Virus genome (UHGV): UHGV-1366919
Length of the DNA stretch: 64,000 bases
DNA from: a virus
Reading direction: 5' to 3' (one strand)
This document shows, piece after piece, positions 1-64,000 of the stretch. Numbering within the stretch: position 1 is the first letter of the stretch; the number at the start of each line of letters is the position of its first letter. A model generated the notes under the pieces. The model was not told where the DNA came from and did no database searches. It worked only from the letters and a program-made list of their open reading frames with translations. Both the position numbers and the translations under genes were made by a program.

Positions 1-1
1 C

Positions 2-532
2 AATGGCCGATTCACTGTCTTCCGTGATACCCGTACGCCTGTTCAGAACAATTCCCGGATGAATAATTCCTGGGATACCCGTACGCCTGTTCAGAACAAT
101 TCCTGGATGAATGATTCCTGGGATAATCAAGGACAGTATACCGTTGGTGGAGAAGCTCGTACTCAGGGTATTCCGGACTTTGCTCTACTTGGCTATAAGG
201 GTAGTGAATACTGGGACGCAGGCATTCTGTTTTGTCCGTACATCCCAATACTCCTGCAAAGGGTTGTGGATCCTGTGTCGTTTGAACCTCAGGTTGGTTT
301 AATGACCCGATATGGTGTTGTTGATAACCTTTTTGGCGCCAATCTCTATTATCACGTCGTATTAATCGATACGCTCGGAAATAGCTTGCCGCCTTCTGGT
401 GCTCCTGCTAATAACTGGCCTGGAACGTTCCCGAATGGTTCTGCTCTTACTGATGTTCGTCAGCAAGGTGGTTATCCAGTTCAGGTTACCAACACTCCTG
501 AAAATCCGGTTAATACGAAGCCTATTGCTTAA
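2..532 (+). CDS. virion structural protein, C-terminal part (5'-truncated at window edge)
   Basis: Open frame runs in from position 2 with no stop. GC-richer, codon-biased coding. Tandem ~48-nt repeat (26-73/74-121) encodes DTRTPVQNNSWMN twice. Followed by a terminator. Confidence 0.4.
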   Translation, partial: NGRFTVFRDTRTPVQNNSRMNNSWDTRTPVQNNSWMNDSWDNQGQYTVGGEARTQGIPDFALLGYKGSEYWDAGILFCPYIPILLQRVVDPVSFEPQVGLMTRYGVVDNLFGANLYYHVVLIDTLGNSLPPSGAPANNWPGTFPNGSALTDVRQQGGYPVQVTNTPENPVNTKPIA

Positions 533-556
533 TAGGTTAAGTTAACCAAAACTTTA

Positions 557-597
557 AAAATCCCGATGAGATCAATTCTCATCGGGATTTTTATTTT
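557..597 (+). terminator. rho-independent terminator (stem aaaatcccgatgaga/tctcatcgggatttt + T-run)
   Basis: Perfect 15-bp stem then TTTTATTTT, directly after the stop of the first gene. Confidence 0.6.
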
Positions 598-673
598 ATA
601 CCTGTCCAAACCACCTATTATTTTTCAGACATTTATTAAATTAAAAAAAAAGAATTTAATTTTAATTTATAAA

Positions 674-901
674 ATGCCAAAGAAGCTTTCGCAAGAAGAA
701 TTTATTGAACGATGTAAAAAGAAACATAATAATTATTACAGTTATGATAAAACAGTTTATACTGGTATGAGCAATGATGACTATATTATTGTAACTTGCC
801 CTATTCATGGTGACTTTAAACAACTGGCTGCCGGACATATACGAGGAAAAGGCTGTAAAGATTGTGCCGGAACCATTACTAAAAATGTCTCAGAAAGATG
901 A
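674..901 (+). pseudogene. N-terminal fragment (one CxxH...GxGCxxC zinc-finger repeat unit) of a homing-endonuclease-like gene, cut by IS insertion
   Basis: MPKKLSQEEFIERCKKKHNNYYSYDKTVYTG...TCPIHGDF...GKGCKDCAG is the same repeat unit seen twice in ORF 2844-3530. Frame ends at a stop fused to the IS left-end hairpin. The listed ORF start at 566 overlaps the upstream terminator, so ATG 674 is the likely start. Confidence 0.5.
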
Positions 902-944
902 CACCTTTCAAGGTGTCGTATGAATGAGACTAGCAAAGCTCTGT

Positions 945-1442
945 TCATCCTTGATTTTCAATATATCTGGTTAAAGTTTCTTCGGAGACTTCACCAATAG
1001 AAGTACAGAAATATCCACGTGTCCATAAATAATGCTTTCCGCTCCAATAGAGACGTCTCATGTAGGAATTGTGTTTCTGCCACACATTGTATGTGGAGAC
1101 TTGCTTAAGTTTGTGGATAATGTCAAAGACACACACCTTGGGAGTGGCACGAATCAGAAAATGAATGTGGTCAGCCTTTTCTTTGTCTATCTCCATAACC
1201 TCAATCGACCAATCTTTCGTCATCGACGCCGCCTGTTCCATGCTGGACATGATCGTCTCGGCAATCGGATCGAGCAATCGCTTCCTGTATTTTGTGGACA
1301 ATATGATGTGATAACGAATCTTGAATTTCTCATGGTTGCATCTCTCGTATCGATTTTTCTTCACTACGTGTATATTTATTTTAGAATTTTGTGAAATTTC
1401 GGTACTTCTCGTACATGTACGTGTTAAATAAGAATAGAACAA
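945..1442 (-). CDS. tnpA: IS200-like Y1 (HUH) transposase TnpA
   Basis: 165 aa. HxH motif (HIHFLI) and C-terminal catalytic Tyr region (YNVW...WTRGYF) typical of IS200/IS605 TnpA. Confidence 0.85.
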   Translation of the reverse strand: MFYSYLTRTCTRSTEISQNSKINIHVVKKNRYERCNHEKFKIRYHIILSTKYRKRLLDPIAETIMSSMEQAASMTKDWSIEVMEIDKEKADHIHFLIRATPKVCVFDIIHKLKQVSTYNVWQKHNSYMRRLYWSGKHYLWTRGYFCTSIGEVSEETLTRYIENQG

Positions 1443-2741
1443 ATGGACGAAGAAAGACGTTTAGCAAAGAACAAGCTAATCTCCCTTCGAAAGAAGGAGA
1501 CGCTTCTTCGTCACGAAAACATGGTCACTAAGACCTATGAAGTCAAAATTCAAGAAAACAAGCTAAGGAAAAGACAACGCGAAGACATAGAGAGAATTTT
1601 CCTTGAGGCAAAGTGGTACAAGAACTATATTCTGAACTGGATGAACGAGAGCAAAGACAACAAACTCTCCAAATTCAACACAAAAATCACCCAGATAACC
1701 AAGAAGGACAAGGATATGAATGATGTCCAGGTGGAGATTAAGAGACTTCCTGCTCAATCTCGCCAATGCCTTGTTTCTCGCATGGTCGCTAACCTAAGGG
1801 CCATGGCGGCTCTCCGTAAGAAGGGTCTGCAAAAGCTGGGTAAATTAAAGTTTTCCAAAGAAGAAACCGCCATTGATTACAAACAGATCGGCAATAGCCA
1901 CAAAATCATCAACAAGAAACGCATTCGTTTGCAAGGCATCAAGGGTGAATTGTTGGTCAATGGGCTTGAGCAGTTTTATAATATCCCGGGTGTAGAGGTA
2001 GCCAACGCAAGATTGTTACACCGAGCAACGGGATATTTCGTACAATTTGTTTGTTTTCTCCCGAAGGCGTATTCTCAAGAAACGCCAGAAGCGGAGAAGA
2101 AAATAGTAGGGGTAGATTTCGGGTGTCAAACCGCATTCACGCTCTCAATGGGCGAGAAAATAACTGCCTCGGTTCCAGAAAGTGAGCGACTAAAGAAATT
2201 GCAACGTGATTTTTCGCGAAAGCAGAAAGGCTCAAAGAATCGAGAAAGAGCGGGATTGAAAGTCCGAAAGGAATACCAGAAGATAACCAACCGTAAAAAC
2301 GACATGGCTAACAAGATTGTTCACAACATGACTAAGAACAGCATCGTTGTTATTCAGGATGAACAACTCAAAGCGTGGCAATCGGGTAATCACAGCAAGG
2401 CTGTACAGTACAGTGTTTTGGGGCGAGTCAAAGCAAAGCTCAAACTACATAACAACGTTGTAATCTTGCCTAAGAATTATCCAACCACGAAGCTATGTAC
2501 AAACTGTGGCAAATGGCATGATGAACTAAAACTCTGGAATCGCACATTCAAGTGTAAGTGTGGTGTAGAGGAAGATCGTGACATTCATGCCGCGCAAAAC
2601 ATGGTTTGGTTGTATGAACACATTTATGTAGGTGCGGAACACACCAAACTTAAGCGTGTGGAGATGGAGTCCCTAGTTAAAGGAATTATCAATTCCGGAG
2701 ACCAAACTCTGTCGGCGAAGCATGAAGCTGCCATCCCTTAA
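1443..2741 (+). CDS. tnpB: TnpB (OrfB, RuvC-like RNA-guided nuclease family) of IS605-type element
   Basis: 432 aa. RuvC-I GVDFGC, C-terminal zinc finger CTNCG...CKCG and RuvC-III DRDIHAAQNM. Confidence 0.85.
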   Translation: MDEERRLAKNKLISLRKKETLLRHENMVTKTYEVKIQENKLRKRQREDIERIFLEAKWYKNYILNWMNESKDNKLSKFNTKITQITKKDKDMNDVQVEIKRLPAQSRQCLVSRMVANLRAMAALRKKGLQKLGKLKFSKEETAIDYKQIGNSHKIINKKRIRLQGIKGELLVNGLEQFYNIPGVEVANARLLHRATGYFVQFVCFLPKAYSQETPEAEKKIVGVDFGCQTAFTLSMGEKITASVPESERLKKLQRDFSRKQKGSKNRERAGLKVRKEYQKITNRKNDMANKIVHNMTKNSIVVIQDEQLKAWQSGNHSKAVQYSVLGRVKAKLKLHNNVVILPKNYPTTKLCTNCGKWHDELKLWNRTFKCKCGVEEDRDIHAAQNMVWLYEHIYVGAEHTKLKRVEMESLVKGIINSGDQTLSAKHEAAIP

Positions 2742-2843
2742 GGGTGGCGGTAGTTCACCAAAACTACTGAACAATTTATCATAGACGCCAGAAAAGTTCA
2801 TGGAGATGAATATGATTATTCAAAATCAAAATATATTAATGCA

Positions 2844-3530
2844 ATGACATATATTGAAATCATTTGTCGAAAACATGGTTCATTCTGGCAAAAACCTAAT
2901 ACTCATTTAATCGGCAAAGGATGTTTTGAATGTTATGGCTCTAAAATGCTAACACAGGAAGAGTTTATCAATCGCTGTATTGAAAAACATAATGGATTTT
3001 ATATCTATGACAAAACAATTTATACGGGTTGTAATTATACAATTACTATTACTTGTCCTGTCCATGGTGATTTTCAACAAAAAGCAGGAGCCCATTTATA
3101 CGGGCAAGGATGCAGTCAATGTGCTCATTTAATTTCTACTCAAGAGCTTGAACTTAGAGAATTTCTCGGAACAATTTATGAAAATGAAATGATTTTTAAT
3201 TCAAGGGCTTTTATTAAGCCTAAAGAATTAGACATTTATCTTCCTGATATAAAAACTGCCTTTGAATATAATGGGAATTATTGGCATGCTCTATATGAAG
3301 AAAATGATCCAGGGTACCATGACTATAAAAGGCAACTTTGTAAAAATGCCGGAATTACTTTAATTGAAGTATGGGGAAATGACTGGACTGAATTTAATAA
3401 AGAAACCAAAAATGAAATTAAAGATTTTTTCTCAGCAAAAAGGTTGAAAGAGTATAAGCATATACAGATAAGCAATGCCGAAGAAGCAAACATTAGAAGA
3501 ATTTATCAAGAAATCAAACATTGCCCATAA
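2844..3530 (+). CDS. homing-endonuclease-like protein, 3' part: two zinc-finger repeat units + Vsr/DUF559-like PD-(D/E)XK nuclease domain; frame is open upstream to ~2754 (gene disrupted by the IS)
   Basis: Repeats KHG.F...THL.GKGC.EC and KHNGFYIYDKTIYTG...CPVHGDFQQ...GQGCSQC. C-terminal ELDIYLPDIKTAFEYNGNYWH matches the DUF559/Vsr-like nuclease motif. Confidence 0.5.
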   Translation: MTYIEIICRKHGSFWQKPNTHLIGKGCFECYGSKMLTQEEFINRCIEKHNGFYIYDKTIYTGCNYTITITCPVHGDFQQKAGAHLYGQGCSQCAHLISTQELELREFLGTIYENEMIFNSRAFIKPKELDIYLPDIKTAFEYNGNYWHALYEENDPGYHDYKRQLCKNAGITLIEVWGNDWTEFNKETKNEIKDFFSAKRLKEYKHIQISNAEEANIRRIYQEIKHCP

Positions 3531-3643
3531 TTTCAAGTACAACTATGATACGTTTTTATTAACAAATATTAAACTTTATCAAGAATTATAATAAAATTTA
3601 TTTTTCTTCTTATTATAAGAACTAGGTTAAATACTTATAATAA

Positions 3644-4906
3644 ATGATAGTTCAAAGAACAGAGATACATATAATCAAAGAATCCAATCCTGTCTACAAT
3701 TGGATTTTAGAGGAATGTCTTCGTTCAAGAAATCTTTATAACAGAGTATTATATGTTTACCGTCAAGCCTTTACAGGGAAACACGATAATATTCCTGAGT
3801 TTAAAGATATAATAAATCATGATAAATTCATCGCTTCTTTTGCTCTTGTAAACAGACTAAATGAAATAAAAGATATTGATTTTTGCTCAATGATGAAGAA
3901 AAATGGAGCACAACAAATTGTGTTTCAAGTGGATAGAACAATGAAATCTTGGTTTGCTGCTCTTAAATCTTATAAGAGAGACTCGTCTAAATTCAGAGGT
4001 AGACCAAGAATTCCGTCTTATAAAAAGAAAGATGAGTTAAATTGTTTAACTTACACTACTGCTGACGCTAAATTACAAAAAGATGGAACTATTAACCTTA
4101 GACGCGATATTAAACTGCCGATTCATACAAATCTCTCCTCTTTCCAACAAGTTCGTTTAATACCTAAAACTGGTTATATTCAAGTAGAAATCATTTACAA
4201 TAAAGATATAAATGAAAATCACTTGGATCAAGCCAGAGCTATAGGAATTGATTTAGGATTGAATAATTTAATGGCTATAACTTCAAACATTGGTAATATA
4301 TCTAACCTTGTTAATGGTAGACCATTAAAATCTATAAATCAATACTATAACAAACATAAGGCTCATTTAATGAGTTTATTATTAAAAGGTAAATTGAAGA
4401 GTTCTAAGAGACTTAGACGATTGGAAATGAAGAGAATGATGAAAATCAAGGATTATCTTCATAAAACTTCAAGGAGAATCGTTGAACTAATGGAACAGAA
4501 TAATATAGGAACTTGTTTTATTGGTTATAATAAAGGATGGAAACAAGAAATTAATATTAGGAAGAAAAATAATCAAAACTTTGTTTCTATTCCTTATTCA
4601 TTACTAATAAACATGTTAAAATATAAGATAGAGGAAAAAGGAGGTCATTTAATTGAATTAAACGAGGCTTATACATCTAAATGCTCTTTCTTGGATAATG
4701 AAGAAGTCTGTAAACATGAAACTTATAAAGGAAAGAGAATAAAAAGAGGTTTATACCTGAGCAATAAAAAGAAAGTAATTAATGCTGATATAAATGGGTC
4801 ATTGAATATTCTTAAACGAGGAATGAAATTTGATTTTGATTTTAAAGATTGTTTCTTTAGACCAGAAAAAATAGATATACAAAAGAAACTCTTGAATTTT
4901 GCTTAA
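3644..4906 (+). CDS. tnpB: solo TnpB (IS1341-like OrfB)
   Basis: 420 aa. GIDLGLNNLMAIT (RuvC-I), zinc finger CSFLDNEEVC, NADINGSLNI (RuvC-III). Paralogous to 62559-63896. Confidence 0.8.
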   Translation: MIVQRTEIHIIKESNPVYNWILEECLRSRNLYNRVLYVYRQAFTGKHDNIPEFKDIINHDKFIASFALVNRLNEIKDIDFCSMMKKNGAQQIVFQVDRTMKSWFAALKSYKRDSSKFRGRPRIPSYKKKDELNCLTYTTADAKLQKDGTINLRRDIKLPIHTNLSSFQQVRLIPKTGYIQVEIIYNKDINENHLDQARAIGIDLGLNNLMAITSNIGNISNLVNGRPLKSINQYYNKHKAHLMSLLLKGKLKSSKRLRRLEMKRMMKIKDYLHKTSRRIVELMEQNNIGTCFIGYNKGWKQEINIRKKNNQNFVSIPYSLLINMLKYKIEEKGGHLIELNEAYTSKCSFLDNEEVCKHETYKGKRIKRGLYLSNKKKVINADINGSLNILKRGMKFDFDFKDCFFRPEKIDIQKKLLNFA

Positions 4907-5114
4907 TAAAATAAAGAGTAGAGGCTATAATGGTGTAGCCAATTATTAAACATAATAAACTAATTTTAATAATTTTTAATAAAATTAGAAACCATGACAA
5001 TTTGCTCATTTAATAGTAACTTTTTCAAATTCAAACCTGATTTTGATCTCGGATTCAAATATGAGTTTAAACTCGAATTCGAATTTTAAATTATTCATTA
5101 AAACAATTTAACCT

Positions 5115-5156
5115 TAAAAAGGCTTAGGCGGAAACTAATCTGCCTAAGCCTTTTTA
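5115..5156 (+). terminator. rho-independent terminator
   Basis: aggcttaggc / gcctaagcct stem then TTTTTATTTT. The 3' UTR here probably encodes the TnpB-associated omega RNA. Confidence 0.55.
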
Positions 5157-5210
5157 TTTTAAGCACATTTCAAGCATCTGCTTATCTAAAGTAATTTAAA
5201 TATTCGTATT

Positions 5211-6545
5211 ATGCAAAAAGATGTTACGCAAGGCAAAAGTTATTGCCTCACTGTTTATTCTGTACCATGTAAAGTAACAGCAATTGGTGAAAATAATATA
5301 GAATATACTCTTTTAAATGTTTCTGAAACTGGACAATATTTGTTTATTGCCCCTACTTGGAAAGTTAATATTTCTCAAGATGATGCATCTATTGTTGAAA
5401 CTTTTAATTTAGCCGGAACCGGTAAAGTTGGCGGATCTGGTTCCGGCTCTGACCCGACTTATGGATTATTAAAAATTATATTTGTCGATGCTCTTCCTCC
5501 TATTTCTGAAGCAAAAGAAAATACTTTATATTTTGTTCCCAAAGATGGTGCAGCCCCTGATAATTATGATGAATATATTTTTGACCCTGTTAATCAACAA
5601 TTTGAATTAGTAGGTCAAAGTGCTATCGATACATCTGATTTTGCAAAACTTTCCTCTACAAATATCTTTTTAGCTCCTAATACTTTTAATGAAATTATTA
5701 CTTTTAAAAAGGGCTTAAAAGTTTCAGAATCTGGACCTGTAATTACATCAAATGATACCACTCTTAATTTGCCAAACACTAGTACACCTTTATTAAAAGC
5801 ACAAGGTCTAATTTTAACTGGAGTAAGTACATTTAATAATGAAATAAGAGTTCCTACTATAGCTGGTTTAACTTCAACACCAATTAAGGTAACTAGTGCT
5901 GTTAATTTTAATAAACCGATTAAATTTAATGATACCATACGGGTTGAAACCGGGAAGATTGACCCCGGCAAGTTCGGCAACACCTGGACGTTCGGCTCCC
6001 TGATTGAGACGCCGACGACTGCCGACAACAACAATCACCGGCTAGCCTGCAAAACGACCATCGATAACGCAGCCTATATCCTCTACCACGAACGGGTGAT
6101 TAACGGGGTATGGACGAAAGCCTCGATTATCCTCGCCTGTCAGTTTGATTTTACCTGGCACAACGACGCTTCCATTCTTGTCAAAACCCCCACCAAAGCG
6201 GAACAGGCTGCCAATAAGAATTATGTAGATACCCAAATAAGTACAATTTCTCAGTTTGATTCTTCAAGTGATCAAACTATTTCCGGTACTTGGAAATTTT
6301 CTAAGCCTTTAAAAATTACAGAAGCACAACTTACAGATGAAGCTGTAAGTAAAGGTTATGTTGATGAGACAATTCAACAAAATCTCAATACAACATTAGA
6401 AGGTGTTATTAAGTTTGTTTCCATGACAAAAGCTGAATATAAAGCATTAGAAACAAAATCACCGTCAACCATTTATCATTTGACTGATGTTTCTATGTGG
6501 GCTATTGGTGACCAAGAGATTGTTACATCGAACATGCCTGCATAA
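5211..6545 (+). CDS. tail fiber-like protein
   Basis: 444 aa. Ser/Thr/Asn-rich with repeated xGYVDxxI / NKNYVDTQI motifs typical of phage fibers. Contains a ~300-bp GC-rich patch (see findings). Confidence 0.5.
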   Translation: MQKDVTQGKSYCLTVYSVPCKVTAIGENNIEYTLLNVSETGQYLFIAPTWKVNISQDDASIVETFNLAGTGKVGGSGSGSDPTYGLLKIIFVDALPPISEAKENTLYFVPKDGAAPDNYDEYIFDPVNQQFELVGQSAIDTSDFAKLSSTNIFLAPNTFNEIITFKKGLKVSESGPVITSNDTTLNLPNTSTPLLKAQGLILTGVSTFNNEIRVPTIAGLTSTPIKVTSAVNFNKPIKFNDTIRVETGKIDPGKFGNTWTFGSLIETPTTADNNNHRLACKTTIDNAAYILYHERVINGVWTKASIILACQFDFTWHNDASILVKTPTKAEQAANKNYVDTQISTISQFDSSSDQTISGTWKFSKPLKITEAQLTDEAVSKGYVDETIQQNLNTTLEGVIKFVSMTKAEYKALETKSPSTIYHLTDVSMWAIGDQEIVTSNMPA

Positions 6546-6597
6546 TAAAACAATTTAATTTTATAACTGTATGATGCTAATTTAAATAAAGGTAATT

Positions 6598-6906
6598 ATG
6601 GCTTTACCTCCAACATTTAAAGTAGATGTCTTTTCCGATGTAGGTTGGAAAACAAATCAATTTGCATTAATTGCAGAAGCTTCAACTTACGATGAAATGA
6701 AAGTTGCAATTACAAATAATGTAAAGGGAAAAAAGACAATCGATGAAACGCCTAAACCGGCTAGTCTTTCTCTTCGAGTACATTGTTATGATGGTGTTGC
6801 AACCTTTGATTTCGATCAAACTGATGAGGGAGCATTCACTTTAAAATTTTCTGTTTGGGCTGAAATCGGTTTTCAAGCAGAAATTACAACTTTAATTAAT
6901 TCTTAA
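6598..6906 (+). CDS. hypothetical protein
   Basis: ORF tightly packed after the fiber gene. Confidence 0.35.
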   Translation: MALPPTFKVDVFSDVGWKTNQFALIAEASTYDEMKVAITNNVKGKKTIDETPKPASLSLRVHCYDGVATFDFDQTDEGAFTLKFSVWAEIGFQAEITTLINS

Positions 6907-6907
6907 G

Positions 6908-7168
6908 ATGTCAGTTTCTGAAGATGAGTTATTGGGTAAATTTATCGATCGCTACATGAAAAAAGCGATCGATAATTTAATTTTTAAACTAGAATCCAAG
7001 TATAATGTTGAATTAAGTGAAAGTTCAACTTTAGAAGTTGTATTATTAAGTTCCGATTTTATTAATCGAATTTCTCAAGTAATTGAAAGTGAACAATTAA
7101 GAGAACCTGAAGCATTTGAGAATGAACCAAATGACCAATCTGGAAATTATCGATATAAAAAATACTAA
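6908..7168 (+). CDS. hypothetical protein
   Basis: ORF; stop/start overlap with neighbours. Confidence 0.35.
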   Translation: MSVSEDELLGKFIDRYMKKAIDNLIFKLESKYNVELSESSTLEVVLLSSDFINRISQVIESEQLREPEAFENEPNDQSGNYRYKKY

Positions 7169-7181
7169 TAAATATTAATTA

Positions 7182-7406
7182 ATGAATACTAATGGTTTAA
7201 GATTAGATGAGCATGGTCGAGTTGTTCTTTGCGGAGATAAGATTTGCTGTGCTAATTTAGAAAGATGTGGAGACGGTAGGTATAAACTTACCGATGACAA
7301 TGGTAATTTCTGCTATATTACTGCTCAAGAAGCTGCATTAATGGAAGCTGGAATTAAAGCTTGCGATAATCAACCCGTAGTTAAAGAACAACTTATTTTA
7401 GGCTAA
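7182..7406 (+). CDS. hypothetical Cys-rich small protein
   Basis: 74 aa with CGDKICCANLERCGDG. Confidence 0.3.
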   Translation: MNTNGLRLDEHGRVVLCGDKICCANLERCGDGRYKLTDDNGNFCYITAQEAALMEAGIKACDNQPVVKEQLILG

Positions 7407-7407
7407 T

Positions 7408-7737
7408 ATGTATTACGGTATTGATGGTCTTACTGAAATTATAGAAGAGATGCTTAATGATGAACCATCTCAAATGAGTGACACTGAATCTCTAGTTTAT
7501 AATTTTATTCAAAATCCTTATATAAGTCGGTTAGTTCGAAGTGGAGATGGCATTGAGATTAATAAATCTCCTGTTCGGGGAACTAATGTTGAAATGATTT
7601 TTAGATCTTTAAATTCCGACGGTAAAACAAAAATTAAAAAACGGGATATTGAGTATGCAGTTCTTGACTTATTGGCCGATGACAAAATCAAATTTGCCCG
7701 TATGAACGGCGGATTCTTTTTGGTTCCTCGAGAATAA
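7408..7737 (+). CDS. hypothetical protein
   Basis: ORF; ATGA overlap with next gene. Confidence 0.35.
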   Translation: MYYGIDGLTEIIEEMLNDEPSQMSDTESLVYNFIQNPYISRLVRSGDGIEINKSPVRGTNVEMIFRSLNSDGKTKIKKRDIEYAVLDLLADDKIKFARMNGGFFLVPRE

Positions 7738-8027
7738 TGACTGAATTTTTTGCAGCATTAGGTATAGCCTTAATTATTAAACAAGGACGAATCTTCAAAG
7801 AAGTTCGTTCTTTTTTAATTTCTAAATTTCCAATATTTCAAGATTTCTTTTCTTGCTTAATGTGTATTGGATTTTGGACTGGCTTATTTGTTGGAATCAT
7901 TACTGAAAAGTCTTTAATAGATTTAATACTATTCAGCTTTTCTTGCTCATTTTTTGGGCTAATATTTCAAACAATTTTGACTTTCCTTGAAAAGATATTT
8001 TTAAAATACTTTAAAGATATTTCTTAG
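7737..8027 (+). CDS. small membrane protein (3 predicted TM helices)
   Basis: Hydrophobic stretches ALGIALIIK, CLMCIGFWTGLFVGII, LILFSFSCSFFGLIF. Confidence 0.35.
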   Translation: MTEFFAALGIALIIKQGRIFKEVRSFLISKFPIFQDFFSCLMCIGFWTGLFVGIITEKSLIDLILFSFSCSFFGLIFQTILTFLEKIFLKYFKDIS

Positions 8028-8156
8028 ATTAGAATAAAATGAAAGTGGTTAACTCTATTAAATGTAAATTTAATCTTATAAATCAAATTTAGAAAATTGG
8101 AGTTAATCTTTCAAAATCACCTCAACTTTTTAAGAATAAAACCAATATTAAAGAAA

Positions 8157-8336
8157 ATGGACTTTTTTAATAAGTGTTCTTGTAATCCTCGGACTGTTAC
8201 TAAATGGACAGTTTATAAAGAAGGTTCTTATTTCATTTATAAATGTACTGAATGTGGAAACTCCTTTAAACGTCCAGTTAATTGGGAAACAATCCAGAAG
8301 GATAAAATGAAAAATTTAATGAAGCATGGAAGATAA
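8157..8336 (+). CDS. small zinc-ribbon protein
   Basis: CSCN...CTECGNSF. Start moved to ATG 8157 because the CACCT promoter-like motif lies at 8115-8126 inside the listed ORF. Confidence 0.3.
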   Translation: MDFFNKCSCNPRTVTKWTVYKEGSYFIYKCTECGNSFKRPVNWETIQKDKMKNLMKHGR

Positions 8337-8712
8337 AAAAACTTTAAAGGTTAAATGTTTTATTACCGGAGAAGAAAGTATTTTTTCTGGTGATTATTTG
8401 AATAAACTTATTGAAAGATATGGTTCAAGAGAAAATATTTTAAAATATTACATTACATATCGAGCTAAGAATTTCCTTTTTAAAGGATATACAATTCCAG
8501 AAATCAGGAAAATTCTTCTTTTAAAGAAGACTGAACTTGAAGATCCTTCTTCTCCTAAAGGAATCGAATTAATAAAATATTGGCAAGACCAGAAAAATCT
8601 CAAGGTTAAGTATAAAATGAAAGATCAAAAAGATAATGTTTCTTTCATTAAAACTGATCCGGAAGTAAAAGATTTTATTAACAATTGGATTAAATCTAAA
8701 AAAATAGAATAA
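8326..8712 (+). CDS. hypothetical protein
   Basis: 128-aa ORF. Confidence 0.35.
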   Translation: MEDKKTLKVKCFITGEESIFSGDYLNKLIERYGSRENILKYYITYRAKNFLFKGYTIPEIRKILLLKKTELEDPSSPKGIELIKYWQDQKNLKVKYKMKDQKDNVSFIKTDPEVKDFINNWIKSKKIE

Positions 8713-8851
8713 AAAATTAAAATTTTATCACTGATTTATTATCAATAATTTTTTAATTTATATACATTTTTAAAATTGATAAGTCCCTTAAAATAAGGGA
8801 CTTATCAATTTTTAATTTGAAAAAATTTTATACATAAATACAAAATACACT

Positions 8852-11725
8852 ATGTTGAATGGATTAGAAGATGTATTAAAGGCAGATACAGCAAAGAGTA
8901 CAAAAATTGATTGTACACAGTCAGTAGAAGAATATATTAATAAAAGTGACTGGCGTATATTTGCTAATGCTAATACAGGATATAGTAATGCTGGATTAGT
9001 AAATGGACTAGCTGGTAAAGTAATAGCCAATTATTGGTTAGATAAAGTTTATTCAAAAAAAGAGGGTGATGCACATAGAAATGGCGATTATCACATTCAT
9101 GATTTAGATTGTTTAAGTGGTTATTGTTGTGGTCATGATTTACAACGATTATTAAATGAGGGTTTTAATGGTGTAGTGGGAAGAGTAGGTTCAAAAGCAC
9201 CAAAACATTTTAGAGAAGCTTTATATCAAATGGCTAATTTCATTGGTATTTTACAAGCTGAATGGGGTGGTGCTCAAGCGTTTAGTTCTTTTGATACATA
9301 TCTTGCACCTTATGTTTTTTTTGATATGTATTATAGTGGTTTAACTTATAAAGATATTAAGAAAGCCATCTTAAATTTCATTTATAATTTAAATGTGCCA
9401 TCACGCTGGGGACAATCTCCGTTTTCAAATATTACAATTGACTGGATTGTCCCTAATGATATGTCTGCCCAATATCCTCTAAGAAATGATAAGAATTATT
9501 TTAAAACAATTTATGAAGATTTATCAGATGAAGAAAAAACAAAATTTAGAACGACAGTTATTGAAGAACTTAAAAAACGTTTAGAGAATATAGAAAATTC
9601 TATAGATAGTCTATTTGATAAAATAACATATAAGTTATTTCAAAAAGAAATGAATCTTATTAATAAAGCTTTTTATGAATGTTTAAACGAGGGCGATATT
9701 AATGGATTACCTTTTACATTCCCAATTCCTACAGTTAATATTACAGAAAATTTTGATTGGGATGGAGAAAATACTGATCTTCTTTTTGAAAATGCTGCAA
9801 AATATGGATCTTCTTATTTCCAAAATTTTATTGGTTCGCAATATAAACGAGATGAAAATGGTAATTTAGTTCCTGATCCAAATGCTTATAGTCCAAATGA
9901 TGTACGAAGTATGTGTCCACTAACTGGTGATACGGAAGTATTAACACTTAGTAACAGAGGTATTAGTAAGACACAAATAGTACATTTAAATGAAAATAGC
10001 CATAAAGTATTTTCTAATGGAAATTGGTTTAATTTTAAACGTATCGAAATTAAGCCACAAAAAGTATATGAAATTAAATTATCAAATGGTACTTCTATAA
10101 AAATGGGAGAACATCATTTACAACCAATATATGGTAGTACTAAAGAATGTAAAGATCTTAAAGTTGGTGATTTAATACCATTTAATAGTCAAATAATTAA
10201 TTGGGACAAAGCTGTTGGTGATTATCATCTTGGTTATGCAATCGGTGCTTATTATGGTGATGGCTCAACCGATGGTAATACTGTAATATATTCTCTTTCT
10301 GTTGATGAAAAAGATAATATAACTGAAGAAAAATTACGAAAATTTTGGACTTCTAATGGGTATCATGTTAAAACAATAAATGTTAACAATGTTCGTTCAA
10401 TAGTGGTTACTGGAAATGCTTTTAATTTAATTGGACGATTTTGTAGTGGTAATAATGCTCTTACTAAAGGTATTCACAGTTTAGCATTTAGTTTATCAGT
10501 AGATGCTCGTCAGGGAATTATAGATGGATATATTGCTACAGATGGTAATAAAGATCGCAGGCGAATTAGTACTTCATCCCAAGCAATGGTTAATGATTTA
10601 TTAACTTTGTTTACTTTACAGGGTAAAAAAGCTTTATTATCATCTATAGATAATCGTGAAAATCGTCTAGGAAGTAATCCAAATTATATTGTTTCTTATC
10701 CTGAAAAAGACAATTATAGTGATTTTTATCAAACTATTGATGGTATAATATATTTTATAATTAAAGAAATAAAAGAAATTCCGCAACAAAAACTTTATTG
10801 TATTGAGGTTGATAATGAAGATCATACATTTGTATTAGGTAACGGGATGATTACGCATAATTGTCGTCTTCAATTAGATAAGCGAGAATTACGAAAACGT
10901 GGAGGAGGCTTATTTGGTTCAGATGCACAAACTGGCAGCATAGGCGTAGTAACAATTAATATGGCCCGCCTTGGCTATCTTTACAAAGGTAACTTTCCGC
11001 TTCTTAAGAAAAAACTTATTCATTTAATGGAATTGGCTAAATCGACTTTAGAAAAAAAGCGTTCTTTTATTAATGAATTATATCTAAGAGGATTATACCC
11101 ATATACAAGACGATATCTTAAAGGCTTTAATACATTTTTTAGTACAATCGGCGTTAATGGAATGAATGAAATGGTTCGTAATTTTTCAAATGACGAATAT
11201 GATATTACTTCATATGAAGGCCAGAAAATGTGTATAGAACTATTAGATTTAATTCGCTCTAAAATGTCTGATTATCAAGAAGAAACTGGAAATCTTTATA
11301 ACCTTGAAGCTACCCCGGCAGAAGGAACAACTTATCGATTTGCCAAAGAGGATATTAAACGTTTTCCGGACATTATTCATGCTGGTACTGAAAAAGAACC
11401 TTACTATACAAATAGCTCTCAGCTCCCGGTAAATTTTACGGATGATCCCTTTGAAGCACTTGATAAGCAAGATGAGCTTCAATGCAAATATACTGGTGGT
11501 ACAGTAATCCATTTATATATGACAGAAAGACTTTCTAATGCAACAGCTTGTAAAAATCTTATAAAAAAGGTACTTACAAATTATCGCTTGCCATATATAT
11601 CTATAACTCCAACATATTCTACATGTCCAATACATGGTTATATTCCTGGAAATCATGAATTTTGTCCAAAATGTGACCAAATAATTTTAGAAGAATATGC
11701 TAAAGAAATTGATTTTAACGAATAA
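8852..11725 (+). CDS. nrdD: anaerobic ribonucleoside-triphosphate reductase (class III RNR) NrdD, intein-containing
   Basis: GDYHIHDLD... NrdD-type N-terminus and C-terminal zinc-ribbon TCPIHGY...FCPKC. 957 aa, or 641 aa without the intein. Confidence 0.85.
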   Translation: MLNGLEDVLKADTAKSTKIDCTQSVEEYINKSDWRIFANANTGYSNAGLVNGLAGKVIANYWLDKVYSKKEGDAHRNGDYHIHDLDCLSGYCCGHDLQRLLNEGFNGVVGRVGSKAPKHFREALYQMANFIGILQAEWGGAQAFSSFDTYLAPYVFFDMYYSGLTYKDIKKAILNFIYNLNVPSRWGQSPFSNITIDWIVPNDMSAQYPLRNDKNYFKTIYEDLSDEEKTKFRTTVIEELKKRLENIENSIDSLFDKITYKLFQKEMNLINKAFYECLNEGDINGLPFTFPIPTVNITENFDWDGENTDLLFENAAKYGSSYFQNFIGSQYKRDENGNLVPDPNAYSPNDVRSMCPLTGDTEVLTLSNRGISKTQIVHLNENSHKVFSNGNWFNFKRIEIKPQKVYEIKLSNGTSIKMGEHHLQPIYGSTKECKDLKVGDLIPFNSQIINWDKAVGDYHLGYAIGAYYGDGSTDGNTVIYSLSVDEKDNITEEKLRKFWTSNGYHVKTINVNNVRSIVVTGNAFNLIGRFCSGNNALTKGIHSLAFSLSVDARQGIIDGYIATDGNKDRRRISTSSQAMVNDLLTLFTLQGKKALLSSIDNRENRLGSNPNYIVSYPEKDNYSDFYQTIDGIIYFIIKEIKEIPQQKLYCIEVDNEDHTFVLGNGMITHNCRLQLDKRELRKRGGGLFGSDAQTGSIGVVTINMARLGYLYKGNFPLLKKKLIHLMELAKSTLEKKRSFINELYLRGLYPYTRRYLKGFNTFFSTIGVNGMNEMVRNFSNDEYDITSYEGQKMCIELLDLIRSKMSDYQEETGNLYNLEATPAEGTTYRFAKEDIKRFPDIIHAGTEKEPYYTNSSQLPVNFTDDPFEALDKQDELQCKYTGGTVIHLYMTERLSNATACKNLIKKVLTNYRLPYISITPTYSTCPIHGYIPGNHEFCPKCDQIILEEYAKEIDFNE
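9914..10861 (+). mobile_element. intein (316 aa) with LAGLIDADG homing-endonuclease domain inside NrdD
   Basis: N-terminal splice junction M|CPLTGDTEVL and C-terminal GMITHN|C. LAGLIDADG motifs LGYAIGAYYGDGS and IDGYIATDGN. Excised extein junction reads RSM-CRLQL. Confidence 0.75.
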
Positions 11726-11736
11726 TAATTTATAAT

Positions 11737-11904
11737 ATGAGTAAAACTGAATTATTGAAACAATTAGAAGCTAAACGTACACGTTGTCAAGTTTGGACGC
11801 GTGTAATGGGTTATCTTAGGAATACTGATAATTTTAATATTGGTAAAAAAGGTGAATTTAAAGAACGAACATTTTTTACTGAGTCAAAGTGTCGGTGTTT
11901 ATAA
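11737..11904 (+). CDS. stand-alone glycyl-radical domain of class III RNR (NrdD C-terminal module encoded separately)
   Basis: 55 aa MSKTELLKQLEAKRTRCQVWTRVMGYLRNTDNFNIGKKGEFKERTFF aligns to the NrdD C-terminus RRVCGYLGSPDARPFNAGKQEEVKRR. Follows nrdD after TAA TAA, in a different frame; all three frames carry stops in between. Confidence 0.6.
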   Translation: MSKTELLKQLEAKRTRCQVWTRVMGYLRNTDNFNIGKKGEFKERTFFTESKCRCL

Positions 11905-11936
11905 AAAATAAAAAATAAAAAATTAATATTAAAAAA

Positions 11937-11969
11937 TTAACTGATATAAATTATATCAGTTAATTTTTT
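11937..11969 (+). terminator. rho-independent terminator
   Basis: ttaactgatataa/ttatatcagttaa stem then TTTTTTAT. Confidence 0.5.
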
Positions 11970-11982
11970 ATACAATAATGAA

Positions 11983-12696
11983 ATGAATTTATTTGAAAAT
12001 AGAATAGGCGGCGTTGAACCATTTACGTTAATCGATTTTCCTAATAAAATAGCCGGTATTTTATTCTATACAAATTGTAATCTGCATTGTCCATATTGTT
12101 ATAATGTAGAACTTGTTAAGAATATATGTACTAAATTAAATTCTAACGACGTCCTTAATTTTATAAAAAAACGAAAAAATAAATTAGACGGTTTTGTATT
12201 TTCTGGAGGTGAATGTACTATACATGGTAATAATTTAATAAATGATATTATTTTTGTTAAAAACGCAGGATTTGACATTAAAGTTGATACAAATGGAACT
12301 AATCCTGATGTTATTCAAAAATTATTAAATTTAAATCTTGTCAATTATTTTGCTTTAGATTATAAAGCTCCTATTAATAAAAAAGATTTATTTTTTTCAA
12401 ATATACAAACCTATGATAATTTTATCAAGACATTATCTTTATTAAATTCTTCTGAAATTCCTTTTGAAATCAGAACAACAATTCATACTGATATTATTGA
12501 TGAAAATGATATTAATTTAATTCTAAAACATTTAGAAAGTATAAATTATAAAGGTAATTATTATATCCAATTTTATTTTAAAACTAAAAAAACTCTCGGT
12601 AACGTATCAAATAATCCAAGATATTTTGATATTACAAAAATTATTAATAAAAAAAATATTAATATCCAATATAGAAACATTGAAGCTAATATATGA
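11983..12696 (+). CDS. nrdG: anaerobic RNR activating protein NrdG (radical SAM)
   Basis: CNLHCPYCYN CxxxCxxC motif near the N-terminus; gene order nrdD then nrdG. Confidence 0.8.
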   Translation: MNLFENRIGGVEPFTLIDFPNKIAGILFYTNCNLHCPYCYNVELVKNICTKLNSNDVLNFIKKRKNKLDGFVFSGGECTIHGNNLINDIIFVKNAGFDIKVDTNGTNPDVIQKLLNLNLVNYFALDYKAPINKKDLFFSNIQTYDNFIKTLSLLNSSEIPFEIRTTIHTDIIDENDINLILKHLESINYKGNYYIQFYFKTKKTLGNVSNNPRYFDITKIINKKNINIQYRNIEANI

Positions 12697-13310
12697 GTGA
12701 ACAATCTAAAAATGAAGATTATATCTCCTTAATTGAATCTGAAAATGAAAAACATTTATTTTTCTCTGGATCATTAAACCGGCTTTCTGCCTTTAACTTA
12801 AATGGCCAGCTAGTTGCATGCGATATGGCTTATCGAGAAAAAAAAACTGAAAATGAATTTGGTTTTATACAAAAAGATGAACAAAAAGAAGTCAATGATA
12901 AACTTATTATTCATTTAAATTGTCCAGGAGGCCAGGTATCTTATGCTTTCTTAATTGCCGATGTTATTAAATCTTTAGAAATTCCTGTTTATTGTATGGG
13001 TGAAGGATCTATCGCTTCTGCAGGAATTGTCTTATTATTGGCCTGTGAAAAACGGACAGCTCTTCCTCATTGTACCTTTTATTTTCATGAAACAATTCAT
13101 TCTATTGAACAATTAAGCTTTGATGAATTAGAATCTTTTATGGAAGAGTCAAAGAGAGTTAATGAAGAGCTTAAAAATTATTATCGTATCAGAAGTAATA
13201 TATCTATAGCTGATATTGATACATTAATGAGGTCTGAGGCTATCATTAGTGCTTTAGAGGCATATAATAAAGGCTTTTTAACTGATTTACCAGGAACTAT
13301 TTTAGTCTAA
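12693..13310 (+). CDS. ClpP-family serine peptidase (likely prohead protease)
   Basis: LIIHLNCPGGQVSYAFLIADVIK...GEGSIASAGIVLLLACEKRTALPHCTFYFHE matches the ClpP core (INSPGG..., GxAAS.G, H). Confidence 0.65.
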   Translation: MSEQSKNEDYISLIESENEKHLFFSGSLNRLSAFNLNGQLVACDMAYREKKTENEFGFIQKDEQKEVNDKLIIHLNCPGGQVSYAFLIADVIKSLEIPVYCMGEGSIASAGIVLLLACEKRTALPHCTFYFHETIHSIEQLSFDELESFMEESKRVNEELKNYYRIRSNISIADIDTLMRSEAIISALEAYNKGFLTDLPGTILV

Positions 13311-13346
13311 TAAGTTAAAATAAAAAGGCCCATTAAATATTGACTA

Positions 13347-14063
13347 ATGGGCCTTAATAGCTTAAAAAATTTAGCCAATGGCTTGGCAGCTACTGGAGCT
13401 AATTTTAAAATTGGAGGATTTACTGTTAATCTTCCAACTCTTAATATTTTTAATTCAAATATTGAATCTCCTTCTACTGGAACTTTTATTGCATCAGCCG
13501 GTTCTATTGTTCAAACTTTAACTCAGGGGGCTAAAGGGGTTATGTGTATCGGGACACTTTTAATGAATCCCGATCAAATGTTAAAAGCCCTCAACCTTGC
13601 TGGAGATTTTATTCTTGGCCTTGGCCTTCAATTATTAAATGATGTTTATCGGACTTGCATGGCGCGAGTTAATAATATCCTTGCTACTTCTTATGGATTA
13701 GTTTTAGGATATTTTAAAACAATTAAAAACATTATTTCAGCCATCCAAGGTGTAGGAGATATACTCAACAATATCTACGAATTCTTTACCGACAGGTCAA
13801 AGAGTAAAGTAGATTTTATGATGAAAAGCGATGATTGCGCATACTTCATCGCTAACATTTTGCGCTGTATGATTGGCAAAATGGTTACTCCGTGTTTGAA
13901 TGAGCTACAACTTAAGGCAGATCAAAAAATTAATAATATTGCTGGAGGAATTGAAAATAAAATTACTCAAAATACTGAAGTTTTAAACTCAATGTCTTCT
14001 TATCTGAATAATCAGGCAATGTTTGTTAATAAATTCACTTCTCAAGTAAACTCTATATTCTAA
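13347..14063 (+). CDS. hypothetical virion protein
   Basis: 238-aa ORF in the structural block. Confidence 0.35.
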   Translation: MGLNSLKNLANGLAATGANFKIGGFTVNLPTLNIFNSNIESPSTGTFIASAGSIVQTLTQGAKGVMCIGTLLMNPDQMLKALNLAGDFILGLGLQLLNDVYRTCMARVNNILATSYGLVLGYFKTIKNIISAIQGVGDILNNIYEFFTDRSKSKVDFMMKSDDCAYFIANILRCMIGKMVTPCLNELQLKADQKINNIAGGIENKITQNTEVLNSMSSYLNNQAMFVNKFTSQVNSIF

Positions 14064-14064
14064 T

Positions 14065-14670
14065 ATGTCTAATAAATTATTTGGATCTTATATTGGGATA
14101 GTAATTGATGCTGTTGATCCAGAACATTTAGGAAGAGTTCAAGTTTTTATTCCAAGCTTGGATTGTAATTTAATAAGTTCTTTCACCGGACAAAGTTCTT
14201 ATATTTTTCCAGGAAACGATACAGGAGGAGATTTATCAATAAGAGATTTAAATCTTCTTAAAAAAAGTTGTGTCTGGGCATATACTTCTCAGCCTATTTT
14301 TGGAGGATCTTCAATTGGCCGAGTAAATGAGTCAACTGGAAAAACAACAGTTTCTGATTCTGTAACTGATACTGAAGCTTTTTCTATTTCGGAAAATGGA
14401 GAAGCTCCAAAAGCTTTTGGAGCAAAGTTCAACTATTATGGAGCAAGACATGATGCTTTCGCTGTTCCTTCTAATACATTAACTCAAAAAGGTAATTTTA
14501 CCGGAGAAGATTATTTTCCGGAAAATTATATTAACTCCCCTAAAGGTTCATTTTCTTTGCCTAATGTCGGTGCCAGAGTACTTGTCACTTTTATTGGCGG
14601 AATTAAAAATCAAGCAGTAATTACTGGTAAAGTTCCTTTTGCCCGAGAATATCAAATGATGATGGAATAA
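14065..14670 (+). CDS. baseplate spike/hub protein, gpV (gp5 N-terminal OB)-like
   Basis: GIVIDAVDPEHLGRVQVFIPSLD matches the gpV/VgrG N-terminal motif G.V...DP..GRV.V..P. Confidence 0.5.
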   Translation: MSNKLFGSYIGIVIDAVDPEHLGRVQVFIPSLDCNLISSFTGQSSYIFPGNDTGGDLSIRDLNLLKKSCVWAYTSQPIFGGSSIGRVNESTGKTTVSDSVTDTEAFSISENGEAPKAFGAKFNYYGARHDAFAVPSNTLTQKGNFTGEDYFPENYINSPKGSFSLPNVGARVLVTFIGGIKNQAVITGKVPFAREYQMMME

Positions 14671-14803
14671 TATAAGTTAACCATATCATTTTATACACCT
14701 TATAAATTTTTATTATTTTCATTTAGCGTTTTTCTTCTTTCTCAATAAGAAAAACGCTAAATGAAATAAACGAATTTATATAAAATTATAAAAACAGTAT
14801 CAT

Positions 14804-15427
14804 ATGCAAGTTTCCCCTAATACTAAATCTATTTTGGCTTCTCCCGGAGGTACTATCGAAGCTTCTGATACAGTTACTGGAAGTGTTCTTAATATTACTC
14901 ATCCGTCAGGATCTAATGTTCAATTCGGAGATCAAACAACCTCTTATTTTAATTCCGGGAAAAGTCAATCTTTAACACTATCTGATTCATTTGCAACAAT
15001 TTATGGAGGTAGTTCAACTTATATTAAAGGAACTGCGGAAATAAGAAATGAAGGAGATCAATTTAATTTAGTTGGACCTACTTCTATTATCCAGGAAGAG
15101 GTAATCGATAAATGGATTGAAGCTTATGGGCAAGGCATAGGGGCTCTCAAATCTCAATGGAGAGATAACCGGTTTGATTTAGCTATTACCGATTATCCAA
15201 TTAATACTGTTTATTCAGTTCCTTCCGGATTAAGCTCAGTTACAGTTTGTCCGCCATTATTGAATGGTACTGCTGAAAATAATAAAGATGCAAATACTAA
15301 AGCTGAATTCGAAAAAAAAATGATGGATGCCGGACAAAAAAGTACTGAAGAATTGCAAAAATCAATGATGGAAACTTATTCTAATTTTAATGCTAATGCA
15401 AAAGCATTGTATAATTTAAACAAATAA
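14804..15427 (+). CDS. hypothetical virion protein
   Basis: 207-aa ORF preceded by a CACCT motif (14694-14704) and a hairpin. Confidence 0.35.
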   Translation: MQVSPNTKSILASPGGTIEASDTVTGSVLNITHPSGSNVQFGDQTTSYFNSGKSQSLTLSDSFATIYGGSSTYIKGTAEIRNEGDQFNLVGPTSIIQEEVIDKWIEAYGQGIGALKSQWRDNRFDLAITDYPINTVYSVPSGLSSVTVCPPLLNGTAENNKDANTKAEFEKKMMDAGQKSTEELQKSMMETYSNFNANAKALYNLNK

Positions 15428-15429
15428 TT

Positions 15430-17112
15430 ATGGCAGACAGAGATACAGTAATTGTCGGCATTGGTCATTCTTCTTTACATCCAAATGCTACATCCCAGAA
15501 ATTGGTTAATCCCGGCTTATTAAAATTGGCCAAACAAGATTCTGGATATGATTATAAAAGAAATGTTATTACCGAATATTTCTATTGCCGAGGTTTAGCC
15601 TTAATGATTTGTGAAGAACTTTCTAAACTTGGGTTAAAAGGAGTAACTTCCAATCGTTATAAAGATTCTGATATTAATGGAGGGTCTATGCAAGATCGTG
15701 CAATGGGGGCGGAAATTTCTGCTATTAATAGGGCTCTTCCTTCTCTTAATAATCCTAAATGTGCTATTAATCTTCATTTAAATGCCTTTAAAGCTAATCA
15801 AGCTTCAGGTGCAGAAGCTTATTGTCCAAATACTGAGCATGGTAAAATTCTTGGACGGATGCTTAATAAGGCAGTAAGTAATACTCTTGGGATTAATTTC
15901 CGTAAAGTTGTTCCTGCTTCAGTTACTACTAAAGATCTTCCAGGAATGGGTTTTCCCCGCTCGGTTAGAGTACCTGGTGTCCTTTTAGAATTATTTTTTG
16001 TTGATAATAATGAAGATTTAAAAAAAGGTTTAGAAAAAAAGAAGGAATTAGCTGTTAATCTTGCAAAAGCTTTAAAAGATTTTTGTGATAAAAATTATCC
16101 TGCCTTTGATCCTAACCAGGCATTAGAAGAATCTTATGTCAAATCTTCAGCCTTAGTTCAGGATAAAATTCAAAATAAGGTAGATGATAACCAATTAAAA
16201 ACTATTGCTATTCAGACACAAGAAAATCTTCTTCCTATTGAAAGGGCATTAGGAGAAGGCGGAGATAATTATGATTATTATCTCAAAAATAATATTCGAA
16301 TTGTCGGTACTAAACCTGTACCGTTTACTCCATCATTAATTGATGCAACTGGGAATGTTACTACTACTATTACTTTAAGAGAAGGCGGAACAGTTAATAA
16401 ACAAATTCCTTATCCTTTATTTCAAAATACTGATTATACTTCTGACTTTCCTACCGGTAAAGAAATAGTATATGTTCAGACGCTTTATGAGATGAATTCC
16501 TATGAGATTAATTTTAATTCATCTGGACATACTCGCATCAATGCCGGAGGAAATGTAAAAATTACAGCAGGGCAGCAAGTTGATATTATTTCTCCTTATG
16601 TTCTTAATATGGAAGGTGGAGAAATAGTAAGTATTTCAGCAAATAATATTGCAGTCTCGGGCAATACTACAATAGAAGGAGTTCTTGGAGTTACTAAAGG
16701 CGTTATTTCTTCTGGTCCAATTTATGCCCAGGGAGGATTAGCTGCACCGGCTTTTAATGGTCCCGCAACTATTGATAAAACTAACGAGCAAGAATTATAT
16801 GGTTATCTTGCAGCAGCATTAGAATTAATGATTCAGCAAGGCAGAATCAATGTTAATGTAACTGGTACTTTAGCAACTGCTCCTATTTCAGAAGGTGCCA
16901 CTTCAATTACTGTCACTGGAGGTTCTTTAGACTTTACTGTTTTGGGAGGAGGAAGCTTAACAGTAAATGATGTTAAATCTGGATTAGGAGTTGAAGGTAA
17001 AGCTTTAGTAACTACACCGCCACATTTGCATTATTTTAAACGTCTTAATGGAACATTGGCAAATTCAGCCATAGATATTCAACAATCTGTCGCTCCTACT
17101 CTGAATCAGTAA
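15430..17112 (+). CDS. tail-associated lysin: N-terminal N-acetylmuramoyl-L-alanine amidase (Amidase_3-like) + C-terminal beta-helix/fiber-like region
   Basis: AINLHLNAF...GAEAY and VRVPGVLLELFFVDN match Amidase_3 motifs (SIHADA...; PAVLVELGFISN). C-terminal Gly/Thr/Val-rich repeats. Confidence 0.55.
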   Translation: MADRDTVIVGIGHSSLHPNATSQKLVNPGLLKLAKQDSGYDYKRNVITEYFYCRGLALMICEELSKLGLKGVTSNRYKDSDINGGSMQDRAMGAEISAINRALPSLNNPKCAINLHLNAFKANQASGAEAYCPNTEHGKILGRMLNKAVSNTLGINFRKVVPASVTTKDLPGMGFPRSVRVPGVLLELFFVDNNEDLKKGLEKKKELAVNLAKALKDFCDKNYPAFDPNQALEESYVKSSALVQDKIQNKVDDNQLKTIAIQTQENLLPIERALGEGGDNYDYYLKNNIRIVGTKPVPFTPSLIDATGNVTTTITLREGGTVNKQIPYPLFQNTDYTSDFPTGKEIVYVQTLYEMNSYEINFNSSGHTRINAGGNVKITAGQQVDIISPYVLNMEGGEIVSISANNIAVSGNTTIEGVLGVTKGVISSGPIYAQGGLAAPAFNGPATIDKTNEQELYGYLAAALELMIQQGRINVNVTGTLATAPISEGATSITVTGGSLDFTVLGGGSLTVNDVKSGLGVEGKALVTTPPHLHYFKRLNGTLANSAIDIQQSVAPTLNQ

Positions 17113-17371
17113 GTTTAGGCTTATAAGAATCTGATATGATAAAATTATTAAACTTCTTTGTATCAAAATCATAATCAAAGCTAATGCAAAGATAATAATT
17201 TCGAAAATTAATCAGCATATCTTCAAATTCAGAATAAGGAATCTTTTCCTTACAATATCTGATGAATTCTTTATACCCTTCTTTCCATTTATCAGGATTA
17301 GAGTTCATATTCTTTTCATTAAGAAACTTCCACAAATAAGTTTCTTCTTTAGTCAAATGTTCATATGCCAT
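17096..17371 (-). CDS. hypothetical protein
   Basis: 91-aa ORF. Confidence 0.3.
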   Translation of the reverse strand: MAYEHLTKEETYLWKFLNEKNMNSNPDKWKEGYKEFIRYCKEKIPYSEFEDMLINFRNYYLCISFDYDFDTKKFNNFIISDSYKPKLTDSE

Positions 17372-18077
17372 ACAGCCTCTTAACTTCTTTATAAAGATTA
17401 ATATTAGGATTATTCACGATAAATTTAAAATAATCATTGAATTTACCATATTCCTCTTCAGGAATAGGAGATGCTCCATATTTTAATAGATTTAAAATAA
17501 TATTTTTAGAGAACTTTTCAGAATCAGGCCAATTAATTCTTTCATGCTTAATATAGTTGAACCCGACAGTATTATAAATTAATTTATTTTTATATTTTGT
17601 AATAAATGGAATAATGTCTTCAGTCTTACAATAAATTGTAAAAAAATCTGATTTAAAATTAAAAAAGATATAATCTGAATTTAAAGAAATATTATCTTCA
17701 TCAATACTTTGAAAATTATTATTAATGATAATCCTATTAGACATATAGGTATTTTTCATTTTTTGCTTAGGAATAATTCTTTTCTGAGTTGACTTTACTT
17801 CAATTTTCTTGTTTGGAAATAATTTAGAGTTAATAATGTCACAACCAACTTCATATGCTACTTCCCCCTGTAAGATGTCAGCAATGATATATTCTTCTAA
17901 TTTTGATGTAACAAATCGGGATTCTCTGGAATTACAAGCTGTATTCAAATCTATATAACTTTGAAATCCATTCATTAATGATGAAAATGTCCGGAATTTA
18001 TCTGATTTTAATTTTTTCATTTTTTTATTCATTAAAAATATATTCTGAAAAATAATAGGTGACTTAGTAATCTTCAA
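17361..18077 (-). CDS. hypothetical protein
   Basis: 238-aa ORF. Confidence 0.35.
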   Translation of the reverse strand: MKITKSPIIFQNIFLMNKKMKKLKSDKFRTFSSLMNGFQSYIDLNTACNSRESRFVTSKLEEYIIADILQGEVAYEVGCDIINSKLFPNKKIEVKSTQKRIIPKQKMKNTYMSNRIIINNNFQSIDEDNISLNSDYIFFNFKSDFFTIYCKTEDIIPFITKYKNKLIYNTVGFNYIKHERINWPDSEKFSKNIILNLLKYGASPIPEEEYGKFNDYFKFIVNNPNINLYKEVKRLYGI

Positions 18078-18211
18078 GAATAATATATAAATTTTAATTG
18101 AGCACCACTGAAAATTCAGATTTAGCCTACATTCACAAATGTGAAATTTATTAATAAAAATATATTATAAAATTGATTTAAAATAATAAAAGAAATAATA
18201 GATCAAATTTA

Positions 18212-18838
18212 ATGGCTAATTTTTATGTTCCAAATTATACAGAAGAAGAATTTGAAGAATTAGATAATAAAGTTCTTCTTTTATCAAAAGAAAAATATAC
18301 TCAACTGGGAATTAAATTTAACGATTATAATCCAATAGTTGACACGAAGAAAATAATTTGTTCAATATCTTATAATGATCCAAAAGTTAATTATATTATA
18401 TATGATGATATTGAAAATGTAAAATTATTTGATGAACTTGGTGTAAATTTTTGGTATACAGTTCTTATTCACTATTTTTTACTTACTGCCAGAATAGGAT
18501 CAAATGAAGCTCAAGATAATTTAAAGTATTTCTTTAATATTTCGGCAAGAAAAGATAGGACAGCTTTAAACTTTCTTAAAGTAAATCAGAATAAAAATTC
18601 AGGGATATTTTTAAAAAAAGGCTATCTTACTGAAATTGCATATTATCTTTCTAAAAAAGATTTATCTAGTTTAAGATATAATTTTATTGCTCAAGATGTA
18701 TTAGATAAATTTTTTTATGTTTTTAAAAAGCTTGGGGAAAATAAAAATATTGAAATTAAAAGTAAAGATAAAATCTTGGTAAAAATTGGTATGGCAGCAT
18801 TAGAAGCAATTTTAACTTTTCCTGAAACATGCGTTTAG
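18212..18838 (+). CDS. hypothetical protein
   Basis: First of a run of overlapping/abutting plus-strand ORFs. Confidence 0.35.
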   Translation: MANFYVPNYTEEEFEELDNKVLLLSKEKYTQLGIKFNDYNPIVDTKKIICSISYNDPKVNYIIYDDIENVKLFDELGVNFWYTVLIHYFLLTARIGSNEAQDNLKYFFNISARKDRTALNFLKVNQNKNSGIFLKKGYLTEIAYYLSKKDLSSLRYNFIAQDVLDKFFYVFKKLGENKNIEIKSKDKILVKIGMAALEAILTFPETCV

Positions 18839-19386
18839 ATAATTATACTAGAAAAACTTTATCTGTACAAATAACATGCAATTATCAATATGGTAAAGGT
18901 GAGAGAGAACTTGGTATTTGGCGCATTTTTGATAAAAATATTGGAATATGTACAATTAATGAAGCTATTATCAATAATTTTAATGAGATAAAACAATATT
19001 ATGCAGTAAAATTTAAACCTATTCTTAGACAAATTAATATTTTAATTTGTTTTATTACTCCTAAACAGGAAAAGGCTCAATTAGAAAATCCTTATAAGGA
19101 TTTTCAAGGAGCTATGCTTATTGGAGAAAAATTCTGTATTGATGTAGAATATGGAAGAAATAATCAGTCAAAAGAAATATTTTTTTCATCTTCTACTTTT
19201 GAGTATATCAAAACAATTTATGATTTTCTTGATATAAATCTTTATAATGAAGATATATTAGAAAAATTTAAAGAAAAATGCTGTAATGTTTGCCATAAAA
19301 ATAAAAGAAAGTATTTGAAAGTTAATATACTGAAGTTTCTTTATTTTTGTAATGAAATTGGATATAAATGGTTACAGCACCATTAA
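18829..19386 (+). CDS. hypothetical protein
   Basis: 185-aa ORF. Confidence 0.3.
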   Translation: MRLDNYTRKTLSVQITCNYQYGKGERELGIWRIFDKNIGICTINEAIINNFNEIKQYYAVKFKPILRQINILICFITPKQEKAQLENPYKDFQGAMLIGEKFCIDVEYGRNNQSKEIFFSSSTFEYIKTIYDFLDINLYNEDILEKFKEKCCNVCHKNKRKYLKVNILKFLYFCNEIGYKWLQHH

Positions 19387-19832
19387 AATTTAAGAAAAAT
19401 AATTTAATTATTTTAATGAGTAAATGGATTTCATGGGATTTTGATGATACTCTTTATGATCCATATTCTGGCCAATTAATTGGACAAACTTATAAGATCT
19501 TTAAAAATCAATTAAAATCTGGAGCAAAACTTTGTATTACAACATATAGATACAGAGATGAATGTGAGACTATTGAAAAATTGTTTCCAAATATTCCAAT
19601 TTTTGCAACTGGAAGAGAATCTAAAGTTGAGTTATTAAGAGGTTTAGAAGGCGGAGTAAAGAGTCATTATGACGATCATTTAACATTATGTCTTGAATTA
19701 TTAAACACTAAAATTTGTCAGCCAATTTTTATTAAGCATCATTGGATGCCAAATTATGATTTGCCAAAAGAATTAAAGATAATTAATATTACAGAAGTAA
19801 AACAAAAAGGATTTAGAGGATTATATGGATAA
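19368..19832 (+). CDS. HAD-superfamily hydrolase-like protein (possible nucleotidase)
   Basis: ISWDFDDTLYD carries the HAD motif I DxDxT. Confidence 0.4.
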   Translation: MVTAPLKFKKNNLIILMSKWISWDFDDTLYDPYSGQLIGQTYKIFKNQLKSGAKLCITTYRYRDECETIEKLFPNIPIFATGRESKVELLRGLEGGVKSHYDDHLTLCLELLNTKICQPIFIKHHWMPNYDLPKELKIINITEVKQKGFRGLYG

Positions 19833-20061
19833 AGAATTATTTGAACCATGGTTTGGAGAAGTTTTCTTTGATGGTATTGTTGCCGGGTTTATTACTATCT
19901 CTGAACCAAAAGTAATTATATTTGTTTCTGAAATTGGTAATTGCCCAACATACGGTGGTGTTTTGCTTTCTGAAAAAGATAAAGTAGGAAAAATAATTTT
20001 ATTTCCTCCGGATAATAAAATTGAAAATATAGTAGAGACTGTTCGAAATGGAGGAGAATAA
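19825..20061 (+). CDS. hypothetical protein
   Basis: 78-aa ORF. Confidence 0.25.
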   Translation: MDKELFEPWFGEVFFDGIVAGFITISEPKVIIFVSEIGNCPTYGGVLLSEKDKVGKIILFPPDNKIENIVETVRNGGE

Positions 20062-20830
20062 AGAAGTTGATTATTCTTATGTGACTTTTTATCGAGATAA
20101 AACTGGAGAAGTTTTGAGGTATAAATTTGGAAGATGCCTTAATGACTGTATTTCTGATTTTAAAGTTTATCTTGATGAAAATAAAAATCTGATTCAACTT
20201 TATAAAAATAATAAAAGAATTTTTTCTGGAAATTTATCTAATGAAGATACTTGGAAACGTAAAGTTTATTTCTATCTTTTGAAAGACATATTTCCAAATG
20301 AACCAATTAAAATTGACTGGAATTGGAACAATCAAAATATTCATATTCTTCAAAAAGAATTAAGCAAGGAACGAAAAGAAAGATTTGAGAAAAATCCAAG
20401 ACATTATGTTCTCAAATATGGGCTTGACTCTGAAGAAGGAAAATTATTAATAGAAGCCCCCTATATTCCAGGAAAAGAATTTAAGAAAATTATAGGAGGA
20501 CCTAAATGGAAAGATTGGAAACTTGCAATTAAAAAAGATCCGAAAATGCCTCTTCGAGTCATATTGACTCATATACGACACACTAAGACCAATTATGATT
20601 TATATATGAGACAAAGAATGTGTATAAAGCTAGCCCGAGAAAAGGTTAAAGATGAAATTTTTAATATTGCTTTATCTTGGGGAATTGACGAAAAGAAACT
20701 AGAAAAAGCTTTAACTCCAAGAATTATTAAAAGGGAAAGTCGCAATATACAAACAATAATTAAAAAAGCCATGAGGCTTACTAGAACTAATGAATGGCAG
20801 AATCAAAGACTACGCTCCAAGAAAGCTTGA
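20048..20830 (+). CDS. hypothetical protein
   Basis: 260-aa basic ORF. Confidence 0.35.
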   Translation: MEENKEVDYSYVTFYRDKTGEVLRYKFGRCLNDCISDFKVYLDENKNLIQLYKNNKRIFSGNLSNEDTWKRKVYFYLLKDIFPNEPIKIDWNWNNQNIHILQKELSKERKERFEKNPRHYVLKYGLDSEEGKLLIEAPYIPGKEFKKIIGGPKWKDWKLAIKKDPKMPLRVILTHIRHTKTNYDLYMRQRMCIKLAREKVKDEIFNIALSWGIDEKKLEKALTPRIIKRESRNIQTIIKKAMRLTRTNEWQNQRLRSKKA

Positions 20831-21053
20831 AGAAAAACAATTGAGTACATTAACTTTTGTTGAAAAGATTTATTCTCCTTCAGATAATTTATTAGAATTC
20901 ACTTGTTTTTTACCTATTGAAGATACTATGTATAAGATAAACTATTCTAGAAAAAAATTTGATGATGGAGGAGAACCCGTTGGAGATTTTTACCTTATTG
21001 GCGGAAGATGTATCCCTTGCAGTATAAAGTATAAAATTACAGACGAAGACTAA
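20790..21053 (+). CDS. hypothetical protein
   Basis: 87-aa ORF. Confidence 0.25.
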   Translation: MNGRIKDYAPRKLEEKQLSTLTFVEKIYSPSDNLLEFTCFLPIEDTMYKINYSRKKFDDGGEPVGDFYLIGGRCIPCSIKYKITDED

Positions 21054-21054
21054 A

Positions 21055-21417
21055 ATGGACGAATCATATACATTTAAAAAATATTTGTTGGGCCTGGTTA
21101 AAAACACAGAAAATCACGATATATTTTATTTTAAACCAGGAACAATTTTTATAAATTGCTATTTCCCAGGTAATTTTATAATTGAGATTAATAAAGAATA
21201 TCCTATGGGAGGAGCTACAAAATTTATTGCTAGCTTAATAGATGCTAAATTTAGAACAACTATTCTTACTTGTTTCCTTGATGAAGATGAATATCATACG
21301 TTTCACTCGGCAGCAAGAAATTATCGAACTAAACGAGGAAAACAGATTGAAAATCACATGAAATATATTTTAGAACAGTGGAAGAAAGACGAGTTCTATG
21401 ATAGAGATAAAATGTAA
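21055..21417 (+). CDS. hypothetical protein
   Basis: 120-aa ORF. Confidence 0.3.
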   Translation: MDESYTFKKYLLGLVKNTENHDIFYFKPGTIFINCYFPGNFIIEINKEYPMGGATKFIASLIDAKFRTTILTCFLDEDEYHTFHSAARNYRTKRGKQIENHMKYILEQWKKDEFYDRDKM

Positions 21418-21456
21418 AGCACCTTTGATTTTATAGAAAAAATATAAAAATAAGTT

Positions 21457-22026
21457 ATGTTTAAAAACCTATCCATCATTTTTCTGATGGCAATTTTACC
21501 ATCGTCTGCCCTTGAATATGGTTTTAGTCTTTCGGGTTCAGCTTATACAGGGCATGGTAAAATAACTGAGAATTTCGATATTCCAGATCTTTCTGGATTC
21601 GAATTATCATTATGGGGTAAGCAACAAAAGGTTGATTCAAAGTTTTCTCATACTTTTTCTTTTATTTTTGGCCAATTGGGAGGAGAAAAAGAATATCTTA
21701 ATAAAAATATTGGCCTAGATCTTACCATTTATCCATTCATGTTTGGTTATAAAGCCCAGTACAATTATACTGATCGAATTGGATTTTATGGTGAAGTTCT
21801 AGGCGGAATATCTTATGGAGAAGTTAAAGTTGATTGGCCGTCTCAATTTGGACCAGGTTTCGAAGAAAACCGATATAAAGCGGCTATGGGAACCTTTGAA
21901 TTTGGAACAGGTATTTCAATTAGACTTGATGAAGATGTTCGTCTAAATGTTGGATATTCAATGTATAAATTTGAATATTGCCAACCATTCAATGGTGTTA
22001 AGATCGGGCTTTCCTTGTCTTTTTAG
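21457..22026 (+). CDS. outer-membrane beta-barrel-like protein (OmpA/OmpW-like) with signal peptide
   Basis: N-terminal signal MFKNLSIIFLMAILPSSA, alternating amphipathic strands, C-terminal ...GLSLSF ending in Phe. Confidence 0.45.
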   Translation: MFKNLSIIFLMAILPSSALEYGFSLSGSAYTGHGKITENFDIPDLSGFELSLWGKQQKVDSKFSHTFSFIFGQLGGEKEYLNKNIGLDLTIYPFMFGYKAQYNYTDRIGFYGEVLGGISYGEVKVDWPSQFGPGFEENRYKAAMGTFEFGTGISIRLDEDVRLNVGYSMYKFEYCQPFNGVKIGLSLSF

Positions 22027-22240
22027 TAGGCTTAACTTCTTTAATTAATTCTTCGGTTTTAACTTCAGCAGAAGGCGTTTCAGAAACAATTTCTTCGGCT
22101 TTCTTCGCTTCAAATATTTCAGCTAACTTAATTTCTTCAGGAGTCATATCAGCCTCAGTAACAGGTTGAGGCTTAGTAACTGGAAACTGGCTGTTAAGCA
22201 TTTCAACTAAACTCATTACAGGTCCATTAGTCATAGACAT
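21998..22240 (-). CDS. hypothetical small charged protein
   Basis: 80-aa ORF; overlaps the end of the OMP gene by 29 nt. Confidence 0.25.
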   Translation of the reverse strand: MSMTNGPVMSLVEMLNSQFPVTKPQPVTEADMTPEEIKLAEIFEAKKAEEIVSETPSAEVKTEELIKEVKPTKKTRKARS

Positions 22241-22246
22241 ATATTT

Positions 22247-22477
22247 ATGATAAACATTATAATTTATATAATACTATCAATAGTTGTAGTTATTGCGAAT
22301 TTTTGCGCTCTTTTATTAATAGGCGATTCTATTACTATTATTTGGACCTGGTTTAAAAAGAAAGAAATTTGTGAAACCAAAAAGGAATTGTTGTTCAGTA
22401 ATACTACTGGGCTTGGATTGATTTTTATGCTAGATGTTATTGTAATTCCTTGTATGTATTTGATTGCAACAAATTAA
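22247..22477 (+). CDS. small membrane protein
   Basis: 76 aa, two hydrophobic segments. Confidence 0.3.
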   Translation: MINIIIYIILSIVVVIANFCALLLIGDSITIIWTWFKKKEICETKKELLFSNTTGLGLIFMLDVIVIPCMYLIATN

Positions 22478-22511
22478 GCTATATAGCAAGTTTTGAATTT
22501 AAAAGCGATAT

Positions 22512-22817
22512 TTGATGATGAATACCTATGACATTAGAGAATATTTTGATAATATTTTATTAGGAAATCCTGAAGAAATTATTGATAATCTTTCTATTAT
22601 AGAAGATCATTTTTTCTATGTTGTTAATTTTATAAATGAAAATAATGAAGATTACATCTATAGTATAGATAAATCTTTAATTTTTAATTTATGGGGATTG
22701 TTAGGACATCATGTTCGGGTATATTTGAATAACGAAGAACATAATTATAAGTTTACATATAGAATATCTCATAAAAAGTATAAGAAAATTTTGCAAGAAA
22801 TAAAGGAACGAAAGTAA
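22512..22817 (+). CDS. hypothetical protein
   Basis: ORF in an early-gene-like array. Confidence 0.3.
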   Translation: MMMNTYDIREYFDNILLGNPEEIIDNLSIIEDHFFYVVNFINENNEDYIYSIDKSLIFNLWGLLGHHVRVYLNNEEHNYKFTYRISHKKYKKILQEIKERK

Positions 22818-22822
22818 CAAAA

Positions 22823-23215
22823 ATGATAAAAAATCTTATTATAAAAGTTATAAAGGAAAATATTAAAAAAGGAAAATATTATACCTTTGATGATAAAGTA
22901 ATTAGTCAAAATATTTGTATTGAAGATTATTTTGATAATTTTGGTCTTGAAATTAGAATTCATACTGATGAAGATTCTTTAGATAATACTATTCAAATTA
23001 AGCATAATGGTATCTTGATTAAAGAATTTAATATTGATAAAAGTAATTTAGATATTGCTTCTCTTCAAGAAGAATATCATCAGGAAAAACTTTCCGAAAT
23101 TGAAAATGCTATTTTAGAAAAATATAATATCATTAAAACCAAACCTATTAAAATGGGTGTCGATAAAGATACCGGTCTTCCTTTTACATATTATACTGAT
23201 GGTCTAGCAGAATGA
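22823..23215 (+). CDS. hypothetical protein
   Basis: ORF; overlaps the next by 4 nt. Confidence 0.3.
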   Translation: MIKNLIIKVIKENIKKGKYYTFDDKVISQNICIEDYFDNFGLEIRIHTDEDSLDNTIQIKHNGILIKEFNIDKSNLDIASLQEEYHQEKLSEIENAILEKYNIIKTKPIKMGVDKDTGLPFTYYTDGLAE

Positions 23216-23517
23216 ATGATGATATAGTTTTAGAATTCTTGGAAAAGCTAAGTAAAAATCTTGATAATATTAAAGTTGATTATGATAGCGACCAAGTAAT
23301 ATTTCAGGAACCGGGTAATCCTTATAAGTTTGTATATTACAAAGAAAGTATGTATCCTTATAAAGGAGAAAGAATTAAAGTATATGTTTATGAAAATGAT
23401 CAGAAACTATATGAATATAATGTCGATGGCCAGCAAATGTATAGTTTAGCCGAAAAAGTTTTTTATTTTAAGGTTAATGCTTTAAAAACTTATATTAATC
23501 GTTTTCTTAACTCATGA
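23212..23517 (+). CDS. hypothetical protein
   Basis: ORF; ATGA overlap. Confidence 0.3.
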   Translation: MNDDIVLEFLEKLSKNLDNIKVDYDSDQVIFQEPGNPYKFVYYKESMYPYKGERIKVYVYENDQKLYEYNVDGQQMYSLAEKVFYFKVNALKTYINRFLNS

Positions 23518-23810
23518 ATTGGAAAATTTATTCTGAAGAAAAACCTAAGCCTTTTAAACAGGTAATTGCTTATAATCCTAAATGGAGAGGTGATAAAATT
23601 GTTCTGGGATATTTGGACGACAGCGATATTGATGAAAAATTCAATTATATGCTATTAATGTCCTCGGATCAGAAATTTCATACTTTCGAAGGCAAACCGA
23701 CGCGATGGATTGATCCTGAAGAATTGATTAAAGATATTGGATTAAAGGGAGTCTTTGAAAGTTTTAATCATGTATTTGATACGGTTTTTGGTTCATGGAA
23801 TGGAAATTAA
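23514..23810 (+). CDS. hypothetical protein
   Basis: ORF. Confidence 0.3.
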   Translation: MNWKIYSEEKPKPFKQVIAYNPKWRGDKIVLGYLDDSDIDEKFNYMLLMSSDQKFHTFEGKPTRWIDPEELIKDIGLKGVFESFNHVFDTVFGSWNGN

Positions 23811-24223
23811 TTAATATCTGGGATGTTGTCCAAACTAAAACAGGTGTAGTCGGAATTGTTATTACAAAATTTACAGATCACATTAATTTAGCTTTACACG
23901 GGCATATTCAAACAATTTTAATTACAGATATTGAATTTAAACTTGGGAATATTAAAAGTTTAATTGATATATTTCCTATTTCTAAACAATATTCCAGCCA
24001 GAATTTTGAAGAAGAAAAGGAGCAACAGATTTATTTTGACTATGAGAAAGATTCTTTAAAGGATAAATTGGGAAAAATTTCAATGGACATTCTCTTTAAA
24101 CGAAAAATTTTAGAAGTTTCTTTTCATAAAAATTCTGAACATCCTGTGCTATTCCATGCGATAAGAAGCGTTTCTCAAAAAGAATATGAAGAAATCTTAG
24201 AAGAGATGAACAATGAAAATTAA
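23795..24223 (+). CDS. hypothetical protein
   Basis: ORF. Confidence 0.3.
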   Translation: MEWKLINIWDVVQTKTGVVGIVITKFTDHINLALHGHIQTILITDIEFKLGNIKSLIDIFPISKQYSSQNFEEEKEQQIYFDYEKDSLKDKLGKISMDILFKRKILEVSFHKNSEHPVLFHAIRSVSQKEYEEILEEMNNEN

Positions 24224-24602
24224 AATTCAAACTCAATATATTATTTTTGAAAATCCGTCTTCAGAAGAAATTTGTAAGAATACTCCAATGGTTAAGGTAT
24301 ACCTTAAAGACGGAGTTATTTCAACATTTGTTTGGAAGAATTCCAGAGAAGCATCCTGGCCGATTTATGAAGACCGCGAATGCCTGAATCCATTTAAAGC
24401 CGATGAAGTGATTGATAAATTTATTCAATATCCTTGCGAGTTTATATGTATCTTAAGAAAAGCTTTTGAATTTCATAATGAAGAACTGCTTAAAGATAAA
24501 GATCAGTATTATTTGAAGGGGTTTCAAAGGAAAAGCAACCAGAAAAAAGTAGTCGGAGACGGGGCCGAATTAAAAATTACTTTTTATGCAAACCACAATT
24601 GA
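24213..24602 (+). CDS. hypothetical protein
   Basis: ORF. Confidence 0.3.
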   Translation: MKIKIQTQYIIFENPSSEEICKNTPMVKVYLKDGVISTFVWKNSREASWPIYEDRECLNPFKADEVIDKFIQYPCEFICILRKAFEFHNEELLKDKDQYYLKGFQRKSNQKKVVGDGAELKITFYANHN

Positions 24603-24966
24603 GCTAGTATTATCAATATATGTTGATGATAATGGAACCCTTTTTTGTTTAATATACAAAAACAGGACTGTTGAAAAAAGTCTTCCTATTGACCTTTTTT
24701 ATTTGACATATGAAGATGAAAAAACTGCTCGAGAAGCGGCTGACATGCTTTTCAGTGATCTAGATGTTCGGAATAAAATCATTGAAAAAGCCGAAAAGCG
24801 CTACAAAATAGAAAAAAAAAAAGAAAAATCATTTCAAAGAAACGGATGGAGCAGGAAGAAAGCTTTGAGGCGTAACCTTAAAAAAGATTTTAGAAAAGTA
24901 TGCGACTGGTATCTGCATATTCCATTCGATGATGATTTTGAGAATGGCAAGAAGTATTTTTGCTGA
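24586..24966 (+). CDS. hypothetical protein
   Basis: ORF; possible distant paralog of 25068-25445. Confidence 0.3.
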   Translation: MQTTIELVLSIYVDDNGTLFCLIYKNRTVEKSLPIDLFYLTYEDEKTAREAADMLFSDLDVRNKIIEKAEKRYKIEKKKEKSFQRNGWSRKKALRRNLKKDFRKVCDWYLHIPFDDDFENGKKYFC

Positions 24967-25067
24967 ACGGAACCTTGTTAAAGTTTATTTCTTACCAAGT
25001 AATGTCTGTTAATGAAAATTTCAGAATATAATATTATTTTTTTACATTTATAAAAAAAGTTTGATTT

Positions 25068-25445
25068 ATGAAGCAGTTTGAAATAATTATTCATACTTTC
25101 TTTTTAAAAGATGGTTTGTCCAGGTTATTTGTACATAAGAATAAAAAAATTAAACAAGGTTCTCCGATTAATTTTTACATGTTTAAATTCAACAATGCGG
25201 AAGAAGCGGTAAGAAATATTGATTCAATGATTTTGGACAAAACTTGGCTGTCTGAAATAGTAACTGCTTCTTTTGATTTTTATAGAAATTTTTATAATAA
25301 TCAATTCGGCCGCTTCCAGAAAGAGATAAAGAAAGAACTTAATAGAATTAAAGCAAAAGAAAAAGTATACCTGCTGAACGTCTTTGAGATTTCTGGAAAT
25401 GATATTAAGGCGAATTATTATAGACAATTGGATTTATCATTATAA
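25068..25445 (+). CDS. hypothetical protein
   Basis: ORF. Confidence 0.3.
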   Translation: MKQFEIIIHTFFLKDGLSRLFVHKNKKIKQGSPINFYMFKFNNAEEAVRNIDSMILDKTWLSEIVTASFDFYRNFYNNQFGRFQKEIKKELNRIKAKEKVYLLNVFEISGNDIKANYYRQLDLSL

Positions 25446-25646
25446 AAGTAATTTTAAAGAAGTTATTAACAGTATCAGTTTTTTCTATATTAGAAGTTGA
25501 TTAAACGGTTTTAAGATTTCTTAACTATTGTACTGTTACTTTTACCTGCATTTATGTAAACGGTTCAGAAGGCGTTAATTATGTTTAATTTTTTGATACC
25601 CATGTAATCATCATGTCGGACAATATATAAAGTTTATGTTGAAGCT

Positions 25647-26102
25647 ATGAAAAATGCAGTTGATAATCAGCATTTTTTCAATGACTCAACAGGTGATGCC
25701 AAGGTTGTATTGACTGAATTCATCAATTCAGCAGAAAATAGTGTTCGTATCTTTACTCATAGTTTAAATCATGAAATTTATAATGATTTAGAACTTATGT
25801 ATGCTATTAAAAAAGCCTTAGATAGGAAAGTACATTTTGATATTATGATTCAATCAGAAGAACCTGATGAAAAGAGTTTCCGTTTAGTGTCTTTATTAGA
25901 AGACTCTAAGTATGCTGGACTTGTTTCTTTTGAGAAAAATAAAGGAATAGGATTGAATCATAATGTTTGCACCGTAGATTCTAATAAATTCCGTTTTGAA
26001 TATAATCCAGATGAGAGAAAAGCTGAGGCATCTTGGAACGACGAAGCTACTACACATAAGCTTAATAGCCTTTTAGATTCTATTAAAAATATAGCTTGTT
26101 AA
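25647..26102 (+). CDS. hypothetical protein
   Basis: 151-aa ORF, last of the plus-strand block. Confidence 0.35.
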   Translation: MKNAVDNQHFFNDSTGDAKVVLTEFINSAENSVRIFTHSLNHEIYNDLELMYAIKKALDRKVHFDIMIQSEEPDEKSFRLVSLLEDSKYAGLVSFEKNKGIGLNHNVCTVDSNKFRFEYNPDERKAEASWNDEATTHKLNSLLDSIKNIAC

Positions 26103-26489
26103 TTTTTGTATTGTCTCACATATAGAAATTTATTTGTAAAAAACTTTCTTTTTTGAAAGAAGTTTTTATTCCTCTTTCCATGGAGCAGGAGAGGATAATT
26201 CCGAAAAATTTTAAAGAAAATAATATTCATCATAATTCAGCGGGCTGAATTTAAATTTTTATTTTCAAATTTTTATTTTTTAAAATTAAAATGCCTTGGC
26301 AGGGCACCTTCGATTTATTAGGCTATTTATATATTAGCATTCCTTAATGCAGGACCTTTCATATATGGCAGGTCTATTCTATATCAAGCCTCAATTTACA
26401 TAGGTGTATATATAAAAAGAAGCACCGGTGCGGTATAAGGCCACACCGGTGCTGGGAAGTCCTGCTTCAGTTTAGTTCAGGATCATTCT

Positions 26490-26633
26490 TCGTGAAGCAA
26501 ACTCCAGTTTTGAGTTGCCATATCTTCAATCATAATCTTTGCATTATGTTCTGCCATATTCCTGCTGAATCCTTTACGAAGAAGCATTTCAATTATCATC
26601 TCCAAAAGTTTATTATCTTCATTCATAATATTA
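26490..26633 (-). CDS. small protein (47 aa) with own promoter-like motif and terminator
   Basis: MNEDNKLLEMIIEMLLRKGFSRNMAEHNAKIMIEDMATQNWSLLHEE. Upstream region is a near-copy of the upstream region of 26698-26910. Downstream 10-bp-stem hairpin agcaccggtg...caccggtgct then T-run. Confidence 0.3.
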
Positions 26634-26697
26634 TTATATGATTGATCTTAATCAGTTAAGGTAGCTTTGATAAAAGCTATTAAAGGTGGCTTTGATT

Positions 26698-26910
26698 TTA
26701 TAAACTATAAATGTCTTCTTCCTGTAATCTATTTGCATAGGCCTTTTTCTCTTCTTGGTTAAGAGCTAAACATAGAAAAGTAATAAGAAGAGTTACTATT
26801 CCCAAACCAATTCCTCTTTCAATATCTTCCATTAAGAAGTAATCACAAGAAAGTACCAAGGTAGGAATAGTAAGAATGTATTTGAGCATCTTCATAATAT
26901 TATTGTACAA
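26698..26910 (-). CDS. small membrane protein
   Basis: 70 aa with a hydrophobic core LGIVTLLITFLCLAL. Confidence 0.35.
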   Translation of the reverse strand: MYNNIMKMLKYILTIPTLVLSCDYFLMEDIERGIGLGIVTLLITFLCLALNQEEKKAYANRLQEEDIYSL

Positions 26911-27138
26911 CTGATCTTAAACAGCACAGGTGACTTTAACGACAGTTAAGTCATCAAAGGTGATGATCAATAAGGTGATATTACATCAGAACAGCACCGG
27001 TATATTCTGAGGAATTCTTATAATAACTTTTTTAGAATATAAAAATAAGATTTCTTAGTCTTATACTCAACTTAAGACTTATATTCTTACAAATTCTTTT
27101 AGGATATTTTTTATAAATATTCTCGAAATATTTTGTAT

Positions 27139-27180
27139 AAAAAAGGGTTCCTAAGACTGTCTTTCAAATCTTAGGAACCC
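27139..27180 (-). terminator. rho-independent terminator for 27194-27598
   Basis: gggttcctaaga/tcttaggaaccc stem followed (minus strand) by TTTTTT. Confidence 0.55.
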
Positions 27181-27193
27181 TTGAATTAATTCA

Positions 27194-27598
27194 TTATTTG
27201 ACAATACTCAAGGACATTTCTTCCTTTGAGTCTTCTTCGGTCAGGTTGAAAGTAACCTTCCTTTCTCCATGAGAACCGCAGTCGAAGACCATGAGGGTAT
27301 TGGCTTCAGTGAAAGAGATAGATCCTTCAAATCCCTTAAACAGATTAGTAAGAAACGGTTTAACCAGTTCAAGATACTTCTGAGAGATTTTCTTAATTTC
27401 TTCTTCTCCTTTCTCAACCTCATTTCTTTCAAAATGCAAAGTGATCTTATCTTTATTCTTGGACTTGGTTGACTGAAGGCCTTGATAACCCGATTTAGCT
27501 ACTGGAATGATAAGGATGACTTCCTGCCCATTCAGGTTTGCTTTAACTTCGGTATTCTTAGTTTCAACAGTCGTTTCTTGATTTTTAGCTTTGCTCAT
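27194..27598 (-). CDS. small Lys/Glu-rich protein, paralog A (possibly abundant structural or DNA-associated protein)
   Basis: 134 aa. Shares VILIIPVAKSGYQGLQSTK / YLELVKPFL / FTEANTLMVF with 28998-29387. Strong terminator. Confidence 0.5.
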   Translation of the reverse strand: MSKAKNQETTVETKNTEVKANLNGQEVILIIPVAKSGYQGLQSTKSKNKDKITLHFERNEVEKGEEEIKKISQKYLELVKPFLTNLFKGFEGSISFTEANTLMVFDCGSHGERKVTFNLTEEDSKEEMSLSIVK

Positions 27599-27703
27599 GT
27601 GTATTCTTATTATAAAGGAAATCTTAAACTATTAGGGTGATTACTGATAATAAAATTTAATATACAGTATATTGTATATTGTTTCTTATTTTTTATAGAG
27701 AAA

Positions 27704-27769
27704 AACTATTCTTGAAAGTCCGTTTGCCCTATATCAACAAACTTGATTTAAAAAATATTGATTTGCACT
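27704..27769. repeat. left copy of ~66-bp inverted repeat
   Basis: gaaagtccgtttgccctatatcaacaaacttgatttaaaaaatattgatttgcactttattga; reverse-complement copy at 28399-28462 (~95% identical). Confidence 0.75.
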
Positions 27770-27802
27770 TTATTGATTTATTTTTAATAAGTTATAATAA
27801 AA

Positions 27803-27846
27803 GCACAGATTGGAGGAAAATAAAACTTCCTCCAATCTGTGCTTTT
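27803..27846. terminator. bidirectional hairpin terminator
   Basis: gcacagattggagg(aaaataaaactt)cctccaatctgtgc, flanked by A-run and T-run. Confidence 0.5.
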
Positions 27847-27869
27847 ATCTTAGTATACTGTATATTGTA

Positions 27870-28265
27870 TTACAATCTGCTGACTGTATATATAATCGGT
27901 TCAAACCTTCTGACTTGTTCAATTGAATTATAAACATAAATTAAATGTTCAGAAACAAGTTTATTCCTCATAATATAATCTATAAATGATTTGCAGATAT
28001 CTGTTCTGAAAGAAAACAATGATTTATATTGTCTTTTGCCTATGCTTATTTTTCTTGAATAAAAAGGATTTTGAATATAAATCGCAAGTTCAGCCTTACT
28101 TGCGATATAGCTTAAGCCAGGACCTGATACCTTATCAATATTTTCTATCATTCTACAAATATCAATAAACAGTTCCTTTAATTCACCATTAAAAAATGAA
28201 TCAGTTATTTTAATAATATATTGACTTTGGCCTAATTGCATTTTCAGTTGGTAACTGTTATTCAT
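27870..28265 (-). CDS. hypothetical protein encoded inside the IR-bounded cassette
   Basis: 131-aa ORF, the only substantial ORF between the inverted repeats. Confidence 0.4.
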   Translation of the reverse strand: MNNSYQLKMQLGQSQYIIKITDSFFNGELKELFIDICRMIENIDKVSGPGLSYIASKAELAIYIQNPFYSRKISIGKRQYKSLFSFRTDICKSFIDYIMRNKLVSEHLIYVYNSIEQVRRFEPIIYTVSRL

Positions 28266-28398
28266 ACTTTTATAATATATTATATCTTGATCCTATCAGG
28301 TGAATATACCGTTTGAGGTACTTTTTACAATATAAAGAAATTAACTGCTTAAAAAATAGCCTAAAATATGATGGTCTTATATAACTTATTGATTTTAA

Positions 28399-28462
28399 GT
28401 CAATAAAGCGCAAATCAATATTTTTTAAATCAAGTTTGTTGATATAGGGCAAACGGACTTTT
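28399..28462. repeat. right copy of ~66-bp inverted repeat
   Basis: Reverse complement of 27704-27769. Confidence 0.75.
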
Positions 28463-28997
28463 CAGATAAAAATCAAACTGAATTGTCTTCTTCTTAATGA
28501 ATCAAAACTATACCATAATTGGTGCAATCAATATTATTTTTTAGTATAAACGATAATTAAAACTGAATTACTGTAAAAATTGTTCTTATATAATGAGAAC
28601 AATACGGTATTATACAATTTTAATTATATGGTAAGCCTTAGCAAATACAGGTGATTATTCAAAGGTGGTAAACTTAGGGAAAATTAAATATAATACCTTG
28701 ATAATCAATGGTGCTTCATCTCGGGTGAATTATATTCTGAACCTTAATAGCTATAGGTGATTGGTCGATTATAATAAAAATGCACCTCCAAAGGTTATGT
28801 AAAATATTATTATAAAAGTGTACCTGATAACAATCAATGTTAAAAGGAACAATATGATAAGTCAATAATATAATAAAAGATGAAACATTTTTTATATCAG
28901 CAATTAAGGTTAGTACCTGATGAAAATGTGGATTCAGTTATTATAAAAGTGTTGGCAATCAACAAATAAAACACAAACCACAAAATAATATAATAAT

Positions 28998-29387
28998 ATG
29001 AAAGCAGCAGCAGATAAGAAGAATACTGAAGTTAAAGTCAGCATCAACGACGGCAATCCGTTTGTAATCATCATCCCTGTAGACAAGTCCGGTTATCAAT
29101 CGCTTCAATCGGTCAAGACCAAGCAAGCTCCGGCAATTGAACTGGCTTGTGTCAAGGGTGAAATGGACAAGGTTGAAGAACTCATCGGGAAGATTACATC
29201 TAAGTATGAAGAACTTGTGAAACCTGCTCTGCAGGAGGCATTTGGAGATATTCCCCTCAGGTATACTGAAGCTAATACGTTGATGACCTTCCAGAAGGGA
29301 GAAGAAGTATATCAAGCTTACTTTGAACTGAATATGGAAGAACGTCCGCAATGCGGTGAGGAACTGGTTGTAACTAAGAAGAAGTAA
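28998..29387 (+). CDS. small Lys/Glu-rich protein, paralog A' (inverted relative to 27194-27598)
   Basis: 129 aa. FVIIIPVDKSGYQSLQSVKTK / YEELVKPAL / YTEANTLMTF. Followed by a strong terminator. Confidence 0.5.
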   Translation: MKAAADKKNTEVKVSINDGNPFVIIIPVDKSGYQSLQSVKTKQAPAIELACVKGEMDKVEELIGKITSKYEELVKPALQEAFGDIPLRYTEANTLMTFQKGEEVYQAYFELNMEERPQCGEELVVTKKK

Positions 29388-29414
29388 ATCAAATTAGATA
29401 GATTATAACGGAAC

Positions 29415-29452
29415 CCCTCCGACTGAGATGAATCAGTCGGAGGGGTTTTTTA
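29415..29452 (+). terminator. rho-independent terminator
   Basis: cccctccgactga/tcagtcggagggg stem then TTTTTTATTT. Confidence 0.6.
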
Positions 29453-29464
29453 TTTGCTTTAATA

Positions 29465-29600
29465 TGATGGAATTTGATCGGAAATGTATTGAATTATAAT
29501 GAGTTGAAATTAAATCCGATCATTTCTTCGATGTATGGAGAGGATGTCATTTGACCGGACTTTCTCTGATTAAATTGAATTTTCTCTTATTTGACCGGAA
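29465..29600. repeat. iteron-like direct/inverted repeats ATTTGAYCGGAA (x4) in a noncoding region
   Basis: atttgatcggaaatg (29470), tccgatcatttc (inverted, 29515), catttgaccggac (29553), tatttgaccggaatg (29587). Further TCCGGAAACA copies at ~29805 and ~29868. Confidence 0.5.
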
Positions 29601-30061
29601 TGAATGTAATATGGATGCAGCTTTCTCTGAACCAGAACGAATATAATCTAGCCTGGGATAATATATTCCTATATAAAACAGAACTTGATTGCTTAATCAT
29701 CCGTTAGTTCGAATTTGGCGGAAATAAAATAATAATATGACTTAAGCGGATTATTTTACATATAATCTGAATCTTCATCATCTCCTTCACCTGTTTCGCA
29801 TCATCCGGAAACATCGACGATCTTTTATATGCTCCTTATATTTGAAAGCAATACATTACATAAGGAAGGACTTCCGGAAACAATAACGATACCTTAAAAC
29901 ACATTTTTTATTATAAAAATCATCATTTTATTATTTGACAACTTATTATACTCTTATAGAATCTGCCAAATTCCTGAAGTCTTTATCACGGACATCCGCT
30001 TTATACCACTTTTTCTTACTTTTTATTTCACAATACGTTATACATTTCCACTCATAAATGT

Positions 30062-30102
30062 AAAAAAATCCCGGCTTAAATTAATTTAAGCCGGGATTTT
30101 TT
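30062..30102. terminator. bidirectional hairpin terminator
   Basis: aaatcccggcttaaa/tttaagccgggattt stem flanked by A-run and T-run; at the convergent end of 30141-30764. Confidence 0.55.
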
Positions 30103-30140
30103 CAAATATTAATGATTTAATTCAATCGGTTTATATATAA

Positions 30141-30764
30141 TTAACTGTCTTTTGCATATTTCGTACAATACTCGTTAATTTCTCGTTTAAGTTTCGCGAT
30201 TTGTTTCAGATTGTTTTTAAAATCAACCACCTTTACTTCATTCCAATACTCGTCGCTTCTGAACGGAATGGAACTACCTTCGGATTTGAATAAAATTACA
30301 TCATCGTCATATATAAGCATATAACATTTTTCATCCTTAATACTATTCCAACATATTCCGTTCCAATTCGGATGATGACTTATTCTTACACTATCCATAA
30401 TACTTTTATCCAAGCTGCTAATAAATTTTTCAACCTCAGGCCAAAAATTAACGGTTAAAAGAAGCTTTTTTTCGATAAAAATATAATATTTTGTATTATA
30501 ATTAAGAATATTCTGAATATATCCAAGACATTTGTCGTTTTCATTTATTATAATCCATTGTTCATCCGGTTTAATATTCCTGAACATTGTTTCATCAAAA
30601 TAAAGACTTGTCCGTCCGCAAATATTATTCAGATAAAAACGCAAATATTTTTCTTTAATTTTATCGAGTAAAATACCATTTACTTTGATATGTTTTCTTT
30701 CTCCTTTATTCAAAAAGTTATATAATTTGAAAGCATTTTCAGAAGAAGCACTAAGTTCAATCAT
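30141..30764 (-). CDS. hypothetical protein (member of ~200-aa tandem paralog array)
   Basis: 207 aa; first of three similarly sized consecutive minus-strand genes. Confidence 0.4.
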   Translation of the reverse strand: MIELSASSENAFKLYNFLNKGERKHIKVNGILLDKIKEKYLRFYLNNICGRTSLYFDETMFRNIKPDEQWIIINENDKCLGYIQNILNYNTKYYIFIEKKLLLTVNFWPEVEKFISSLDKSIMDSVRISHHPNWNGICWNSIKDEKCYMLIYDDDVILFKSEGSSIPFRSDEYWNEVKVVDFKNNLKQIAKLKREINEYCTKYAKDS

Positions 30765-30803
30765 ACTTTTATTATATCTTAATCCTCAATGTTTTGCGGT
30801 GCT

Positions 30804-31403
30804 TTAGCAATACTTTTGGATTTCTTTGTTGAAGCTTCCTACGAACTTGTTTCCGTTCAGGTCCCAGAGACTTATGTTGTCTCTCCCTCGAAAATCGGAA
30901 AGGATCTCTTTCAATTTGGCGGAACTGAACACCGACGTTTCAAGCTTGCCGTTTTCGTCTTTGTACTGGATAAACCACCAGGGCTTGCCCTCCAGGAAAA
31001 TATTTGCAGGAATCTTGCCGGTCAAGAAATAAACGTCAATATGACCAAGCGATTCCCTGCACAAATTACTCAGGAAGATTTGGAGTCCGCAATAAGATTT
31101 GAAAGAAGCGAGCTTAAGCTGCTTATACCAGACCTCGAAAGGAAAGTCGGCCTTGCTGTTGTCCAAATAAGCCAGGACGCGATCATTTGCATCCTGAAGT
31201 ACTCCGGTATTGGAAAGGATGAACTCCCGGTTAACGTTTTCAACTGAAAACATTCCGTCCTTGTTGGAAAATACCGGAGTATTCCAAAGGTAACTTAGCA
31301 CCGGTTTTTCGTCTACCACGGCTTGTTTCAGAATATCCTGGGGCAGGCTTTTGGTGATTTGCCGGATTTGAGAGATATTATTGACTTTTATTAAAAGGTC
31401 CAT
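30804..31403 (-). CDS. hypothetical protein (paralog of 31429-32037)
   Basis: C-terminal ISLWDLNGNKFVGSF vs KIWDIREGIFIGCF; GC-richer than the surroundings. Confidence 0.45.
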   Translation of the reverse strand: MDLLIKVNNISQIRQITKSLPQDILKQAVVDEKPVLSYLWNTPVFSNKDGMFSVENVNREFILSNTGVLQDANDRVLAYLDNSKADFPFEVWYKQLKLASFKSYCGLQIFLSNLCRESLGHIDVYFLTGKIPANIFLEGKPWWFIQYKDENGKLETSVFSSAKLKEILSDFRGRDNISLWDLNGNKFVGSFNKEIQKYC

Positions 31404-31428
31404 GATTTTATTATATTAGCAAAGAATT

Positions 31429-32037
31429 TTACAGAAGCTTGGAAACCAGGTCCGGAGAAAAACAGCCGATGAAAATTCCTTCCCGAATATCCCAGATCTT
31501 GACCGATTCGCCCAGCTTGATATTGCTCAGTACATCACGGAAAGAATCGTCTTCATCTCCCGCCAGCATCGGTTCATTTTCAGTCAAAGAATTTTTCCTT
31601 TCAATATAGTACCGCCACTTTTTTTCCAAAACATAAATGGCCTTGATAGTAAGTTCACCGCAAACAACCTTAAGCCTTTTCTTTACGTTATCTTCGAAAA
31701 TCGACAAAGCATCTGCAAGCTCTTGGTAAGTCCAAACACTAAAAAGCATTGTCTTATTAAGATAAACCTCAAATCCGGGGCTCCCGGAATGATTAGCACA
31801 ATGACCAATTACCTTATCACAAGAATCGACAATATCCGTTTCTTTCAACTTAAGCAAATCCTCAAACGTCAGAATATATTGATATTTACTTGGCCTTCTG
31901 TTTGTCAGCTTATTGCGAAGAAACACCCTCGAATTAGAATTAGGCAATTTTAAGCACGGAGGCAATAAAATATTATCAGACTGGTTCTGAATCAATTCAT
32001 TGAACAGTACGAAAATCTTTTTAACTTCTGGATTCAT
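31429..32037 (-). CDS. hypothetical protein (paralog of 30804-31403)
   Basis: 202 aa; shared C-terminal motif. Confidence 0.45.
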   Translation of the reverse strand: MNPEVKKIFVLFNELIQNQSDNILLPPCLKLPNSNSRVFLRNKLTNRRPSKYQYILTFEDLLKLKETDIVDSCDKVIGHCANHSGSPGFEVYLNKTMLFSVWTYQELADALSIFEDNVKKRLKVVCGELTIKAIYVLEKKWRYYIERKNSLTENEPMLAGDEDDSFRDVLSNIKLGESVKIWDIREGIFIGCFSPDLVSKLL

Positions 32038-32043
32038 ATATTT

Positions 32044-32811
32044 TTATGTTTTTATAATGCTTTTTCCCTTATTATTCTCTGGTGCTTTTTCCGGAACAAA
32101 CTCATTGACAAATTTTAATTTTACCGGACTCACTATATATTTTTCTTTATAGCCCAAGAAAGACCCCTTTTTCCAGTCTTCAACAAAGCGAACGTTAAAC
32201 GGCTTTAACGGCCTCCAGATGTGCTTAACATCATAACTGTTTCGTCCGGATTGCCTGGTGTACTCTTTCATTAGAAAATCCCAGAAATAAAACCTCCTTT
32301 GCATAGCGTAACTATCCCAAACTTTATCATCTTGCCTCCGAGGGTCATAGTAAAGGTACTTCAAAAAGAAGTTATGGCAAAACTCTTCATATTCGTCAAG
32401 AAGCTCTTTATCTTCGAGCACGCTATAAACAGAATGCCTGAAATGCCATTTCTCCTTTAAGTCCGGGCGAAGAAACAAAATCGGAGAATGCTCTTCCCTT
32501 GTATTAAAGAAATATAATTCATCCGTATGTTTAATAAGCTTGAGCGGATCATATTCCGTCCTGAACTTTCCCCATTCTTCCTCGAATTCTTCCCAAGGAT
32601 TCCCGTTGAGAACCTGAGTACAATGATAATGCCCGATGTTTACTCCGTATTTTGGATTATGAAAAGTACTGCCCGCATCCCAGAAATTGCCTTTCAATGG
32701 ATATGACCAATAGTCTTCATAACTTGACATATCCCAGGTATATTTCCGTATAGAACAATACGGAATTGTCAAAAACCTGAACAAACAGTCATTTGTAGGC
32801 CTCCAGAGCAT
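32044..32811 (-). CDS. hypothetical Trp/Tyr-rich protein
   Basis: 255-aa ORF. Confidence 0.4.
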   Translation of the reverse strand: MLWRPTNDCLFRFLTIPYCSIRKYTWDMSSYEDYWSYPLKGNFWDAGSTFHNPKYGVNIGHYHCTQVLNGNPWEEFEEEWGKFRTEYDPLKLIKHTDELYFFNTREEHSPILFLRPDLKEKWHFRHSVYSVLEDKELLDEYEEFCHNFFLKYLYYDPRRQDDKVWDSYAMQRRFYFWDFLMKEYTRQSGRNSYDVKHIWRPLKPFNVRFVEDWKKGSFLGYKEKYIVSPVKLKFVNEFVPEKAPENNKGKSIIKT

Positions 32812-32813
32812 AA

Positions 32814-33128
32814 TCAGAGAATAGTTGTATAAAGATTCTCAAAAGGTTCTAATTCAATATTCGCCTCATCAGAAATGACCCAGTCTTCATCTGCAATAGA
32901 ACTAATTTCAAGATGCTTAAAAAGCTCTTCAGGCGAAGAAAACATGCAATAACAGACTGCACTTAATTTTAATGTTCTGAAAGGTCGAGTAACGCACTTG
33001 AAAGGTTCAATTTTCAGTTCTCGAAGAAGAATGTATCCGTCTTTTCTTTGAAGAGAATAATGAAGATCTCCAACTCGTGTATAACGAACTTTGTTATCTT
33101 CACAAATCGTTTCAATTAGATTATTCAT
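32814..33128 (-). CDS. hypothetical protein
   Basis: 104 aa. Confidence 0.35.
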   Translation of the reverse strand: MNNLIETICEDNKVRYTRVGDLHYSLQRKDGYILLRELKIEPFKCVTRPFRTLKLSAVCYCMFSSPEELFKHLEISSIADEDWVISDEANIELEPFENLYTTIL

Positions 33129-33158
33129 ATACTTTTATAGTATTCTTTCCCTTAAATT

Positions 33159-33449
33159 TTACAGGTAATCGGTCACAAATTTTCCATTATCGAGCCTGAG
33201 AACACTATACCCGGCATTTTCAAGGTCTTCAAGAGATTTGAATTCATCGACATTTAAGTCTTTGATAGAATCATATTCGTTCCATTGAAAAAATACGTCA
33301 TCCCGGGTTACGCAAAGATTGCCTTCTTGCGTTTCAGCCAATCCCTCAAAGAAATTATACAAAGCGTTAATAGCTTCCCATGAATAATCATCGGTAATTT
33401 TCAGAAATCTTCCGAATTCATCCGCGCAAGTAATATCAGTAGTCAACAT
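33159..33449 (-). CDS. hypothetical acidic protein
   Basis: 96 aa. Confidence 0.35.
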   Translation of the reverse strand: MLTTDITCADEFGRFLKITDDYSWEAINALYNFFEGLAETQEGNLCVTRDDVFFQWNEYDSIKDLNVDEFKSLEDLENAGYSVLRLDNGKFVTDYL

Positions 33450-33482
33450 AAGCCGTTAAGGAAAATATATTTTTTATTATTT

Positions 33483-33689
33483 TTATAATCTTATTATTTG
33501 ATGGTATTTTGTACTTTTCAATATTTTTCCTGAAAAGACGTCAACATATTGATTATCTTCTATTCGAATAAAAAGATCATCAGATTGATTTTCACTCAAA
33601 TACTGCTTAATTTCATCAATATTTGATGTTTGAAACAATATTTGATTTAACTCAGGAGATTTCTTTATGAAAATTGTAGCATTCATCAA
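33483..33689 (-). CDS. hypothetical protein
   Basis: 68 aa; overlaps the next. Confidence 0.25.
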   Translation of the reverse strand: MMNATIFIKKSPELNQILFQTSNIDEIKQYLSENQSDDLFIRIEDNQYVDVFSGKILKSTKYHQIIRL

Positions 33690-33990
33690 GCTTTAATATG
33701 TCCTTAATTGTTTTCTTTTGGCGTTTAATAATAGTTTGAACCTTTTTATAGAGTTTTCGAGCATGTGTCAAGTAGGTATATTGAATCCAAAAGAAATCTC
33801 CTTGATAATGTCCGGCAATCGAATAAAGATCTATTTCAGGATTCTGACACCAAAGAGAAACATAGTTGTCTTCATTCAACATAAAAGTTTCAGTTGCTCC
33901 TAAAAGGAGTTGTTCTTTAGTCAATCTTTCTTTATGATTGATAGTACCAATGAGAATTTCTTCTCCTTCGAGAATTACTTTGTCAATCAT
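33652..33990 (-). CDS. hypothetical protein
   Basis: 112 aa. Confidence 0.35.
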   Translation of the reverse strand: MIDKVILEGEEILIGTINHKERLTKEQLLLGATETFMLNEDNYVSLWCQNPEIDLYSIAGHYQGDFFWIQYTYLTHARKLYKKVQTIIKRQKKTIKDILKLDECYNFHKEIS

Positions 33991-33992
33991 GA

Positions 33993-34283
33993 TTAAATTC
34001 CTTTAAAGAGTTCAAAACGCTTGATATGGCAAATTTCGTGCAGGACAAGTGAATAATATTCACCATCATCAAACCGCTCAAGATCATTAACATCAGCGAT
34101 TTTTAAAATATAATTTTCTTTAGTTTCTTCAGGCAAACAATCTTCTATATAAGAAGTAAACATTTCCCGCAATTCAAAAGTCTCTTCATCAATTTTGACT
34201 ATGTCAAAAGTAGTTCCGAGGTCCGAATCAAGAAGAATGATATTTGTACCATGTTCTTCAAATATTTGAGATATATTCATCAT
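33993..34283 (-). CDS. hypothetical acidic protein
   Basis: 96 aa; CACCT motif upstream (34313-34324). Confidence 0.35.
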   Translation of the reverse strand: MMNISQIFEEHGTNIILLDSDLGTTFDIVKIDEETFELREMFTSYIEDCLPEETKENYILKIADVNDLERFDDGEYYSLVLHEICHIKRFELFKGI

Positions 34284-34323
34284 ATACTTTTATAGTATTG
34301 CTTTCCATAATTGAAGGAGGTGT

Positions 34324-34926
34324 TTAGTCAATGATCATAAATTCATTACTACACAATTCTTCGACTTCTTTAGTAACCCACTCAATGAAAAAACCTCGCT
34401 TGAAATGGTCATCCTCACTAACAACATCAATCATTTTTCGTCTATTAAGAATATCCCTTTCAATACTCTTAGGGCAGTAATCTCCTGAAAAAGGATTTCG
34501 AAGCCGACTCTTCAAAGCTTGATTATCATAGTTCCAGAAATAAATTTTATTAGGGAAAAGTATTTTTCCTTTATTATGATATTCAAGAGCCAGCGTATAT
34601 TTGTTTACAAACTCGGCCGGGGTCATACCGAAAGAAGCTTCAGTTGAAAATCTCTCAATCATTAAAGAATGATTTGGATCTGTTCCATTTCTATAGACAT
34701 CTTGAGCCAAGGACTTAATAGAAAATGAATATTGCTCTGCATTCTTTTTTAAGAAGCTGAATATATCATCATTATCCTTGATACTAGACTTTAACGCAAA
34801 GATTCTCTTGTATTTTTTAGAATAAAAGAAAAGCTTAAGGAAAAAGGGACTTACAGAAAATATAGCGTCAGGATGTTCCTGAAGAAATGTTTCAAGAGTT
34901 GATGTATTCAAATTTATCAGAAGCAT
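34324..34926 (-). CDS. hypothetical protein
   Basis: 200 aa. Confidence 0.4.
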   Translation of the reverse strand: MLLINLNTSTLETFLQEHPDAIFSVSPFFLKLFFYSKKYKRIFALKSSIKDNDDIFSFLKKNAEQYSFSIKSLAQDVYRNGTDPNHSLMIERFSTEASFGMTPAEFVNKYTLALEYHNKGKILFPNKIYFWNYDNQALKSRLRNPFSGDYCPKSIERDILNRRKMIDVVSEDDHFKRGFFIEWVTKEVEELCSNEFMIID

Positions 34927-35040
34927 AACTTCATTTTATAGTTTTCCTTATTTGAGGACGGTGCCTGATATAAAAATAATAAAAGCTCGGATGGATAAAA
35001 GTCCATCCGAGCTTCATAATACTCAAGTTAAACCAATTGC

Positions 35041-35376
35041 TTACTGAATGCTCTGAGTCGGAACTTCAAAGTTCAGCATTTCAGCCGCAGGTTCGAAACT
35101 CGTAATTTCGTTAAGAATACTTTCAGGAAGAGAATTCTTCAGCGGTTCAACAACCATCTGATGCCAGGGTTCAACAATCTTTTCGTTCCAAGTAGCCTGG
35201 GCCTCTTCAGGAGTAGTCTTGCCAAGCAGAACCTTATTGGTCAGATTCGTCTTAGTCGTGCAAGCCTTCGACTGAACACCGGCATAATCACGAGCAGGAA
35301 CACTCGCACGAATGCGAATAACGGTTCCATTGGTCAGATGAGCGTTCAGGTCTACGTTCTTAATGTCTTTAGCCAT
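35041..35376 (-). CDS. hypothetical protein (GC-richer gene)
   Basis: 111 aa; composition differs from neighbours; long 5' UTR after the CACCT motif at 35471-35480. Confidence 0.4.
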   Translation of the reverse strand: MAKDIKNVDLNAHLTNGTVIRIRASVPARDYAGVQSKACTTKTNLTNKVLLGKTTPEEAQATWNEKIVEPWHQMVVEPLKNSLPESILNEITSFEPAAEMLNFEVPTQSIQ

Positions 35377-35662
35377 TGTATGTTTTTCTTTCTATTTTAG
35401 TTTGTTTTGTTTTTTAAGTTAACCACTTAATGTGATTTACAGTTTTATAATAAGATTTAACTTATTGTTCAAAGGTGTTCAAGATTTCTTCTTGATATTT
35501 CTAGGATCACAAAATAGCATCGGAATAAAGAACACTATATCAAGGCAAATTGCAAGAGGAGTATAAATCAATATTCCGAAGGATATAATCATTAGAGCAA
35601 GTTTGTCTCTAAATCTTGGAGCATCTCTCATATACTTGAAGCAAGTATAGATTAGCTCAAAC

Positions 35663-36136
35663 TCAAATCTCAGAAACGGTAGTACCATCAGATGGACTGA
35701 ATACAAAAGCCCGTACATATTGAGCCAATGGAAGCCTCTGTCTCCATTCGGCTTTGAGCTGAGTAACTCTATTCCGATAATTCCGTTCAGATTTTGGACA
35801 AGAATTTATAATATCTTCGGAAATAATTTTACAATGCTCGATATAAACCATATTTTCCTGATAAGAAAACTCCCGCTTAGGCTGAAGGCCGTTCAAAGTT
35901 TTAATAAAAGAATCCCGCATTTCAGATAAAGCTTGAATCTCTTCTTCATCTACGAGTTCCTGAAGCAAAGTTCGTTCAAGAGTATTTTTAATAATTTCAA
36001 GGCTTTCCCGAACTAACTCCAAATATCCATCATATCCGATCTTTTCGAATACAATATTTTTTAGGCTTCGGTCGGAAGCAGAGAAATATTCTTTCAGAAA
36101 ATATCTTTGCATATATTTGTTTATCTGTAGTTTCAA
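35663..36136 (-). CDS. hypothetical protein
   Basis: 157 aa. Confidence 0.35.
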   Translation of the reverse strand: MKLQINKYMQRYFLKEYFSASDRSLKNIVFEKIGYDGYLELVRESLEIIKNTLERTLLQELVDEEEIQALSEMRDSFIKTLNGLQPKREFSYQENMVYIEHCKIISEDIINSCPKSERNYRNRVTQLKAEWRQRLPLAQYVRAFVFSPSDGTTVSEI

Positions 36137-36179
36137 TCCACATACTTTGAGCTAATCAAAGTATGAAAAAGTTTAATGT

Positions 36180-36647
36180 TTACCTATAAAATGCCGCCGT
36201 TACAGTCAACCCGTTGTTGAAGACAACCTTACCGCAAATAATATAACCGTCCTCCTCTTCTTCATCAAATTTGGTAAAGCTCTTAATATAGCCATTAGCT
36301 TTGATAAAATCAAGAAAATCTTTCTCTCCAAGGAACTTATAATTGTTCGGAGAAAATATAGTTATTTCACCGGTAGACTTATTTTCAATCGAGATAAGAT
36401 TTGCCCGACTGCAATAATAAAGGAATATGTTAGCATTCCTGTCAAAATTAACAATCTGTGCACCCTTCAAAGTAGTAAACCTAAAGTTAGAATGGCCGAG
36501 TTGTCCTTCATACATTCTAGCGAAGCTGTTAATATTTTCTTCAGTAAAAGGATTTTCTTGAATAACTTTAGAATGGAATACCCATTTACCTGCCTTGGTC
36601 CGTCTTTCTACAATAATAGTCCGGAATTTCTGGTTTGTCTCTAGCAT
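36180..36647 (-). CDS. hypothetical protein
   Basis: 155 aa. Confidence 0.35.
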   Translation of the reverse strand: MLETNQKFRTIIVERRTKAGKWVFHSKVIQENPFTEENINSFARMYEGQLGHSNFRFTTLKGAQIVNFDRNANIFLYYCSRANLISIENKSTGEITIFSPNNYKFLGEKDFLDFIKANGYIKSFTKFDEEEEDGYIICGKVVFNNGLTVTAAFYR

Positions 36648-36656
36648 ATTTTGATT

Positions 36657-36860
36657 TTAGTGTATATTGTTAAGATTTTTATAAACTGCTTTAGTATATT
36701 CGTCCTTTTTAGAAACCCAACGTTTAGGCATGCTGATACGTTCTTTCTTAGAGAGGAATGACCAATGAGTTGCTTTACCGCCTTTTGTCTTTCCCTCTTT
36801 ACTCCAAATGCCTGAAGTTTTCATACTTCTAGGAGTTGGCTCAATACTGTCATTCAACAT
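36657..36860 (-). CDS. hypothetical basic protein
   Basis: 67 aa; CACCT motif 36889-36899 upstream. Confidence 0.3.
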   Translation of the reverse strand: MLNDSIEPTPRSMKTSGIWSKEGKTKGGKATHWSFLSKKERISMPKRWVSKKDEYTKAVYKNLNNIH

Positions 36861-37289
36861 AATTTTATGTTATTTGCGTTCTATTTTCTCAAAGGTGTTT
36901 TAACAATTGGAAATAAGTAAAAATTATTCCAATTATGAGTGCGATTATAAAAGCAATTATATTTGCTTGCCATTGTTTCATTTAACCAAAGAATACTTGA
37001 TAAAGTTGATAAATGCTTGCAATAAAAAGTATAACAATTGCTACGCCCAAAGCTTGCATAAAACCTTCAAATGATTCAGGATCAGCCATGATATTTGATA
37101 TAGTTGATTGTTAAAAGAATGATAAAACCAATTCCAAAACCAGTAAGCCAGGATTTTATCATATTAAAACTTATCTGGATTTTCTGAAATCCATTTAGAT
37201 CCCCATGCCATTAGGCAAAGAACCAAAAGAATTGCAGGACCAACCAAAACCGGTTTAAGGGCCTCATATAGTTCAATAAGAAAAGTCAT

Positions 37290-37586
37290 TTAATAATATC
37301 CTATCCAGTTGTTAAGTGTTGCCAGTTCTTCTAATTTTGTTTCTGCTTCTTGAAGAGTCTTAAAAATAAAATCTTCTTTATTCAATCCTTGTTGAATATC
37401 CCAAATATATCCTCGTTTGATAAATTTGGAATGAAAATCTTCTCCTCCGATAATTACTCGGATAGAATAATCTTCTTTTTCAAAATGGACCACTTGAAGA
37501 TAAATCCTGAAACCGTCGCCGTCCCCAATATGATATGTCTTTGACGGCTCCAGGACAAATTCCGTAATACTACTTTCGTTTTCCAC
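37290..37586 (-). CDS. hypothetical protein
   Basis: 98 aa. Confidence 0.3.
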   Translation of the reverse strand: MENESSITEFVLEPSKTYHIGDGDGFRIYLQVVHFEKEDYSIRVIIGGEDFHSKFIKRGYIWDIQQGLNKEDFIFKTLQEAETKLEELATLNNWIGYY

Positions 37587-37962
37587 GCTGACCTTTCTTA
37601 TATTCCCAATTCTTCATCTTAAGAAGATAATAAACCCTCCCAACTGCAATTCCAGAAAGAACGGACATTTGCTTAACTGTACGATCCGGAGAATAAAACT
37701 TTCGAAGTTGCTCAATCTCAGGTTCCCAATCTCGAGTTTGCCGCCCTGAAGTAGCCCGGCCGCCAATTTTACCAACATAAACAATATCGCAAAGATATTT
37801 GCCAAGTTTGAAAAGATTGTTAACAGGCTTAATATTGTCCTCAATATTCAAATCCGAAAAATAATCTTCCTTTGCTTTATTGAGAACATCTTCAATTGTT
37901 CCAAATTTTACATTAACAATCTGAAAGTTTAATGTTTCAGTGTTGATAATTTTTATTTGCAT
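37570..37962 (-). CDS. hypothetical protein
   Basis: 130 aa; CACCT motif at 37997-38007 upstream. Confidence 0.35.
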   Translation of the reverse strand: MQIKIINTETLNFQIVNVKFGTIEDVLNKAKEDYFSDLNIEDNIKPVNNLFKLGKYLCDIVYVGKIGGRATSGRQTRDWEPEIEQLRKFYSPDRTVKQMSVLSGIAVGRVYYLLKMKNWEYKKGQRGKRK

Positions 37963-38009
37963 GATACTTTTATTATATTTCTTACCTTATTATTTGAAGG
38001 TGTTAGAAC

Positions 38010-38285
38010 TTAAACCAAATAAAAGAAATGTTTCTTTTTGAAATTATACAAAATATACCTTTTTTGATCTTCATCATATTCAACTTCAGACTCTTCTTCT
38101 CGATAAAACATCTTAATATCATTGGACAAGCGAGTAACTAAGATGCCATATTCCGGCCGTTCTTTAATTTCAATCGAAACTTCAACGGGCTTAAGAAAAT
38201 CAAAATTAAGAGGAATACCACAATATTTTACTTTTTTCCCTTTTAGCTTTTTAGCAAACTTTCTAAAGTCTATTCTATTTTTCAT
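38010..38285 (-). CDS. hypothetical protein
   Basis: 91 aa. Confidence 0.3.
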   Translation of the reverse strand: MKNRIDFRKFAKKLKGKKVKYCGIPLNFDFLKPVEVSIEIKERPEYGILVTRLSNDIKMFYREEESEVEYDEDQKRYILYNFKKKHFFYLV

Positions 38286-38424
38286 TTAATTTATTTTTAA
38301 GATTGTTTTATTCTTTTATAATATAATAATCTTATTATAAAAATAATTCCTTAAAACGATTTTTAGAATAAAAAAGGCATTCGAATTCAATTCGAATGCC
38401 TTTTACAATATTAGGTAAAATACT

Positions 38425-38850
38425 TTATTCCAAATAATCGGAAAGTGCTTTAACAAACTCTTTACCGATTTGAGTTATCGGTTCATTATAAAACATTTTA
38501 CGATCGGCCCTAACAATAATTTGCTTCTTTTTGGGCAAAATAGCTCCAGGCTCTTCTTGCCCGGCATAATCTTCAAGATATTGTCCGATACTCAAATTAG
38601 CAAGAAGAATATCATCGATAAGTTCAAAAACATATTGAAAATCATCTTTACCAATTACATCACTAACTTCCCAATCTTCATCGTCATTGTATAAAAGAAT
38701 AAAGAGTTTATCACGATGTTCAGGACTTTCGTAAACAGCCATATAAACCGGCATATCCTCATCAAGCGGTGCATCTACCCAGTTTTCAGGATTACGAGGG
38801 TCGGAAGCATCCGATTGTTCTCGCACCCTATCAATACTCCAATTTTCCAT
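38425..38850 (-). CDS. hypothetical acidic protein
   Basis: 141 aa. Confidence 0.35.
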   Translation of the reverse strand: MENWSIDRVREQSDASDPRNPENWVDAPLDEDMPVYMAVYESPEHRDKLFILLYNDDEDWEVSDVIGKDDFQYVFELIDDILLANLSIGQYLEDYAGQEEPGAILPKKKQIIVRADRKMFYNEPITQIGKEFVKALSDYLE

Positions 38851-38888
38851 AATATTATTTTATAATAAAACTTAATTTATATCGGTGC

Positions 38889-47168: not shown

Positions 47169-48200
47169 TTATTGTGAAACCAATTCACAATACATCATTC
47201 TCTTACCAATCATTTTGGTAATCGTATCTCCTATACATTCCATTACTTCAATCTTGGAGGTATTATGCCTATAGGAAAACTCATGGATATACCTCTTCAA
47301 ATGCTTAGGAGACATGTAATGGTAAACTCCATAATAACCTCTTTTCAGTAGAGACCAGAAGCTTTCAATGGAATTAGTATGAACCTCTCCATTGACGTAT
47401 TGTTTCCCCTTATGGTTGACAAACTCATGGACAAATCCGACAAGTCCTTTATAGGATTTGAACTCATCCGTAAACACATTGGAATTCCTCTCTACATGTT
47501 TTCCGATGAATCCTTGTAAATTGTAAGCGGATGTATCGTCGATATGTTTGACGATTACTTTTCCGTTTCTCTGTTTGGCTCCGATCACAATCAATTTACC
47601 TACTGAACCTCTTCCCTTGTTCAGCTTCTTGGAAAAGTGTTTGTTGGATTCCTTTCCTCCAATGAAGGTTTCATCTACTTCCACAATACCGTCCAACTTC
47701 TCCTTTTTATCTTTCATCCAAACTTCTCTGATCCTGTGACAGAGGAACCAGGCAGTCTTCTGAGTGATTCCAAGTTCTTTTGAAATCTGGATGGAGGAAA
47801 TGCCTTTTCTGGAAGTCGCCAACAGATACATACACATCAACCATTTGTGAAGAGGCAATTTGGATTCCTCTAAAATTGTACCAAATCTGACGCTGAAGAA
47901 CTTTCTACAATCTTTACAGCGATAAGGCATCGGTTTTTGATCCTTACATTCGGTGATATAATTGGAACCACAATGAGGACAACGGACATGACCATTCCAT
48001 CTTTTTAACTCAAAATATTTCCGGGCGGATTCCTCATTAGGAAATTTGGAGAAGAAGTCATAGAGAGAAGTGTATTTGAGCTTAGTTTTTCCCATATCAT
48101 CGCTTGGTTGATAGGGAAATTTTGTCGTGTTTTGATTGGTTCGTACGCGTTTATTTTCAGCGTATTGAGAATTATTTTTTATTACAATTTTCTTACCCAT
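47169..48200 (-). CDS. IS1595-family (ISXO2-like) DDE transposase
   Basis: N-terminal zinc-ribbon (CPHCGS...CKDCRKF), HTH, DDE core (DETFIGGK...). GC-richer than the host sequence. IS ends not resolved. Confidence 0.7.
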   Translation of the reverse strand: MGKKIVIKNNSQYAENKRVRTNQNTTKFPYQPSDDMGKTKLKYTSLYDFFSKFPNEESARKYFELKRWNGHVRCPHCGSNYITECKDQKPMPYRCKDCRKFFSVRFGTILEESKLPLHKWLMCMYLLATSRKGISSIQISKELGITQKTAWFLCHRIREVWMKDKKEKLDGIVEVDETFIGGKESNKHFSKKLNKGRGSVGKLIVIGAKQRNGKVIVKHIDDTSAYNLQGFIGKHVERNSNVFTDEFKSYKGLVGFVHEFVNHKGKQYVNGEVHTNSIESFWSLLKRGYYGVYHYMSPKHLKRYIHEFSYRHNTSKIEVMECIGDTITKMIGKRMMYCELVSQ

Positions 48201-48337
48201 ATTGGGCGAGTAGAAAATTGTTCTCAGAATTTAATGATATAAAAATTAATGGAGCTTTATTTAATAGTCATTAGGATAAACGTACACTTAGGCATGTGTC
48301 TGGACTATATGGAGAATGAGTAAAAATGGCTTGACTT

Positions 48338-48814
48338 TTGCTTTCTTCTTTTTCATCATATGGTATGCGTTTAAACGGCAATCAAATTTTTAATTTTACC
48401 GAACTAACAAGTATTATTGTTACCCTATCGAAGGAAATACAAAAACAATCTATTGAATCTAGTAAAATAGTTCAAAATGATAATATTGATTATTCAAAAT
48501 TCATTCAAAATTATTTGATGAATGACCCAAACCCTTCTTTATCAGAAGAACAATGTGATGAACTATTACGTCGTTTAAATTTACTTCATGATTTATTTAT
48601 AAATCAATATATTCACCATCCAACCTTGACTTTTGGATGGCGCTCCGTAGTCGTTTTAATGTCTTTTTGCCTAAGCGATACTTTTGAGAAAAGCACCATA
48701 ATAGAAGAAAATACATCTTTGATGGAAGAAGTCTGCAACACAAAAGATCCATTTTTTGAAAGATTGTGTAAACAATTCGGTATAACCAAAGGCAATTTTT
48801 ACCAAGAACCATAA
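48338..48814 (+). CDS. hypothetical protein
   Basis: 158 aa. Confidence 0.35.
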   Translation: MLSSFSSYGMRLNGNQIFNFTELTSIIVTLSKEIQKQSIESSKIVQNDNIDYSKFIQNYLMNDPNPSLSEEQCDELLRRLNLLHDLFINQYIHHPTLTFGWRSVVVLMSFCLSDTFEKSTIIEENTSLMEEVCNTKDPFFERLCKQFGITKGNFYQEP

Positions 48815-48867
48815 AACTACTTATCTTCAGTTCACTAAATTACAATATATAATTTTTTACCAATCTT

Positions 48868-49605
48868 ATGATAAAAATAAAATTGGCTGTTTTAGGGCAC
48901 TTGCCGTATCTAATTGATATTTCAAAAATAATAAAATGGAAATCTTGTTTATTTGAAATTGAAAGAGAAGTAGGAAAATATCCAATTACAACCGATTCAG
49001 ATGGTCCCGATTGGAGTTATAGTGATTCTAATCTTGTAAGTATTATTCCTCAAAGAAATAGTGAGGATATTTTGATTGTAATTACAAATGTTCCTCTAGA
49101 AGGTAATTATTTTGCAAGAAGATTTTCTGATAATAGAGTATGTTTGACCTATTATGAGATGGTAGATATATTGACAATATATAATATTTCACTAGAAAAT
49201 CTTATTCTAAGGGTTTTATATTCTATATCTATATTGTATAAAAGATATAGAAATCGTATTCCTACACGTCATGAACCAACGAATTTTGCTCATGATGAAA
49301 CAAGAGGATGTCTATATGACATGTGTGGTATTAAAACAGATATAATTCATTCTCTTAATAAACCGCAGTTATGTGATGATTGTGTTCATGATATAACTCA
49401 TAATGAAAATCCAAGGATCGATAGAAGTATTATTGATAAAGTTCAAATTGAGTTAAAGAAAATACATAAAGAAAGATATTATCAAATCTTGGATTTTGTA
49501 AAAAGAAGACCTGTTTTCACTCTTATTTTATCAACAATTATAACAATTGTTCTTGGTGCTGTCGGATCAGTTTTAGCGACAATATTATTAGAATATTGGA
49601 GGTGA
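48868..49605 (+). CDS. hypothetical protein with C-terminal TM anchor
   Basis: 245 aa; C-terminal LILSTIITIVLGAVGSVLATILL. Confidence 0.4.
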   Translation: MIKIKLAVLGHLPYLIDISKIIKWKSCLFEIEREVGKYPITTDSDGPDWSYSDSNLVSIIPQRNSEDILIVITNVPLEGNYFARRFSDNRVCLTYYEMVDILTIYNISLENLILRVLYSISILYKRYRNRIPTRHEPTNFAHDETRGCLYDMCGIKTDIIHSLNKPQLCDDCVHDITHNENPRIDRSIIDKVQIELKKIHKERYYQILDFVKRRPVFTLILSTIITIVLGAVGSVLATILLEYWR

Positions 49606-49707
49606 TCTGTTGGATGGTTAGTCAAGTATGTAGGTCCCATATTTTTGCCAAAGATAAATCTTTGTTACTGGAAACAACCACGTAGAGGTATATTACCGTA
49701 TGTTTCC

Positions 49708-49780
49708 TATTGCCATCGAGATTCGAACTCGAGATAGCCGGTAGAAAGCCGGCTGTGATAAACCACTTCACTATGGCAAC
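49708..49780 (-). tRNA. tRNA-Glu (anticodon TTC), U at position 37
   Basis: Manual cloverleaf: acceptor GTTGCCA/TGGCAAT, D-arm GTGA-AGTGGTTTA-TCAC, anticodon stem GCCGG/CCGGC with loop CTTTCTA, T-arm TCGAG-TTCGAAT-CTCGA. No encoded CCA. Confidence 0.6.
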
Positions 49781-49928
49781 ATATCAAGACTCAGCGGATT
49801 TGTTTTAAAAGAACAATGCTTAATGATTGCTGTTTGAGTCTTTCAAAGAATTTAAATCTTCTTATTAGAGAATTGTTGGAGTATTGGGCATTTACAATCC
49901 AATTTTTATAGCAACTGGCCTACCAGTC

Positions 49929-50147
49929 TCAGGATTTCTTACGAACAAGAAACTTACGCGATTCTCGGAGAGTTTTAAACTCATTCATCCTTTGCCGATT
50001 AAAATTGAGACGACGAAGACCCTCATCATACTGCTCCTCAAACGATTTTTCACTCTTAATTTCTTCCAGATTCTTAATCGTTTTTACGTCAAGCATCGTT
50101 CCAATTCGCATAATATTTCCTTTCGTATTTTCGTTATTACTTAACAA
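49929..50147 (-). CDS. hypothetical protein
   Basis: 72 aa; CACCT motif upstream at 50186-50195. Chosen over the overlapping plus-strand ORF 49884-50144. Confidence 0.3.
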   Translation of the reverse strand: MLSNNENTKGNIMRIGTMLDVKTIKNLEEIKSEKSFEEQYDEGLRRLNFNRQRMNEFKTLRESRKFLVRKKS

Positions 50148-50293
50148 CTTGTTACATTTTTATTATATTTTTTACCTTTATTTTTAAAGGTGATTTGAAA
50201 TATTGGAGCTGACAAGTAAGATTTGCACTTACAACTTCCTACTGGAATGCAGGACGACTTACTGCTTAAATCGATTGTCGCTTTAAAAAAACT

Positions 50294-50380
50294 TGGTACT
50301 ACCGGCGGGACTTGCACCCGCACGCTCTTACAAGCAACAAATTTTAAGTTTGCAATGTCTTCTAGTTCCATCACGGTAGC
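50294..50380 (-). tRNA. tRNA-Leu (anticodon TAA), type II with long variable arm, encoded CCA, non-canonical D/T loops
   Basis: Acceptor GCTACCG/CGGTAGT. Anticodon stem GCAAA/TTTGT with loop CTTAAAA. Variable arm TGCTTGTAAGAGCGT. T-arm GCGGG-TGCAAGT-CCCGC (G55). D-loop lacks GG. 3' ACCA. Confidence 0.5.
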
Positions 50381-50665
50381 TTATGCGCTAGACACATTAA
50401 TTATTAAGAATTACTCTTAATACCTGGAATCGAACCAAGAATATCCATTGTATAGGTTATTGCTGTATGTGTCTTACAATGACTAGACTCATTTTTTATT
50501 ATATACACCAATAATATTTTAATTTGCTGTACGAGTCTATAAAATCTTTATAACTAACTAAGCACCAAAGGTTTGACTCGAACAAGCAACTAACAACTAA
50601 CAACTAACGAGTAACGAGTTAACAGCTTGCCCCTCTACTATTGAGGTACTTTGGTATTCAATTAA

Positions 50666-50717
50666 TTATCTGATTTGAGGAAATCTTTATCTTTATTAAT
50701 TTCCTCAAATCAGATAA
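50666..50717. repeat. perfect 19-bp inverted repeat (hairpin) ttatctgatttgaggaaat / atttcctcaaatcagataa
   Basis: Exact reverse-complement arms separated by a 14-nt loop, in a ~1.2-kb intergenic region. Confidence 0.7.
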
Positions 50718-51014
50718 CTAATCAAAACTAGTTATTTGATTTATTACTTTGCATCAAAACAATTTTAATTCAATTATCCGTCCTTCACAGGATTGATTTT
50801 TTTTTTTGAATATTTCATTCGAAAAATTAGTTTCGCTCTTGGCTACTTATGCTCATCGCCGCGTAAAGGCTTTTTCGATGATGAACTGGTTGCAGCGGGC
50901 GGACATGCTCCGCTTAAGAGATGCTTATGAGACATCTGAGGCTACTAATACCTCTTTACTTTCCTGCTGCGATTTTCTGAGCAGTTTAAAATCTTGCTCA
51001 GGATTCTGAATTAT

Positions 51015-51134
51015 TTACTTACCTTTCTGAACCTTAATTACAGGAGGCTGATTAACAGTTTGTTGCTGTTGCTGAGAGCAAGAAGCTGTCAAACAAATTA
51101 CAGAAGCGGTAAGAAGAATTGCAATGTTTTTCAT
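51015..51134 (-). CDS. small lipoprotein-like ORF (39 aa)
   Basis: MKNIAILLTASVICLTASCSQQQQQTVNQPPVIKVQKGK. CACCT motif GAGCACCTAC at 51166-51175 about 35 nt upstream of the ATG. Confidence 0.3.
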   Translation of the reverse strand: MKNIAILLTASVICLTASCSQQQQQTVNQPPVIKVQKGK

Positions 51135-51177
51135 GATTTTATAATATTTTTTATCTTATTTTTTGTAGGTGCTCAAA

Positions 51178-51432
51178 TCAAATATATGAGTTTTGATATT
51201 TAATTGAATTGCGGAATTTTTTATCAGGATATTCTTTAATAAATCCTTCAGCAATTTTATCATCCCATATAGGTCTTTGACTAAATTTAGCACGAATATT
51301 GGGTTGATCCTTGGCCTTATATTCCCGATACCATTTTATATTGTTTCGAGTTTTATAAATCCAAAATGCTTTTCTGCTGTCAAGTTTATAACAAAACTTG
51401 TCCGGTATATTTTTTCTATATGATCTGCTCAT
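51178..51432 (-). CDS. hypothetical protein
   Basis: 84 aa. Confidence 0.3.
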   Translation of the reverse strand: MSRSYRKNIPDKFCYKLDSRKAFWIYKTRNNIKWYREYKAKDQPNIRAKFSQRPIWDDKIAEGFIKEYPDKKFRNSIKYQNSYI

Positions 51433-51450
51433 AACTTTCTAGGTACAAAC

Positions 51451-52578
51451 CTAGAAAGCATTACGATAATTATTGTTCATATTAAAGATGTCTGCAATAT
51501 TATGCTCAATATCAGTTGCTTGAACGCACTCAAGCAAAATATTTTCGTCCTTTATTTTATATACTAAACGATCAATTCCATTTTCAATGAGATCATTCGG
51601 ACCAAATACGATATGTTTCCATTCATAGTCATCATTAGAACCTTTTAACCGTTTAGCAATTCGAAGCGGATTAGTAGTAAACAAATTAATCGGTTCAGGA
51701 CTAATATCGGTTTTAGTTATATATTCAAACTTATTGCCTGCCTGGGGAATAACTTTAATTCTATAATTGCAAGGTCTAAATTCAATGTTAATATCATTGA
51801 TTATCTTATCTAGAGTTGTTTCGTAAAGATTACATTCTTCAGTAAGAGCCTGGAGAACATCAAAACTAAAGTTAAGAATAGATTTTGAAGTTTTTATAAA
51901 TTGAGAAATATTAGTATCAATTTGTACTTTCAAATTATCTTTAAGATATTCTTGAATTACTTCGGAAGAAAGTGAATCAAATTTAAAATGATAAAAGATT
52001 CTGCCAGGTCGGGAAAGGAAAAATTGATTAATCTTATAAAGATTATTACAAGAAAAAAGATAAAGATTCTTATTTTCATTTATCCCGTCCAAAAGACCGA
52101 GCAATCCAAATTGGTTTTCTTTTCCTGAATCCATTTCGCAATCATCTGTATTTTCATAGCTGAATTTATCAAATTCATCAAAAATACAAACAACTTTTTC
52201 GTCAATCTTTTTAATAAAATCAGAAAACTTATTTAGGTTAATTTTCTGATTAACAAGGATAACAGGAATATTATCCTCAATAGCTCTTTCAATACAAAGC
52301 TTAATCAAAAGGCTTTTTCCAGTTCCTTTCAGTCCGGACAATAGCACGCCGAGATTTTTATCCCTAGATTCATAAGTCTTAAAAATCCTTTGAACCTTAT
52401 TATTCAAATCTCTATAAATCTTCCTATTGTTGAAAATAAAATTATGTTCTTTTAAGAACATTTGTCCCTGAGGACCTGCATTTATTGTATAAATTTTAGC
52501 CGGGAGATTCTTTAAAATAGTAATACAGTTTTCAGAAAGAACATCAACTGTATCATTGTTAATGATATAATTAGACAT
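51451..52578 (-). CDS. AAA+ family ATPase
   Basis: Walker A GLKGTGKS, Walker B VVCIFDEFD. Confidence 0.55.
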   Translation of the reverse strand: MSNYIINNDTVDVLSENCITILKNLPAKIYTINAGPQGQMFLKEHNFIFNNRKIYRDLNNKVQRIFKTYESRDKNLGVLLSGLKGTGKSLLIKLCIERAIEDNIPVILVNQKINLNKFSDFIKKIDEKVVCIFDEFDKFSYENTDDCEMDSGKENQFGLLGLLDGINENKNLYLFSCNNLYKINQFFLSRPGRIFYHFKFDSLSSEVIQEYLKDNLKVQIDTNISQFIKTSKSILNFSFDVLQALTEECNLYETTLDKIINDINIEFRPCNYRIKVIPQAGNKFEYITKTDISPEPINLFTTNPLRIAKRLKGSNDDYEWKHIVFGPNDLIENGIDRLVYKIKDENILLECVQATDIEHNIADIFNMNNNYRNAF

Positions 52579-52996
52579 TATATTTTAGATAATAAGAATA
52601 ATAAAAAGATTTTTGGAATAAACAACCGCCTATTGCAGTTGAATGAGATACAAGCTCATAACCTTTTTTAATTAGAAAAGAAATAACTTCATTTAATATT
52701 TCCTCAAATATTTCTTTATCATGCTCTCTTTCATTTCGAAGAGTAAAGAATAAAAATTTAGGCCGTATAACATATTCCGGTAAAGAATAATCCTCAATAA
52801 TAAAATAACCGGTTTTAGGCAATTCTTTAGTATAGCGATCTATTTTCAGATCAATTTGATCAAGAATATATTCGAGACAATTAGACTTTTTAATTCTATA
52901 TTTCTCAATATCAAGAGCTACTTTAAATCGTTTCTTTTCTTCTTTAAGCCTTTGTTTAAGAAAAGTTTTATATTCATTTTTGTTAAACCAGCTCAT
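52571..52996 (-). CDS. hypothetical protein
   Basis: 141 aa; overlaps the ATPase start. Confidence 0.35.
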   Translation of the reverse strand: MSWFNKNEYKTFLKQRLKEEKKRFKVALDIEKYRIKKSNCLEYILDQIDLKIDRYTKELPKTGYFIIEDYSLPEYVIRPKFLFFTLRNEREHDKEIFEEILNEVISFLIKKGYELVSHSTAIGGCLFQKSFYYSYYLKYNV

Positions 52997-53300
52997 TGAT
53001 TGATGCTTCTTTATAAAAGTTAGAAAGGATAAGAGTTATAATGAAAGGTTCTCCTTTACTCAATTCAATGTCATATTCAATGCCATTATTATCTTCTTCC
53101 CAAATAATATGAAGCTCATCGTTAAACACAACTGTTTCAATATTTTTAATGAGCAGCATATTTTTTACCTTTTGAGTAAGGTCAAACATTGATCCGTCAA
53201 ATTCAATGATTTTTCCTCCCATAAGGGAATCTTTAATAATATCTTCATCCCCGTGAGATACATGAAGATAAGATGGAATTGAAACTGCAAAATTACTCAT
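52983..53300 (-). CDS. hypothetical protein
   Basis: 105 aa; CACCT motif at 53331-53340 about 40 nt upstream. Confidence 0.35.
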   Translation of the reverse strand: MSNFAVSIPSYLHVSHGDEDIIKDSLMGGKIIEFDGSMFDLTQKVKNMLLIKNIETVVFNDELHIIWEEDNNGIEYDIELSKGEPFIITLILSNFYKEASINELV

Positions 53301-53330
53301 AAAAATATTATGAGATAAATCTTATAACTC

Positions 53331-53340
53331 AAAGGTGTTT
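53331..53340 (-). promoter_or_regulatory. representative CACCT-core promoter-like motif (minus strand TTAAACACCTTTGAG) ~40 nt upstream of the ATG at 53300
   Basis: One of 15 or more similar sites. The others: 34313-34324, 35471-35480, 36889-36899, 37997-38007, 44661-44670, 45101-45110, 47163-47172, 50186-50195, 51166-51175, 55768-55777, 57537-57547, 59135-59144; plus-strand versions at 8115-8126 and 14694-14704. Confidence 0.45.
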
Positions 53341-53350
53341 AAGAAATAAA

Positions 53351-53425
53351 TGGAAGAGTTGCTGGGGTACGATCCCAGAATAGGAGAGTCAAAGTCTCCG
53401 GTGTTGCCAATTACACTACAACTCT
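53351..53425 (-). tRNA. tRNA-Gln (anticodon TTG), CCA encoded, T-loop ATCGTAC (54/58 swapped)
   Basis: Acceptor AGAGTTG/CAACTCT perfect. D-arm GTGT-AATTGGCA-ACAC. Anticodon stem GGAGA/TCTCC with loop CTTTGAC. T-stem CTGGG/CCCAG. 3' TCCA. Confidence 0.6.
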
Positions 53426-53431
53426 ATTTGT

Positions 53432-53506
53432 TGGAGGCTTCAATCGGTTATGCTCCGATGTTACCGGGTTACAAATCCGGGGTTTTACTGATTAAACTAT
53501 AAAGCC
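53432..53506 (-). tRNA. tRNA-like gene, probable tRNA-Thr (anticodon TGT) with atypical D-loop (no GG), T-loop AGCATAA and A31-C39 mismatch
   Basis: Acceptor GGCTTTA/TGAAGCC, D-stem GTTT/AAAC, anticodon loop TTTGTAA, T-stem ATCGG/CCGAT, encoded CCA. Packed 6 nt and 2 nt from the neighbouring tRNAs. Confidence 0.4.
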
Positions 53507-53508
53507 TT

Positions 53509-53582
53509 TGGTACTTTGTATCGAAATCGAATCGATGACTTCTGAGTGGAAATCAGATGTTTTACCACTAAACTAACAAAGC
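53509..53582 (-). tRNA. tRNA-Gly (anticodon TCC), CCA encoded
   Basis: All stems perfect: acceptor GCTTTGT/ACAAAGT, D GTTT/AAAC, anticodon TCTGA/TCAGA with loop TTTCCAC, T ATCGA-TTCGATT-TCGAT. Confidence 0.7.
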
Positions 53583-53606
53583 ATTAACAAGACACATTTT
53601 CTTTAT

Positions 53607-53662
53607 ACTCTACCAATTGAGCTAGCATCCTCTTCTCAAAGATGCCTAGGATTCGAACCCAG
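53607..53662 (-). other. tRNA-like halves in permuted order: 3' half (T-arm CTGGG-TTCGAAT-CCTAG + acceptor strand) directly followed by 5' half (acceptor GGATGCT + canonical D-arm GCTC-AATTGGTA-GAGT)
   Basis: The two acceptor strands are complementary (CTAGGCATC/GATGCTAG) and joined by an 11-nt loop. No complete cloverleaf in normal order can be drawn. Confidence 0.35.
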
Positions 53663-53794
53663 AACCGTTCATTTTTCATATGACTAAGATAATTGTTGTT
53701 AATGTCTTTTTTATGAGAAGACTTAGAGATATTAGTTTCATCTTTCCTGATTACTTATGTTCATTACCACGTAAAGGTTTCTCCATTAATGAAC

Positions 53795-53866
53795 TCGGGT
53801 ACCAGAGGGTCGAACTCTGTTAATCATGCTCCCAAAGCATGCCCATAACCGTCCTGGCCATACCCG
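53795..53866 (-). tRNA. tRNA-Pro (anticodon TGG)
   Basis: Acceptor CGGGTAT/GTACCCG. Anticodon stem CATGC/GCATG with loop TTTGGGA (G37). T-arm CAGAG-TTCGACC-CTCTG. No CCA encoded. Confidence 0.6.
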
Positions 53867-54374
53867 TTATACCGGTATTGTCGTCAACTTTCTCAGAAGT
53901 ACCGGACTCCTATAGCTTCAGCATACGATCAGCTAAACGATTATTTCTTAACCCATCGTTCTAACGGTAATCAGTTCCAGCTCGCTCTCTAACCGCTAAA
54001 CTGATAAGTCGCTAGTTAGGTAATTCTTTGTGACTAGCAAAGAAACACTATGTTCGATCTACATATTTACTCATCACTATCGAGTCAACGGACTAATAGG
54101 CTAAGAGTGGGATCTTCGTATTTTTAAAAATGTATTAATAATACGATCACTTTTAATAGTATGATCTCTATATACTTTTTCCTGCTTGAGTAAAATCTAA
54201 GATTTTACTCAAATAATATTCACTTGTTTGTGGATTTTTATTTACAATATATGTTCCTAATGGACAATTAGTAATAATATCTAATGATCCATTTTCTACT
54301 ACTCATAGATTATTATTATTTCGAATGAATTGAGACATTATGTTATTTTGTTTTTGTTTTTGTTTTTTAAAATT

Positions 54375-54452
54375 TGGTAAGCCTGGTCGGATTCGAACCG
54401 ACGATCTATCGATTATGAGTCGATTGCTTTAAAACCTCTAAGCTACAAGCCT
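54375..54452 (-). tRNA. tRNA-Met/Ile2 (anticodon CAT), CCA encoded; abuts the HNH gene stop
   Basis: Acceptor AGGCTTG/CAGGCTT (two G-U pairs). D GCTT/AAGC. Anticodon ATCGA/TCGAT with loop CTCATAA. T GTCGG-TTCGAAT-CCGAC. 3' ACCA. Confidence 0.65.
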
Positions 54453-54989
54453 TTATAAATTATATTGTGGATAATGTAATTCTAAATGACAATTAGAACA
54501 TAATAAATCACATTTATCAGCTTCTATTTGTAAAATATTAATAGGTTTAGAACTAAATGCACTAGCACTTAAACTAAAACATTTTTTAGTATTTTCTCTA
54601 TGGTGAAAAGATAAAACAGCTAAATTTTTATTATAACCACAAATTTGACATTTTCCACCTTTTTGAGATATAAAAAATAATTTTCTATTTTTATATCTAA
54701 GTTTAAATGATTTATAATCTTTTTTAAAATTACGAGAAGTATTTTTAATTTTAGACCTACAAGAAATTGAACAATATTTTTGTTGTAAACCTGTTAATAA
54801 ATTATTACAAACAATACAATAACGTTTAATTTTATTATTTCCTTGAAATACTGTTTTTAAATTATATTCTTTTAATCTATTTTTAACTGTCATAGGTGAA
54901 CATTTTAATTCTTTTGCAATTTTTCGTGTACTTAATTGCTTATTAATTAAATGTTCTAATTGTTCCTTAGAAATATTTGACTTACCCAT
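54453..54989 (-). CDS. HNH homing endonuclease with N-terminal HTH
   Basis: CQICGYNKNLAVLSFHHRENTKKC...CSNCHLELH HNH motif; extremely AT-rich; adjacent to a tRNA. Confidence 0.65.
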   Translation of the reverse strand: MGKSNISKEQLEHLINKQLSTRKIAKELKCSPMTVKNRLKEYNLKTVFQGNNKIKRYCIVCNNLLTGLQQKYCSISCRSKIKNTSRNFKKDYKSFKLRYKNRKLFFISQKGGKCQICGYNKNLAVLSFHHRENTKKCFSLSASAFSSKPINILQIEADKCDLLCSNCHLELHYPQYNL

Positions 54990-55349
54990 TTATTCAAATG
55001 GTATTTGACTTATATCATTTATTGACTCAATTTTATTAATCTCATTAATTATAATACAACAATTATACAAATTAATTATACCATTTTCAAAATCTTTCCA
55101 ATCATTTTCTGTTGGTTCATAGCCTTTTTCTACTTCACTCCAACTAATATAAAGGTTATTATCTTCAATCTCAAAATTAATTTCAAAAATAGGCCAAATA
55201 CTAATAAATTTATCTTTTAATTCTTTATAAGTTTCAAAATTAAAAATTGTCTGACCATCATATCTTTTTTGGAAAGAACGAATTTCGCCTTTTTCATAAT
55301 TATCTTCACTTACTTCAATAATAGTATTTGATAAATTAATTTGATACAT
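54990..55349 (-). CDS. hypothetical acidic protein
   Basis: 119 aa. Confidence 0.35.
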   Translation of the reverse strand: MYQINLSNTIIEVSEDNYEKGEIRSFQKRYDGQTIFNFETYKELKDKFISIWPIFEINFEIEDNNLYISWSEVEKGYEPTENDWKDFENGIINLYNCCIIINEINKIESINDISQIPFE

Positions 55350-55384
55350 ATTAATTATTATTCTGCGATTATTTTAATTTTTCC

Positions 55385-55654
55385 TTATGAATTTGTATAA
55401 TAAATTCGTTTAAATCCCATTGTTCTAAGCATATTCATACAATTTGCACAAGGTTTAGAAGATACAATATTTCCATTATTATCAATTCTAATATTAAAAA
55501 ATTCAATATCAGAACAATCTTCTTTTCCCAATTTAAGAATTGCAGAAATTTCTGAATGAAAGCAAGGTTTATAAGACTTAGAACCAAATACTTTATATTT
55601 TCCATATTTGATTTTATAAACAACTCGATCATAATTATTCACACCAATTGCCAA
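55385..55654 (-). CDS. CMP/dCMP-type deaminase zinc-binding domain protein (short)
   Basis: HSEISAI...PCANCMNML matches the (H/C)xE...PCxxC deaminase signature; only 89 aa. Confidence 0.4.
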   Translation of the reverse strand: MAIGVNNYDRVVYKIKYGKYKVFGSKSYKPCFHSEISAILKLGKEDCSDIEFFNIRIDNNGNIVSSKPCANCMNMLRTMGFKRIYYTNS

Positions 55655-55765
55655 TACTTTCTTTTTAAGAACAGCAAATGTTATATGAAATGAACGGCCT
55701 GTTTGTTTTTGTCCTTTTAATGCTTTTGATATATCGATATAATTATTATTTTTTATATCTCACTT

Positions 55766-56611
55766 TCAGAAGGTGCCTGCAAAAAGCCTTCTTCGAATTG
55801 ACATTAAATCTTTTCCAAGATTATTTTCTCCAATCCCATTACAAACTCCAAAATAAGTATCTCCCCAGGTATTTTCTTCAATAAGAATTGATTCTCCTGT
55901 TCTCATTAATAGAGTTTTAAATGGTTCTTGCTTGAATTTTTCTTCACAAACTGCATACATAACCATATTTTTAATTCTATCCCAATCTTTTCGAAGGGGA
56001 ACAGTTTGACCTAATTTCCTAGCTTCTTTCGGAGACAATCCAATAAATTGGGCACGAATACCAAGATCTTCAGTCTTAAGAGCTTGATAAGCAGCTTCAG
56101 TAGAATTAAAAACCATTCCTTCCGCTATTATTTTAACTTCGGCAAAATTAGAAAGAAATTTAAAAATGCCTCTAAAATCAGCAATTATACGAGGATAAGA
56201 AAAGAAATATCCATTTGTTCCTTTAAAATTATTGGAATCAACAATATCCCAATATTTGTTATCATTAAAATTATAAACAAAAGCTTTTCCAAACAAAATT
56301 GGAGGAGGCTGATGAGAAATATTAGGCCTCCAAGCTTCCTGAAGAGTGACAGAATCAGCCCTATCTCTATAATAATAAGAAACAGAATTATCCTTTAAAT
56401 CGGAAGGAATCCATGAACCAGCGGCAAGTTTATGCGGACTTAACCTATGAATATTCCCATTTTTAATTAAAAGTTCTGGACAATCATTATAATGGCATAA
56501 AACATTTGATAAGAATTCCATATGATCAGAAGTTCTCATATCAAATAGAAACAATTCTAACCAAACTTCTTTAAGACTATCATAGATAAAAAGTTGAGTA
56601 GGATAATTCAT
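55766..56611 (-). CDS. NADAR (YbiA/DUF1768-like) domain protein
   Basis: C-terminal half FLSNFAEVKIIAEGMVFNSTEAAYQALKTED...WGDTYFGVCNGIGENNLGKDLMSIRRRL matches the NADAR/YbiA pattern. Confidence 0.5.
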   Translation of the reverse strand: MNYPTQLFIYDSLKEVWLELFLFDMRTSDHMEFLSNVLCHYNDCPELLIKNGNIHRLSPHKLAAGSWIPSDLKDNSVSYYYRDRADSVTLQEAWRPNISHQPPPILFGKAFVYNFNDNKYWDIVDSNNFKGTNGYFFSYPRIIADFRGIFKFLSNFAEVKIIAEGMVFNSTEAAYQALKTEDLGIRAQFIGLSPKEARKLGQTVPLRKDWDRIKNMVMYAVCEEKFKQEPFKTLLMRTGESILIEENTWGDTYFGVCNGIGENNLGKDLMSIRRRLFAGTF

Positions 56612-57255
56612 TTTCTTTTAATTAAAATTCGTTCTTCTTTAGATATAGGATTAATTTGGCAACCTTTTATTTCAAATCGTTCTTTAAAAGCTTTTTGGTT
56701 AATATTCAAAATATAAAAATTCCTTATATCTAATCTATATTTTTGATAAATCTTGATTGTTTTTAATGAATATAATGTAGCGTAATTAGCTGACAAAGTG
56801 CAAAGACCATCAAATGATTGGCAAGAATAAAAATTAAAACCATCAAATATAATATACTTCTTTTTTAGAAGAGCAGCATGAATAACATTCCACCATTTAA
56901 TTAAATCAGGATATTTTTCAATTAAAGTTTCCTTTAACCGGCAATAAAATTTATAACCTTGTTGTGCCCTTTTACCCTCAAAAGCCAATTTTCTTTTATA
57001 TTCTTTAATTCTTTTATTGAGAATTTTAACTCGAAGGTTATTAAATCTAAAATGGAAAGAATCAATTAAAAGAACTGTTTCAGTATCAACCAACGATAAA
57101 ATACTTTTTCCAGGAAAAGCTTCCTTAAATCGGAGCCAATGATAAATGTAATATTCAACAAGCTTCTCAGGGTTTTCTTTAAGATGATCTTCTATACTCC
57201 TTCCTAAAGGCTTAATAAGAGTTTTATATAACTCAACTTGAGAAATCTTGTTCAT
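56608..57255 (-). CDS. hypothetical protein
   Basis: 215 aa. Confidence 0.35.
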   Translation of the reverse strand: MNKISQVELYKTLIKPLGRSIEDHLKENPEKLVEYYIYHWLRFKEAFPGKSILSLVDTETVLLIDSFHFRFNNLRVKILNKRIKEYKRKLAFEGKRAQQGYKFYCRLKETLIEKYPDLIKWWNVIHAALLKKKYIIFDGFNFYSCQSFDGLCTLSANYATLYSLKTIKIYQKYRLDIRNFYILNINQKAFKERFEIKGCQINPISKEERILIKRK

Positions 57256-57499
57256 AATTAAAAATAAAAAAGTTAAGAGAGGGAGATTTAGTTGCTAAAG
57301 CCTCCAATAAGAGCCTGATACTCATTTTACCGGTCAACTTTACACATCCTAATCTCTTATAAGAAACCATTAATTTAGGCAAAGTAATCAGTATACCTGC
57401 ACTAAATGTATTCCTTAATAACAATCCTCAGTCTAGTAAAGGAGCTACCTTTATACTACTATTGGTCTAAACTTTTATTTGTCTTTCACTTAAAAACTA

Positions 57500-58612
57500 T
57501 TAGATGTTCATTAATTTATTATACACCTTGAAACCAATAGGTGTTTTGCGATAAATCATCCACAGTAGAGTTTGATTCAAGCTAGGATAAGTTTTCAATA
57601 ACTGAACTACTTCATGGGCATCTTCATAAATATTGATTTCTTTTAACCTTTTTTGACATTCTTTATAAGGAAGAACTACGAATTGTTCAAATTTTTTACA
57701 AACCTCAATCATATTAGGTTTAATATATTCTGCGATCTCATAGTCAAATTGTTTTTCTACAAACTCATAAAACTGCTTTTGAACTTGTTCAGCTTCAAAA
57801 GTTTCCGGATTGAGATAACCATGTTCATACATCGCTTCAGCTACTTTGAGTATAGAACTTAAGGTAGATTTCATCCGATGCAAAGTACAATACCAATCTG
57901 ATTTTATCTTTTTAAGAAGCTGTCCATTATTAAAATAAACAACAACTCCTTCAGCCGAAGTCCAGGATTTAATCTTTTCATTTAAATCAATGTAAGATTT
58001 AATATCCGGATATTCATATTGCCTTGGCCGTTTAAATTTATATGTATGAGCAATCGAGTTTAATTCTTTCTGAGTGGCATAAGAGTAATCTTTATGATTA
58101 ACCTTTCCAATCAGGAATAAATCAGGATTATCATACTTGAGAACAATCTGATTCGTTGGGGTTACCCATTCAAAAATCAAAGAAAAATCTGCAGTTTCGT
58201 AAGATTTAAAATATAATTCAATCTTGTACTGTTCCAATAAAGGATTAAGTTCGGAAGCATTTTTCTGTTGATATGCAGAAATAGTACCTCTGGTTCGAAC
58301 AATAAGTTTTCCTTTATATTTTGAAACAATCAGACATGAACCATCTAACTTTTCGGTTAGAACAAAATCTTTATCATAGTATGGTGCAACTGGTTCAAAA
58401 GCTGGCTGTTCATTAAAATTCATGAACTTTCTAAATCCCAATGAAACTGGGAATCCATCAGAAACCCGCCAAATAGAAGAACGATAAATCTTATTTAAAT
58501 CAGTAAATTTGGCAGAAATCAAAGGCGTAATCAGAACACAAAGGTCTCCAGCAATTTCTACTTCTTTAAAAGAAAATTCTTCTTCGGATTCTTTAAACCA
58601 CTGATACTTCAT
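57500..58612 (-). CDS. ATP-dependent RNA/DNA ligase family protein (Rnl-like)
   Basis: Motif I LTEKLDGSCLI (KxDG); AEGVVVYF...LKKIKS (motif IV/V). Confidence 0.55.
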   Translation of the reverse strand: MKYQWFKESEEEFSFKEVEIAGDLCVLITPLISAKFTDLNKIYRSSIWRVSDGFPVSLGFRKFMNFNEQPAFEPVAPYYDKDFVLTEKLDGSCLIVSKYKGKLIVRTRGTISAYQQKNASELNPLLEQYKIELYFKSYETADFSLIFEWVTPTNQIVLKYDNPDLFLIGKVNHKDYSYATQKELNSIAHTYKFKRPRQYEYPDIKSYIDLNEKIKSWTSAEGVVVYFNNGQLLKKIKSDWYCTLHRMKSTLSSILKVAEAMYEHGYLNPETFEAEQVQKQFYEFVEKQFDYEIAEYIKPNMIEVCKKFEQFVVLPYKECQKRLKEINIYEDAHEVVQLLKTYPSLNQTLLWMIYRKTPIGFKVYNKLMNI

Positions 58613-58826
58613 ACTTCCAACTAATTATTCCATTTTTATGACAGACAGAAATTACTTCAATTTTAAATGAACAAGTATAAGTTATTTTAGTATTATCTTT
58701 AGATGACTCAACTGACAAATGAGAAATCAAATCTTTATGAGGCATATCAAGAGAAACATAACTATTATCTCTTATATCAACAGCCTCCCAATGAACCCGG
58801 AATTCATTCCAATAAAGAAGGAACAT
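58593..58826 (-). CDS. hypothetical small protein (paralog of 58829-59074)
   Basis: N-termini MFLLYWNEFRVHWEAVDIRD vs MIIVHWNRSSNRWEAKDTKT. Confidence 0.3.
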   Translation of the reverse strand: MFLLYWNEFRVHWEAVDIRDNSYVSLDMPHKDLISHLSVESSKDNTKITYTCSFKIEVISVCHKNGIISWKYEVSVV

Positions 58827-58828
58827 AA

Positions 58829-59074
58829 TTAGAATCCAGCTGGAACGCAGCCATTCTTAACCTGGAGGCTGCCGCCGGGAGTTTTAGTAATAGTAAATGT
58901 TCCAGAACGAGAAGGACATTTATAAATTACATAGGCCTCATTTTCAGAAGAAGAAATTGCAAGAGGCTGAGAAAGCTCATTTTCTCGAGGAATAGCCAAA
59001 CCGATTGCATTACCAGTCTTGGTGTCCTTAGCTTCCCAACGATTTGATGAACGATTCCAATGTACGATAATCAT
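58829..59074 (-). CDS. hypothetical small protein (paralog of 58593-58826)
   Basis: 81 aa. Confidence 0.3.
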   Translation of the reverse strand: MIIVHWNRSSNRWEAKDTKTGNAIGLAIPRENELSQPLAISSSENEAYVIYKCPSRSGTFTITKTPGGSLQVKNGCVPAGF

Positions 59075-59333
59075 AATTTTAATTTCTAATTGTTAAATGT
59101 TATACTTTTATATTATTAAAACTCTTAATTTTTAGAGGTGTTCTTTACTTTTTCTAAATAAGCCTCAATTTTCAAAACTTCTTTATATGAAAATGATTTA
59201 TCTTTACACTTAGGGCAAATATGTGTTAATACATCTGGAACAATAATAACTTGACCTTTTTTGTCGGTGAAAACAAAATCTTCAATAACTTTTTGATAAT
59301 ATGGTTGCTAAATTCAATGAAATCTAATGAAAT

Positions 59334-60434
59334 TCATTGACGTTCGGCTTTTAGGTTTTGGGGACTATATACTCCCAAATGGAGAATGTTAATAGCTGCA
59401 TTAATATCTGCATCCATCTCAGCTCCACAAGTCTTACAGTGATATACTTCACCTTGTCGACTTGACTTATTAACAGTATTACAAACGTGGCATCGTTGAG
59501 ATGTATAAGCAGGAGGAACTTTAATGAGTAAGAAACCTTCTTCTTCACTAAATCTACCTAACTTATTCATTACTTTAATGTAACTCCACCTTTGTAACTT
59601 GTTGTTAAACTTTTTGGAAAATTTTTTACCTCGTTTTACGTTCTTAAGATTCTCAACTATAATCTGCCCACAATCTTTATGCTCATTATAAAACTTTTTA
59701 ACGGTTCGGTTGATTGCTTGATCTCTTTCAATTAATGCACGTTTGAAAGCTTTAGACCGTTGTTTCTTACGAGAAATCTTTTCATAGATTCCTTCTAATT
59801 CTTTGCCGTAAACCTTTCCGTCACTACATGCGAGTAGTTTCTTGTAACCGCAATCGACACCAATCGGTCTACCATCATGCTTCGCTACTTCTTCTTTCTC
59901 CCAGTAAAGACATAACATTCCATTATCTCGAAGCATCATTGTTCGATTATTAAACTCGAATCCTTGATCTTTCAAACAGTTACAAGCATAATGAAACTTA
60001 ATAGGAATATTGAATGTAAGATAACGTGTTTTTGTTTTAAGATAAGGAGAAAAAATACGAATAAAATAATCAAACTCACCTTCCTCACATTTTTCAATAT
60101 CCCATAAATGGTAGTTAATATTAACTGAATGAGATTTGATTATAGGTTTAGTAAATGGTTTGTGACATTTTTTACCTTTATATTTTGCTAGTACCGAACG
60201 ATAAGTTTGTACTGCTTCACGATAACAATCAACTCTCCAGTTAGCATTTACTATATCATTAAGAATTGGTAACTCTTTACTCGAAAGATTAGTTTTAAGA
60301 GGCAGTTTCTTTTCGTAAATGAGGTCGATATATTTCTGTAGTAACCATTGATAATCAGATACTATCTTCTTATACAATACCTTTTTACCGGTATTGGCAA
60401 ACTTAATTGTATGTGAAGAAGTACGTAATATCAT
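59334..60434 (-). CDS. tnpB: TnpB (IS605 OrfB family)
   Basis: GVDCGYKKLLACS (RuvC-I), zinc finger CHVCN...CKTCG, DADINAAINI (RuvC-III). Confidence 0.8.
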   Translation of the reverse strand: MILRTSSHTIKFANTGKKVLYKKIVSDYQWLLQKYIDLIYEKKLPLKTNLSSKELPILNDIVNANWRVDCYREAVQTYRSVLAKYKGKKCHKPFTKPIIKSHSVNINYHLWDIEKCEEGEFDYFIRIFSPYLKTKTRYLTFNIPIKFHYACNCLKDQGFEFNNRTMMLRDNGMLCLYWEKEEVAKHDGRPIGVDCGYKKLLACSDGKVYGKELEGIYEKISRKKQRSKAFKRALIERDQAINRTVKKFYNEHKDCGQIIVENLKNVKRGKKFSKKFNNKLQRWSYIKVMNKLGRFSEEEGFLLIKVPPAYTSQRCHVCNTVNKSSRQGEVYHCKTCGAEMDADINAAINILHLGVYSPQNLKAERQ

Positions 60435-60565
60435 TATCTTATTTTATACGCAATTAAGTAAGGTAAAATTAGAACTTAAATATTTTTTAAGAAAAATGAA
60501 AGTTTTTATTATAAATTCATTTTATTTCTTTGAAACTAACGAATAATCAAAATGCTTTATCACAA

Positions 60566-61312
60566 TTAAAGCATAGAATCTTCTCGTCTGGGACAATATT
60601 GCTCATAATATGTCATTGAAAGTTCATTAAGACAAATACATTTACAATTTTTAAAATCAAAACTTTCATCTACATGATAATGTCCAAAGAACCAGAATTT
60701 TGGTTGGTAAATATCAAAGATCTTATTAATTATTAGCTGTTCTTCTTGAAGGTCATTACGCAAGTCAGCATCCTGCAAATACCAATAATCGAGGCGATTA
60801 TTAGAACACTTAGGAGGTAAGGGACCGCAATGGCTAAGAATACCATGAAGTCCTTTATTTTTAATAATATCTTTTTCAAGTTCATTATATTTGGGAAAAC
60901 TAATATTTTCATCAGCCCAGTAAGATCTTTCTATATCTCTAAAACATCTATCAATAGATGTCCCTCCTCCTATACACATGAAAAGATCATCATTTAATAG
61001 AAGCAGTTGATGATCTTTCAAATGAATAATATTCTCATATTCTTCATCAATTAAATCATCTTTCCAATGAGAAGGGTTGTCATGATTTCCTCGAAGCAAA
61101 TAAGCTTTACAATTAAGCTTTTTTAATTCATCATTAAGCCAGCCATAGTCAAAAGCATAATTATTATCATTAAAACCTACTCCAATATCTCCAAGAAGAA
61201 TCAAATGGGCATCAGCGATATTAAGATCTTTTATCTTTTCAACCAGCTGAAACTTTTTACCATGAATATCTCCAATGAGATAAATGTCACCTTCAATCTC
61301 AAGCATATTCAA
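60566..61312 (-). CDS. calcineurin-like metallophosphoesterase
   Basis: GDIHG, GDIGVG, LRGNHDNP motifs. Confidence 0.6.
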   Translation of the reverse strand: MNMLEIEGDIYLIGDIHGKKFQLVEKIKDLNIADAHLILLGDIGVGFNDNNYAFDYGWLNDELKKLNCKAYLLRGNHDNPSHWKDDLIDEEYENIIHLKDHQLLLLNDDLFMCIGGGTSIDRCFRDIERSYWADENISFPKYNELEKDIIKNKGLHGILSHCGPLPPKCSNNRLDYWYLQDADLRNDLQEEQLIINKIFDIYQPKFWFFGHYHVDESFDFKNCKCICLNELSMTYYEQYCPRREDSML

Positions 61313-61778
61313 AATCAGGTTTAATTGTGCAAGTATTAAATCTATTCTTCATCCTTTGCATGGTTTCTTTTGGAATATCATGAATAGACCCATACTGAGT
61401 TGTCATCTTAATTACAAATACTTTTACATTATATTGCTTGGCTGCTAGAAAATAAGCTTTAAACTCTTTATCTGCAAGAAAAGTATTAGAACAAATACAG
61501 CTATGACCAGCTTTCAACCTAGAAAATGTCCTAGCTTGGCAAAAAATATGGGCGCTATGAAGATATTTTGGATTAAAATTATAATTTCCATCTTTATCTT
61601 CAAAATATTGGTCCGCTTCAAAATAAGGAATATTAAACTGACTCGAAACCTCCTTCGCCAAAGTCGTTTTGCCAGAACCCGGTAATCCCTGAATGATTAT
61701 CAGACAAGGTGCCTTCGTTGTCAGGATCATCTTTAAAATGTTCTTCAGCTTTTCGTTTTGCATGGAGTTGTAAGTCAT
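61299..61778 (-). CDS. P-loop kinase (polynucleotide-kinase-like AAA_33)
   Basis: Walker A GLPGSGKTT; small size and context with phosphoesterases and ligase. Confidence 0.5.
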   Translation of the reverse strand: MTYNSMQNEKLKNILKMILTTKAPCLIIIQGLPGSGKTTLAKEVSSQFNIPYFEADQYFEDKDGNYNFNPKYLHSAHIFCQARTFSRLKAGHSCICSNTFLADKEFKAYFLAAKQYNVKVFVIKMTTQYGSIHDIPKETMQRMKNRFNTCTIKPDFEYA

Positions 61779-62403
61779 TATATTTTTCTTTTTTCCTTAA
61801 AATATCAAGGCACTCTTCCAAAGTAAAATAAATTCGATTCTTTAACTTCAACGCATTGTCAACTCCACAATCAAAAATTTTGCCAAATGAAGAATCATCT
61901 GCATTTAAATGAGGACTGCCCCCATGACAGTGCCCGCAAAGAACTCCCAAAGCGGCATGATCCCAATCCATAATTGGAAAATGAGAAAGCCAGACATAAC
62001 ATTTCTTGGAAATTCTCAATGGAATATTAGAACCTAAAAGGGCAAGATTTTCATATTCATTATTACTGGTACCGCCAAAAATAGTATTCAATCCGGAACA
62101 GTGGTTACCAGTTAATGTATAAATCTTTTTAAATGGAAAAGTAGAAAATATTTTAATAATATCCGCAGAAGCATCATTAAAGATATTATCTCCTAGAGAA
62201 ATCAAATAAGAATCTTTATTATTGATGGCAAGATTATATAATTGGTCCAGACAATAATCAGTGTATTCAGCACAAGAGTTAAATCCTCTTGCCCCGTAAA
62301 GAAATTCTTTGTCATGATTCAAATGAAGATCAGAAACAATAAAAATATTCTTATCATTCAATTCTTTAATCAACGGGCCAATGATATTATGTCTCAGAAT
62401 CAT
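61633..62403 (-). CDS. metallophosphoesterase (phosphatase); 3' end overlaps the kinase gene by ~146 nt in another frame
   Basis: SDLHLNHD, GDNIFN, LTGNHC, HGG motifs. Confidence 0.5.
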   Translation of the reverse strand: MILRHNIIGPLIKELNDKNIFIVSDLHLNHDKEFLYGARGFNSCAEYTDYCLDQLYNLAINNKDSYLISLGDNIFNDASADIIKIFSTFPFKKIYTLTGNHCSGLNTIFGGTSNNEYENLALLGSNIPLRISKKCYVWLSHFPIMDWDHAALGVLCGHCHGGSPHLNADDSSFGKIFDCGVDNALKLKNRIYFTLEECLDILRKKEKYNDLQLHAKRKAEEHFKDDPDNEGTLSDNHSGITGFWQNDFGEGGFESV

Positions 62404-62504
62404 ATTTTTTATTTTCTTCTTCTAGCTGTCTTTTGATAACTGGATCGCCTAGCCAGTATATAAAATATTCTTTATCATCCTGAGATTGAATCCAAAGATA
62501 CTCA

Positions 62505-63959
62505 AGGCTCTGTCCTACCACAGTGTTGATTTTTAAGGAATCTTTCATGCTGTAAGACTTAATGTGTTGATGTTACCATCAAGACAATGGGTGAAGCCCC
62601 ACCCTCTACACCTTGGTCGGAGACCGACATCGGGTGCTTCTTTTCTATATCGATTTTAATTGGATTAAACATTGATTTGTGAGGTGAGAATGTTTTGCCG
62701 AGACCTCTACGCAGTATGTTAGCGGCACCATTGATGTCGGCGTTTAACATGCATCCAACAGAGCTTACAAACAACCCACGTTTCTTTCTCTTACCCATAT
62801 ATTCATCATAGTGACAAATATCCTCGTCGTCAAGGAATGAGCATTTGGAGGTGTGAGACTCATTGTGAGTTTCCACATTGATACCGGCTTCACTTGCTTT
62901 GTAAGACAACATCCAAATGAGTTGAGAATGTGGAATGCTCACAAAGTTCTGATTGTTTCGTTTACCAATGTTTACTTCCTGCTTCCATCCATCATTATGA
63001 CCGATAAAGCAGTTTCCGATTTTGTTTTCTACCATCAAATCAACCACTGAACGACTAGCCTTGTGCATATAATCTTTTGTTTTGTTATTGCGCTTTCTAG
63101 TAAGTCTCCTGAGTTTCTTTGATGTATTCATATCTCTCTCAGCCAACTTAGATACAATTTCAGCGTAAGTCTTGTTATAATATTGGTTGATGCTCTTTAA
63201 TGGTCTGCCATTAACAAGGTGGGATATAGACCCCTCGTTTGAAGTTACAGCCATTAAGTTATCAATACCAATATCTATCCCTACTGCTTTGTTGTAGTCT
63301 AAGTCAACCGGAGAAATCTTTGTTTTGTAGAAGATTTGTATCTCTATACATCCTTGCTTTGGCACAAGACGAAGCTCTTGCAAGGAGGTGAGCTTCGTTT
63401 TAATTGAAAGCTTAAAGTCCTTGCGAATGTTTATCGTTCCGTCTTTCTGGATTTTCGCGTCATTATAAGAGAAGGCAACGGAAAATAACTTATCGCCATT
63501 TGCTTCTTTCTTATACCTGGGCATCCTTGGTTTCCCAGTGAATTTCTGTGGATTCTTCTTGTATGAGTTAAGAGACCTGAACCAAGTAGAGAATGATTCG
63601 GCACACTTCTTCACAGTTTGTGCTGCTTCGTTATCCTTTAACAACGATCTAAAATCTTTGTCGTTTAACTTCCTCATTCTGGTGATTAGGTCAAACACAG
63701 AGATAAATTTCTCTTTCCTGATTATGTCTGTGTATTCAGGAATGTTCTCGTGTTTGCCACTAAACGCTTGGCGGAGAATGTATAACGTTCTATTGTAAAG
63801 AGATGTATTCAGAGAGCATTCTTGCACAGCCCAACCATAGAAGGATGTCCCTTCTTTTATCTGGTGCGTTTCAACTCTGATTGCCTCTTCTTGCATTCGC
63901 TGTTGTATATATTATACCATAGGTTTATCAGAAATCAACACTGTGGTAGGACAGAGCCT
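62505..63959. mobile_element. TnpB-carrying element bounded by perfect 28-bp terminal inverted repeats
   Basis: aggctctgtcctaccacagtgttgattt at 62505-62532 and its exact reverse complement at 63932-63959, each ~30 bp from the tnpB stop/start. Element is GC-richer than the host sequence. Confidence 0.65.
62559..63896 (-). CDS. tnpB: TnpB (IS1341-like), paralog of 3644-4906
   Basis: 445 aa. GIDIGIDNLMAVT, zinc finger CSFLDDEDIC, NADINGAANI. N-terminal region collinear with the 3644-4906 protein. Confidence 0.8.
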   Translation of the reverse strand: MQEEAIRVETHQIKEGTSFYGWAVQECSLNTSLYNRTLYILRQAFSGKHENIPEYTDIIRKEKFISVFDLITRMRKLNDKDFRSLLKDNEAAQTVKKCAESFSTWFRSLNSYKKNPQKFTGKPRMPRYKKEANGDKLFSVAFSYNDAKIQKDGTINIRKDFKLSIKTKLTSLQELRLVPKQGCIEIQIFYKTKISPVDLDYNKAVGIDIGIDNLMAVTSNEGSISHLVNGRPLKSINQYYNKTYAEIVSKLAERDMNTSKKLRRLTRKRNNKTKDYMHKASRSVVDLMVENKIGNCFIGHNDGWKQEVNIGKRNNQNFVSIPHSQLIWMLSYKASEAGINVETHNESHTSKCSFLDDEDICHYDEYMGKRKKRGLFVSSVGCMLNADINGAANILRRGLGKTFSPHKSMFNPIKIDIEKKHPMSVSDQGVEGGASPIVLMVTSTH

Positions 63960-64000
63960 AAATGTATCTTAACCGTCTCTGTATTCATGAACACCCATTC

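Follow-up and report, generated by a model that had tools for sequence, protein, structure and literature searches.

The window analysed here is a 64-kb stretch (64,000 nucleotides) of the ∼195-kb genome of an AT-rich, T4-like phage sampled, like its relatives, in human-gut metagenomes, where contigs of this group reach 195–200 kb. On its plus strand, at 5211..6545, lies an ORF of 444 aa that is recognized by its translation, Pfam content and synteny as a fibre-like gene encoding a modular virion protein. A Phage_tail_C domain (PF24243, phage tail tip) was detected at residues 401–423 (6411..6479, plus strand; E=4.8 × 10−7). Because its score of 29.4 bits is above the Pfam cut-off of 23.7, it seems reasonable to label this ORF a fibre gene. 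Neither NCBIfam nor PHROGs assigned an informative family to the ORF or to the internal module described below, and the matches obtained in a PDB sequence search were spurious beta-trefoil hits to the N-terminus only.

The protein belongs to an extremely mosaic family, whose members share with it only residues 1–82, only the last ∼70 residues or only the middle, some of them with an insertion of ∼300 aa. The N-terminal module of ∼82 aa (5211..5456, plus strand) is 95–100% identical across otherwise different fibre variants of 520–565 aa, and a whole set of relatives in the BLASTP map (P0059–P0074) aligns with residues 1–82 and nothing else. It is probably the part that attaches the fibre to the virion. 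The C-terminal ∼70 aa are likewise conserved and common to many fibre variants, with P0075–P0120 matching only from residue 375 or 400 to residue 444.

In related contigs the fibre gene is preceded by genes for a Peptidase_S77 prohead protease and the Gp23 major capsid protein, then by DUF723/HNH homing-endonuclease genes and TnpB elements; downstream of it come five small ORFs and then NrdD, which in most genomes carries an intein, followed by NrdG, ClpP, a gp5-like protein and an amidase. This synteny was seen in L001, L002, L004 and L044–L046, the presence of the homing-endonuclease and TnpB genes directly upstream of the fibre gene varying among sibling phages. Gp23 is only 26–31% identical to that of any isolate, cyanomyoviruses being the closest.

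Within the fibre ORF, and in frame with it, a patch at 5936–6232 (approximately residues 244–340) has a GC content of 51.9%, against 31.8% in the whole window; the remainder of the ORF, at 31.8%, equals the window figure. All 297-nt windows taken together average 31.8% GC (s.d. 5.6), which places the patch ∼3.6 s.d. above the mean, and the highest 297-nt value of the entire 64 kb is found at 5916–6212 (52.2%). Both edges are abrupt when GC content is followed in 30-nt steps, with a rise from 23 to 60% near 5940 and a drop from 57 to 27% near 6212. The compositional jump reported for this gene in the sequence-only reading is thus real. Other, moderate GC peaks of the window have ordinary causes, namely a tRNA cluster at 49.7–54.5 kb and, where the window begins, the 3′ end of the gene for the major capsid protein.

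The GC excess is restricted to third codon positions. GC1, GC2 and GC3 are 0.48, 0.44 and 0.70 in the patch versus 0.42, 0.39 and 0.15 in the remainder of the gene, and GC3 of the other genes in the window is 0.22. Codons for asparagine make up 7.8% of the patch and 6.8% of the remainder of the gene (Fisher P=0.82), whereas the ratio of AAC to AAT is 6:1 inside the patch and 2:22 outside it. Over all two-fold NNC:NNT codons the corresponding ratios are 19:12 and 8:90 (P=5 × 10−9). Since asparagine is not enriched and it is synonymous choice and GC3 that are shifted, the anomaly is one of foreign codon usage and not of amino-acid content. The earlier remark that the patch is rich in AAC and AAT codons is therefore correct as to a preference for AAC, but not as to an enrichment in asparagine. 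An Rfam scan of the patch gave no match. Two antisense ORFs (5615–6034 and 6042–6236, minus strand) appear in the mechanical ORF list only; they were rejected as genes, as they overlap a conserved plus-strand frame that is under purifying selection, and they are probably by-products of a stop-codon-poor, GC-rich stretch.

Nucleotide similarity to the patch was found in a second lineage of human-gut phages, with genomes of ∼83 kb (contigs of 82–90 kb) and a GC content at the locus of 0.50–0.54. These phages encode TerL, ParB, a TET-associated glycosyltransferase (TAGT) and PAPS-reductase/APS-kinase genes. Their fibre gene, of 640–800 aa, has BppL_N and Phage_tail_C domains, and the fibre of L029 matches a tail-fibre PHROG. 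In 12 loci of this lineage the similarity is limited to nucleotides 715/730 to 1020/1026 of the window gene, that is, window positions 5925/5940 to 6230/6236. We delimit on this basis a putatively imported GC-rich module at 5941..6232 (plus strand, residues ∼245–340), which is 81% identical to one group of alleles of the GC-rich lineage and 89.6% identical to L027–L030, the best match overall. Its GC3 of 0.70 fits the GC-rich lineage, where the module (GC 0.50–0.54; GC3 0.63–0.78) equals its local background, and is unlike that of the recipient genes (0.15–0.22). Two fibres of the GC-rich lineage, L005 and L033, have AT-richer 3′ tails, which match none of the AT-rich loci compared.

Nothing suggests that the two lineages are related outside the module. 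In blastn comparisons they are linked only through it, the Pfam lists of their flanks name different families, with Phage_tail_C of the fibre genes as the sole overlap, and the nearest isolates by gp23 and by TerL differ. Both lineages are uncultured, those closest isolates showing 26–32% amino-acid identity. The module has a narrow distribution as well. When 1.84 billion representatives were searched exhaustively, the whole module turned up in only about a dozen clusters, and a word-indexed search for proteins resembling the module by itself yielded only 8 short ones, which added little. Among the GenBank phages, no match was obtained by blastn in distant mode with the gene or the patch, or by tblastn with the module; an exact 40-mer of the patch had 0 matches in IMG/VR. 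Among GTDB species representatives no bacterial or prophage genome with the module was found, and only the ∼22-aa motif PTKAEQAANKNYVD was matched.

Both ends of the module fall at motifs that are conserved in the two fibres and able to support homologous recombination. The left junction (5925..5942, plus strand; codons for F-N-D-T-I-R) was placed from alignments, the drop in identity and the start of the blastn match to L027–L030, which begins at gene nucleotide 730 (window position 5940). Here the protein motif FNDTxR/VETGKI is conserved in both fibres while synonymous codons differ upstream of the junction, and the crossover maps to ∼5940/5941, in a shared CGG codon. Identity to L029 rises from 37% over 5880–5940 to 95% over 5941–6040, is 80–85% in the centre and 92% over 6136–6232, and falls to 43% over 6233–6290. 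The right junction, placed from alignments, comprises the codons for N-K-N-Y-V-D(T) (6213..6232, plus strand), which are part of the PTKAEQAANKNYVD fibre repeat motif. It is a generic repeat, present in giant fibre proteins in up to 23 copies per protein among the 1.84 billion representatives. The crossover lies within the ANKNYVD codons, where ∼20 nt are common to both lineages; the left breakpoint is resolved to within a few nucleotides and the right one to ∼20 nt. On the 3′ side of the right junction the window sequence becomes identical to that of its AT-rich siblings; identity to L001 rises from 76% (6136–6232) to 100% (6233–6290). In the motif at the right junction, the L027 and L029 alleles are spelled with AT-type codons (AATAAGGATTATGTAGAT), a hint that some exchange also ran the opposite way.

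What the GC-rich module stands in place of can be read from the sibling phages. L002 and L003 are 97% identical to the window gene over nucleotides 1–700 and 94% identical over nucleotides 994–1335, with no nucleotide match in between; L004 is 89% identical over nucleotides 1–700 only, its 3′ part being different. At the site of the patch all three encode a homologous domain of 32–33% GC with 37–41% amino-acid identity (12 residues longer in L002). The patch is therefore an allele of donor composition that has replaced a homologous module; it was not inserted, nor is it a domain whose GC-richness is conserved. That a mobile element had inserted in frame was rejected on the same grounds, a homologous segment having been replaced. 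Overall, the protein alignment distinguishes three allele classes at the patch, and among close relatives the protein varies most at residues ∼245–332. A further allele class, represented by L001 and L032, shows ∼69% identity to all others and a GC3 of 0.42, and its branch carries 29 GC-to-AT versus 12 AT-to-GC changes. Such an allele may be an older import undergoing amelioration or, alternatively, an import from another donor.

A finer patchwork was observed within the module itself. L044 has the window allele except at 5972–6096, where it agrees with L007 at 124 of 125 nt and departs from the window at 25. L026 matches the L006 allele over 6041–6096 (55/56), and L045 is of L007 type over 5972–6135 (4 mismatches in 164 nt) and of L029 type over 6136–6232 (4 in 97 nt). 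All three patchwork alleles keep a GC3 of ∼0.70. In the four-gamete test, 474 of the 1,275 informative site pairs fail. The Logan assemblies contain hundreds of alleles from the two lineages. Since alleles of the T4-like phages hold nested tracts 98–99% identical to different alleles of the GC-rich lineage, the exchange is both recurrent and recent. Variation between module alleles is mostly synonymous, with dN/dS values of 0.07–0.21. This comparison of alleles shows that the module is under purifying selection, and dN/dS averaged over the module gives no signal of diversifying selection.

Two origins had been put forward for the patch in the sequence-only reading: a variable or template repeat of a diversity-generating retroelement (DGR), suggested by the AAC-rich codons, or a receptor-binding segment recently imported from a GC-richer relative. 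Under the former, a reverse transcriptase copying a template with adenine-specific errors would have produced AAC-rich hypervariability. The resemblance to DGR targets such as Mtd of Bordetella phage BPP-1 or the target in Hankyphage (PMC6199706) is genuine as far as it goes: a localized variable region, the most variable of the protein among close relatives, sits in a fibre-type protein of a gut phage and contains six AAC codons. The variable repeats of DGRs, though, are located C-terminally in C-type-lectin or Ig-like folds and differ at template adenines, with differences concentrated in AAY (Asn) codons (PMC6199706). Here the patch is internal (residues 245–340 of 444) and is followed by 104 conserved residues, and asparagine is not enriched. 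Differences between alleles comprise all twelve substitution types, and substitutions starting from A make up only 7 of 46 from the consensus of the GC-rich lineage to the window and 10 of 29 from L029 to the window. The synonymous-dominated variation described above also argues against a DGR, and a GC3 of 0.70 is beyond what adenine mutagenesis explains. A second, near-identical copy of the patch was sought in the 64-kb window of the ∼195-kb genome by exact and 3-mismatch searches, seed-based repeat detection, word-7 blastn and an adenine-blind ungapped scan in which mismatches at template A were forgiven. None was found: at ≤3 mismatches the patch matched only itself, and the best non-self matches of the adenine-blind scan had 17–23 non-A mismatches per 80 nt. 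No reverse-transcriptase gene was detected by Pfam among the 24 window ORFs of at least 230 aa. Neither a reverse transcriptase nor a template repeat was found near eight related loci, and RVT-family domains are absent from the precomputed Pfam lists within ±3–10 kb of related loci in both lineages. We therefore consider a DGR very improbable. The sequence-only reading had named two findings as speaking against it, the lack of a template repeat and reverse transcriptase and the conservation of the GC-rich patch in homologous fibres; the former was observed in the window and at the related loci, whereas the latter was not, the sibling alleles being AT-rich.

The remaining alternatives concern the reality, the cause and the source of the compositional anomaly. 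A chimeric contig, in which reads of a GC-rich phage were joined at a shared motif, might be imagined, given that both lineages occur in human-gut metagenomes and have ∼20 nt in common at the right junction. The same in-frame architecture was, however, recovered independently in no fewer than five assemblies (L025, L026, L044, L045 and L046), made in different studies and with different assemblers, the GC-rich module is found in a T4-like context in protein clusters that have 220, 60 and 64 members, and the window module is just 89.6% identical to the nearest allele of the GC-rich lineage, so it does not simply consist of reads from that lineage; an assembly artefact is hardly conceivable. That the domain is GC-rich for reasons of its own, through amino-acid selection, codon optimization or an embedded nucleic-acid signal, is also highly unlikely. 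It is true that GC1 and GC2 are ∼0.42–0.49 in all alleles, slightly above the remainder of the gene, but the homologous alleles of L002, L003 and L004 manage with 32–33% GC and that of L001 with a GC3 of 0.42, the excess is synonymous and accompanied by 81–99% nucleotide identity to the GC-rich lineage, and the Rfam scan of the patch was blank. Less improbable, though still unlikely, is a real mosaic with a different source, either the T4-like phage itself or an unsampled third genome of ∼50% GC, for instance a prophage, feeding both lineages. The overall identity of 89.6% to the best donor match, the AT-type codons of L027 and L029 at the right junction and the AT-richer tails of L005 and L033 can all be read in this way. 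On the other hand, a GC3 of 0.63–0.78 fits the background of the GC-rich lineage but not that of the T4-like phage, the module is absent from the bacterial genomes (GTDB representatives) and GenBank phages searched, and tracts of 98–99% identity tie the two lineages directly to each other.

We favour, with a probability of about 90%, the interpretation that the patch is a module of ∼290 nt imported by recombination from an unrelated GC-rich (∼53%; range 50–54%) phage lineage, an instance of ordinary fibre mosaicism. The second origin proposed in the sequence-only reading, an imported segment in a mosaic fibre, thus receives strong support from the segment-limited homology, the donor-like GC3 and the AT-rich sibling alleles. 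Its source does prove to be GC-richer, as anticipated, but belongs to an unrelated phage lineage instead of a relative. In the scenario that we propose, the module would have entered the AT-rich (∼32% GC) T4-like phage by homologous recombination, its donor being a fibre gene of the unrelated lineage (∼83 kb, ∼50–54% GC) or of a close relative of that lineage; what it displaced was a homologous, natively AT-rich allele. The crossovers lie in the short stretches coding for the motifs conserved in both fibres, FNDTxR/VETGKI at the left end and A-N-K-N-Y-V-D at the right end. Codon usage of the donor type has been retained in the module, which is why it stands out in composition. After both lineages had come to hold the module, gene-conversion tracts of 50–160 nt were swapped inside it, giving rise to the patchwork of alleles in the T4-like population. 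Such exchange might occur during co-infection of one cell by both phages, or by a phage together with a prophage or other intermediary, and could be catalysed by the phage's own recombination machinery. Composition, the one guide to direction, points to transfer from the GC-rich lineage to the T4-like phage.

Homologies between the fibres of phages from different families are classical, as in P2, Mu, lambda, P1 and T4, and the present case is one of classical fibre/adhesin mosaicism, unusual only in its clarity. As in other mosaic fibre genes of tailed phages, homology to an unrelated phage is limited to a segment, siblings carry other alleles at the site, and the protein can be divided into an N-terminal part for attachment, modules in the middle and a tip at the C-terminus. 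Trojet et al. (2011; PMC3157838), writing on the T4 superfamily, describe variable segments of gp38 that are bracketed by conserved motifs and 'easily interchanged', and the module resembles the mosaic gp37/gp38 genes of T-even phages treated there in being a specificity-type segment bracketed by conserved motifs. Unlike those, the fibre protein has no sequence or Pfam relation to gp37 or gp38, and both partners are uncultured gut phages. Further differences from known mosaic fibre genes are the gap of ∼20 GC points between the partners, which makes the import legible from composition alone, and the very fine scale of the exchange, with nested tracts of 50–160 nt at 98–99% identity.

The concept of Lawrence and Ochman, that horizontally acquired segments are compositionally anomalous and ameliorate with time, applies here too: the GC3 of the donor persists in the recipient, and the L001-type allele, with its GC3 of 0.42 and 29 versus 12 changes, is what amelioration could produce. 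The unit concerned is nevertheless a sub-genic module of ∼290 nt within one reading frame, and not a gene or an island. Because the lineages differ by ∼20 GC points, the sequence itself reveals the imported module, its breakpoints and the nested tracts of later conversion, which makes this locus a clean example of the process. A false DGR lead is thereby removed and the anomaly is accounted for by a well-known process.

The tracts of 98–99% identity show that uncultured T4-like phages and unrelated ∼83-kb gut phages exchange DNA at present. The two lineages would therefore share a host or an intermediary, which could help to assign hosts to both. T4-type phages tend to have a much higher AT content than the bacteria they infect, as T4 has compared with Escherichia coli, and a shared host of ∼50% GC is for this reason plausible. 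Possible hints as to the host are a Gastranaerophilales label on P0124 and the cyanophage-like gp23. A bolder proposal, to which we give a rather low probability, is that the module is a cassette shared and actively traded by the two lineages, its exchange perhaps being stimulated by the DUF723/HNH and TnpB nucleases encoded upstream. If the cassette is traded, both lineages would co-infect the same host, providing a handle for host assignment; if nucleases drive gene conversion of the fibre gene, this would be a recombination-based counterpart of a diversity-generating system.

Finally, the structure of the module was predicted. The AF2 model of the full-length protein was unusable (pLDDT 43), while that of the module only was borderline overall (pLDDT 62) with values of 70–86 in its core. 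Both models are weak, and Foldseek searches of PDB and BFVD returned no match better than E∼0.2. The module is a candidate specificity determinant: it may form a surface-exposed unit that aids receptor binding, in which case a swap would alter adsorption specificity. In the module-only model (pLDDT 62) a helix beginning at ANKNYVD, the motif of the right junction, comes after six beta strands, so that the module is predicted to be a compact beta unit together with the start of a helix.

Beyond the allele carried by the window, the imported GC-rich module of the fibre gene exists in a third allele class, found in a related T4-like phage (L001:10730-11026) and in the allele grouped with it, L032. 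This class shows ∼69% nucleotide identity both to the window and to the alleles of the GC-rich lineage, and its GC content at third codon positions (GC3) is 0.42. Along the L001/L032 branch, 29 GC-to-AT changes were counted versus 12 AT-to-GC changes, with C-to-T accounting for 19. The class is either an older import, now ameliorating toward the composition of its AT-rich genome, or it was acquired from a different donor. Two fibre genes of the ∼83-kb GC-rich phages, L005:3597-5555 and L033:8801-11407, have AT-richer 3′ tails (27–45% GC per 60 nt), for which no match was found among the AT-rich loci compared; these tails may be imports in the reverse direction, or may derive from other phages. 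In L027 and L029, loci of the same GC-rich lineage, the ANKDYVD junction motif is spelled with AT-type codons.

Near the start of the window, 74-884 corresponds to the 3′ terminus of the major capsid gene (gp23) together with the beginning of a homing-endonuclease gene, and a 48-nt tandem duplication (75% identity) lies within positions 1-96, where GC is ∼48%. Relative to L001, L004, L025, L044 and others, the window carries a 1.87-kb insertion at 885-2756, inside which lies a TnpB ORF (1443-2741; OrfB_IS605 and Cas12f1-like TNB domains). The insertion splits a DUF723/HNH-type homing-endonuclease gene into two ORFs, 566-901 and 2844-3530, so that one mobile element sits within another. Three further TnpB genes and an IS1595-type transposase gene occupy 3644-4906, 59334-60434 (minus strand), 62559-63896 (minus strand) and 47169-48200 (minus strand), and a 39-nt inverted repeat (62505-62543 and 63921-63959) brackets the last TnpB gene. 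The TnpB gene that directly precedes the fibre gene also occurs in the related phages L001, L004, L036 and L046 but is missing from L002, L025, L044 and L045.

Extra segments were also detected in protein homologues of the fibre itself. In P0007 and P0011-P0018 (771 aa), ∼300 extra residues separate the regions that align with residues 395 and 375 of the fibre protein. The gene calls for P0008, P0016, P0022, P0023, P0031 and P0033, with PF05265, join a DUF723 homing-endonuclease domain to the fibre in one protein. Such fusions reflect either read-through gene calls or homing-endonuclease gene insertions that extend into the fibre gene at its 5′ side. Elsewhere in the window, the anaerobic ribonucleotide reductase NrdD (8852-11725, plus strand) contains an intein, with Intein_splicing at residues 393-670. 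The 751-aa NrdD homologue of L001 gave no intein match, which suggests a presence/absence polymorphism.

Two observations bear on the host. A close, 100%-identical fragment of the fibre protein, P0124, comes from an NCBI MAG labelled Candidatus Gastranaerophilales bacterium HUM_18, and the major capsid protein gp23 (L001:5293-7203) is nearest to those of cyanomyoviruses (26–31%). They may point to a Melainabacteria host, or may reflect a binning error.

A ∼40-nt motif recurs upstream of minus-strand genes at a minimum of seven sites between ∼28260 and 59140, for example at 30760-30801, 37961-38002 and 50151-50192. Read on the minus strand, it terminates in ...GATATAATAAAAGT-ATG, a T4-late-promoter-like TATAAATA-type box lying immediately 5′ of start codons, and has a conserved CACC further upstream. 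Finally, 6–8 tRNA genes (Glu, Asn, Gln, Gly, Pro and Met, plus two by Rfam only) are clustered at 49707-54452 on the minus strand and account for the GC peaks around this region.

Follow-up and report, generated by a model that had tools for sequence, protein, structure and literature searches.

A recurrent three-box motif read as a probable pre-late promoter class in a T4-like human-gut jumbo phage

In a 64,000-nucleotide stretch of the viral genome UHGV-1366919 (the window; with its flanks, the part examined of a genome of at least 200 kb), a gapless 40-bp motif of three boxes recurs before genes, and we read it, at a probability of roughly 0.55, as a promoter of the pre-late (early and/or middle) class, probably with a phage-specified sigma-type specificity. 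The first-pass annotation had proposed that the motif is a candidate phage promoter element, a mark of transcription units and not of translation, and this central idea is supported by the sequence: the sites are co-oriented with genes, lie at gene boundaries and in several cases behind terminators, carry a -10-like box at fixed spacing, persist where no ATG follows, are under selection in their core and are conserved in a distant relative.

Alignment of 13 minus-strand sites on CACCT yielded a 40-nt tripartite motif without gaps, in which G at position +16 and A26, A29 and T30 were present in 13/13 sites and a purine at position 37 in 12/13. Numbered from the C of CACC as position 0 (C0), the motif reads aaYACCt (0-4), N8, wTAAG (with its G at 16), N8, TAnnATAAAA (25-34) and a pyrimidine-purine step (Y36/R37), so that CACCT is its 5' box, the upstream third of the whole. 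If position 37 is taken as the predicted +1, aaYACCt falls at -37 to -33, wTAAG at -24 to -21 with the invariant G at -21, TAnnAT at -12 to -7 followed by AAAA, and the pyrimidine and purine at -1 and +1. A refined 27-bit matrix recovered 32 sites (26 minus, 6 plus), and a matrix ending before the start region recovered 36, as against 0.46 in shuffled sequence; in about 1 Mb of unrelated viral DNA, hits did not cluster. Across the 32 sites, A1, C2 and C3 are invariant, while position 0 is occupied by C in 26 sites and by T in the other 6, and T4 is found in only 24/32, and the core is therefore YACC and not CACCT. A26, A29 and T30 are each kept in 30-32 of the 32 sites, position 36 is a pyrimidine in 29/32 and position 37 a purine in 28/32. 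The three boxes co-occur solely at offset 0, with 23, 13 and 14 pairs there versus 0-2 at any other offset. These results confirm that a real motif stands upstream of many minus-strand genes, as first described, but CACCT by itself is not clearly enriched (68 copies versus 53.7 +/- 7.1 in shuffles), and the consensus (A/T)A(A/C)CACCT(T/C)(T/C) had to be replaced, its literal form WAMCACCTYY having only 7 matches, 4 of them within 34313-59144. That range was also too narrow, as sites span 8118-59140 and go on past the window end (seen in L146). The described distance of 38-45 nt before the ATG was borne out, with 37-41 nt from C0 to ATG in 21/36 sites and exactly 37 in 11.

The short AT-rich palindrome that had been described as a feature of its own is not one, since the folding potential of the motif is what the column consensus predicts (z = -0.1), with no palindromy beyond it. 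The same value speaks against a very improbable reading, in which CCTT-N8-AAGG boxes form the operator of a dimeric phage repressor or activator laid over a generic AT-rich promoter. Such an operator would account for the complementarity of C3-T4-T5 to A14-A15-G16, for the CCTT/AAGG extension in 13/32 sites and for the 5-7-bp inverted repeats in a few (50192, 47168 and 38002). Conservation is nevertheless asymmetric: the ACC box is present in 32/32 sites, whereas the mirror positions 17 and 18 are G in 13/32 and T in 15/32, and the mirror position of C0 is never G. The symmetry centre, near -27.5, would moreover be unusual for an activator.

Every site is co-oriented with the genes, and those scoring at least 20 bits all lie at gene boundaries, though 84.5% of the window is coding. 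Strong terminators stand directly upstream of four sites (44667, 45108, 34963 and 26406). The intrinsic-terminator-like hairpin at 44686..44725 (minus strand, 17 pairs and a T-run), about 16 nt upstream of site 44667, forms with that site a terminator-then-promoter unit boundary; a similar hairpin at 34982..35015 (minus strand, 14 pairs and a T-run) lies directly upstream of site 34963.

The 3' box resembles a -10 hexamer of the sigma70 type (A-11, T-7). In 11 genes a box of the form TAnnnT has its end 6 nt ahead of the first base of the ATG, and in about ten others this distance is 7-10 nt. The predicted +1 is a purine preceded by a pyrimidine; in 11 sites it coincides with the A of the ATG, and in 21 the ATG lies no more than 4 nt from it, so that the mRNAs are probably leaderless. 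Judged from this geometry, transcripts seem to start right at the start codon. Coordinates of sites are on the minus strand unless marked plus. The predicted +1 coincides with the ATG at 53298..53340 (C0 53337; 105-aa ORF 52983-53300), directly after tRNA-Gln; at 51132..51174 (C0 51171, 36-41 bits; 39-aa ORF 51015-51134), with two tRNA genes downstream; and at 44628..44670 (C0 44667), before a 494-aa DUF2828/TROVE-like gene (43146-44630). The same holds at 38848..38890 (C0 38887, CACCG core; 141-aa ORF 38425-38850), 36858..36900 (C0 36897; 67-aa ORF 36657-36860), 34924..34966 (C0 34963, CACCG core; 200-aa ORF 34324-34926, whose ATG is GTG in variant L147), 30762..30804 (C0 30801, CACCG core; hypervariable 207-aa ORF 30141-30764) and 28263..28305 (C0 28302; 131-aa ORF 27870-28265). 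Further such sites are 26893..26935 (C0 26932; 65-aa ORF 26698-26895, whose ATG is ATA in L147), 26624..26666 (T at C0 26663, TACC core; 47-aa ORF 26483-26626) and, on the plus strand, 21417..21459 (C0 21420; 189-aa ORF 21457-22026).

At other sites the ATG follows the predicted +1 closely. It is at +4 for 41665..41707 (T at C0 41704, TACC core; 136-aa ORF 41254-41664), the head of a Nudix-NAMPT block, and for 37963..38005 (C0 38002; 130-aa ORF 37570-37962), which, with 44 and 37 bits, was the top scorer of the first two matrix scans. It is at +3 for 34283..34325 (C0 34322; 96-aa ORF 33993-34283), which adjoins the stop codon of the upstream gene, for 33128..33170 (T at C0 33167, TACC core; 104-aa ORF 32814-33128) and for plus-strand 8115..8157 (C0 8118; 59-aa ORF 8157-8336). 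For 27600..27642 (C0 27639, CACCC core; 134-aa ORF 27194-27598) it is at +5, and for plus-strand 19375..19417 (C0 19378, CACCA core) at +2 (19416), where it opens a 138-aa frame within the listed ORF 19368-19832.

The full motif is also kept in at least 7 sites whose next ATG is 10-178 nt off or absent. The site at 59101..59143 (C0 59140, 36 bits, predicted +1 59103) is followed by a 29-nt leader and the 81-aa ORF 58829-59074, while 35438..35480 (C0 35477) has a 64-nt leader before the 111-aa ORF 35041-35376 and conserves its -10 and start boxes with no ATG nearby. Shorter predicted leaders follow 33467..33509 (T at C0 33506, TACC core; 20 nt, 96-aa ORF 33159-33449) and 32045..32087 (C0 32084, CACCA core; 10 nt, 202-aa ORF 31429-32037). 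No ATG lies near the +1 of 55736..55778 (C0 55775, 27-29 bits), whose upstream box is within the 3' end of ORF 55766-56611 and which precedes an HNH gene and a tRNA cluster. At 50153..50195 (C0 50192, 39-42 bits) no ATG is conserved, the ATG-TAA of this genome being ACG in relative L141; downstream are a 60-aa ORF and tRNA-Glu. Three tandem sites at 28614..28762 (C0 28759, 28713 and 28653), with no ORF downstream, stand back to back with plus-strand site 28783, one of two plus-strand sites at 28780..28953 (C0 28783 and 28914) upstream of the lone plus-strand ORF 28998-29387, which ends at a terminator (29410-29449). Two further copies are doubtful. The one at 47129..47171 (C0 47168) lies within a variant-specific insertion, and its function is in question for that reason; it adjoins the stop codon of an IS1595 transposase, and its -10 box overlaps the T-tract of a bidirectional hairpin (47106-47133). 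The other, at 45069..45111 (C0 45108), is weak, with boxes 1 and 2 in register and the -10 box shifted; it has no ORF downstream and lies inside a 4.6-kb insertion (45041-49638) missing from most relatives. Among the sites originally named away from longer ORFs, 51134 and 26633/26910 are real (C0 51171, 26663 and 26932), whereas 45101-45108 is a weak copy with its -10 off register.

The -10 and start pattern is seen as well at 59140, 35477, 28783 and 28914, which lack a nearby ATG, and it is hence not start-codon context. What had been taken as an A/T-rich leader without a Shine-Dalgarno sequence is better described as the promoter spacer plus the -10 box. These observations bear on a further alternative, which we consider very unlikely: that the motif is an RNA-level signal, either a translation-initiation region or a processing signal in longer transcripts, with the real promoters elsewhere. 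It would explain why the motif often ends at an ATG and why the region 5' of the start is A-rich, with A at -3 in 24/32 sites, a base that aids initiation in Bacteroidetes (PMC6847099). At many sites, too, no terminator separates the motif from the gene before it, and transcripts that read through from that gene must therefore include it. Against this, the motif is retained in full where the ATG is distant or missing, its G/C-containing boxes lie 21-37 nt before the ATG, farther away than known determinants of initiation, no conserved RNA structure was found, and the genes behind the four terminators would be untranscribed without a promoter there. Under the promoter reading, the A-rich motif sequence would itself serve, in read-through transcripts, as an unstructured initiation region lacking a Shine-Dalgarno sequence, of the kind typical of Bacteroidota.

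Purifying selection acts on the core of the motif: of 132 extra alleles seen among variants, the 7 invariant positions carry 7, versus 21.5 expected (P = 1e-4). A distant syntenic relative, L150 (29.5% GC, DUF2828 50% identical), has retained aACAC...AG...TAnAAT, with unchanged spacing, in front of orthologous genes, including the orthologue of ORF 37570-37962 downstream of site 38002. A Gp23 fragment, rIIB, a 30.3-like gene and NrdD/NrdG mark this human-gut jumbo phage as T4-like, and it is probably a member of the "Jug" phages. The predicted Bacteroides/Phocaeicola host is taken from the Jug-phage paper (PMC12880540) and applies only if the phage is indeed a Jug phage. In the phylum of that host, transcripts with a short leader or none are rare; 5' UTRs of less than 10 nt make up only about 3.7% of those of B. 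thetaiotaomicron (PMC7366714), and leaderless mRNAs on such a scale would thus be unusual for this host. The arrangement of a box close to the ATG is seen in two promoter classes of this phage, the three-box motif and TAAATA.

This second class, TAAATA (T4-late-like), stands upstream of structural, late-type and other plus-strand genes; it is placed before late genes and is otherwise strongly avoided. Genes served by the three-box motif resemble the early genes of T4, comprising small ORFs, tRNAs and the surroundings of rIIB. Restriction of the motif to one gene class, a question raised at the outset, holds within the window, where structural and late genes carry TAAATA.

The resemblance of these genes to T4 early genes also favours a reading that we hold as possible though unlikely, an early promoter read by the unmodified host sigmaABfr holoenzyme as a strong, non-consensus -33/-7 variant. 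T4 early promoters are themselves "uber" versions of sigma70 promoters. The gap of 20-21 bp from upstream box to -10 is close to the spacing of Bacteroides -33/-7 promoters, which is about 19-21 bp. No host-consensus promoter is visible in the window, yet something must be transcribed first. The motif and the sigmaABfr promoter (-33 TTTG / -7 TAnnTTTG; PMC6847099, PMC7366714) have in common two elements, an AT-rich spacer, the TA at -12/-11 and T-7, and about 5 nt from the downstream element to the start. They part where both are strict: the host consensus is T-8, T-6 and G-5, whereas the phage 3' box has A-8 in 32/32 sites and A at -6 and -5, and so differs from TAHHTTTG at 3 of 6 near-invariant positions (PMC6847099). 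The upstream box is YACC and not TTTG; TTTG follows CACC immediately in about 5/32 sites, and its proposed equation with the Bacteroidota -33 element is not supported. The phage motif further has an invariant G-21 with no host counterpart and rigid spacing, whereas the host spacer is AT-rich and variable (PMC7366714), and its predicted leaders are unlike those of Bacteroidota hosts, which are mostly longer than 10 nt. Promoters of the E. coli TATAAT type were reported not to work in Bacteroidetes (PMC6847099), and the host-type box TAHHTTTG itself occurs in 2/104 upstream regions versus 5.1 expected.

Because the motif departs from the sigmaABfr consensus where both are invariant, we favour a phage-specified reader. 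The 3' box would act as a -10 element read as by sigma region 2, its invariant A and T sitting at A-11 and T-7, the bases flipped out by sigma70-family factors, and the two upstream boxes would substitute for a -35 element and be read by a phage-specified protein. This reader could be a sigma-like factor of the phage, or a sigma-appropriation pair like MotA/AsiA that works on the host core RNA polymerase; transcription would start at position 37, leaving 11 genes leaderless and about ten more with leaders of 1-4 nt. Boxes at -35 and -22 that leave a 20-bp gap before the -10 are not known to match any characterised sigma or activator footprint. A search of 71 small ORFs from the window yielded no domain of sigma, MotA, AsiA or other transcription factors.

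A promoter for a phage-encoded, possibly virion-packaged RNA polymerase, as in phiKZ/AR9-type jumbo phages, is a live alternative, given the beta'-like RpoC protein reported in Jug phages (PMC12880540), but we regard it as rather improbable. Early operons of the phiKZ/AR9 type have a bioinformatically findable motif of about 10 AT-rich nt centred near -10 (PMC7598289), to which TAnnATAAAA, a 10-nt AT-rich block centred near -8, may be compared, and the absence of host-type promoters from the window fits as well. Those promoters, read by virion multisubunit polymerases, have no conserved -35 or -22 boxes (PMC7598289), whereas the phage motif has both and a sigma70-like -10, its A-11/T-7 pattern being a signature of sigma70-family recognition. 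No polymerase gene was seen within the sequence examined (about 64 kb plus flanks). That TAAATA is strongly avoided and stands before late genes points instead to a T4-type gp55 system, which works on the host core polymerase.

Among known systems, T4 middle promoters (MotA/AsiA; PMC2988021) are comparable to the phage motif in their T4-like lineage, a stringent sigma70-type -10 (TAtaaT), a phage-specific upstream box that replaces the -35 and lies at a nearly fixed distance, and their use before pre-replicative genes, among them tRNA genes and the neighbourhood of rIIB. The MotA box, (a/t)(a/t)(a/t)TGCTTtA, is centred at -30, 12 +/- 1 bp from the -10 (PMC2988021), whereas the phage motif has two boxes, YACC at 20-21 bp and wTAAG at 8 bp from it; the predicted host sigma is sigmaABfr and not sigma70, and no MotA or AsiA homologue was found in the window. 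The early promoters in PeSL (promoter-early stem-loop) cassettes of T4-type phages (PMC2839356, PMC4122927) likewise form dense arrays of one conserved promoter before small, uncharacterised ORFs in plastic regions, in many cases with a terminator stem-loop just upstream. These promoters differ in sequence, with sigma70 -35/-10 elements followed by leaders with a Shine-Dalgarno sequence (PMC2839356, PMC4122927), whereas in the phage the ATG is at or beside the predicted +1. Homology breakpoints among variants fall near the phage sites in 11 of 49 cases versus 4.1 expected, an excess that may only reflect their intergenic location.

The CACCT-core element that the first-pass annotation had placed at 34313-59144 and called a candidate phage promoter is real, and it is stronger than was reported there, once its definition is extended beyond the core. 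The pentamer alone is of unclear enrichment (68 copies versus 53.7 ± 7.1 in shuffled sequences), and the literal consensus first proposed, WAMCACCTYY, has just 7 matches. Every CACCT was listed with its flanking context before alignment, and 13 minus-strand copies between 28.3 and 59.1 kb proved to share much more than the pentamer in a gapless alignment. Numbered from the first C of CACC as position 0, they have CACCT at 0-4, an invariant G at position 16 within wTAAG, and TAnnATAAAA at 25-34, where A26, A29 and T30 are invariant; a purine occupies position 37 in 12 of the 13. A 27-bit matrix, iteratively refined from these sites, recovered 32 sites (26 on the minus strand and 6 on the plus strand), and a version stopped at position 34, so that an ATG could not be favoured, gave 36 sites versus 0.46 in shuffles. 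Since the additional sites carry CACCG, CACCA, CACCC or TACCT cores, the invariant core is A1 C2 C3 with a pyrimidine at position 0 (hence the YACC class), and T4 is present in only 24 of the 32. When the three boxes were scored separately, 23, 13 and 14 pairs were found at offset 0, versus 0-2 at the other offsets from -4 to +4. Unrelated AT-rich viral DNA of about 1 Mb was rescanned with the matrix as a negative control only, and the matches were unclustered; a viral-contig pattern scan with 14 fixed bases returned, among the matches listed, single chance matches only. The initial range contains real sites and yet covers only part of the set, which runs from 8118 to 59140 and continues beyond the window in L146, a sequence that reaches past its end.

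The motif is also maintained among relatives. Near-identical variants retain the sites, as do L141 and L147, which are more divergent, and in orthologous 43-mers taken by homology, with the motif score ignored, the seven invariant positions hold 7 of 132 extra alleles versus 21.5 expected (P = 1e-4), while position 0 switches between C and T. In L150, a distant relative represented by a 203-kb contig of 29.5% GC, the DUF2828 protein is 50% identical and the gene order ATPase, DUF2828, RNA ligase, Nudix, NAMPT is kept. The intergenic DNA of L150 is unalignable with that of the window, but aACAC(C/T/A)...AG...TAnAAT stands before the orthologous genes with unchanged spacing, and in several cases an ATG falls at positions 37-39.

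All sites are oriented with the genes: those on the minus strand fall within the minus-strand gene block at 26-59 kb, and those on the plus strand precede the ORFs at 8157, 19416, 21457 and 28998. The earlier annotation had named an equal frequency of the motif inside coding sequence as grounds for refutation; all sites of at least 20 bits lie at gene boundaries, although 84.5% of the window is coding, and only two matches are deeply intragenic (22882 and 61812), both weak. The sites at 44667, 45108, 34963 and 26406 each have a terminator-like hairpin immediately upstream, and these four hairpins are among the strongest on the minus strand. The motif often abuts the stop codon of the upstream gene with the next ATG 37 nt on, so that the entire intergenic region is, in such cases, the motif itself. 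At the sites with no ORF downstream, Rfam matched no known RNA family, its only matches being tRNAs, and no group I intron was found at threshold in the window. The Rfam search did add two tRNA genes missed by ARAGORN (53435-53506 and 50297-50380, minus strand), and the tRNA-Pro of ARAGORN at 53795-53866 lies below the Rfam threshold; the window therefore has eight tRNA genes, which form two clusters, and YACC-type sites serve both. A divergent promoter hub was also observed at 28614-28953. Its three tandem minus-strand sites lack a downstream ORF, and they adjoin, in the opposite orientation, two plus-strand sites whose only ORF (28998-29387, itself isolated on the plus strand) runs up to a terminator with a 17-bp stem. 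This hub may yield a non-coding RNA or serve as a regulatory node.

The reading as a promoter is well supported indirectly, while the anatomy first described needs correction. Positions 25-30 read T-A-n-n-A-T, with A26 in 30, A29 in 32 and T30 in 31 of the 32 sites, which agrees with TATAAT at its A-11 and T-7. These two bases are the ones that factors of the sigma70 family are established to recognise (summarised in PMC7598289). Their invariance at these places puts the predicted +1 at position 37. Position 36 has a pyrimidine in 29 of 32 sites and position 37 has a purine in 28 of 32, the usual preference at start sites. The pair and the AAAA preceding it are kept at four sites without a nearby ATG (59140, 35477, 28783 and 28914) and are therefore not start-codon context; the pair is absent at 50192 and 33506. 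Of the 36 sites found with the unbiased matrix, 11 have an ATG exactly at position 37 and 21 have one within 37-41, the others having leaders of 10-178 nt or no ORF. The simplest reading of this geometry is that many YACC-class genes would be transcribed as leaderless or near-leaderless mRNAs, and the absence of Shine-Dalgarno sequences noted at first pass holds. The short AT-rich palindrome described alongside it does not: half of the sites have no stem, the folding energy is the same as in column-permuted controls (z = -0.1), and the impression arose because CCTT and AAGG of the consensus are partly complementary. An N4-type hairpin promoter was rejected for the same lack of a conserved inverted repeat.

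One rival explanation is that the host holoenzyme reads the motif directly. In the host phylum, promoters of the primary sigma factor, sigmaABfr, have TTTG at -33 and TAHHTTTG at -7, with T-12, A-11, T-8, T-7, T-6 and G-5 nearly invariant, and E. coli-type promoters are reported to be non-functional there (PMC6847099; PMC7366714). The phage motif has in common with these promoters T-12, A-11 and T-7, together with a two-element layout and an AT-rich gap of about 20 bp. In the -7 element, however, it has A-8 in 32, A-6 in 24 and A-5 in 26 of 32 sites, it carries YACC where the host promoter has TTTG, and it adds an invariant G at -21. The TTTG that had been proposed as the Bacteroidota -33 element follows CACC in only about 5 of the 32 sites, G standing at position 7 in 8 of 32, and only 2 of 104 upstream regions contain the host-type TAHHTTTG, versus 5.1 expected. 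No motif site appeared among the hexamer-pair matches listed for a sigma70 -35 TTGACA placed 16-18 bp upstream of the -10 hexamer; positions 1-8 of the motif read ACCTtnaa. Likewise, the TGCTT of a T4 MotA box, (a/t)3TGCTTtA at 12 ± 1 bp from the -10, is absent, and the boxes present instead are wTAAG at 8 bp and YACC at 20-21 bp.

This mismatch with the host consensus favours a specificity that would be specified by the phage and act on the host core polymerase. It could be conferred by a phage sigma-like factor or by a sigma-appropriation pair in the style of T4 MotA/AsiA. Pfam and PHROG scans of the window ORFs gave no sigma factor, MotA/AsiA or polymerase, and no transcription-factor Pfam match was obtained among 71 small ORFs, in about 64 kb of a genome of at least 200 kb; proteins of the MotA/AsiA type diverge quickly. 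A polymerase encoded by the phage is another rival: Jug phages, which are T4-like jumbo phages of the human gut, are reported to encode an RpoC-like protein (PMC12880540), and the early promoters that jumbo phages read with a virion multisubunit polymerase are AT-rich motifs of about 10 nt centred near -10 (PMC7598289). An AT-rich block is present in the motif, and no polymerase was found in the available sequence. Two further rivals are a dimer operator and a signal acting at the RNA level. Among other known systems, T4 middle promoters similarly join a stringent TAtaaT to a box specific to the phage, set at a fixed distance (PMC2988021), and the PeSL cassettes of T4-type phages offer a parallel in their arrangement of terminator stem-loop, conserved promoter and small ORF repeated through a plastic region (PMC2839356, PMC4122927). 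In sequence, in rigid three-box geometry and in placement relative to the start codon, the motif differs from every promoter class compared. It would be a lineage-specific phage promoter.

A second class of element was found in the hexamer TAAATA, the most under-represented hexamer of the window (30 copies versus 129 expected, z = -8.7). In the hexamer scan, seven of these 30 fall 7-12 nt ahead of plus-strand ATGs between 1.4 and 13.3 kb, at 1425, 3628, 5197, 6583, 7169, 8835 and 13334 (plus strand, span 1425-13339). This share of 23% at that distance, versus a median of 2%, is the highest among A/T hexamers. The genes behind them (starts 1443-13347) include two TnpB genes, a tail-tip-like gene, several small ORFs and nrdD. 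As TAAATA is the core of the T4 late promoter TATAAATA, its avoidance and its placement before plus-strand genes indicate that a late class of T4 type seems to be present, with leaders that would be only a few nucleotides long, the boxes being so close to the ATG. The YACC sites were themselves rejected as T4 late promoters, which have TATAAATA at -10 and lack an upstream element, their own -10 reading TAnnATAAAA and not TAAATA; the sole exception is the doubtful motif copy 47168, which carries TATAAATA at 47147. Restriction of the motif to one temporal class, a point raised at first pass, holds in this window, with YACC marking the other, pre-late class and TAAATA forming a separate class before plus-strand genes.

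Taken to its full extent, the argument would be that one rigid three-box promoter, unreadable by the host sigmaABfr holoenzyme, drives the whole pre-late programme of a very abundant T4-like jumbo phage of human-gut Bacteroides, that its reader is specified by the phage, as a sigma-like factor, a sigma-appropriating one or a polymerase, and that both classes start at or within a few nucleotides of the AUG. We regard this combined reading as tentative, with a probability of about 0.3. On that reading, the phage would rely on leaderless translation, which is rare in the phylum. The core genes of Jug phages are reported to include one resembling translation initiation factor 1A; that it helps in this is pure speculation.

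The window covers the opening 64 kb of a JGI metagenome contig 210 kb long and begins at the contig end inside a split gp23. Its genes include a fragment of Gp23 (the T4 major capsid protein), NrdD with an intein (domain order NRDD, Intein_splicing, NRDD), NrdG, a gp5-like baseplate and lysozyme module, a 30.3/NADAR protein, two RNA ligases, NAMPT, a Nudix/cytidyltransferase and a TROVE-like DUF2828 protein. Besides its tRNAs, it contains several TnpB/IS605 elements, one IS1595 element and genes of homing-endonuclease type (an HNH gene at 54453-54989 and DUF723 genes), and rIIB lies just past its far end. The GC content is about 32% (31.8%). In the assembly collection, 789-2802 blocks contain identical proteins, and several of the sample names resemble human-gut cohorts. 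Jug phages have been described as T4-like, of about 30% GC, very abundant in the human gut, with nrdD split by inteins or endonucleases, many homing endonucleases, and Bacteroides or Phocaeicola as predicted hosts (PMC12880540). Gp23, rIIB and 30.3-like domains, low GC, frequent occurrence in the assembly collection, an intein-split nrdD and homing endonucleases are all found here, and on these features the phage is probably a Jug phage. Contigs carrying the window genes measure 190-210 kb, versus 360-402 kb for Jug genomes (PMC12880540); 10 kb of the window had no megablast match among GenBank phages, and the gp23 fragment is only 30-39% identical to capsid proteins of isolate T4-like phages.

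Jug-type phages are reported to account for about 1% of human-gut metagenome reads, with none cultured; that description (PMC12880540) says nothing of their gene regulation and does not contain the word "promoter", and a further literature search found nothing on Jug promoters. The 27-bit model offers a handle for annotating transcription units: it could sort genes by temporal class (YACC versus TAAATA), revise start-codon assignments, reveal very small genes and non-coding transcripts, and help to interpret existing metatranscriptomes. Its wider interest lies in the mismatch with the host promoter code, which predicts either a phage polymerase or a factor from the phage by which the RNA polymerase of Bacteroides is redirected, and in the apparent leaderless-transcript geometry at start codons, a testable claim on leaderless translation in Bacteroidota. 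For synthetic biology in Bacteroides, it could further be a source of promoters that are orthogonal and depend on infection.

Several observations concern genome plasticity. At the contig start (1-4906), a 157-aa Gp23 fragment stands ahead of DUF723 genes, the remnant of an IS200/605 Y1 transposase and a pair of TnpB genes. Mobile elements appear to have split the major capsid gene, a possible reason for assemblies breaking at this place. Two further TnpB genes lie at 59334-60434 and 62559-63896. Most near-identical relatives lack a 4.6-kb insertion at 45041-49638, which carries a transposase of IS1595 type (47169-48200), plus-strand ORFs and an ORF of 440 aa that weakly matches PEP-CTERM, and they also lack a 1.6-kb segment at 54128-55736 with the HNH endonuclease. 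The transposase was uninformative as to the host, its best match (91%) being on a contig of 2.5 kb from the bin of a Methanobrevibacter MAG. Between the transposase and the plus-strand ORFs, a perfect hairpin with a 12-bp stem and T-runs on both sides (47106-47133) is a candidate bidirectional terminator, and the "-10" of motif copy 47168 is formed by its T-tract. Homology breakpoints among variants lie within 60 nt of sites in 11 of 49 cases versus 4.1 expected (P = 0.0015, under a null not confined to intergenic DNA), an enrichment that may point to a recombination role like that of PeSL cassettes or may simply reflect the intergenic position of the sites.

The NAD salvage module of NAMPT and Nudix/cytidyltransferase (38983-41112) is absent from variants L147 and L148 and is thus an accessory cassette within the population. 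The EcoRV site GATATC is strongly avoided across the window (4 copies versus 43 expected), and ATGCAT and GGATCC are also low; their scarcity may reflect avoidance of host restriction systems. Distant homologues of the ATPase led to L143/L144, an unrelated phage of 176 kb and 55% GC from the same JGI sample, in which the motif is absent; it encodes, at 12307-13155 on the minus strand, a 282-aa sigma70 r2/r3 protein adjoining an AAA ATPase homologous to that of the window. Finally, a 207-aa minus-strand ORF at 30141-30764, a putative protein gene, is hypervariable, with 52-97% identity over dozens of clusters while the flanking genomes are 96-99% identical, and this diversifying locus could be tied to host range or counter-defence.

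What the first reader, a model, noticed from the sequence alone, without database searches (positions are those of the whole stretch)
53351..54452. Compact tRNA cluster with non-canonical tertiary-interaction nucleotides
Five minus-strand tRNAs (Gln-TTG, Thr-TGT-like, Gly-TCC, Pro-TGG, Met-CAT) lie within 1.1 kb, four with encoded CCA, separated by as little as 2-6 nt. Gln and the Thr-like gene have A54/T58 instead of T54/A58. The Thr-like gene and tRNA-Leu (50294-50380) lack G18/G19 and have G55, apparent covariation of the D-loop/T-loop contacts. Such tRNAs may escape standard detection and may be tailored to evade host anticodon nucleases.
Basis: seen in the sequence. Interest (0 to 1): 0.55.

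Follow-up and report, generated by a model that had tools for sequence, protein, structure and literature searches.

The report
Phage tRNA array with altered elbows
This is a tRNA gene array of a large uncultured phage in which several apparently working tRNAs carry matched changes at the D-loop/T-loop corner of the molecule; self-cleaving ribozymes and a tRNA-mimicking Y-RNA-like gene sit between the tRNA genes.

Summary
Five minus-strand tRNA genes (CAU, Pro-UGG, Gly-UCC, Thr-UGU, Gln-UUG) lie in 53351-54452. Four encode CCA, and two spacers are 2 and 6 nt. Gln has A54/U58. Thr has A54/G55/U58 and no GG in its D-loop. Leu-UAA (50294-50380) has G55 and no GG.

One correction: G18 becomes A, but a G that can pair with C56 is kept.

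These are not pseudogenes. Rfam's tRNA model accepts them. The Thr elbow is invariant in six phage tRNAs whose stems covary (16 of 21 pairs). The Leu has a compensated homologue. Among 681 independent phage tRNAs, all 8 with G55 lack GG (p about 1e-12). ARAGORN at default settings misses Thr and Leu, and a GenBank Aeromonas phage leaves its homologue unannotated.

Nuclease evasion has no support. The anticodons match the phage's favoured A-ending codons.

The gaps hold an HDV-like theta ribozyme at the CCA-less Pro 3' end. They also hold a permuted YrlA-like tRNA mimic framed by a widespread module, AGACNC-NN-ACAGCAA...GNGUCU. That module is linked to tRNA arrays and to a Ro60-like DUF2828 gene.

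Verdict: a known kind of locus with a new, conserved variant of tRNA architecture.

The parts
54375..54452 (-). tRNA with CAU anticodon (elongator Met or lysidine-type Ile2), CCA encoded
   Evidence: ARAGORN. Rfam 67.7 bits. No initiator-type C1:A72 mismatch and no GGG/CCC anticodon stem (read). In relatives L001 and L051 this slot holds Lys-UUU, Ile-UAU and a theta ribozyme instead.
53867..54127 (-). Conserved, G+C-richer (40-46%) non-coding block just 5' of tRNA-Pro; candidate structured RNA, function unknown
   Evidence: Composition. 92% conserved in L001, L051 and L052, and partly in L049. The few substitutions keep predicted pairs: one double change and three wobble changes. No Rfam match at E<=10. 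Fold z-score only -0.9.
53795..53866 (-). tRNA-Pro(UGG), no encoded CCA, weak D-arm
   Evidence: ARAGORN at default settings; not reported by Rfam at E<=10. Acceptor pair A6-U67 becomes G-C in L001. The L049 copy differs in sequence, keeps the same anticodon and has an A19-U56 type elbow.
53724..53794 (-). HDV-like (theta-type) ribozyme starting at the nucleotide after the Pro discriminator
   Evidence: P1 GUUCAUU/AAUGAAC is 7/7 paired, P2 is UGGAGA/UCUCUA, P3 is ACC/GGU and L3 is UUUACGU. P1, P2 and P4 covary in L001 and L049. The CCTYTACGYGG motif occurs three times on the minus strand of the array (a fourth, 1-mismatch, plus-strand match lies outside it) against 0.63 expected.
53588..53707 (-). 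YrlA-like (Y-RNA-like) permuted tRNA mimic. Order: frame, V hairpin (53669-53683), T-arm (53646-53662), acceptor-like hairpin (53625-53645), D-arm (53607-53622), frame. It ends 5 nt before tRNA-Gly.
   Evidence: Rfam YrlA 26 bits, E 0.028, below the gathering score of 69. The MFE fold gives this four-way junction. Compensatory changes in the T stem and acceptor-like hairpin against L001. Frame AGACAC..ACAGCAA...GUGUCUUG is intact in L001, L051 and L052.
53509..53582 (-). tRNA-Gly(UCC), canonical elbow, CCA encoded
   Evidence: ARAGORN. Rfam 69 bits. Compensated acceptor pair against L001.
53432..53506 (-). tRNA-Thr(UGU) with alternative elbow (A18 G19 / A54 G55 C56 U58), 4-nt variable loop, CCA encoded
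   Evidence: Rfam 49.7 bits. ARAGORN finds it only when relaxed. In a family of six phage tRNAs the D- and T-loops are identical, 96% of cells are paired, and 16 of 21 pairs change on both sides.
53351..53425 (-). tRNA-Gln(UUG) with A54/U58 swap, normal G18G19/U55C56, CCA encoded
   Evidence: ARAGORN. Rfam 53 bits with alignment. The same A54-U58 loops occur in Gly, Asn, Trp and Phe tRNAs of other phages. The L049 allele is canonical.
50294..50380 (-). tRNA-Leu(UAA), class II, G55 with an AG (no GG) D-loop, CCA encoded, intronless
   Evidence: Rfam 42.3 bits. ARAGORN relaxed. The L049 homologue has the same elbow, at least four compensated pairs and a group I intron. L001 and L052 carry a canonical intron-containing Leu at the same site.
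49708..49780 (-). tRNA-Glu(UUC), no CCA, U at position 37
   Evidence: Rfam 58.1 bits.
49640..49707 (-). Theta-type ribozyme 3' of tRNA-Glu; its P2 3' strand is cut off by an IS insertion
   Evidence: RF02682 33.2 bits, gathering score 44. P2 is 8 bp in L051 but 4 bp here. A perfect 25-bp inverted repeat begins at 49639.
50819..50886 (-). Third theta-type ribozyme
   Evidence: RF02682 21.6 bits. P1 is 7/7 paired and P2 is 8 bp. Conserved in L049.
50887..50970 (-). Undetected tRNA-like gene with a CUCAUAA loop, T-loop AGCAUGU, a 9-nt acceptor-to-D connector, ending ...ACCA at the ribozyme cleavage site
   Evidence: Read. The acceptor pair C-G becomes U-A in L049. Not called by ARAGORN or Rfam.
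43146..44630 (-). Ro60-like protein (DUF2828 + DUF7788), the probable protein partner of the Y-like RNAs
   Evidence: Pfam and PHROG 850 'RNA-binding protein'. AlphaFold2 model pLDDT 88. The top nine Foldseek PDB hits are all Ro60/TROVE, E about 1e-8 to 1e-7, TM about 0.46-0.58.

Best explanation
What it is. The interval is the upstream part of a roughly 4.8-kb, single-strand tRNA and small-RNA array (49640-54452, minus strand). It belongs to a large, A+T-rich, uncultured tailed phage that is about 96-99% identical, over the parts of the array that align, to IMG/VR contig UViG_3300045988_182131.

What the tRNAs do. CAU, Pro-UGG, Gly-UCC, Thr-UGU, Gln-UUG, Leu-UAA and Glu-UUC are most likely working decoders that supply the phage's favoured A-ending codons.

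The altered elbows. Three of the tRNAs carry an alternative corner built from matched swaps of tertiary partners. G18.U55 becomes A18.G55 in Thr and Leu. U54.A58 becomes A54.U58 in Thr and Gln. The outer G19-C56 pair is kept; this is the surface onto which RNase P, RNase Z, the CCA enzyme and the ribosome stack. The L-shape would therefore be preserved, while U54 and U55 are removed. These are the substrates of TrmA and TruB. The swaps are held by selection in a phage-borne lineage. The reason for that selection is not established.

Processing (inferred). The transcript would be cut by RNase P at each tRNA 5' end. Where CCA is not encoded (Pro, Glu), a cis HDV-like theta ribozyme would cut exactly after the discriminator. 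CCA addition and end healing would follow; the phage encodes Rnl1-like and DRB0094-type RNA ligases.

The mimic. RNase P cleavage at tRNA-Gly would also release the YrlA-like tRNA mimic. It probably works with the phage's Ro60-like protein.

Shown versus inferred. Shown: the genes, the loop identities, the covariation, conservation in relatives, the ribozyme helices and the Ro60-like fold. Inferred: aminoacylation, the geometry of the new tertiary pairs, ribozyme activity and Ro-like binding.
For: tRNA calls and scores.

Thr/Ile family with invariant D-loop AAUCAGUA and T-loop AGCAUAA: 96% of cells paired, 16 of 21 pairs changed on both sides, 0 of 500 shuffles reach the observed values, and slid controls collapse.

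Leu: the L049 homologue keeps the G55/AG elbow with compensated acceptor, anticodon, variable and T stems.

Strain-level compensation in Pro and Gly (Gln shows only a G-C to G.U wobble change), in the Y-like RNA and in the ribozyme.

Elbow statistics: all 8 tRNAs with G55 lack GG, against 17 of 673 others (p about 1e-12). The 54/58 pairs are U-A 659, G-G 9, A-U 4. U56 goes with a GA D-loop.

Codon match: CAA 71%, GAA 82%, GGA 43%, UUA 33%, ACA 30%, CCA 27% of their families.

Theta ribozymes: helices P1 to P3 with covariation, sited at tRNA 3' ends. The phage also has a DRB0094-type ligase, as reported for theta-ribozyme phages (PMC10879173).

Ro60-like fold.

Elbow anatomy, including stacking on G19-C56: PMC4810234.
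Against: - There are no expression, aminoacylation or modification data.
- The geometry of A18.G55 and A54.U58 is assumed, not modelled.
- Thr has an A31.C39 mismatch in its anticodon stem.
- Pro is not reported by Rfam at E<=10.
- Relatives carry canonical alleles of Thr, Gln and Leu at the same sites, so the variant elbow is dispensable for the phage type.
- One neighbour (Asn-GUU) is clearly decaying, so the array does tolerate dead genes.
- The host is unknown, so the host's own codon usage and tRNA supply could not be compared.
Confidence: 0.75

Rival explanations
1. Adaptive disguise. The altered elbow makes phage tRNAs poor substrates for host tRNA-targeting defence nucleases or other readers of the T-loop and elbow. 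Alternatively, it marks them for the phage's own Ro-like and ligase repair machinery. Either way they survive host tRNA depletion during infection.
For: - The exact Thr-type elbow pattern matched no tRNA in one genome for each of 185,579 bacterial and archaeal species, but was found in 7 viral contigs plus a cultured Aeromonas phage.
- Close relatives swap canonical and variant alleles of Thr, Gln and Leu at the same locus. Such turnover is expected in an arms race.
- The phage invests in RNA repair: two RNA ligases and a Ro60-like protein.
- Phage tRNAs are proposed to resist anticodon nucleases (PMC10264068; PMC11555353, listed in the search, not read).
Against: - No nuclease that reads positions 18, 54, 55 or 58 was identified.
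- The published evasion idea concerns the anticodon loop, and that paper mentions neither elbow nor D/T loops.
- The anticodon loops here are ordinary.
- Allele turnover can equally come from the homing endonucleases and intron in the array.
- The genome scan used one exact pattern, so it does not exclude related elbows in bacteria.
Confidence: 0.2
2. Decaying pseudogenes. The Thr-like and Leu genes, and the A54/U58 Gln, are dead copies drifting away from the tRNA consensus.
For: - ARAGORN at default settings rejects Thr and Leu.
- Thr has one anticodon-stem mismatch.
- The neighbouring Asn-GUU is a true pseudogene. It carries a repeat insertion and A18 with U55 in the window, and a T-loop deletion in L001.
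Against: - Rfam scores are 42-53 bits against a gathering score of 29.
- The loops are invariant while the stems change by compensation in six independent contigs.
- Leu is compensated in L049.
- CCA, U33 and a purine at position 37 are intact.
- G55 never occurs together with GG in 681 tRNAs, which is the opposite of random decay.
Confidence: 0.04
3. Non-decoding tRNA-like RNAs. The variant genes are not used in translation. They act as mimics or decoys, like the Y-like RNA beside them. They might be partners of the Ro60-like protein, or bait for tRNA-binding host factors.
For: - The array does contain tRNA mimics: the YrlA-like RNA at 53588-53707, a T-arm plus hairpin element at 50388-50474, and a conserved tRNA-like gene with a 6-nt loop at 50204-50281.
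- YrlA RNAs are known tRNA mimics (PMC4201824).
Against: - Thr, Leu and Gln have complete cloverleaves with 7-bp acceptor stems, a discriminator plus CCA, and 7-nt anticodon loops.
- Their anticodons match frequent codons.
- Relatives have ordinary tRNAs of the same anticodon at the same site, which argues for the same decoding job.
Confidence: 0.08

Closest known systems
Phage tRNA gene arrays (such as the tRNA clusters of T4, T5 and tRNA-rich jumbo phages) and the codon-supply explanation
   Same: tRNA genes are tightly packed on one strand, with spacers of a few nucleotides. Some encode CCA and some do not. Homing endonuclease genes sit inside the array. The anticodons read codons the phage favours.
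   Different: Several members carry covarying non-consensus elbow nucleotides. The array is also interleaved with ribozymes and tRNA mimics.
Theta ribozymes: minimal HDV-like ribozymes at the 3' ends of phage tRNAs (Kienbeck et al. 2024, PMC10879173)
   Same: The HDV-like helices P1, P2, P3 and P4 are present. The cleavage site falls at the nucleotide after the tRNA. The associated tRNAs (Pro, Glu) lack CCA. The genome has a DRB0094-family RNA ligase, as in 54.5% of theta-ribozyme phages.
   Different: All copies score below the gathering score of Rfam RF02682 (21.6-40.7 against 44). None sits next to a suppressor tRNA, and stop-codon use looks standard. One copy follows a tRNA-like gene that does encode ...CCA. 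One copy is truncated by an IS element. The exact sequences were not found in the paper's supplementary files that are held as text.
YrlA / bacterial Y RNAs with Ro60 (Rsr) (Chen et al. 2014, PMC4201824)
   Same: The modules come in the same order (V, T, acceptor-like stem-loop, D), closed by a basal stem. The T- and D-loops have the canonical sequences. The RNA is encoded on the same strand as a Ro60-like gene and near RNA-repair genes.
   Different: - The conserved 5' motif is AGACNC-NN-ACAGCAA, not GNCGAAN0-1G.
- The protein is Pfam DUF2828/DUF7788, not TROVE, and matches Ro60 only by fold.
- Rfam YrlA scores 26 against a gathering score of 69.
- The RNA sits inside a tRNA array, 5 nt upstream of a tRNA.
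- The same frame carries many other inserts, including anticodon-arm-like hairpins.
tRNA-Leu(UAA) group I intron
   Same: Relatives L001, L052 and L049 have a group I intron in the anticodon loop of tRNA-Leu(UAA) (RF00028, 45.8-55.8 bits).
   Different: The window's allele has no intron. Intron presence and elbow type are uncoupled: canonical with intron (L001, L052), variant with intron (L049), and variant without intron (window, L051).
Anticodon-loop changes proposed to let phage tRNAs resist anticodon nucleases (van den Berg et al. 2023, PMC10264068)
   Same: Phage tRNAs depart from the host-type consensus at conserved positions.
   Different: Here the changes are in the D-loop/T-loop corner, not the anticodon loop, and no cognate nuclease is known.

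Membership tests
tRNA (Rfam RF00005) | Cloverleaf that scores above the family's gathering score of 29 bits | tested here: met
   Gly 69, Met 67.7, Gln 53, Thr 49.7 and Leu 42.3 bits. Pro is the exception: it is not reported even at E<=10 and rests on ARAGORN plus a compensated acceptor pair.
tRNA (Rfam RF00005) | Consensus elbow nucleotides G18 G19 and U54 U55 C56 ... A58 | tested here: not met
   Thr has A18 G19 with A54 G55 C56 U58. Leu has A18 G19 with U54 G55 C56 A58. Gln has G18 G19 with A54 U55 C56 U58. Gly, Met, Pro and Glu meet the consensus.
tRNA (Rfam RF00005) | Stems maintained by compensatory change in homologues | tested here: met
   Thr/Ile family: 16 of 21 pairs changed on both sides and 96% of cells paired. 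Leu against L049. Pro and Gly against L001.
tRNA (Rfam RF00005) | 7-nt anticodon loop with U33 and a purine at 37; 3' CCA encoded or added | tested here: met
   Loops are CUUUGAC (Gln), UUUGUAA (Thr), CUUAAAA (Leu) and UUUCCAC (Gly). CCA is encoded in four of the five genes in the interval and in Leu. Glu has U37.
tRNA (Rfam RF00005) | Aminoacylation and use in translation | not testable with these tools
   Only indirect evidence: the anticodons match frequent codons.
Theta / HDV-like self-cleaving ribozyme | Nested double-pseudoknot helices P1, P2, P3 and P4 in HDV order | tested here: met
   P1 is 7/7 paired, P2 is 6-8 bp and P3 is 3 bp in the intact copies (the IS-cut window Glu copy keeps only 4 bp of P2), with covariation between copies. 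P4 is compensated in L001.
Theta / HDV-like self-cleaving ribozyme | Cleavage site within +/-5 nt of a tRNA 3' end | tested here: met
   The first ribozyme nucleotide is 53794, directly after the Pro discriminator at 53795. It is 49707 after the Glu discriminator at 49708.
Theta / HDV-like self-cleaving ribozyme | Catalytic cytosine at the start of J4/2 | tested here: inconclusive
   A C is present between P4 and the P2 3' strand in every copy (GAAAC... or GGCA/UAAA). Its register relative to P4 could not be fixed without the published descriptor.
Theta / HDV-like self-cleaving ribozyme | Score above the gathering score of the nearest Rfam model (RF02682, 44 bits) | tested here: not met
   33.2 and 21.6 bits in the window. 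The Pro copy is not reported. The best score in relatives is 40.7.
Theta / HDV-like self-cleaving ribozyme | Self-cleavage activity | not testable with these tools
   Needs in vitro transcription and a cleavage assay.
YrlA-type Y RNA | tRNA-like domain in the order V, T-arm, acceptor-like stem-loop, D-arm, closed by a basal stem | tested here: met
   Fold. Compensated T stem and acceptor-like hairpin against L001. Architecture as described in PMC4201824.
YrlA-type Y RNA | GNCGAAN0-1G motif near the 5' end | tested here: not met
   The 5' region is AGACAUUAACAACAA in the window and AGACACAAACAGCAA in relatives. There is no GNCGAA.
YrlA-type Y RNA | Rfam RF02553 gathering score (69 bits) | tested here: not met
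   26 bits, E 0.028.
YrlA-type Y RNA | Encoded within about 4 kb of a Ro60 orthologue on the same strand | tested here: inconclusive
   Same strand. The distance is 9 kb in the window, where a 4.6-kb IS-type element has been inserted, and about 4.2 kb in L051. Other copies of the frame lie 14-105 nt upstream of Ro-like genes in other phages.
YrlA-type Y RNA | Bound by the Ro60 protein | not testable with these tools
   Needs immunoprecipitation.
Ro60 / TROVE protein family (for ORF 43146-44630) | Ro60 fold: helical-repeat ring plus vWA domain | tested here: met
   AlphaFold2 model pLDDT 88.4. The top nine Foldseek PDB hits are all Ro60/TROVE over 510-580 aligned columns.
Ro60 / TROVE protein family (for ORF 43146-44630) | Sequence-level match to TROVE or to solved Ro60 chains | tested here: not met
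   Pfam gives DUF2828 and DUF7788 only. There is no PDB sequence match with the single protein or with a profile.

The most novel reading that the evidence does not exclude
Two linked readings remain open.

(1) The A18.G55 / A54.U58 elbow is a phage-specific, selected alternative tRNA architecture. It keeps the ribosome-facing and RNase P-facing G19-C56 surface but removes the T-loop identity read by host enzymes. This would give phage tRNAs that are partly orthogonal to host modification, surveillance or defence.

(2) The frame AGACNC-NN-ACAGCAA...GNGUCU is the RNA partner, or the cis leader, of the DUF2828 Ro60-like proteins found in 691 GenBank (INPHARED) phage records. On this reading it is an undescribed Y-RNA class. 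It carries anticodon-arm or whole-tRNA mimics and is co-transcribed with tRNA arrays. Together with the protein it would form a phage ribonucleoprotein for tRNA quality control or repair.
Probability: 0.2. Interest if true: 0.8.

Novelty: new variant of a known kind. Interest (0 to 1): 0.55.

Why it matters
G18, U54 and U55 are among the most conserved nucleotides in biology. tRNA finders, modification enzymes and structural models all assume them.

This locus shows a recurrent set of apparently working tRNAs, so far seen only in phages, that replaces them by matched swaps. It is a natural experiment on what the tRNA elbow really needs. It also suggests designs for orthogonal tRNAs.

There is a practical consequence: such genes are being missed in phage annotation. 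One cultured Aeromonas phage lacks the annotation.

The locus also ties together three RNA devices in one transcription unit: tRNAs, theta ribozymes and Y-RNA-like tRNA mimics. They sit near a Ro60-like protein and RNA ligases. This makes the function of phage Ro-like proteins testable in cultured phages such as Bacillus phage Tsamsa.

Tried and rejected
- GenBank phage search with the whole array: only a 78% match to the CAU tRNA, so no close cultured relative.
- Sequence searches of the Ro-like protein against PDB chains, both single sequence and profile: nothing. Only the fold search worked.
- The 260-nt block 53867-54127: no Rfam match and fold z-score -0.9. An IMG/VR pattern scan found only the source contig. 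Relatives are too similar for a covariation test. It is left unexplained.
- Idea that the frame starts at a sigma-70 promoter, prompted by one TTGACA-N17-TATAAT in phage Tsamsa: a -10-like box lies at the right distance in 11 of 116 copies against 13 of 116 in a control window, so rejected as a general rule.
- Host identification through the IS1595-family transposase: best plasmid match is 55% identical and the taxa are mixed. The host remains unknown.
- Literature searches for A54/U58, DUF2828 and the ACAGCAA motif gave nothing useful.
- My first cloverleaf string for the Thr family was one column out of register and gave poor pairing. It was corrected.
- MAFFT misaligned the two ribozyme subtypes, so the helices were parsed directly.
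- The idea that the T-arm followed by a D-arm at 53588-53707 is a remnant of two tandem tRNAs was rejected. The two 'acceptor' strands pair with each other, they covary, and the same frame and order recur in other phages.
Full report

ARAGORN at default settings calls six minus-strand tRNAs in the window. Four lie in the interval: Gln-ttg 53351-53425, Gly-tcc 53509-53582, Pro-tgg 53795-53866 and Met-cat 54375-54452.

Rfam's tRNA model (gathering score 29) also reports the Thr-like gene at 53435-53506 (49.7 bits) and Leu at 50297-50380 (42.3 bits). It does not report Pro even at E<=10. ARAGORN finds Thr-tgt and Leu-taa only with a lowered threshold.

Read directly from the sequence:
- CCA follows Met, Gly, Thr and Gln but not Pro.
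- The Gly-Thr spacer is 2 nt and the Thr-Gln spacer is 6 nt.
- The T-loops are AUCGUAC (Gln), AGCAUAA (Thr) and UGCAAGU (Leu).
- The D-loops of Thr (AAUCAGUA) and Leu (AACUAGAAGA) have no GG.

One correction applies. Both D-loops keep AG where GG normally sits, and both T-loops keep C56. The likely change is therefore G18 to A, with the G19-C56 pair retained.

**2. Pseudogenes or working genes?**

The D-arm of the Thr gene occurs in other IMG/VR contigs. Four carry a Thr-UGU and one an Ile-UAU with exactly the same D-loop and T-loop but different stems.

On the six-sequence alignment, 96% of cells are paired and 16 of 21 pairs change on both sides. None of 500 shuffles reaches the observed values, and sliding the partners by one column halves the pairing. 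The loops are frozen while the stems drift by compensation. That is selection, not decay.

The Leu gene has a homologue in L049, a relative whose neighbouring ATPase is 81% identical. It has the same AG/G55 elbow and compensated acceptor, anticodon, variable and T stems.

The window is 96-99% identical to L001. Between them, Pro and Gly each show a compensated acceptor pair, and Gln a G-C to G.U change.

The neighbouring Asn-GUU, by contrast, really is decaying. The window copy has a GUUAGUU repeat insertion and stem mismatches. The L001 copy has lost its T-loop.

**3. Is the D-loop/T-loop covariation more than an impression?**

I collected 120 phage loci by an unrelated RNA motif (section 6) and extracted 681 distinct tRNAs from them.
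- All 8 tRNAs with G55 lack GG, against 17 of 673 for the rest (Fisher p about 1e-12).
- Positions 54/58 are U-A in 659, G-G in 9 and A-U in 4.
- U56 goes with a GA D-loop, which implies an A19-U56 pair.

Such elbows are rare, about 1% of phage tRNAs, but they follow rules.

A scan of one genome for each of 185,579 bacterial and archaeal species with the Thr-type pattern gave 40 matches. None is a tRNA; the Pedobacter and Riemerella matches appear to lie in a conserved protein-coding region.

The same elbow is present in a cultured jumbo phage, Aeromonas phage phiWae14. There the gene is not annotated.

According to the elbow review PMC4810234:
- G19-C56 is the exposed platform onto which RNase P, RNase Z and the ribosome stack.
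- G18 intercalates and contacts position 55.
- 54-58 is a reverse Hoogsteen pair.

The variants keep the platform and swap the inner contacts. From established knowledge, A54 and G55 cannot be made into T54 and pseudouridine 55 by TrmA and TruB.

**4. What do the tRNAs do?**

The anticodons (UUG, UGU, UCC, UGG, UAA, UUC) read A-ending codons. In 61 ORFs of the window these are CAA 71%, GAA 82%, GGA 43%, UUA 33%, ACA 30% and CCA 27% of their families. This fits ordinary codon supply in a genome of 31.8% G+C.

Nothing bears on nucleases. The published evasion hypothesis concerns anticodon loops, and that paper does not mention the elbow or the D and T loops (PMC10264068).

One point could fit an arms race. 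Close relatives carry different alleles at the same sites:
- L049 has a Thr-UGU with an A19-U56 elbow and a canonical Gln.
- L001 and L052 have a canonical Leu-UAA split by a group I intron with an HNH ORF.
- L049 has the variant Leu with an intron.

This turnover can equally be explained by the homing endonucleases in the array.

**5. What fills the gaps?**

*Ribozymes.* Directly after the Pro discriminator begins an HDV-like ribozyme (53724-53794). Two more follow tRNA-Glu (49640-49707) and an undetected tRNA-like gene (50819-50886).

Rfam's nearest model scores them below threshold (33.2 and 21.6 against 44). However, P1 is fully paired in the intact copies, P2 is 6-8 bp, P3 is 3 bp, and all three covary between copies.

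This matches the theta ribozymes of gut phages, which sit at tRNA 3' ends. Only 4.5% of their tRNAs encode CCA, and 54.5% of their genomes have a DRB0094-family RNA ligase (PMC10879173). The window has such a ligase at 41705-42718 and an Rnl1-like ligase at 57500-58612. This explains why Pro lacks CCA.

*The tRNA mimic.* Between the Pro ribozyme and Gly lies a permuted tRNA-like RNA (53588-53707). It has a V hairpin, a T-arm, an acceptor-like hairpin and a D-arm, closed by a basal stem.
- Rfam YrlA gives a weak hit: 26 bits, E 0.028.
- The order is that described for YrlA (PMC4201824).
- The T stem and the acceptor-like hairpin carry compensatory changes in L001.

*The protein.* ORF 43146-44630 (DUF2828 + DUF7788; PHROG 'RNA-binding protein') folds with pLDDT 88. 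Its top nine PDB matches are all Ro60/TROVE. In the window it lies 9 kb from the mimic, because a 4.6-kb IS1595-type element with perfect 25-bp inverted repeats has been inserted between them. That insertion also cut the P2 3' strand of the Glu ribozyme.

**6. A recurring frame (followed only in part)**

The mimic is framed by AGACNC-NN-ACAGCAA ... GNGUCU(U/A)G. Three further copies lie in the window, at 50483-50538, 50388-50474 and 49785-49841.

In 131 of 139 matches the two N positions are Watson-Crick partners, where 25% is expected by chance.
- 36 of 118 distinct copies end 4-14 nt before a tRNA 5' end.
- 46 of the 120 loci hold a DUF2828 gene.
- All 57 frame/gene pairs are on the same strand.
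- The distances cluster 14-105 nt upstream of the start codon and about 100-170 nt past the stop.

Of five loci fetched by the protein alone, two have tandem copies just upstream of the gene. One of those copies has T, acceptor-like and D modules.

Bacillus phage Tsamsa has four copies in and after its tRNA array, the last about 90 nt upstream of its DUF2828 gene.

No Rfam family matches the frame. DUF2828 homologues occur in 691 GenBank phage records. A review of jumbo phages notes TROVE proteins with a tRNA-like partner (PMC7824862).

I read the frame as a Y-RNA-type partner, or a cis leader, of these Ro-like proteins. This is inference. A general sigma-70 promoter explanation was tested and rejected.

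**7. Verdict**

What is unusual is a conserved, covarying, apparently phage-restricted alternative elbow in tRNAs that look functional. They sit in an array that also carries theta ribozymes and a Y-RNA-like mimic.

The nuclease-evasion reading is unsupported. The selective reason for the elbow remains open.

Noticed in passing
window 53588-53707, 50483-50538, 50388-50474, 49785-49841 (minus strand); L179 (Bacillus phage Tsamsa) 719, 1361, 1939, 2328; L174 3163-3830: A recurring RNA frame, AGACNC-NN-ACAGCAA-[insert]-GNGUCU(U/A)G. The two N positions are Watson-Crick partners in 131 of 139 IMG/VR matches. The inserts are anticodon-arm-like hairpins, T-arms or a whole permuted tRNA mimic. The frame sits 4-14 nt before tRNA 5' ends and just upstream or downstream of DUF2828 Ro60-like genes. 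It is not in Rfam.
   Followed up: partly
window 43146-44630 (-): The DUF2828/DUF7788 protein is predicted to have the Ro60 (TROVE ring plus vWA) fold, although it has no sequence-level match to Ro60. Homologues occur in 691 GenBank phage records, usually annotated as hypothetical or 'RNA-binding protein'.
   Followed up: yes
window 45039-49639: A 4.6-kb element bounded by perfect 25-bp inverted repeats. It carries an IS1595-family transposase (47169-48200) and two other ORFs. It is inserted into the P2 3' strand of the theta ribozyme that follows tRNA-Glu and is absent from relatives L049 and L051.
   Followed up: partly
window 53867-54127 (-): A conserved 260-nt non-coding block with higher G+C, just upstream of tRNA-Pro. 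It has no Rfam match. The few substitutions in relatives keep the predicted pairs. Function unknown.
   Followed up: partly
window 50204-50281 (-); L001 13023-13097; L049 3862-3938: A conserved tRNA-like gene with a 6-bp 'anticodon' stem and a 6-nt loop (AUUCCA, or GCACCA in L049). It has a bulged A in the acceptor 3' strand, a G55 T-loop (UGCAAAU), a D-loop without GG, and an encoded CCA. One G.U to A-U change occurs in relatives. It cannot decode in the normal way.
   Followed up: partly
window 50887-50970 (-): A tRNA-like gene missed by both tRNA finders. It has a CUCAUAA anticodon loop, T-loop AGCAUGU (A54 G55 U58) and a 9-nt connector between the acceptor and D stems. It ends ...ACCA exactly at a theta-ribozyme cleavage site. 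An acceptor pair is compensated in L049.
   Followed up: partly
window 50562-50655 (-); L001 11921-11984: tRNA-Asn(GUU) is decaying in two different ways. The window copy has a GUUAGUU tandem-repeat insertion in the variable region, A18 with U55, and stem mismatches. The L001 copy has lost the T-loop. L049 has an unrelated canonical Asn at this site.
   Followed up: yes
L001 12150-13010; L052 9447-9717; L049 3483-3850: Three allelic states of tRNA-Leu(UAA) occur at one locus among close relatives: canonical elbow with a group I intron and an HNH ORF, variant elbow with an intron, and variant elbow without an intron (window, L051).
   Followed up: partly
window 54375-54989 against L001 8098-8333: A cassette difference between near-identical phages. 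The window has an HNH endonuclease plus a CAU tRNA, whereas L001 and L051 have Lys-UUU, Ile-UAU and a theta ribozyme. The CAU tRNA may therefore be a lysidine-type Ile2 that reads AUA (20% of Ile codons). This was not tested.
   Followed up: no
window 50656-50727 (-): A long, nearly perfect A+U-rich hairpin of about 28 bp directly upstream of the Asn pseudogene. It scores as a chance microRNA match in Rfam and is conserved in L051 and L052. It could be a terminator or an RNase III site.
   Followed up: no
window 44700-45030 (-); L049 4600-4900: A conserved, G+C-richer non-coding stretch of about 200-300 nt directly upstream of the Ro60-like gene in both the window and L049. It may be another structured RNA or a leader.
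   Followed up: no
window 49708-49780 (-): tRNA-Glu(UUC) has U at position 37 (loop CUUUCUA), where a purine is almost universal.
   Followed up: no
L006 1169-1245, L007 1758-1830, L049 90-161 and 324-400: A second elbow variant in phage tRNAs. U56 is paired with a GA (G18 A19) D-loop, which implies an A19-U56 Watson-Crick pair replacing G19-C56.
   Followed up: partly
window 38889-41199, 55766-56611, 1443-4906, 59334-63896: The neighbourhood encodes NAD+ salvage enzymes (NAMPT, NMNAT/Nudix), a NADAR protein, and at least four transposase-family ORFs (PHROG 506; a related ORF in L051 carries OrfB_IS605/Cas12f1-like domains).
   Followed up: no

What the first reader, a model, noticed from the sequence alone, without database searches (positions are those of the whole stretch)
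53607..53662. tRNA 3' half followed by a tRNA 5' half with complementary acceptor strands (permuted arrangement)
On the minus strand a canonical T-arm (CTGGG-TTCGAAT-CCTAG) plus acceptor 3' strand is followed after an 11-nt loop by a complementary acceptor 5' strand and a textbook D-arm (GCTC-AATTGGTA-GAGT). The next tRNA (Gly) starts too soon for this to be a normal gene. This resembles circularly permuted tRNA genes or a processed/remnant tRNA pair. A two-piece tmRNA was considered but the D-arm is too tRNA-like.
Basis: seen in the sequence. Interest (0 to 1): 0.55.

Follow-up and report, generated by a model that had tools for sequence, protein, structure and literature searches.

The report
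Permuted tRNA mimic: phage Y-like RNA
The flagged sequence is a real, conserved phage RNA of about 125 nt that copies a whole tRNA in circularly permuted order and belongs to a large, unannotated family encoded next to a Ro60-like protein, so it is most likely that protein's long-suspected "Y RNA" partner.

Summary
On the minus strand, 53662..53607 holds a T-arm, a 7-bp acceptor-like stem closed by a 7-nt loop, and a D-arm. It is neither a decayed tRNA pair nor a tmRNA.

It is the core of a ~125-nt RNA (53708..53583). The RNA's ends pair in a helix ("H") next to a conserved ACA(G)CAAU motif. It also carries an anticodon-arm-like hairpin at exact tRNA spacing, and its 3' end abuts tRNA-Gly.

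- **Family.** About 35 full-length homologues occur in unrelated phage contigs and in cultured phages (Bacillus Thrax1, mycobacteriophage LeBron, coliphage SUSP1; short units in Listeria A511).
- **Structure support.** 17 of 23 base pairs covary, and 0 of 500 shuffles reach the observed values.
- **Topologies.** The same RNA also exists unpermuted (open acceptor stem, closed helix H) and as bare hairpins.
- **Gene linkage.** The RNAs lie on the strand of, and usually within 1 kb of, a DUF2828/DUF7788 gene. Its predicted structure matches Ro60 (window copy: 43146..44630).
- **Rfam.** The YrlA model scores them 26-40 bits against a threshold of 69.

Best reading: a new, divergent Y-RNA-like tRNA mimic serving a phage Ro60-like protein. 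RNA-protein binding and function are inferred, not shown.

The parts
53583..53708 (-). Whole RNA unit W1 (about 126 nt): helix H, motif, anticodon-arm mimic, T-arm, closed acceptor stem, D-arm, helix H, 3' tail
   Evidence: Covariance model R1 scores it 110 bits over 53710..53581. The MFE fold reproduces all helices. It aligns with 11 homologues.
53702..53708 (-). Helix H, 5' strand AAGACAU
   Evidence: Pairs with 53589..53595. Helix H covaries in the seed set (4 of 7 pairs) and in the independent set (7 of 8 pairs).
53692..53699 (-). Conserved motif ACAACAAU (family consensus ACAGCAAU); proposed protein-binding site
   Evidence: CAGCAA is invariant or nearly so in alignments A2 and A5. The motif is 10-18 times enriched on the gene strand within 500 nt of the Ro-like gene. 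The window copy has A where the family has a near-invariant G.
53668..53683 (-). Anticodon-arm mimic UCAU-AUGAAAA-AUGAA
   Evidence: A 7-nt loop lies exactly 5+5 nt before the T stem. This geometry is found in 49 of 89 units against 2-10 at other offsets, with U33 in 41/49 and R37 in 40/49.
53646..53662 (-). T-arm CUGGG-UUCGAAU-CCUAG
   Evidence: 4 of 5 pairs covary.
53625..53645 (-). Closed acceptor-like stem: GCAUCUU, loop UGAGAAG, AGGAUGC (7 bp)
   Evidence: All 7 pairs covary in the family. There are two compensatory changes against L001.
53607..53622 (-). D-arm GCUC-AAUUGGUA-GAGU
   Evidence: 2 of 4 pairs covary and 97.9% of cells are paired.
53589..53595 (-). Helix H, 3' strand GUGUCUU
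53583..53588 (-). 3' tail GUUAAU, ending at the first base of tRNA-Gly (53582)
   Evidence: The same abutment to a tRNA or tRNA-like 5' end is seen in L013, L023 and window units W3 and W4.
50381..50477 (-). Unit W3: helix H (AGACACAU/AUGUGUCU), ACAGCAAU, T-arm and an 8-bp hairpin; no D-arm
   Evidence: R1 scores it 40.4 bits, E=3e-4. Sequence read.
50483..50538 (-). Unit W2: bare hairpin, AGACUC..GAGUCUAG with ACAGCAAA
   Evidence: Read. Not reported by R1 at E<0.01.
49782..49842 (-). Unit W4: bare hairpin AAGACUC..GAGUCUUG with ACAGCAAU, ending at tRNA-Glu
   Evidence: Read. Not reported by R1 at E<0.01.
43146..44630 (-). Ro60-like protein gene (DUF2828 + DUF7788, 494 aa), the proposed protein partner
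   Evidence: Pfam hits. The AlphaFold model has pLDDT 87.7. The top nine Foldseek PDB hits are all full-length Ro60/TROVE, E 4.5e-9 to 4e-7.

Best explanation
The element is the tRNA-like body of a ~125-nt non-coding RNA of the Y-RNA kind.

**Production (inferred).** It is made as part of the phage's polycistronic tRNA-cluster transcript. Its 3' end is set when RNase P cuts at the 5' end of the adjacent tRNA-Gly.

**Fold (supported by covariation).** It folds into a complete tRNA look-alike with T-arm, D-arm, anticodon-arm mimic and 7-bp acceptor stem. The acceptor end is closed by a loop, and the RNA's own 5' and 3' ends pair in an extra helix (H). Helix H emerges from the 5' side of the anticodon stem, beside a conserved ACAGCAAU stretch.

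**Action (inferred).** Helix H plus ACAGCAAU is the docking site for the phage's ring-shaped Ro60-like protein (DUF2828/DUF7788; window 43146..44630). The tRNA-shaped body recruits or distracts tRNA-recognising factors. Candidates are the RNA ligases encoded nearby, host exonucleases such as PNPase, and host defence nucleases. This would help the phage in RNA repair or counter-defence.

**Shown:** the sequence anatomy, structure conservation, both topologies, gene linkage and the protein fold. **Inferred:** processing, protein binding and biological role.
For: **Anatomy and resemblance to YrlA**
- The anatomy is read directly.
- Rfam's only non-tRNA hit is a full-length YrlA alignment: 26 bits, E=0.003. 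Homologues score 37.5-39.8 bits.

**Structure**
- For 12 permuted homologues, RNAalifold finds helix H, T, the closed acceptor stem and D. 17 of 23 pairs are compensatory.
- 95.2% of cells are paired against 36-49% when slid, with 0 of 500 shuffles reaching the observed values.
- Ten further members not in the seed again show helix H and T covariation.

**Strand and linkage**
- All 96 model hits lie on the strand of the Ro-like gene.
- The ACAGCAAU motif occurs at 2.39/kb upstream and 1.46/kb downstream of the gene, against about 0.13/kb background. 72 of 80 loci have one within 1 kb.
- Reciprocal test: 26 of 120 loci found by the RNA signature alone contain the gene, all 26 on the same strand, at a median of 547 nt. 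Fisher p=2.8e-5 for model-confirmed against unconfirmed loci.

**Protein**
- The top nine PDB fold matches are Ro60/TROVE.
- Homologues are annotated "Ro-like RNA binding protein" in mycobacteriophages.

**Context**
- RNA ligases, NUDIX and NADAR genes lie in the window. RtcB lies beside the gene in A511.

**Literature**
- Bas63 gp130 is Ro60-like, counters the Ppl defence, and its authors guessed that neighbouring "tRNAs" are Y RNAs (PMC11482910).
- A Listeria P100-like phage has three highly transcribed regions next to its homologue (PMC12282133). In A511 these coincide in kind with three model hits directly upstream of the gene.
- YrlA-type Y RNAs are tRNA mimics encoded beside Ro60, including in phages (PMC4201824).
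Against: - No binding or expression data exist for this RNA.
- In the window the RNA lies about 9 kb from the gene. It is 4.8 kb away in relative L001 and under 1 kb in most loci. An IS1595 transposase and other genes lie between.
- The Rfam YrlA score is far below threshold, and the YrlA Ro-binding motif GNCGAAN0-1G is absent.
- The protein does not match Pfam TROVE or any PDB sequence. Its Ro60 assignment rests on a predicted fold with TM about 0.5.
- The window copy carries A at the family's near-invariant G (ACAACAAU) and has a weaker helix H than its relative, so this particular copy could be partly impaired.
- These genes nearly always sit in tRNA clusters, so part of the linkage could reflect shared location rather than partnership.
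Confidence: 0.7

Rival explanations
1. It is a genuine circularly permuted or split tRNA gene. The acceptor loop is opened by RNase P and a 3' processing enzyme, helix H holds or guides the two halves, and a phage RNA ligase seals the anticodon stem after helix H is removed. The product would be a working tRNA (Phe-like here).
For: - All four tRNA arms are present at exact tRNA spacing, with a U33/R37 anticodon-like loop.
- The acceptor stem is 7 bp, the length that allows RNase P cleavage of M. smegmatis YrlA (PMC4201824).
- Unpermuted homologues have perfect 7-bp acceptor stems and diverse anticodon-like loops.
- RNA ligases are encoded nearby.
- In L023 an unpermuted unit carries UGG (Pro) while no ordinary tRNA-Pro was called in the stretch examined.
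Against: - The anticodon triplet differs between the window (GAA) and its 93%-identical relative (AAA).
- Many loops break tRNA rules, for example C37.
- No bulge-helix-bulge junction is visible, and no splicing endonuclease was found among the ORFs scanned.
- The most conserved sequence is helix H plus ACAGCAAU, the very part that would be discarded.
- Hairpin-only units with the same ends have no tRNA body.
- The in-silico rejoining test with ARAGORN was not discriminating, because shuffled controls were also called.
Confidence: 0.1
2. It is a tRNA-shaped decoy or sponge for host tRNA-targeting defence nucleases or tRNA-modifying enzymes, acting independently of the Ro-like protein. The linkage to that gene would merely reflect shared residence in the tRNA and RNA-repair region.
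For: - It is a full tRNA mimic with variable anticodon-like loops.
- It lies inside tRNA clusters.
- Its neighbours are RNA-repair genes.
Against: - The conserved non-tRNA module (helix H plus ACAGCAAU) is shared with hairpin-only units and peaks within 500 nt of the Ro-like gene on the same strand.
- The RNA-to-gene reciprocal test is positive.
- LeBron's copy sits beside the gene with no tRNA annotated in the 7.4-kb stretch examined.
Confidence: 0.12
3. It is the remnant of two neighbouring tRNA genes (the 3' half of one and the 5' half of the next) left by deletions. That is, a pseudogene or a "dimeric tRNA" false positive.
For: The YrlA authors warn that the T-arm of one tRNA plus the D-arm of the next can mimic YrlA (PMC4201824). 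The element does lie in a tRNA cluster.
Against: - The two acceptor strands pair with each other across a 7-nt loop, and this stem covaries at all 7 positions in the family.
- No 5' half lies upstream and no 3' half downstream.
- The closest relative keeps the same arrangement with compensatory substitutions.
- The flanking helix H and motif are conserved.
Confidence: 0.02
4. It is the acceptor and coding junction of a two-piece (permuted) tmRNA.
For: The permuted order of T-arm and acceptor strands resembles two-piece tmRNA genes.
Against: - ARAGORN, which detects permuted tmRNA, and Rfam (tmRNA, tmRNA_permuted) give nothing here.
- The unit is about 125 nt with a canonical D-arm.
- There is no tag reading frame or pseudoknot region before tRNA-Gly begins.
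Confidence: 0.01

Closest known systems
YrlA, the bacterial and phage Y RNA-like tRNA mimics (Rfam RF02553; Chen et al. 2014, PMC4201824)
   Same: - The order is T-arm, then a variable closed "acceptor" stem-loop, then a D-arm with near-tRNA loop sequences.
- The 5' and 3' ends pair in a stem.
- It is encoded on the strand of, and near, a Ro60-fold protein gene.
- It is found in phages.
- A 7-bp acceptor stem occurs, as in M. smegmatis YrlA.
- Companion RNAs lacking the full tRNA module exist, like YrlB.
   Different: - It scores 26-40 bits against the gathering score of 69.
- It lacks the GNCGAAN0-1G motif and instead has helix H plus ACAGCAAU.
- It carries an anticodon-arm mimic in addition to the closing helix.
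- Its partner protein is DUF2828/DUF7788, not a Pfam-TROVE Rsr.
- The family also exists in an unpermuted, tRNA-ordered form.
Circularly permuted tRNA genes (Cyanidioschyzon merolae and some archaea; from my own knowledge of Soma et al. 2007, not checked here)
   Same: The 3' half lies upstream of the 5' half, the acceptor strands are joined by a short linker, and the termini fall in the anticodon-stem region.
   Different: - No bulge-helix-bulge splice motif is present.
- The setting is a bacteriophage.
- The termini carry a conserved protein-site-like module.
- The anticodon is not conserved.
- No evidence of maturation exists.
Two-piece (permuted) tmRNA
   Same: It is a precedent for one RNA family existing in both permuted and unpermuted gene orders, and it has a tRNA-like T-arm and acceptor.
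   Different: There is no tag ORF and no pseudoknots, there is a full D-arm, and no tmRNA model hit was found.
Thermus phage phiLo Ro60 with Yrl1/Yrl2 (PMC12135203)
   Same: A phage-encoded Ro60-fold protein has small RNAs encoded immediately upstream. Its structure (9kop) is among the fold matches to the window protein.
   Different: The phiLo RNAs are stem-bulge-stem RNAs with a CGAA motif and are not described as tRNA-like. The protein there is a recognisable Ro60 homologue by sequence.

Membership tests
YrlA (Rfam RF02553) | Score at or above the curated gathering threshold (69 bits) | tested here: not met
   The window scores 26.0 bits. LeBron scores 39.8 and Thrax1 37.5. No YrlA hit reached gathering in 8 further loci.
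YrlA (Rfam RF02553) | tRNA-like module in the order T-arm, acceptor-like stem-loop, D-arm | tested here: met
YrlA (Rfam RF02553) | 5' GNCGAAN0-1G motif (putative Ro60 contact) | tested here: not met
   The 5' region reads AAGACAUUAACAACAAU. The family consensus is AGACAC-NN-ACAGCAAU.
YrlA (Rfam RF02553) | 5' and 3' ends pair in a closing stem | tested here: met
   Helix H has 7 bp and covaries.
YrlA (Rfam RF02553) | Encoded within about 4 kb of, and on the same strand as, a Ro60 (TROVE) gene | tested here: inconclusive
   The strand is the same. The distance is about 9 kb in the window, 4.8 kb in L001 and under 1 kb in most loci. The protein has the Ro60 fold but no Pfam TROVE hit.
YrlA (Rfam RF02553) | Bound by Ro60/Rsr in vivo and carries tRNA-type modifications | not testable with these tools
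   Requires immunoprecipitation and modification mapping.
Circularly permuted tRNA gene | 3' half upstream of 5' half, with complementary acceptor strands joined by a short linker | tested here: met
   7 bp and a 7-nt loop.
Circularly permuted tRNA gene | Bulge-helix-bulge motif at the junction of the termini, for the splicing endonuclease | tested here: not met
   By inspection and the fold, the junction is a 7-bp helix flanked by long asymmetric single strands (about 18 nt against 9 nt). It is not two 3-nt bulges around 4 bp.
Circularly permuted tRNA gene | Complete anticodon arm with a conserved, usable anticodon | tested here: inconclusive
   The arm mimic is present at tRNA geometry. However, the triplet is GAA in the window and AAA in L001, and many family loops are non-canonical.
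Circularly permuted tRNA gene | A mature, rejoined tRNA is produced | not testable with these tools
   Needs RNA-seq or Northern blots. ARAGORN calls the in-silico rejoined sequence, but it also calls the shuffled controls.
Two-piece tmRNA | Detected by ARAGORN or Rfam tmRNA models; has a tag reading frame | tested here: not met
Ro60/TROVE protein family (for the partner gene) | Helical-repeat ring plus vWA/MIDAS domain fold | tested here: met
   The top nine Foldseek PDB hits are full-length Ro60/TROVE (E 4.5e-9 to 4e-7, TM 0.46-0.57), followed by MIDAS/vWA domains.
Ro60/TROVE protein family (for the partner gene) | Sequence match to Pfam TROVE or to solved Ro60 chains | tested here: not met
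   The Pfam hits are only DUF2828 and DUF7788. phmmer and hmmsearch against PDB sequences give nothing relevant.

The most novel reading that the evidence does not exclude
Phages carry one tRNA-derived RNA family in interconvertible circular permutations. In infected cells, RNase P would open the closed acceptor end, and a phage RNA ligase (Rnl or RtcB, encoded nearby) would seal the ends at helix H, or the reverse. The Ro60-like ring would act as the platform. The resulting RNP would be the active agent by which Ro-like proteins such as Bas63 gp130 defeat host defences such as Ppl. In the strongest form, some members mature into functional tRNAs, which would be the first permuted or split tRNA genes outside archaea and eukaryotes.
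Probability: 0.1. Interest if true: 0.88.

Novelty: new variant of a known kind. Interest (0 to 1): 0.66.

Why it matters
Ro60-like (DUF2828) genes occur in at least 710 sequenced phages, including model and therapeutic groups: Felix O1-like, Listeria P100/A511, Staphylococcus, Campylobacter and mycobacteriophage cluster L.

One of these proteins has been shown to counter a bacterial defence system. Its authors could only guess that neighbouring "tRNAs" might be its Y RNAs. This finding supplies concrete candidate RNAs with defined ends, a structure, a conserved candidate binding motif and a covariance model. That makes the hypothesis directly testable.

It also shows three things:
- A tRNA mimic can copy all four arms.
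- One RNA family can exist in both circular permutations, previously known mainly for tmRNA.
- Phage genome annotation is missing, or mislabelling as tRNAs or ORFs, a widespread class of structured RNAs.

Tried and rejected
- **DNA similarity of the tRNA region to cultured phages.** Only tRNA-Met matched. The window's phage has no close cultured relative.
- **Sequence searches of the protein against PDB.** Nothing relevant. Only the fold search was informative.
- **In-silico un-permutation plus ARAGORN.** The window element is called tRNA-Phe(GAA). Shuffled-anticodon-arm controls were called in about 20 of 20 trials, so I discarded this as evidence. I replaced it with a slide and loop-length control.
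- **Single-sequence folding energy.** The z-score is only -1.66, so it is not persuasive alone.
- **Promoter and terminator scan.** The counts are not above shuffles. The best promoter-like site lies upstream of tRNA-Met (54486..54459, minus strand) and is only suggestive of a polycistronic transcript.
- **Literature gaps.** Burroughs & Aravind 2016 and Sim et al. 2020 are not held, and the supplementary phage list of Chen et al. 2014 is not held. I could not exclude that some members were listed there.
- **TnpB guide RNA.** I considered and rejected this. The window has several TnpB genes, but the RNA family tracks the Ro-like gene across phages that were not selected for TnpB.

Full report
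**1. The observation**

- T-arm CUGGG-UUCGAAU-CCUAG
- strand GCAUCUU
- loop UGAGAAG
- complementary strand AGGAUGC
- UA
- D-arm GCUC-AAUUGGUA-GAGU

The acceptor-like stem is 7 bp (one U.G pair) with a 7-nt loop. ARAGORN and Rfam place tRNA-Gly at 53582..53509, 24 nt after the D-arm, so no ordinary tRNA fits. Neither program calls a tRNA or tmRNA on the element itself. The window is a phage-like region with a minus-strand tRNA cluster: Met, Pro, the element, Gly, Thr, Gln, and further on Asn-like and Glu.

**2. First lead**

A permissive Rfam scan gives one non-tRNA match. It is a full-length alignment to YrlA, the bacterial Y RNA-like family, at 26 bits (gathering score 69, E=0.003).

According to Chen et al. 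2014 (PMC4201824), YrlA has these features:
- near-invariant T and D stem-loops
- a variable "acceptor" stem-loop between them
- 5' and 3' ends that pair
- a GNCGAAN0-1G motif
- a gene position within about 4 kb of a Ro60 (TROVE) gene on the same strand

The authors warn that dimeric tRNAs can be false positives.

**3. A Ro60-like gene in the window**

No ORF of 250 aa or more matches Pfam TROVE. However, 43146..44630 on the minus strand encodes a 494-aa DUF2828+DUF7788 protein. Sequence searches against PDB find nothing relevant.

An AlphaFold model built from 40 homologues has pLDDT 87.7 and pTM 0.88. Its top nine PDB matches are full-length Ro60/TROVE structures, including the Thermus phage phiLo protein 9kop (E 4.5e-9 to 4e-7, TM 0.46-0.57). 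vWA/MIDAS domains follow.

The neighbourhood holds two RNA ligases, NUDIX, NADAR and NAMPT genes.

The family has more than 6,800 metagenomic homologues and occurs in 710 cultured phage records. These include Felix O1-like, Listeria A511/P100-like, Staphylococcus, Enterococcus, Campylobacter, Aeromonas and Vibrio phages, Bacillus Thrax1, and mycobacteriophages, where it is annotated "Ro-like RNA binding protein".

**4. The RNA recurs beside this gene**

I fetched 80 viral contigs encoding distant homologues (36-43% identity). A pattern scan found the same arrangement of T-arm, short hairpin and D-arm, not followed by a tRNA body, in many of them. The flanks are conserved: AGACAC-NN-ACAGCAAU on the 5' side and GUGUCU(U/A)G on the 3' side.

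The ACAGCAAU motif occurs on the gene's strand at these densities:

| Region | Motif density |
|---|---|
| 500 nt upstream of the gene | 2.39 per kb |
| 500 nt downstream of the gene | 1.46 per kb |
| Background | about 0.13 per kb |
| Opposite strand in those bins | 0-0.2 per kb |

72 of 80 loci have a copy within 1 kb.

**5. Structure**

Twelve permuted units were aligned by MAFFT. RNAalifold then returned four helices without guidance: helix H (7 bp, formed by the two ends), the T-arm (5 bp), the closed acceptor stem (7 bp) and the D-arm (4 bp). 17 of 23 pairs have compensatory changes.

Controls:
- 95.2% of cells are paired, against 36-49% when partners are slid by 1-3 columns.
- 0 of 500 shuffles reach the observed value on any of the five measures.
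- All seven acceptor-stem pairs covary.

A covariance model (R1) found 96 matches at E<0.01 in 1.55 Mb, every one on the strand of the Ro-like gene. The window element scores 110 bits. Ten high-scoring members absent from the seed were aligned independently. They again show helix H (7 of 8 pairs covarying) and the T-arm, and each has its own self-complementary sequence between T and D.

The window's closest relative is L001 (Ro-like protein 99% identical, RNA region 93%). It differs by C-G to U-A changes in the T stem and at two positions of the acceptor stem. This is the reverse of what a decaying remnant would show.

**6. Full extent and further copies in the window**

The unit runs from 53708 to 53583:
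- AAGACAU (helix H 5' strand)
- UA-ACAACAAU
- a small hairpin UCAU-AUGAAAA-AUGAA, then CGGUU
- T-arm, closed acceptor stem, UA, D-arm
- A-rich linker
- GUGUCUU (helix H 3' strand)
- GUUAAU, then the first base of tRNA-Gly

The MFE fold of the single sequence reproduces all of this, though with a z-score of only -1.66.

Three more units share the same ends:

| Unit | Coordinates (minus strand) | Content |
|---|---|---|
| W3 | 50477..50381 | T-arm plus a hairpin; R1 40 bits |
| W2 | about 50538..50483 | bare hairpin |
| W4 | about 49842..49782 | bare hairpin, ending at tRNA-Glu |

Units typically end a few nucleotides before the 5' end of a tRNA or tRNA-like unit. This suggests that RNase P makes their 3' ends. 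That step is an inference.

**7. Permutation is real**

Rfam calls unusually long "tRNAs" (113-119 nt) in some loci. Inspection and a script show about 45 distinct units in unpermuted order:
- a perfect, open 7-bp acceptor stem
- a D-arm
- an A-rich linker
- a closed hairpin of the form ...RUCU-loop-AGAY...
- NN-ACAGCAAU
- a small hairpin
- a T-arm and the acceptor 3' strand

For 27 of them, RNAalifold gives a cloverleaf with 20 of 22 covarying pairs, and every acceptor pair is intact in all sequences.

The closed hairpin is the same helix H that carries the termini in the window's copy. For example, L063 has GUGUC-loop-GACAU, while the window has GACAU...GUGUC. So one family exists in three forms:
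- unpermuted
- permuted (the window form, which has YrlA topology)
- hairpin-only, with no tRNA body

In addition, helix H can enclose a genuine tRNA (L042 4671-4786).

**8. A whole-tRNA mimic**

The small hairpin upstream of the T-arm sits where an anticodon arm would. Among 89 T-arm-bearing units:
- A 7-nt loop flanked by at least 3 bp occurs at a variable-loop length of 4 or 5 in 49 units, against 2-10 units at any other offset.
- A loop length of 7 is preferred: 37 units, against 1-14 for other lengths.
- The loops have U at position 33 in 41 of 49, a purine at 37 in 40 of 49, and A at 38 in 37 of 49.

Helix H therefore emerges from within the 5' strand of the anticodon stem.

The window's loop AUGAAAA reads GAA (Phe), but L001 has CUAAAAA (AAA), so the triplet is not conserved between close relatives.

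An in-silico rejoining makes ARAGORN call tRNA-Phe. It also calls shuffled-arm controls, so I do not count this test.

**9. Cultured phages and annotation**

R1 finds unannotated members in four cultured phages:

| Phage | Locus and position | Score | Context |
|---|---|---|---|
| Bacillus phage Thrax1 | L085 727-855 | 85.8 bits | fills the gap between tRNA-Met and tRNA-Leu |
| Bacillus phage Thrax1 | L085 1117-1244 | 74.3 bits | second copy |
| Mycobacteriophage LeBron | L083 4526-4657 | 69 bits | in the gap after gp53 |
| Coliphage SUSP1 | L084 5458-5590 | 64 bits | between tRNA-Asp and tRNA-Lys |
| Listeria phage A511 | L082 2700-2973 | 28-35 bits | three tandem units directly upstream of gp178; RtcB lies 1.3 kb downstream |

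The SUSP1 unit is conserved in 248 Felix O1-like records. It is mostly unannotated, and sometimes overlaid by a "hypothetical protein" or tRNA labels. Rfam's YrlA model gives these RNAs 37.5-39.8 bits, always below threshold.

**10. Reciprocal test**

I scanned the viral collection for AGACACNNACAGCAAT alone. Of the 120 loci returned:
- 26 contain a Ro-like gene within the stored stretch.
- All 26 have the gene on the motif's strand.
- The median distance is 547 nt.

Among the first 100 loci, 13 of the 22 confirmed by R1 have the gene. Eight of the other nine have less than about 2.2 kb of sequence on one side. Ten of the 78 unconfirmed loci have the gene (Fisher p=2.8e-5).

**11. Literature**

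- Y RNAs that mimic tRNA and sit beside Ro60 are established, including in 22 phages annotated with TROVE proteins (PMC4201824) and in Thermus phage phiLo (PMC12135203).
- The term DUF2828 appears in none of the RNA literature I could search.
- LeBron gp53 is called Ro-like, and no RNA is mentioned (PMC13148394).
- For a Listeria P100-like phage, the authors proposed that three abundant transcripts near the homologue might be Y RNAs (PMC12282133).
- For Bas63, gp130 is Ro60-like and counters the Ppl defence. The authors suggested that some neighbouring "tRNA genes" are Y RNAs (PMC11482910).
- None of these papers identifies the RNAs.
- Two relevant reviews and the 2014 supplementary tables were not available.

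**12. Verdict**

The "permuted" description is correct. The "remnant" and "tmRNA" ideas are excluded, and a maturing permuted tRNA gene is unlikely though not excluded.

The element is best explained as a member of a large, previously unannotated family of phage Y-like RNAs. They are complete tRNA mimics carrying a conserved helix-plus-ACAGCAAU module, and they partner a Ro60-fold DUF2828 protein.

It works like YrlA but fails YrlA's membership tests on score and motif, and its partner protein is not a Pfam-TROVE Ro60. I therefore class it as a new variant of a known kind.

Caveats:
- Binding, processing and function are inferred.
- The window copy lies unusually far (about 9 kb) from the gene.
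- The window copy carries a substitution at the motif's near-invariant G.

Noticed in passing
window 50562..50655 (-): A 94-nt tRNA-Asn(GUU)-like gene (ARAGORN; Rfam 42.9 bits) has a variable region made of GTTA/GTTAGTT repeats.
   Followed up: no
window 53435..53506 (-) and 50297..50380 (-): Two tRNAs are called by Rfam but missed by ARAGORN. The first (Thr, UGU) has a non-canonical T-loop, AGCAUAA. The second is 84 nt and directly follows unit W3.
   Followed up: partly
window 53794..53750 (-): A hairpin GUUCAUUA...UAAUGAAC followed by AUAAGUAAU starts immediately after the tRNA-Pro discriminator base. It is conserved in relative L001. It has ends like the family's hairpin units but lacks ACAGCAAU.
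   Followed up: partly
window 53692..53708 (-) against L001 5119..5135: The window copy has ACAACAAU where all other members have ACAGCAAU. It also has a U.G pair plus a mismatch that weaken helix H relative to L001. This copy may be slightly impaired.
   Followed up: partly
window 1443..2741, 3644..4906 (+); 59334..60434, 62559..63896 (-); 47169..48200 (-): There are four TnpB/IS605-OrfB-like genes and an IS1595 transposase. The transposase lies between the RNA units and the Ro-like gene, which may explain the unusually large RNA-gene distance.
   Followed up: no
window 8852..11725 (+): An anaerobic ribonucleotide reductase (NrdD) is interrupted by an intein.
   Followed up: no
L082 (Listeria phage A511) 1507..2058: A ROOL RNA match lies just below threshold (87.5 bits; gathering score 99.1). 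It sits immediately upstream of the three Y-like units and the Ro-like gene.
   Followed up: no
L042 4671..4786; L011 8878..9000: In L042, helix H plus CAGCAAU encloses a genuine tRNA-Gln. In L011 it encloses a D-arm, an anticodon-like arm and a T-arm with no acceptor stem. These are further topologies of the same scaffold.
   Followed up: partly
L023 11491..11935: Unpermuted tRNA-like units alternate with hairpin-only units in a head-to-tail array. Each unit starts right after the previous discriminator base and ends right before the next 5' end. One unit carries a Pro-like UGG loop, and no ordinary tRNA-Pro was called in the 21 kb examined.
   Followed up: partly
L045 17280..17580: A phage-encoded one-piece tmRNA (Rfam 95 bits; ARAGORN gives a tag peptide) lies on a contig that also carries two permuted Y-like units.
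   Followed up: no
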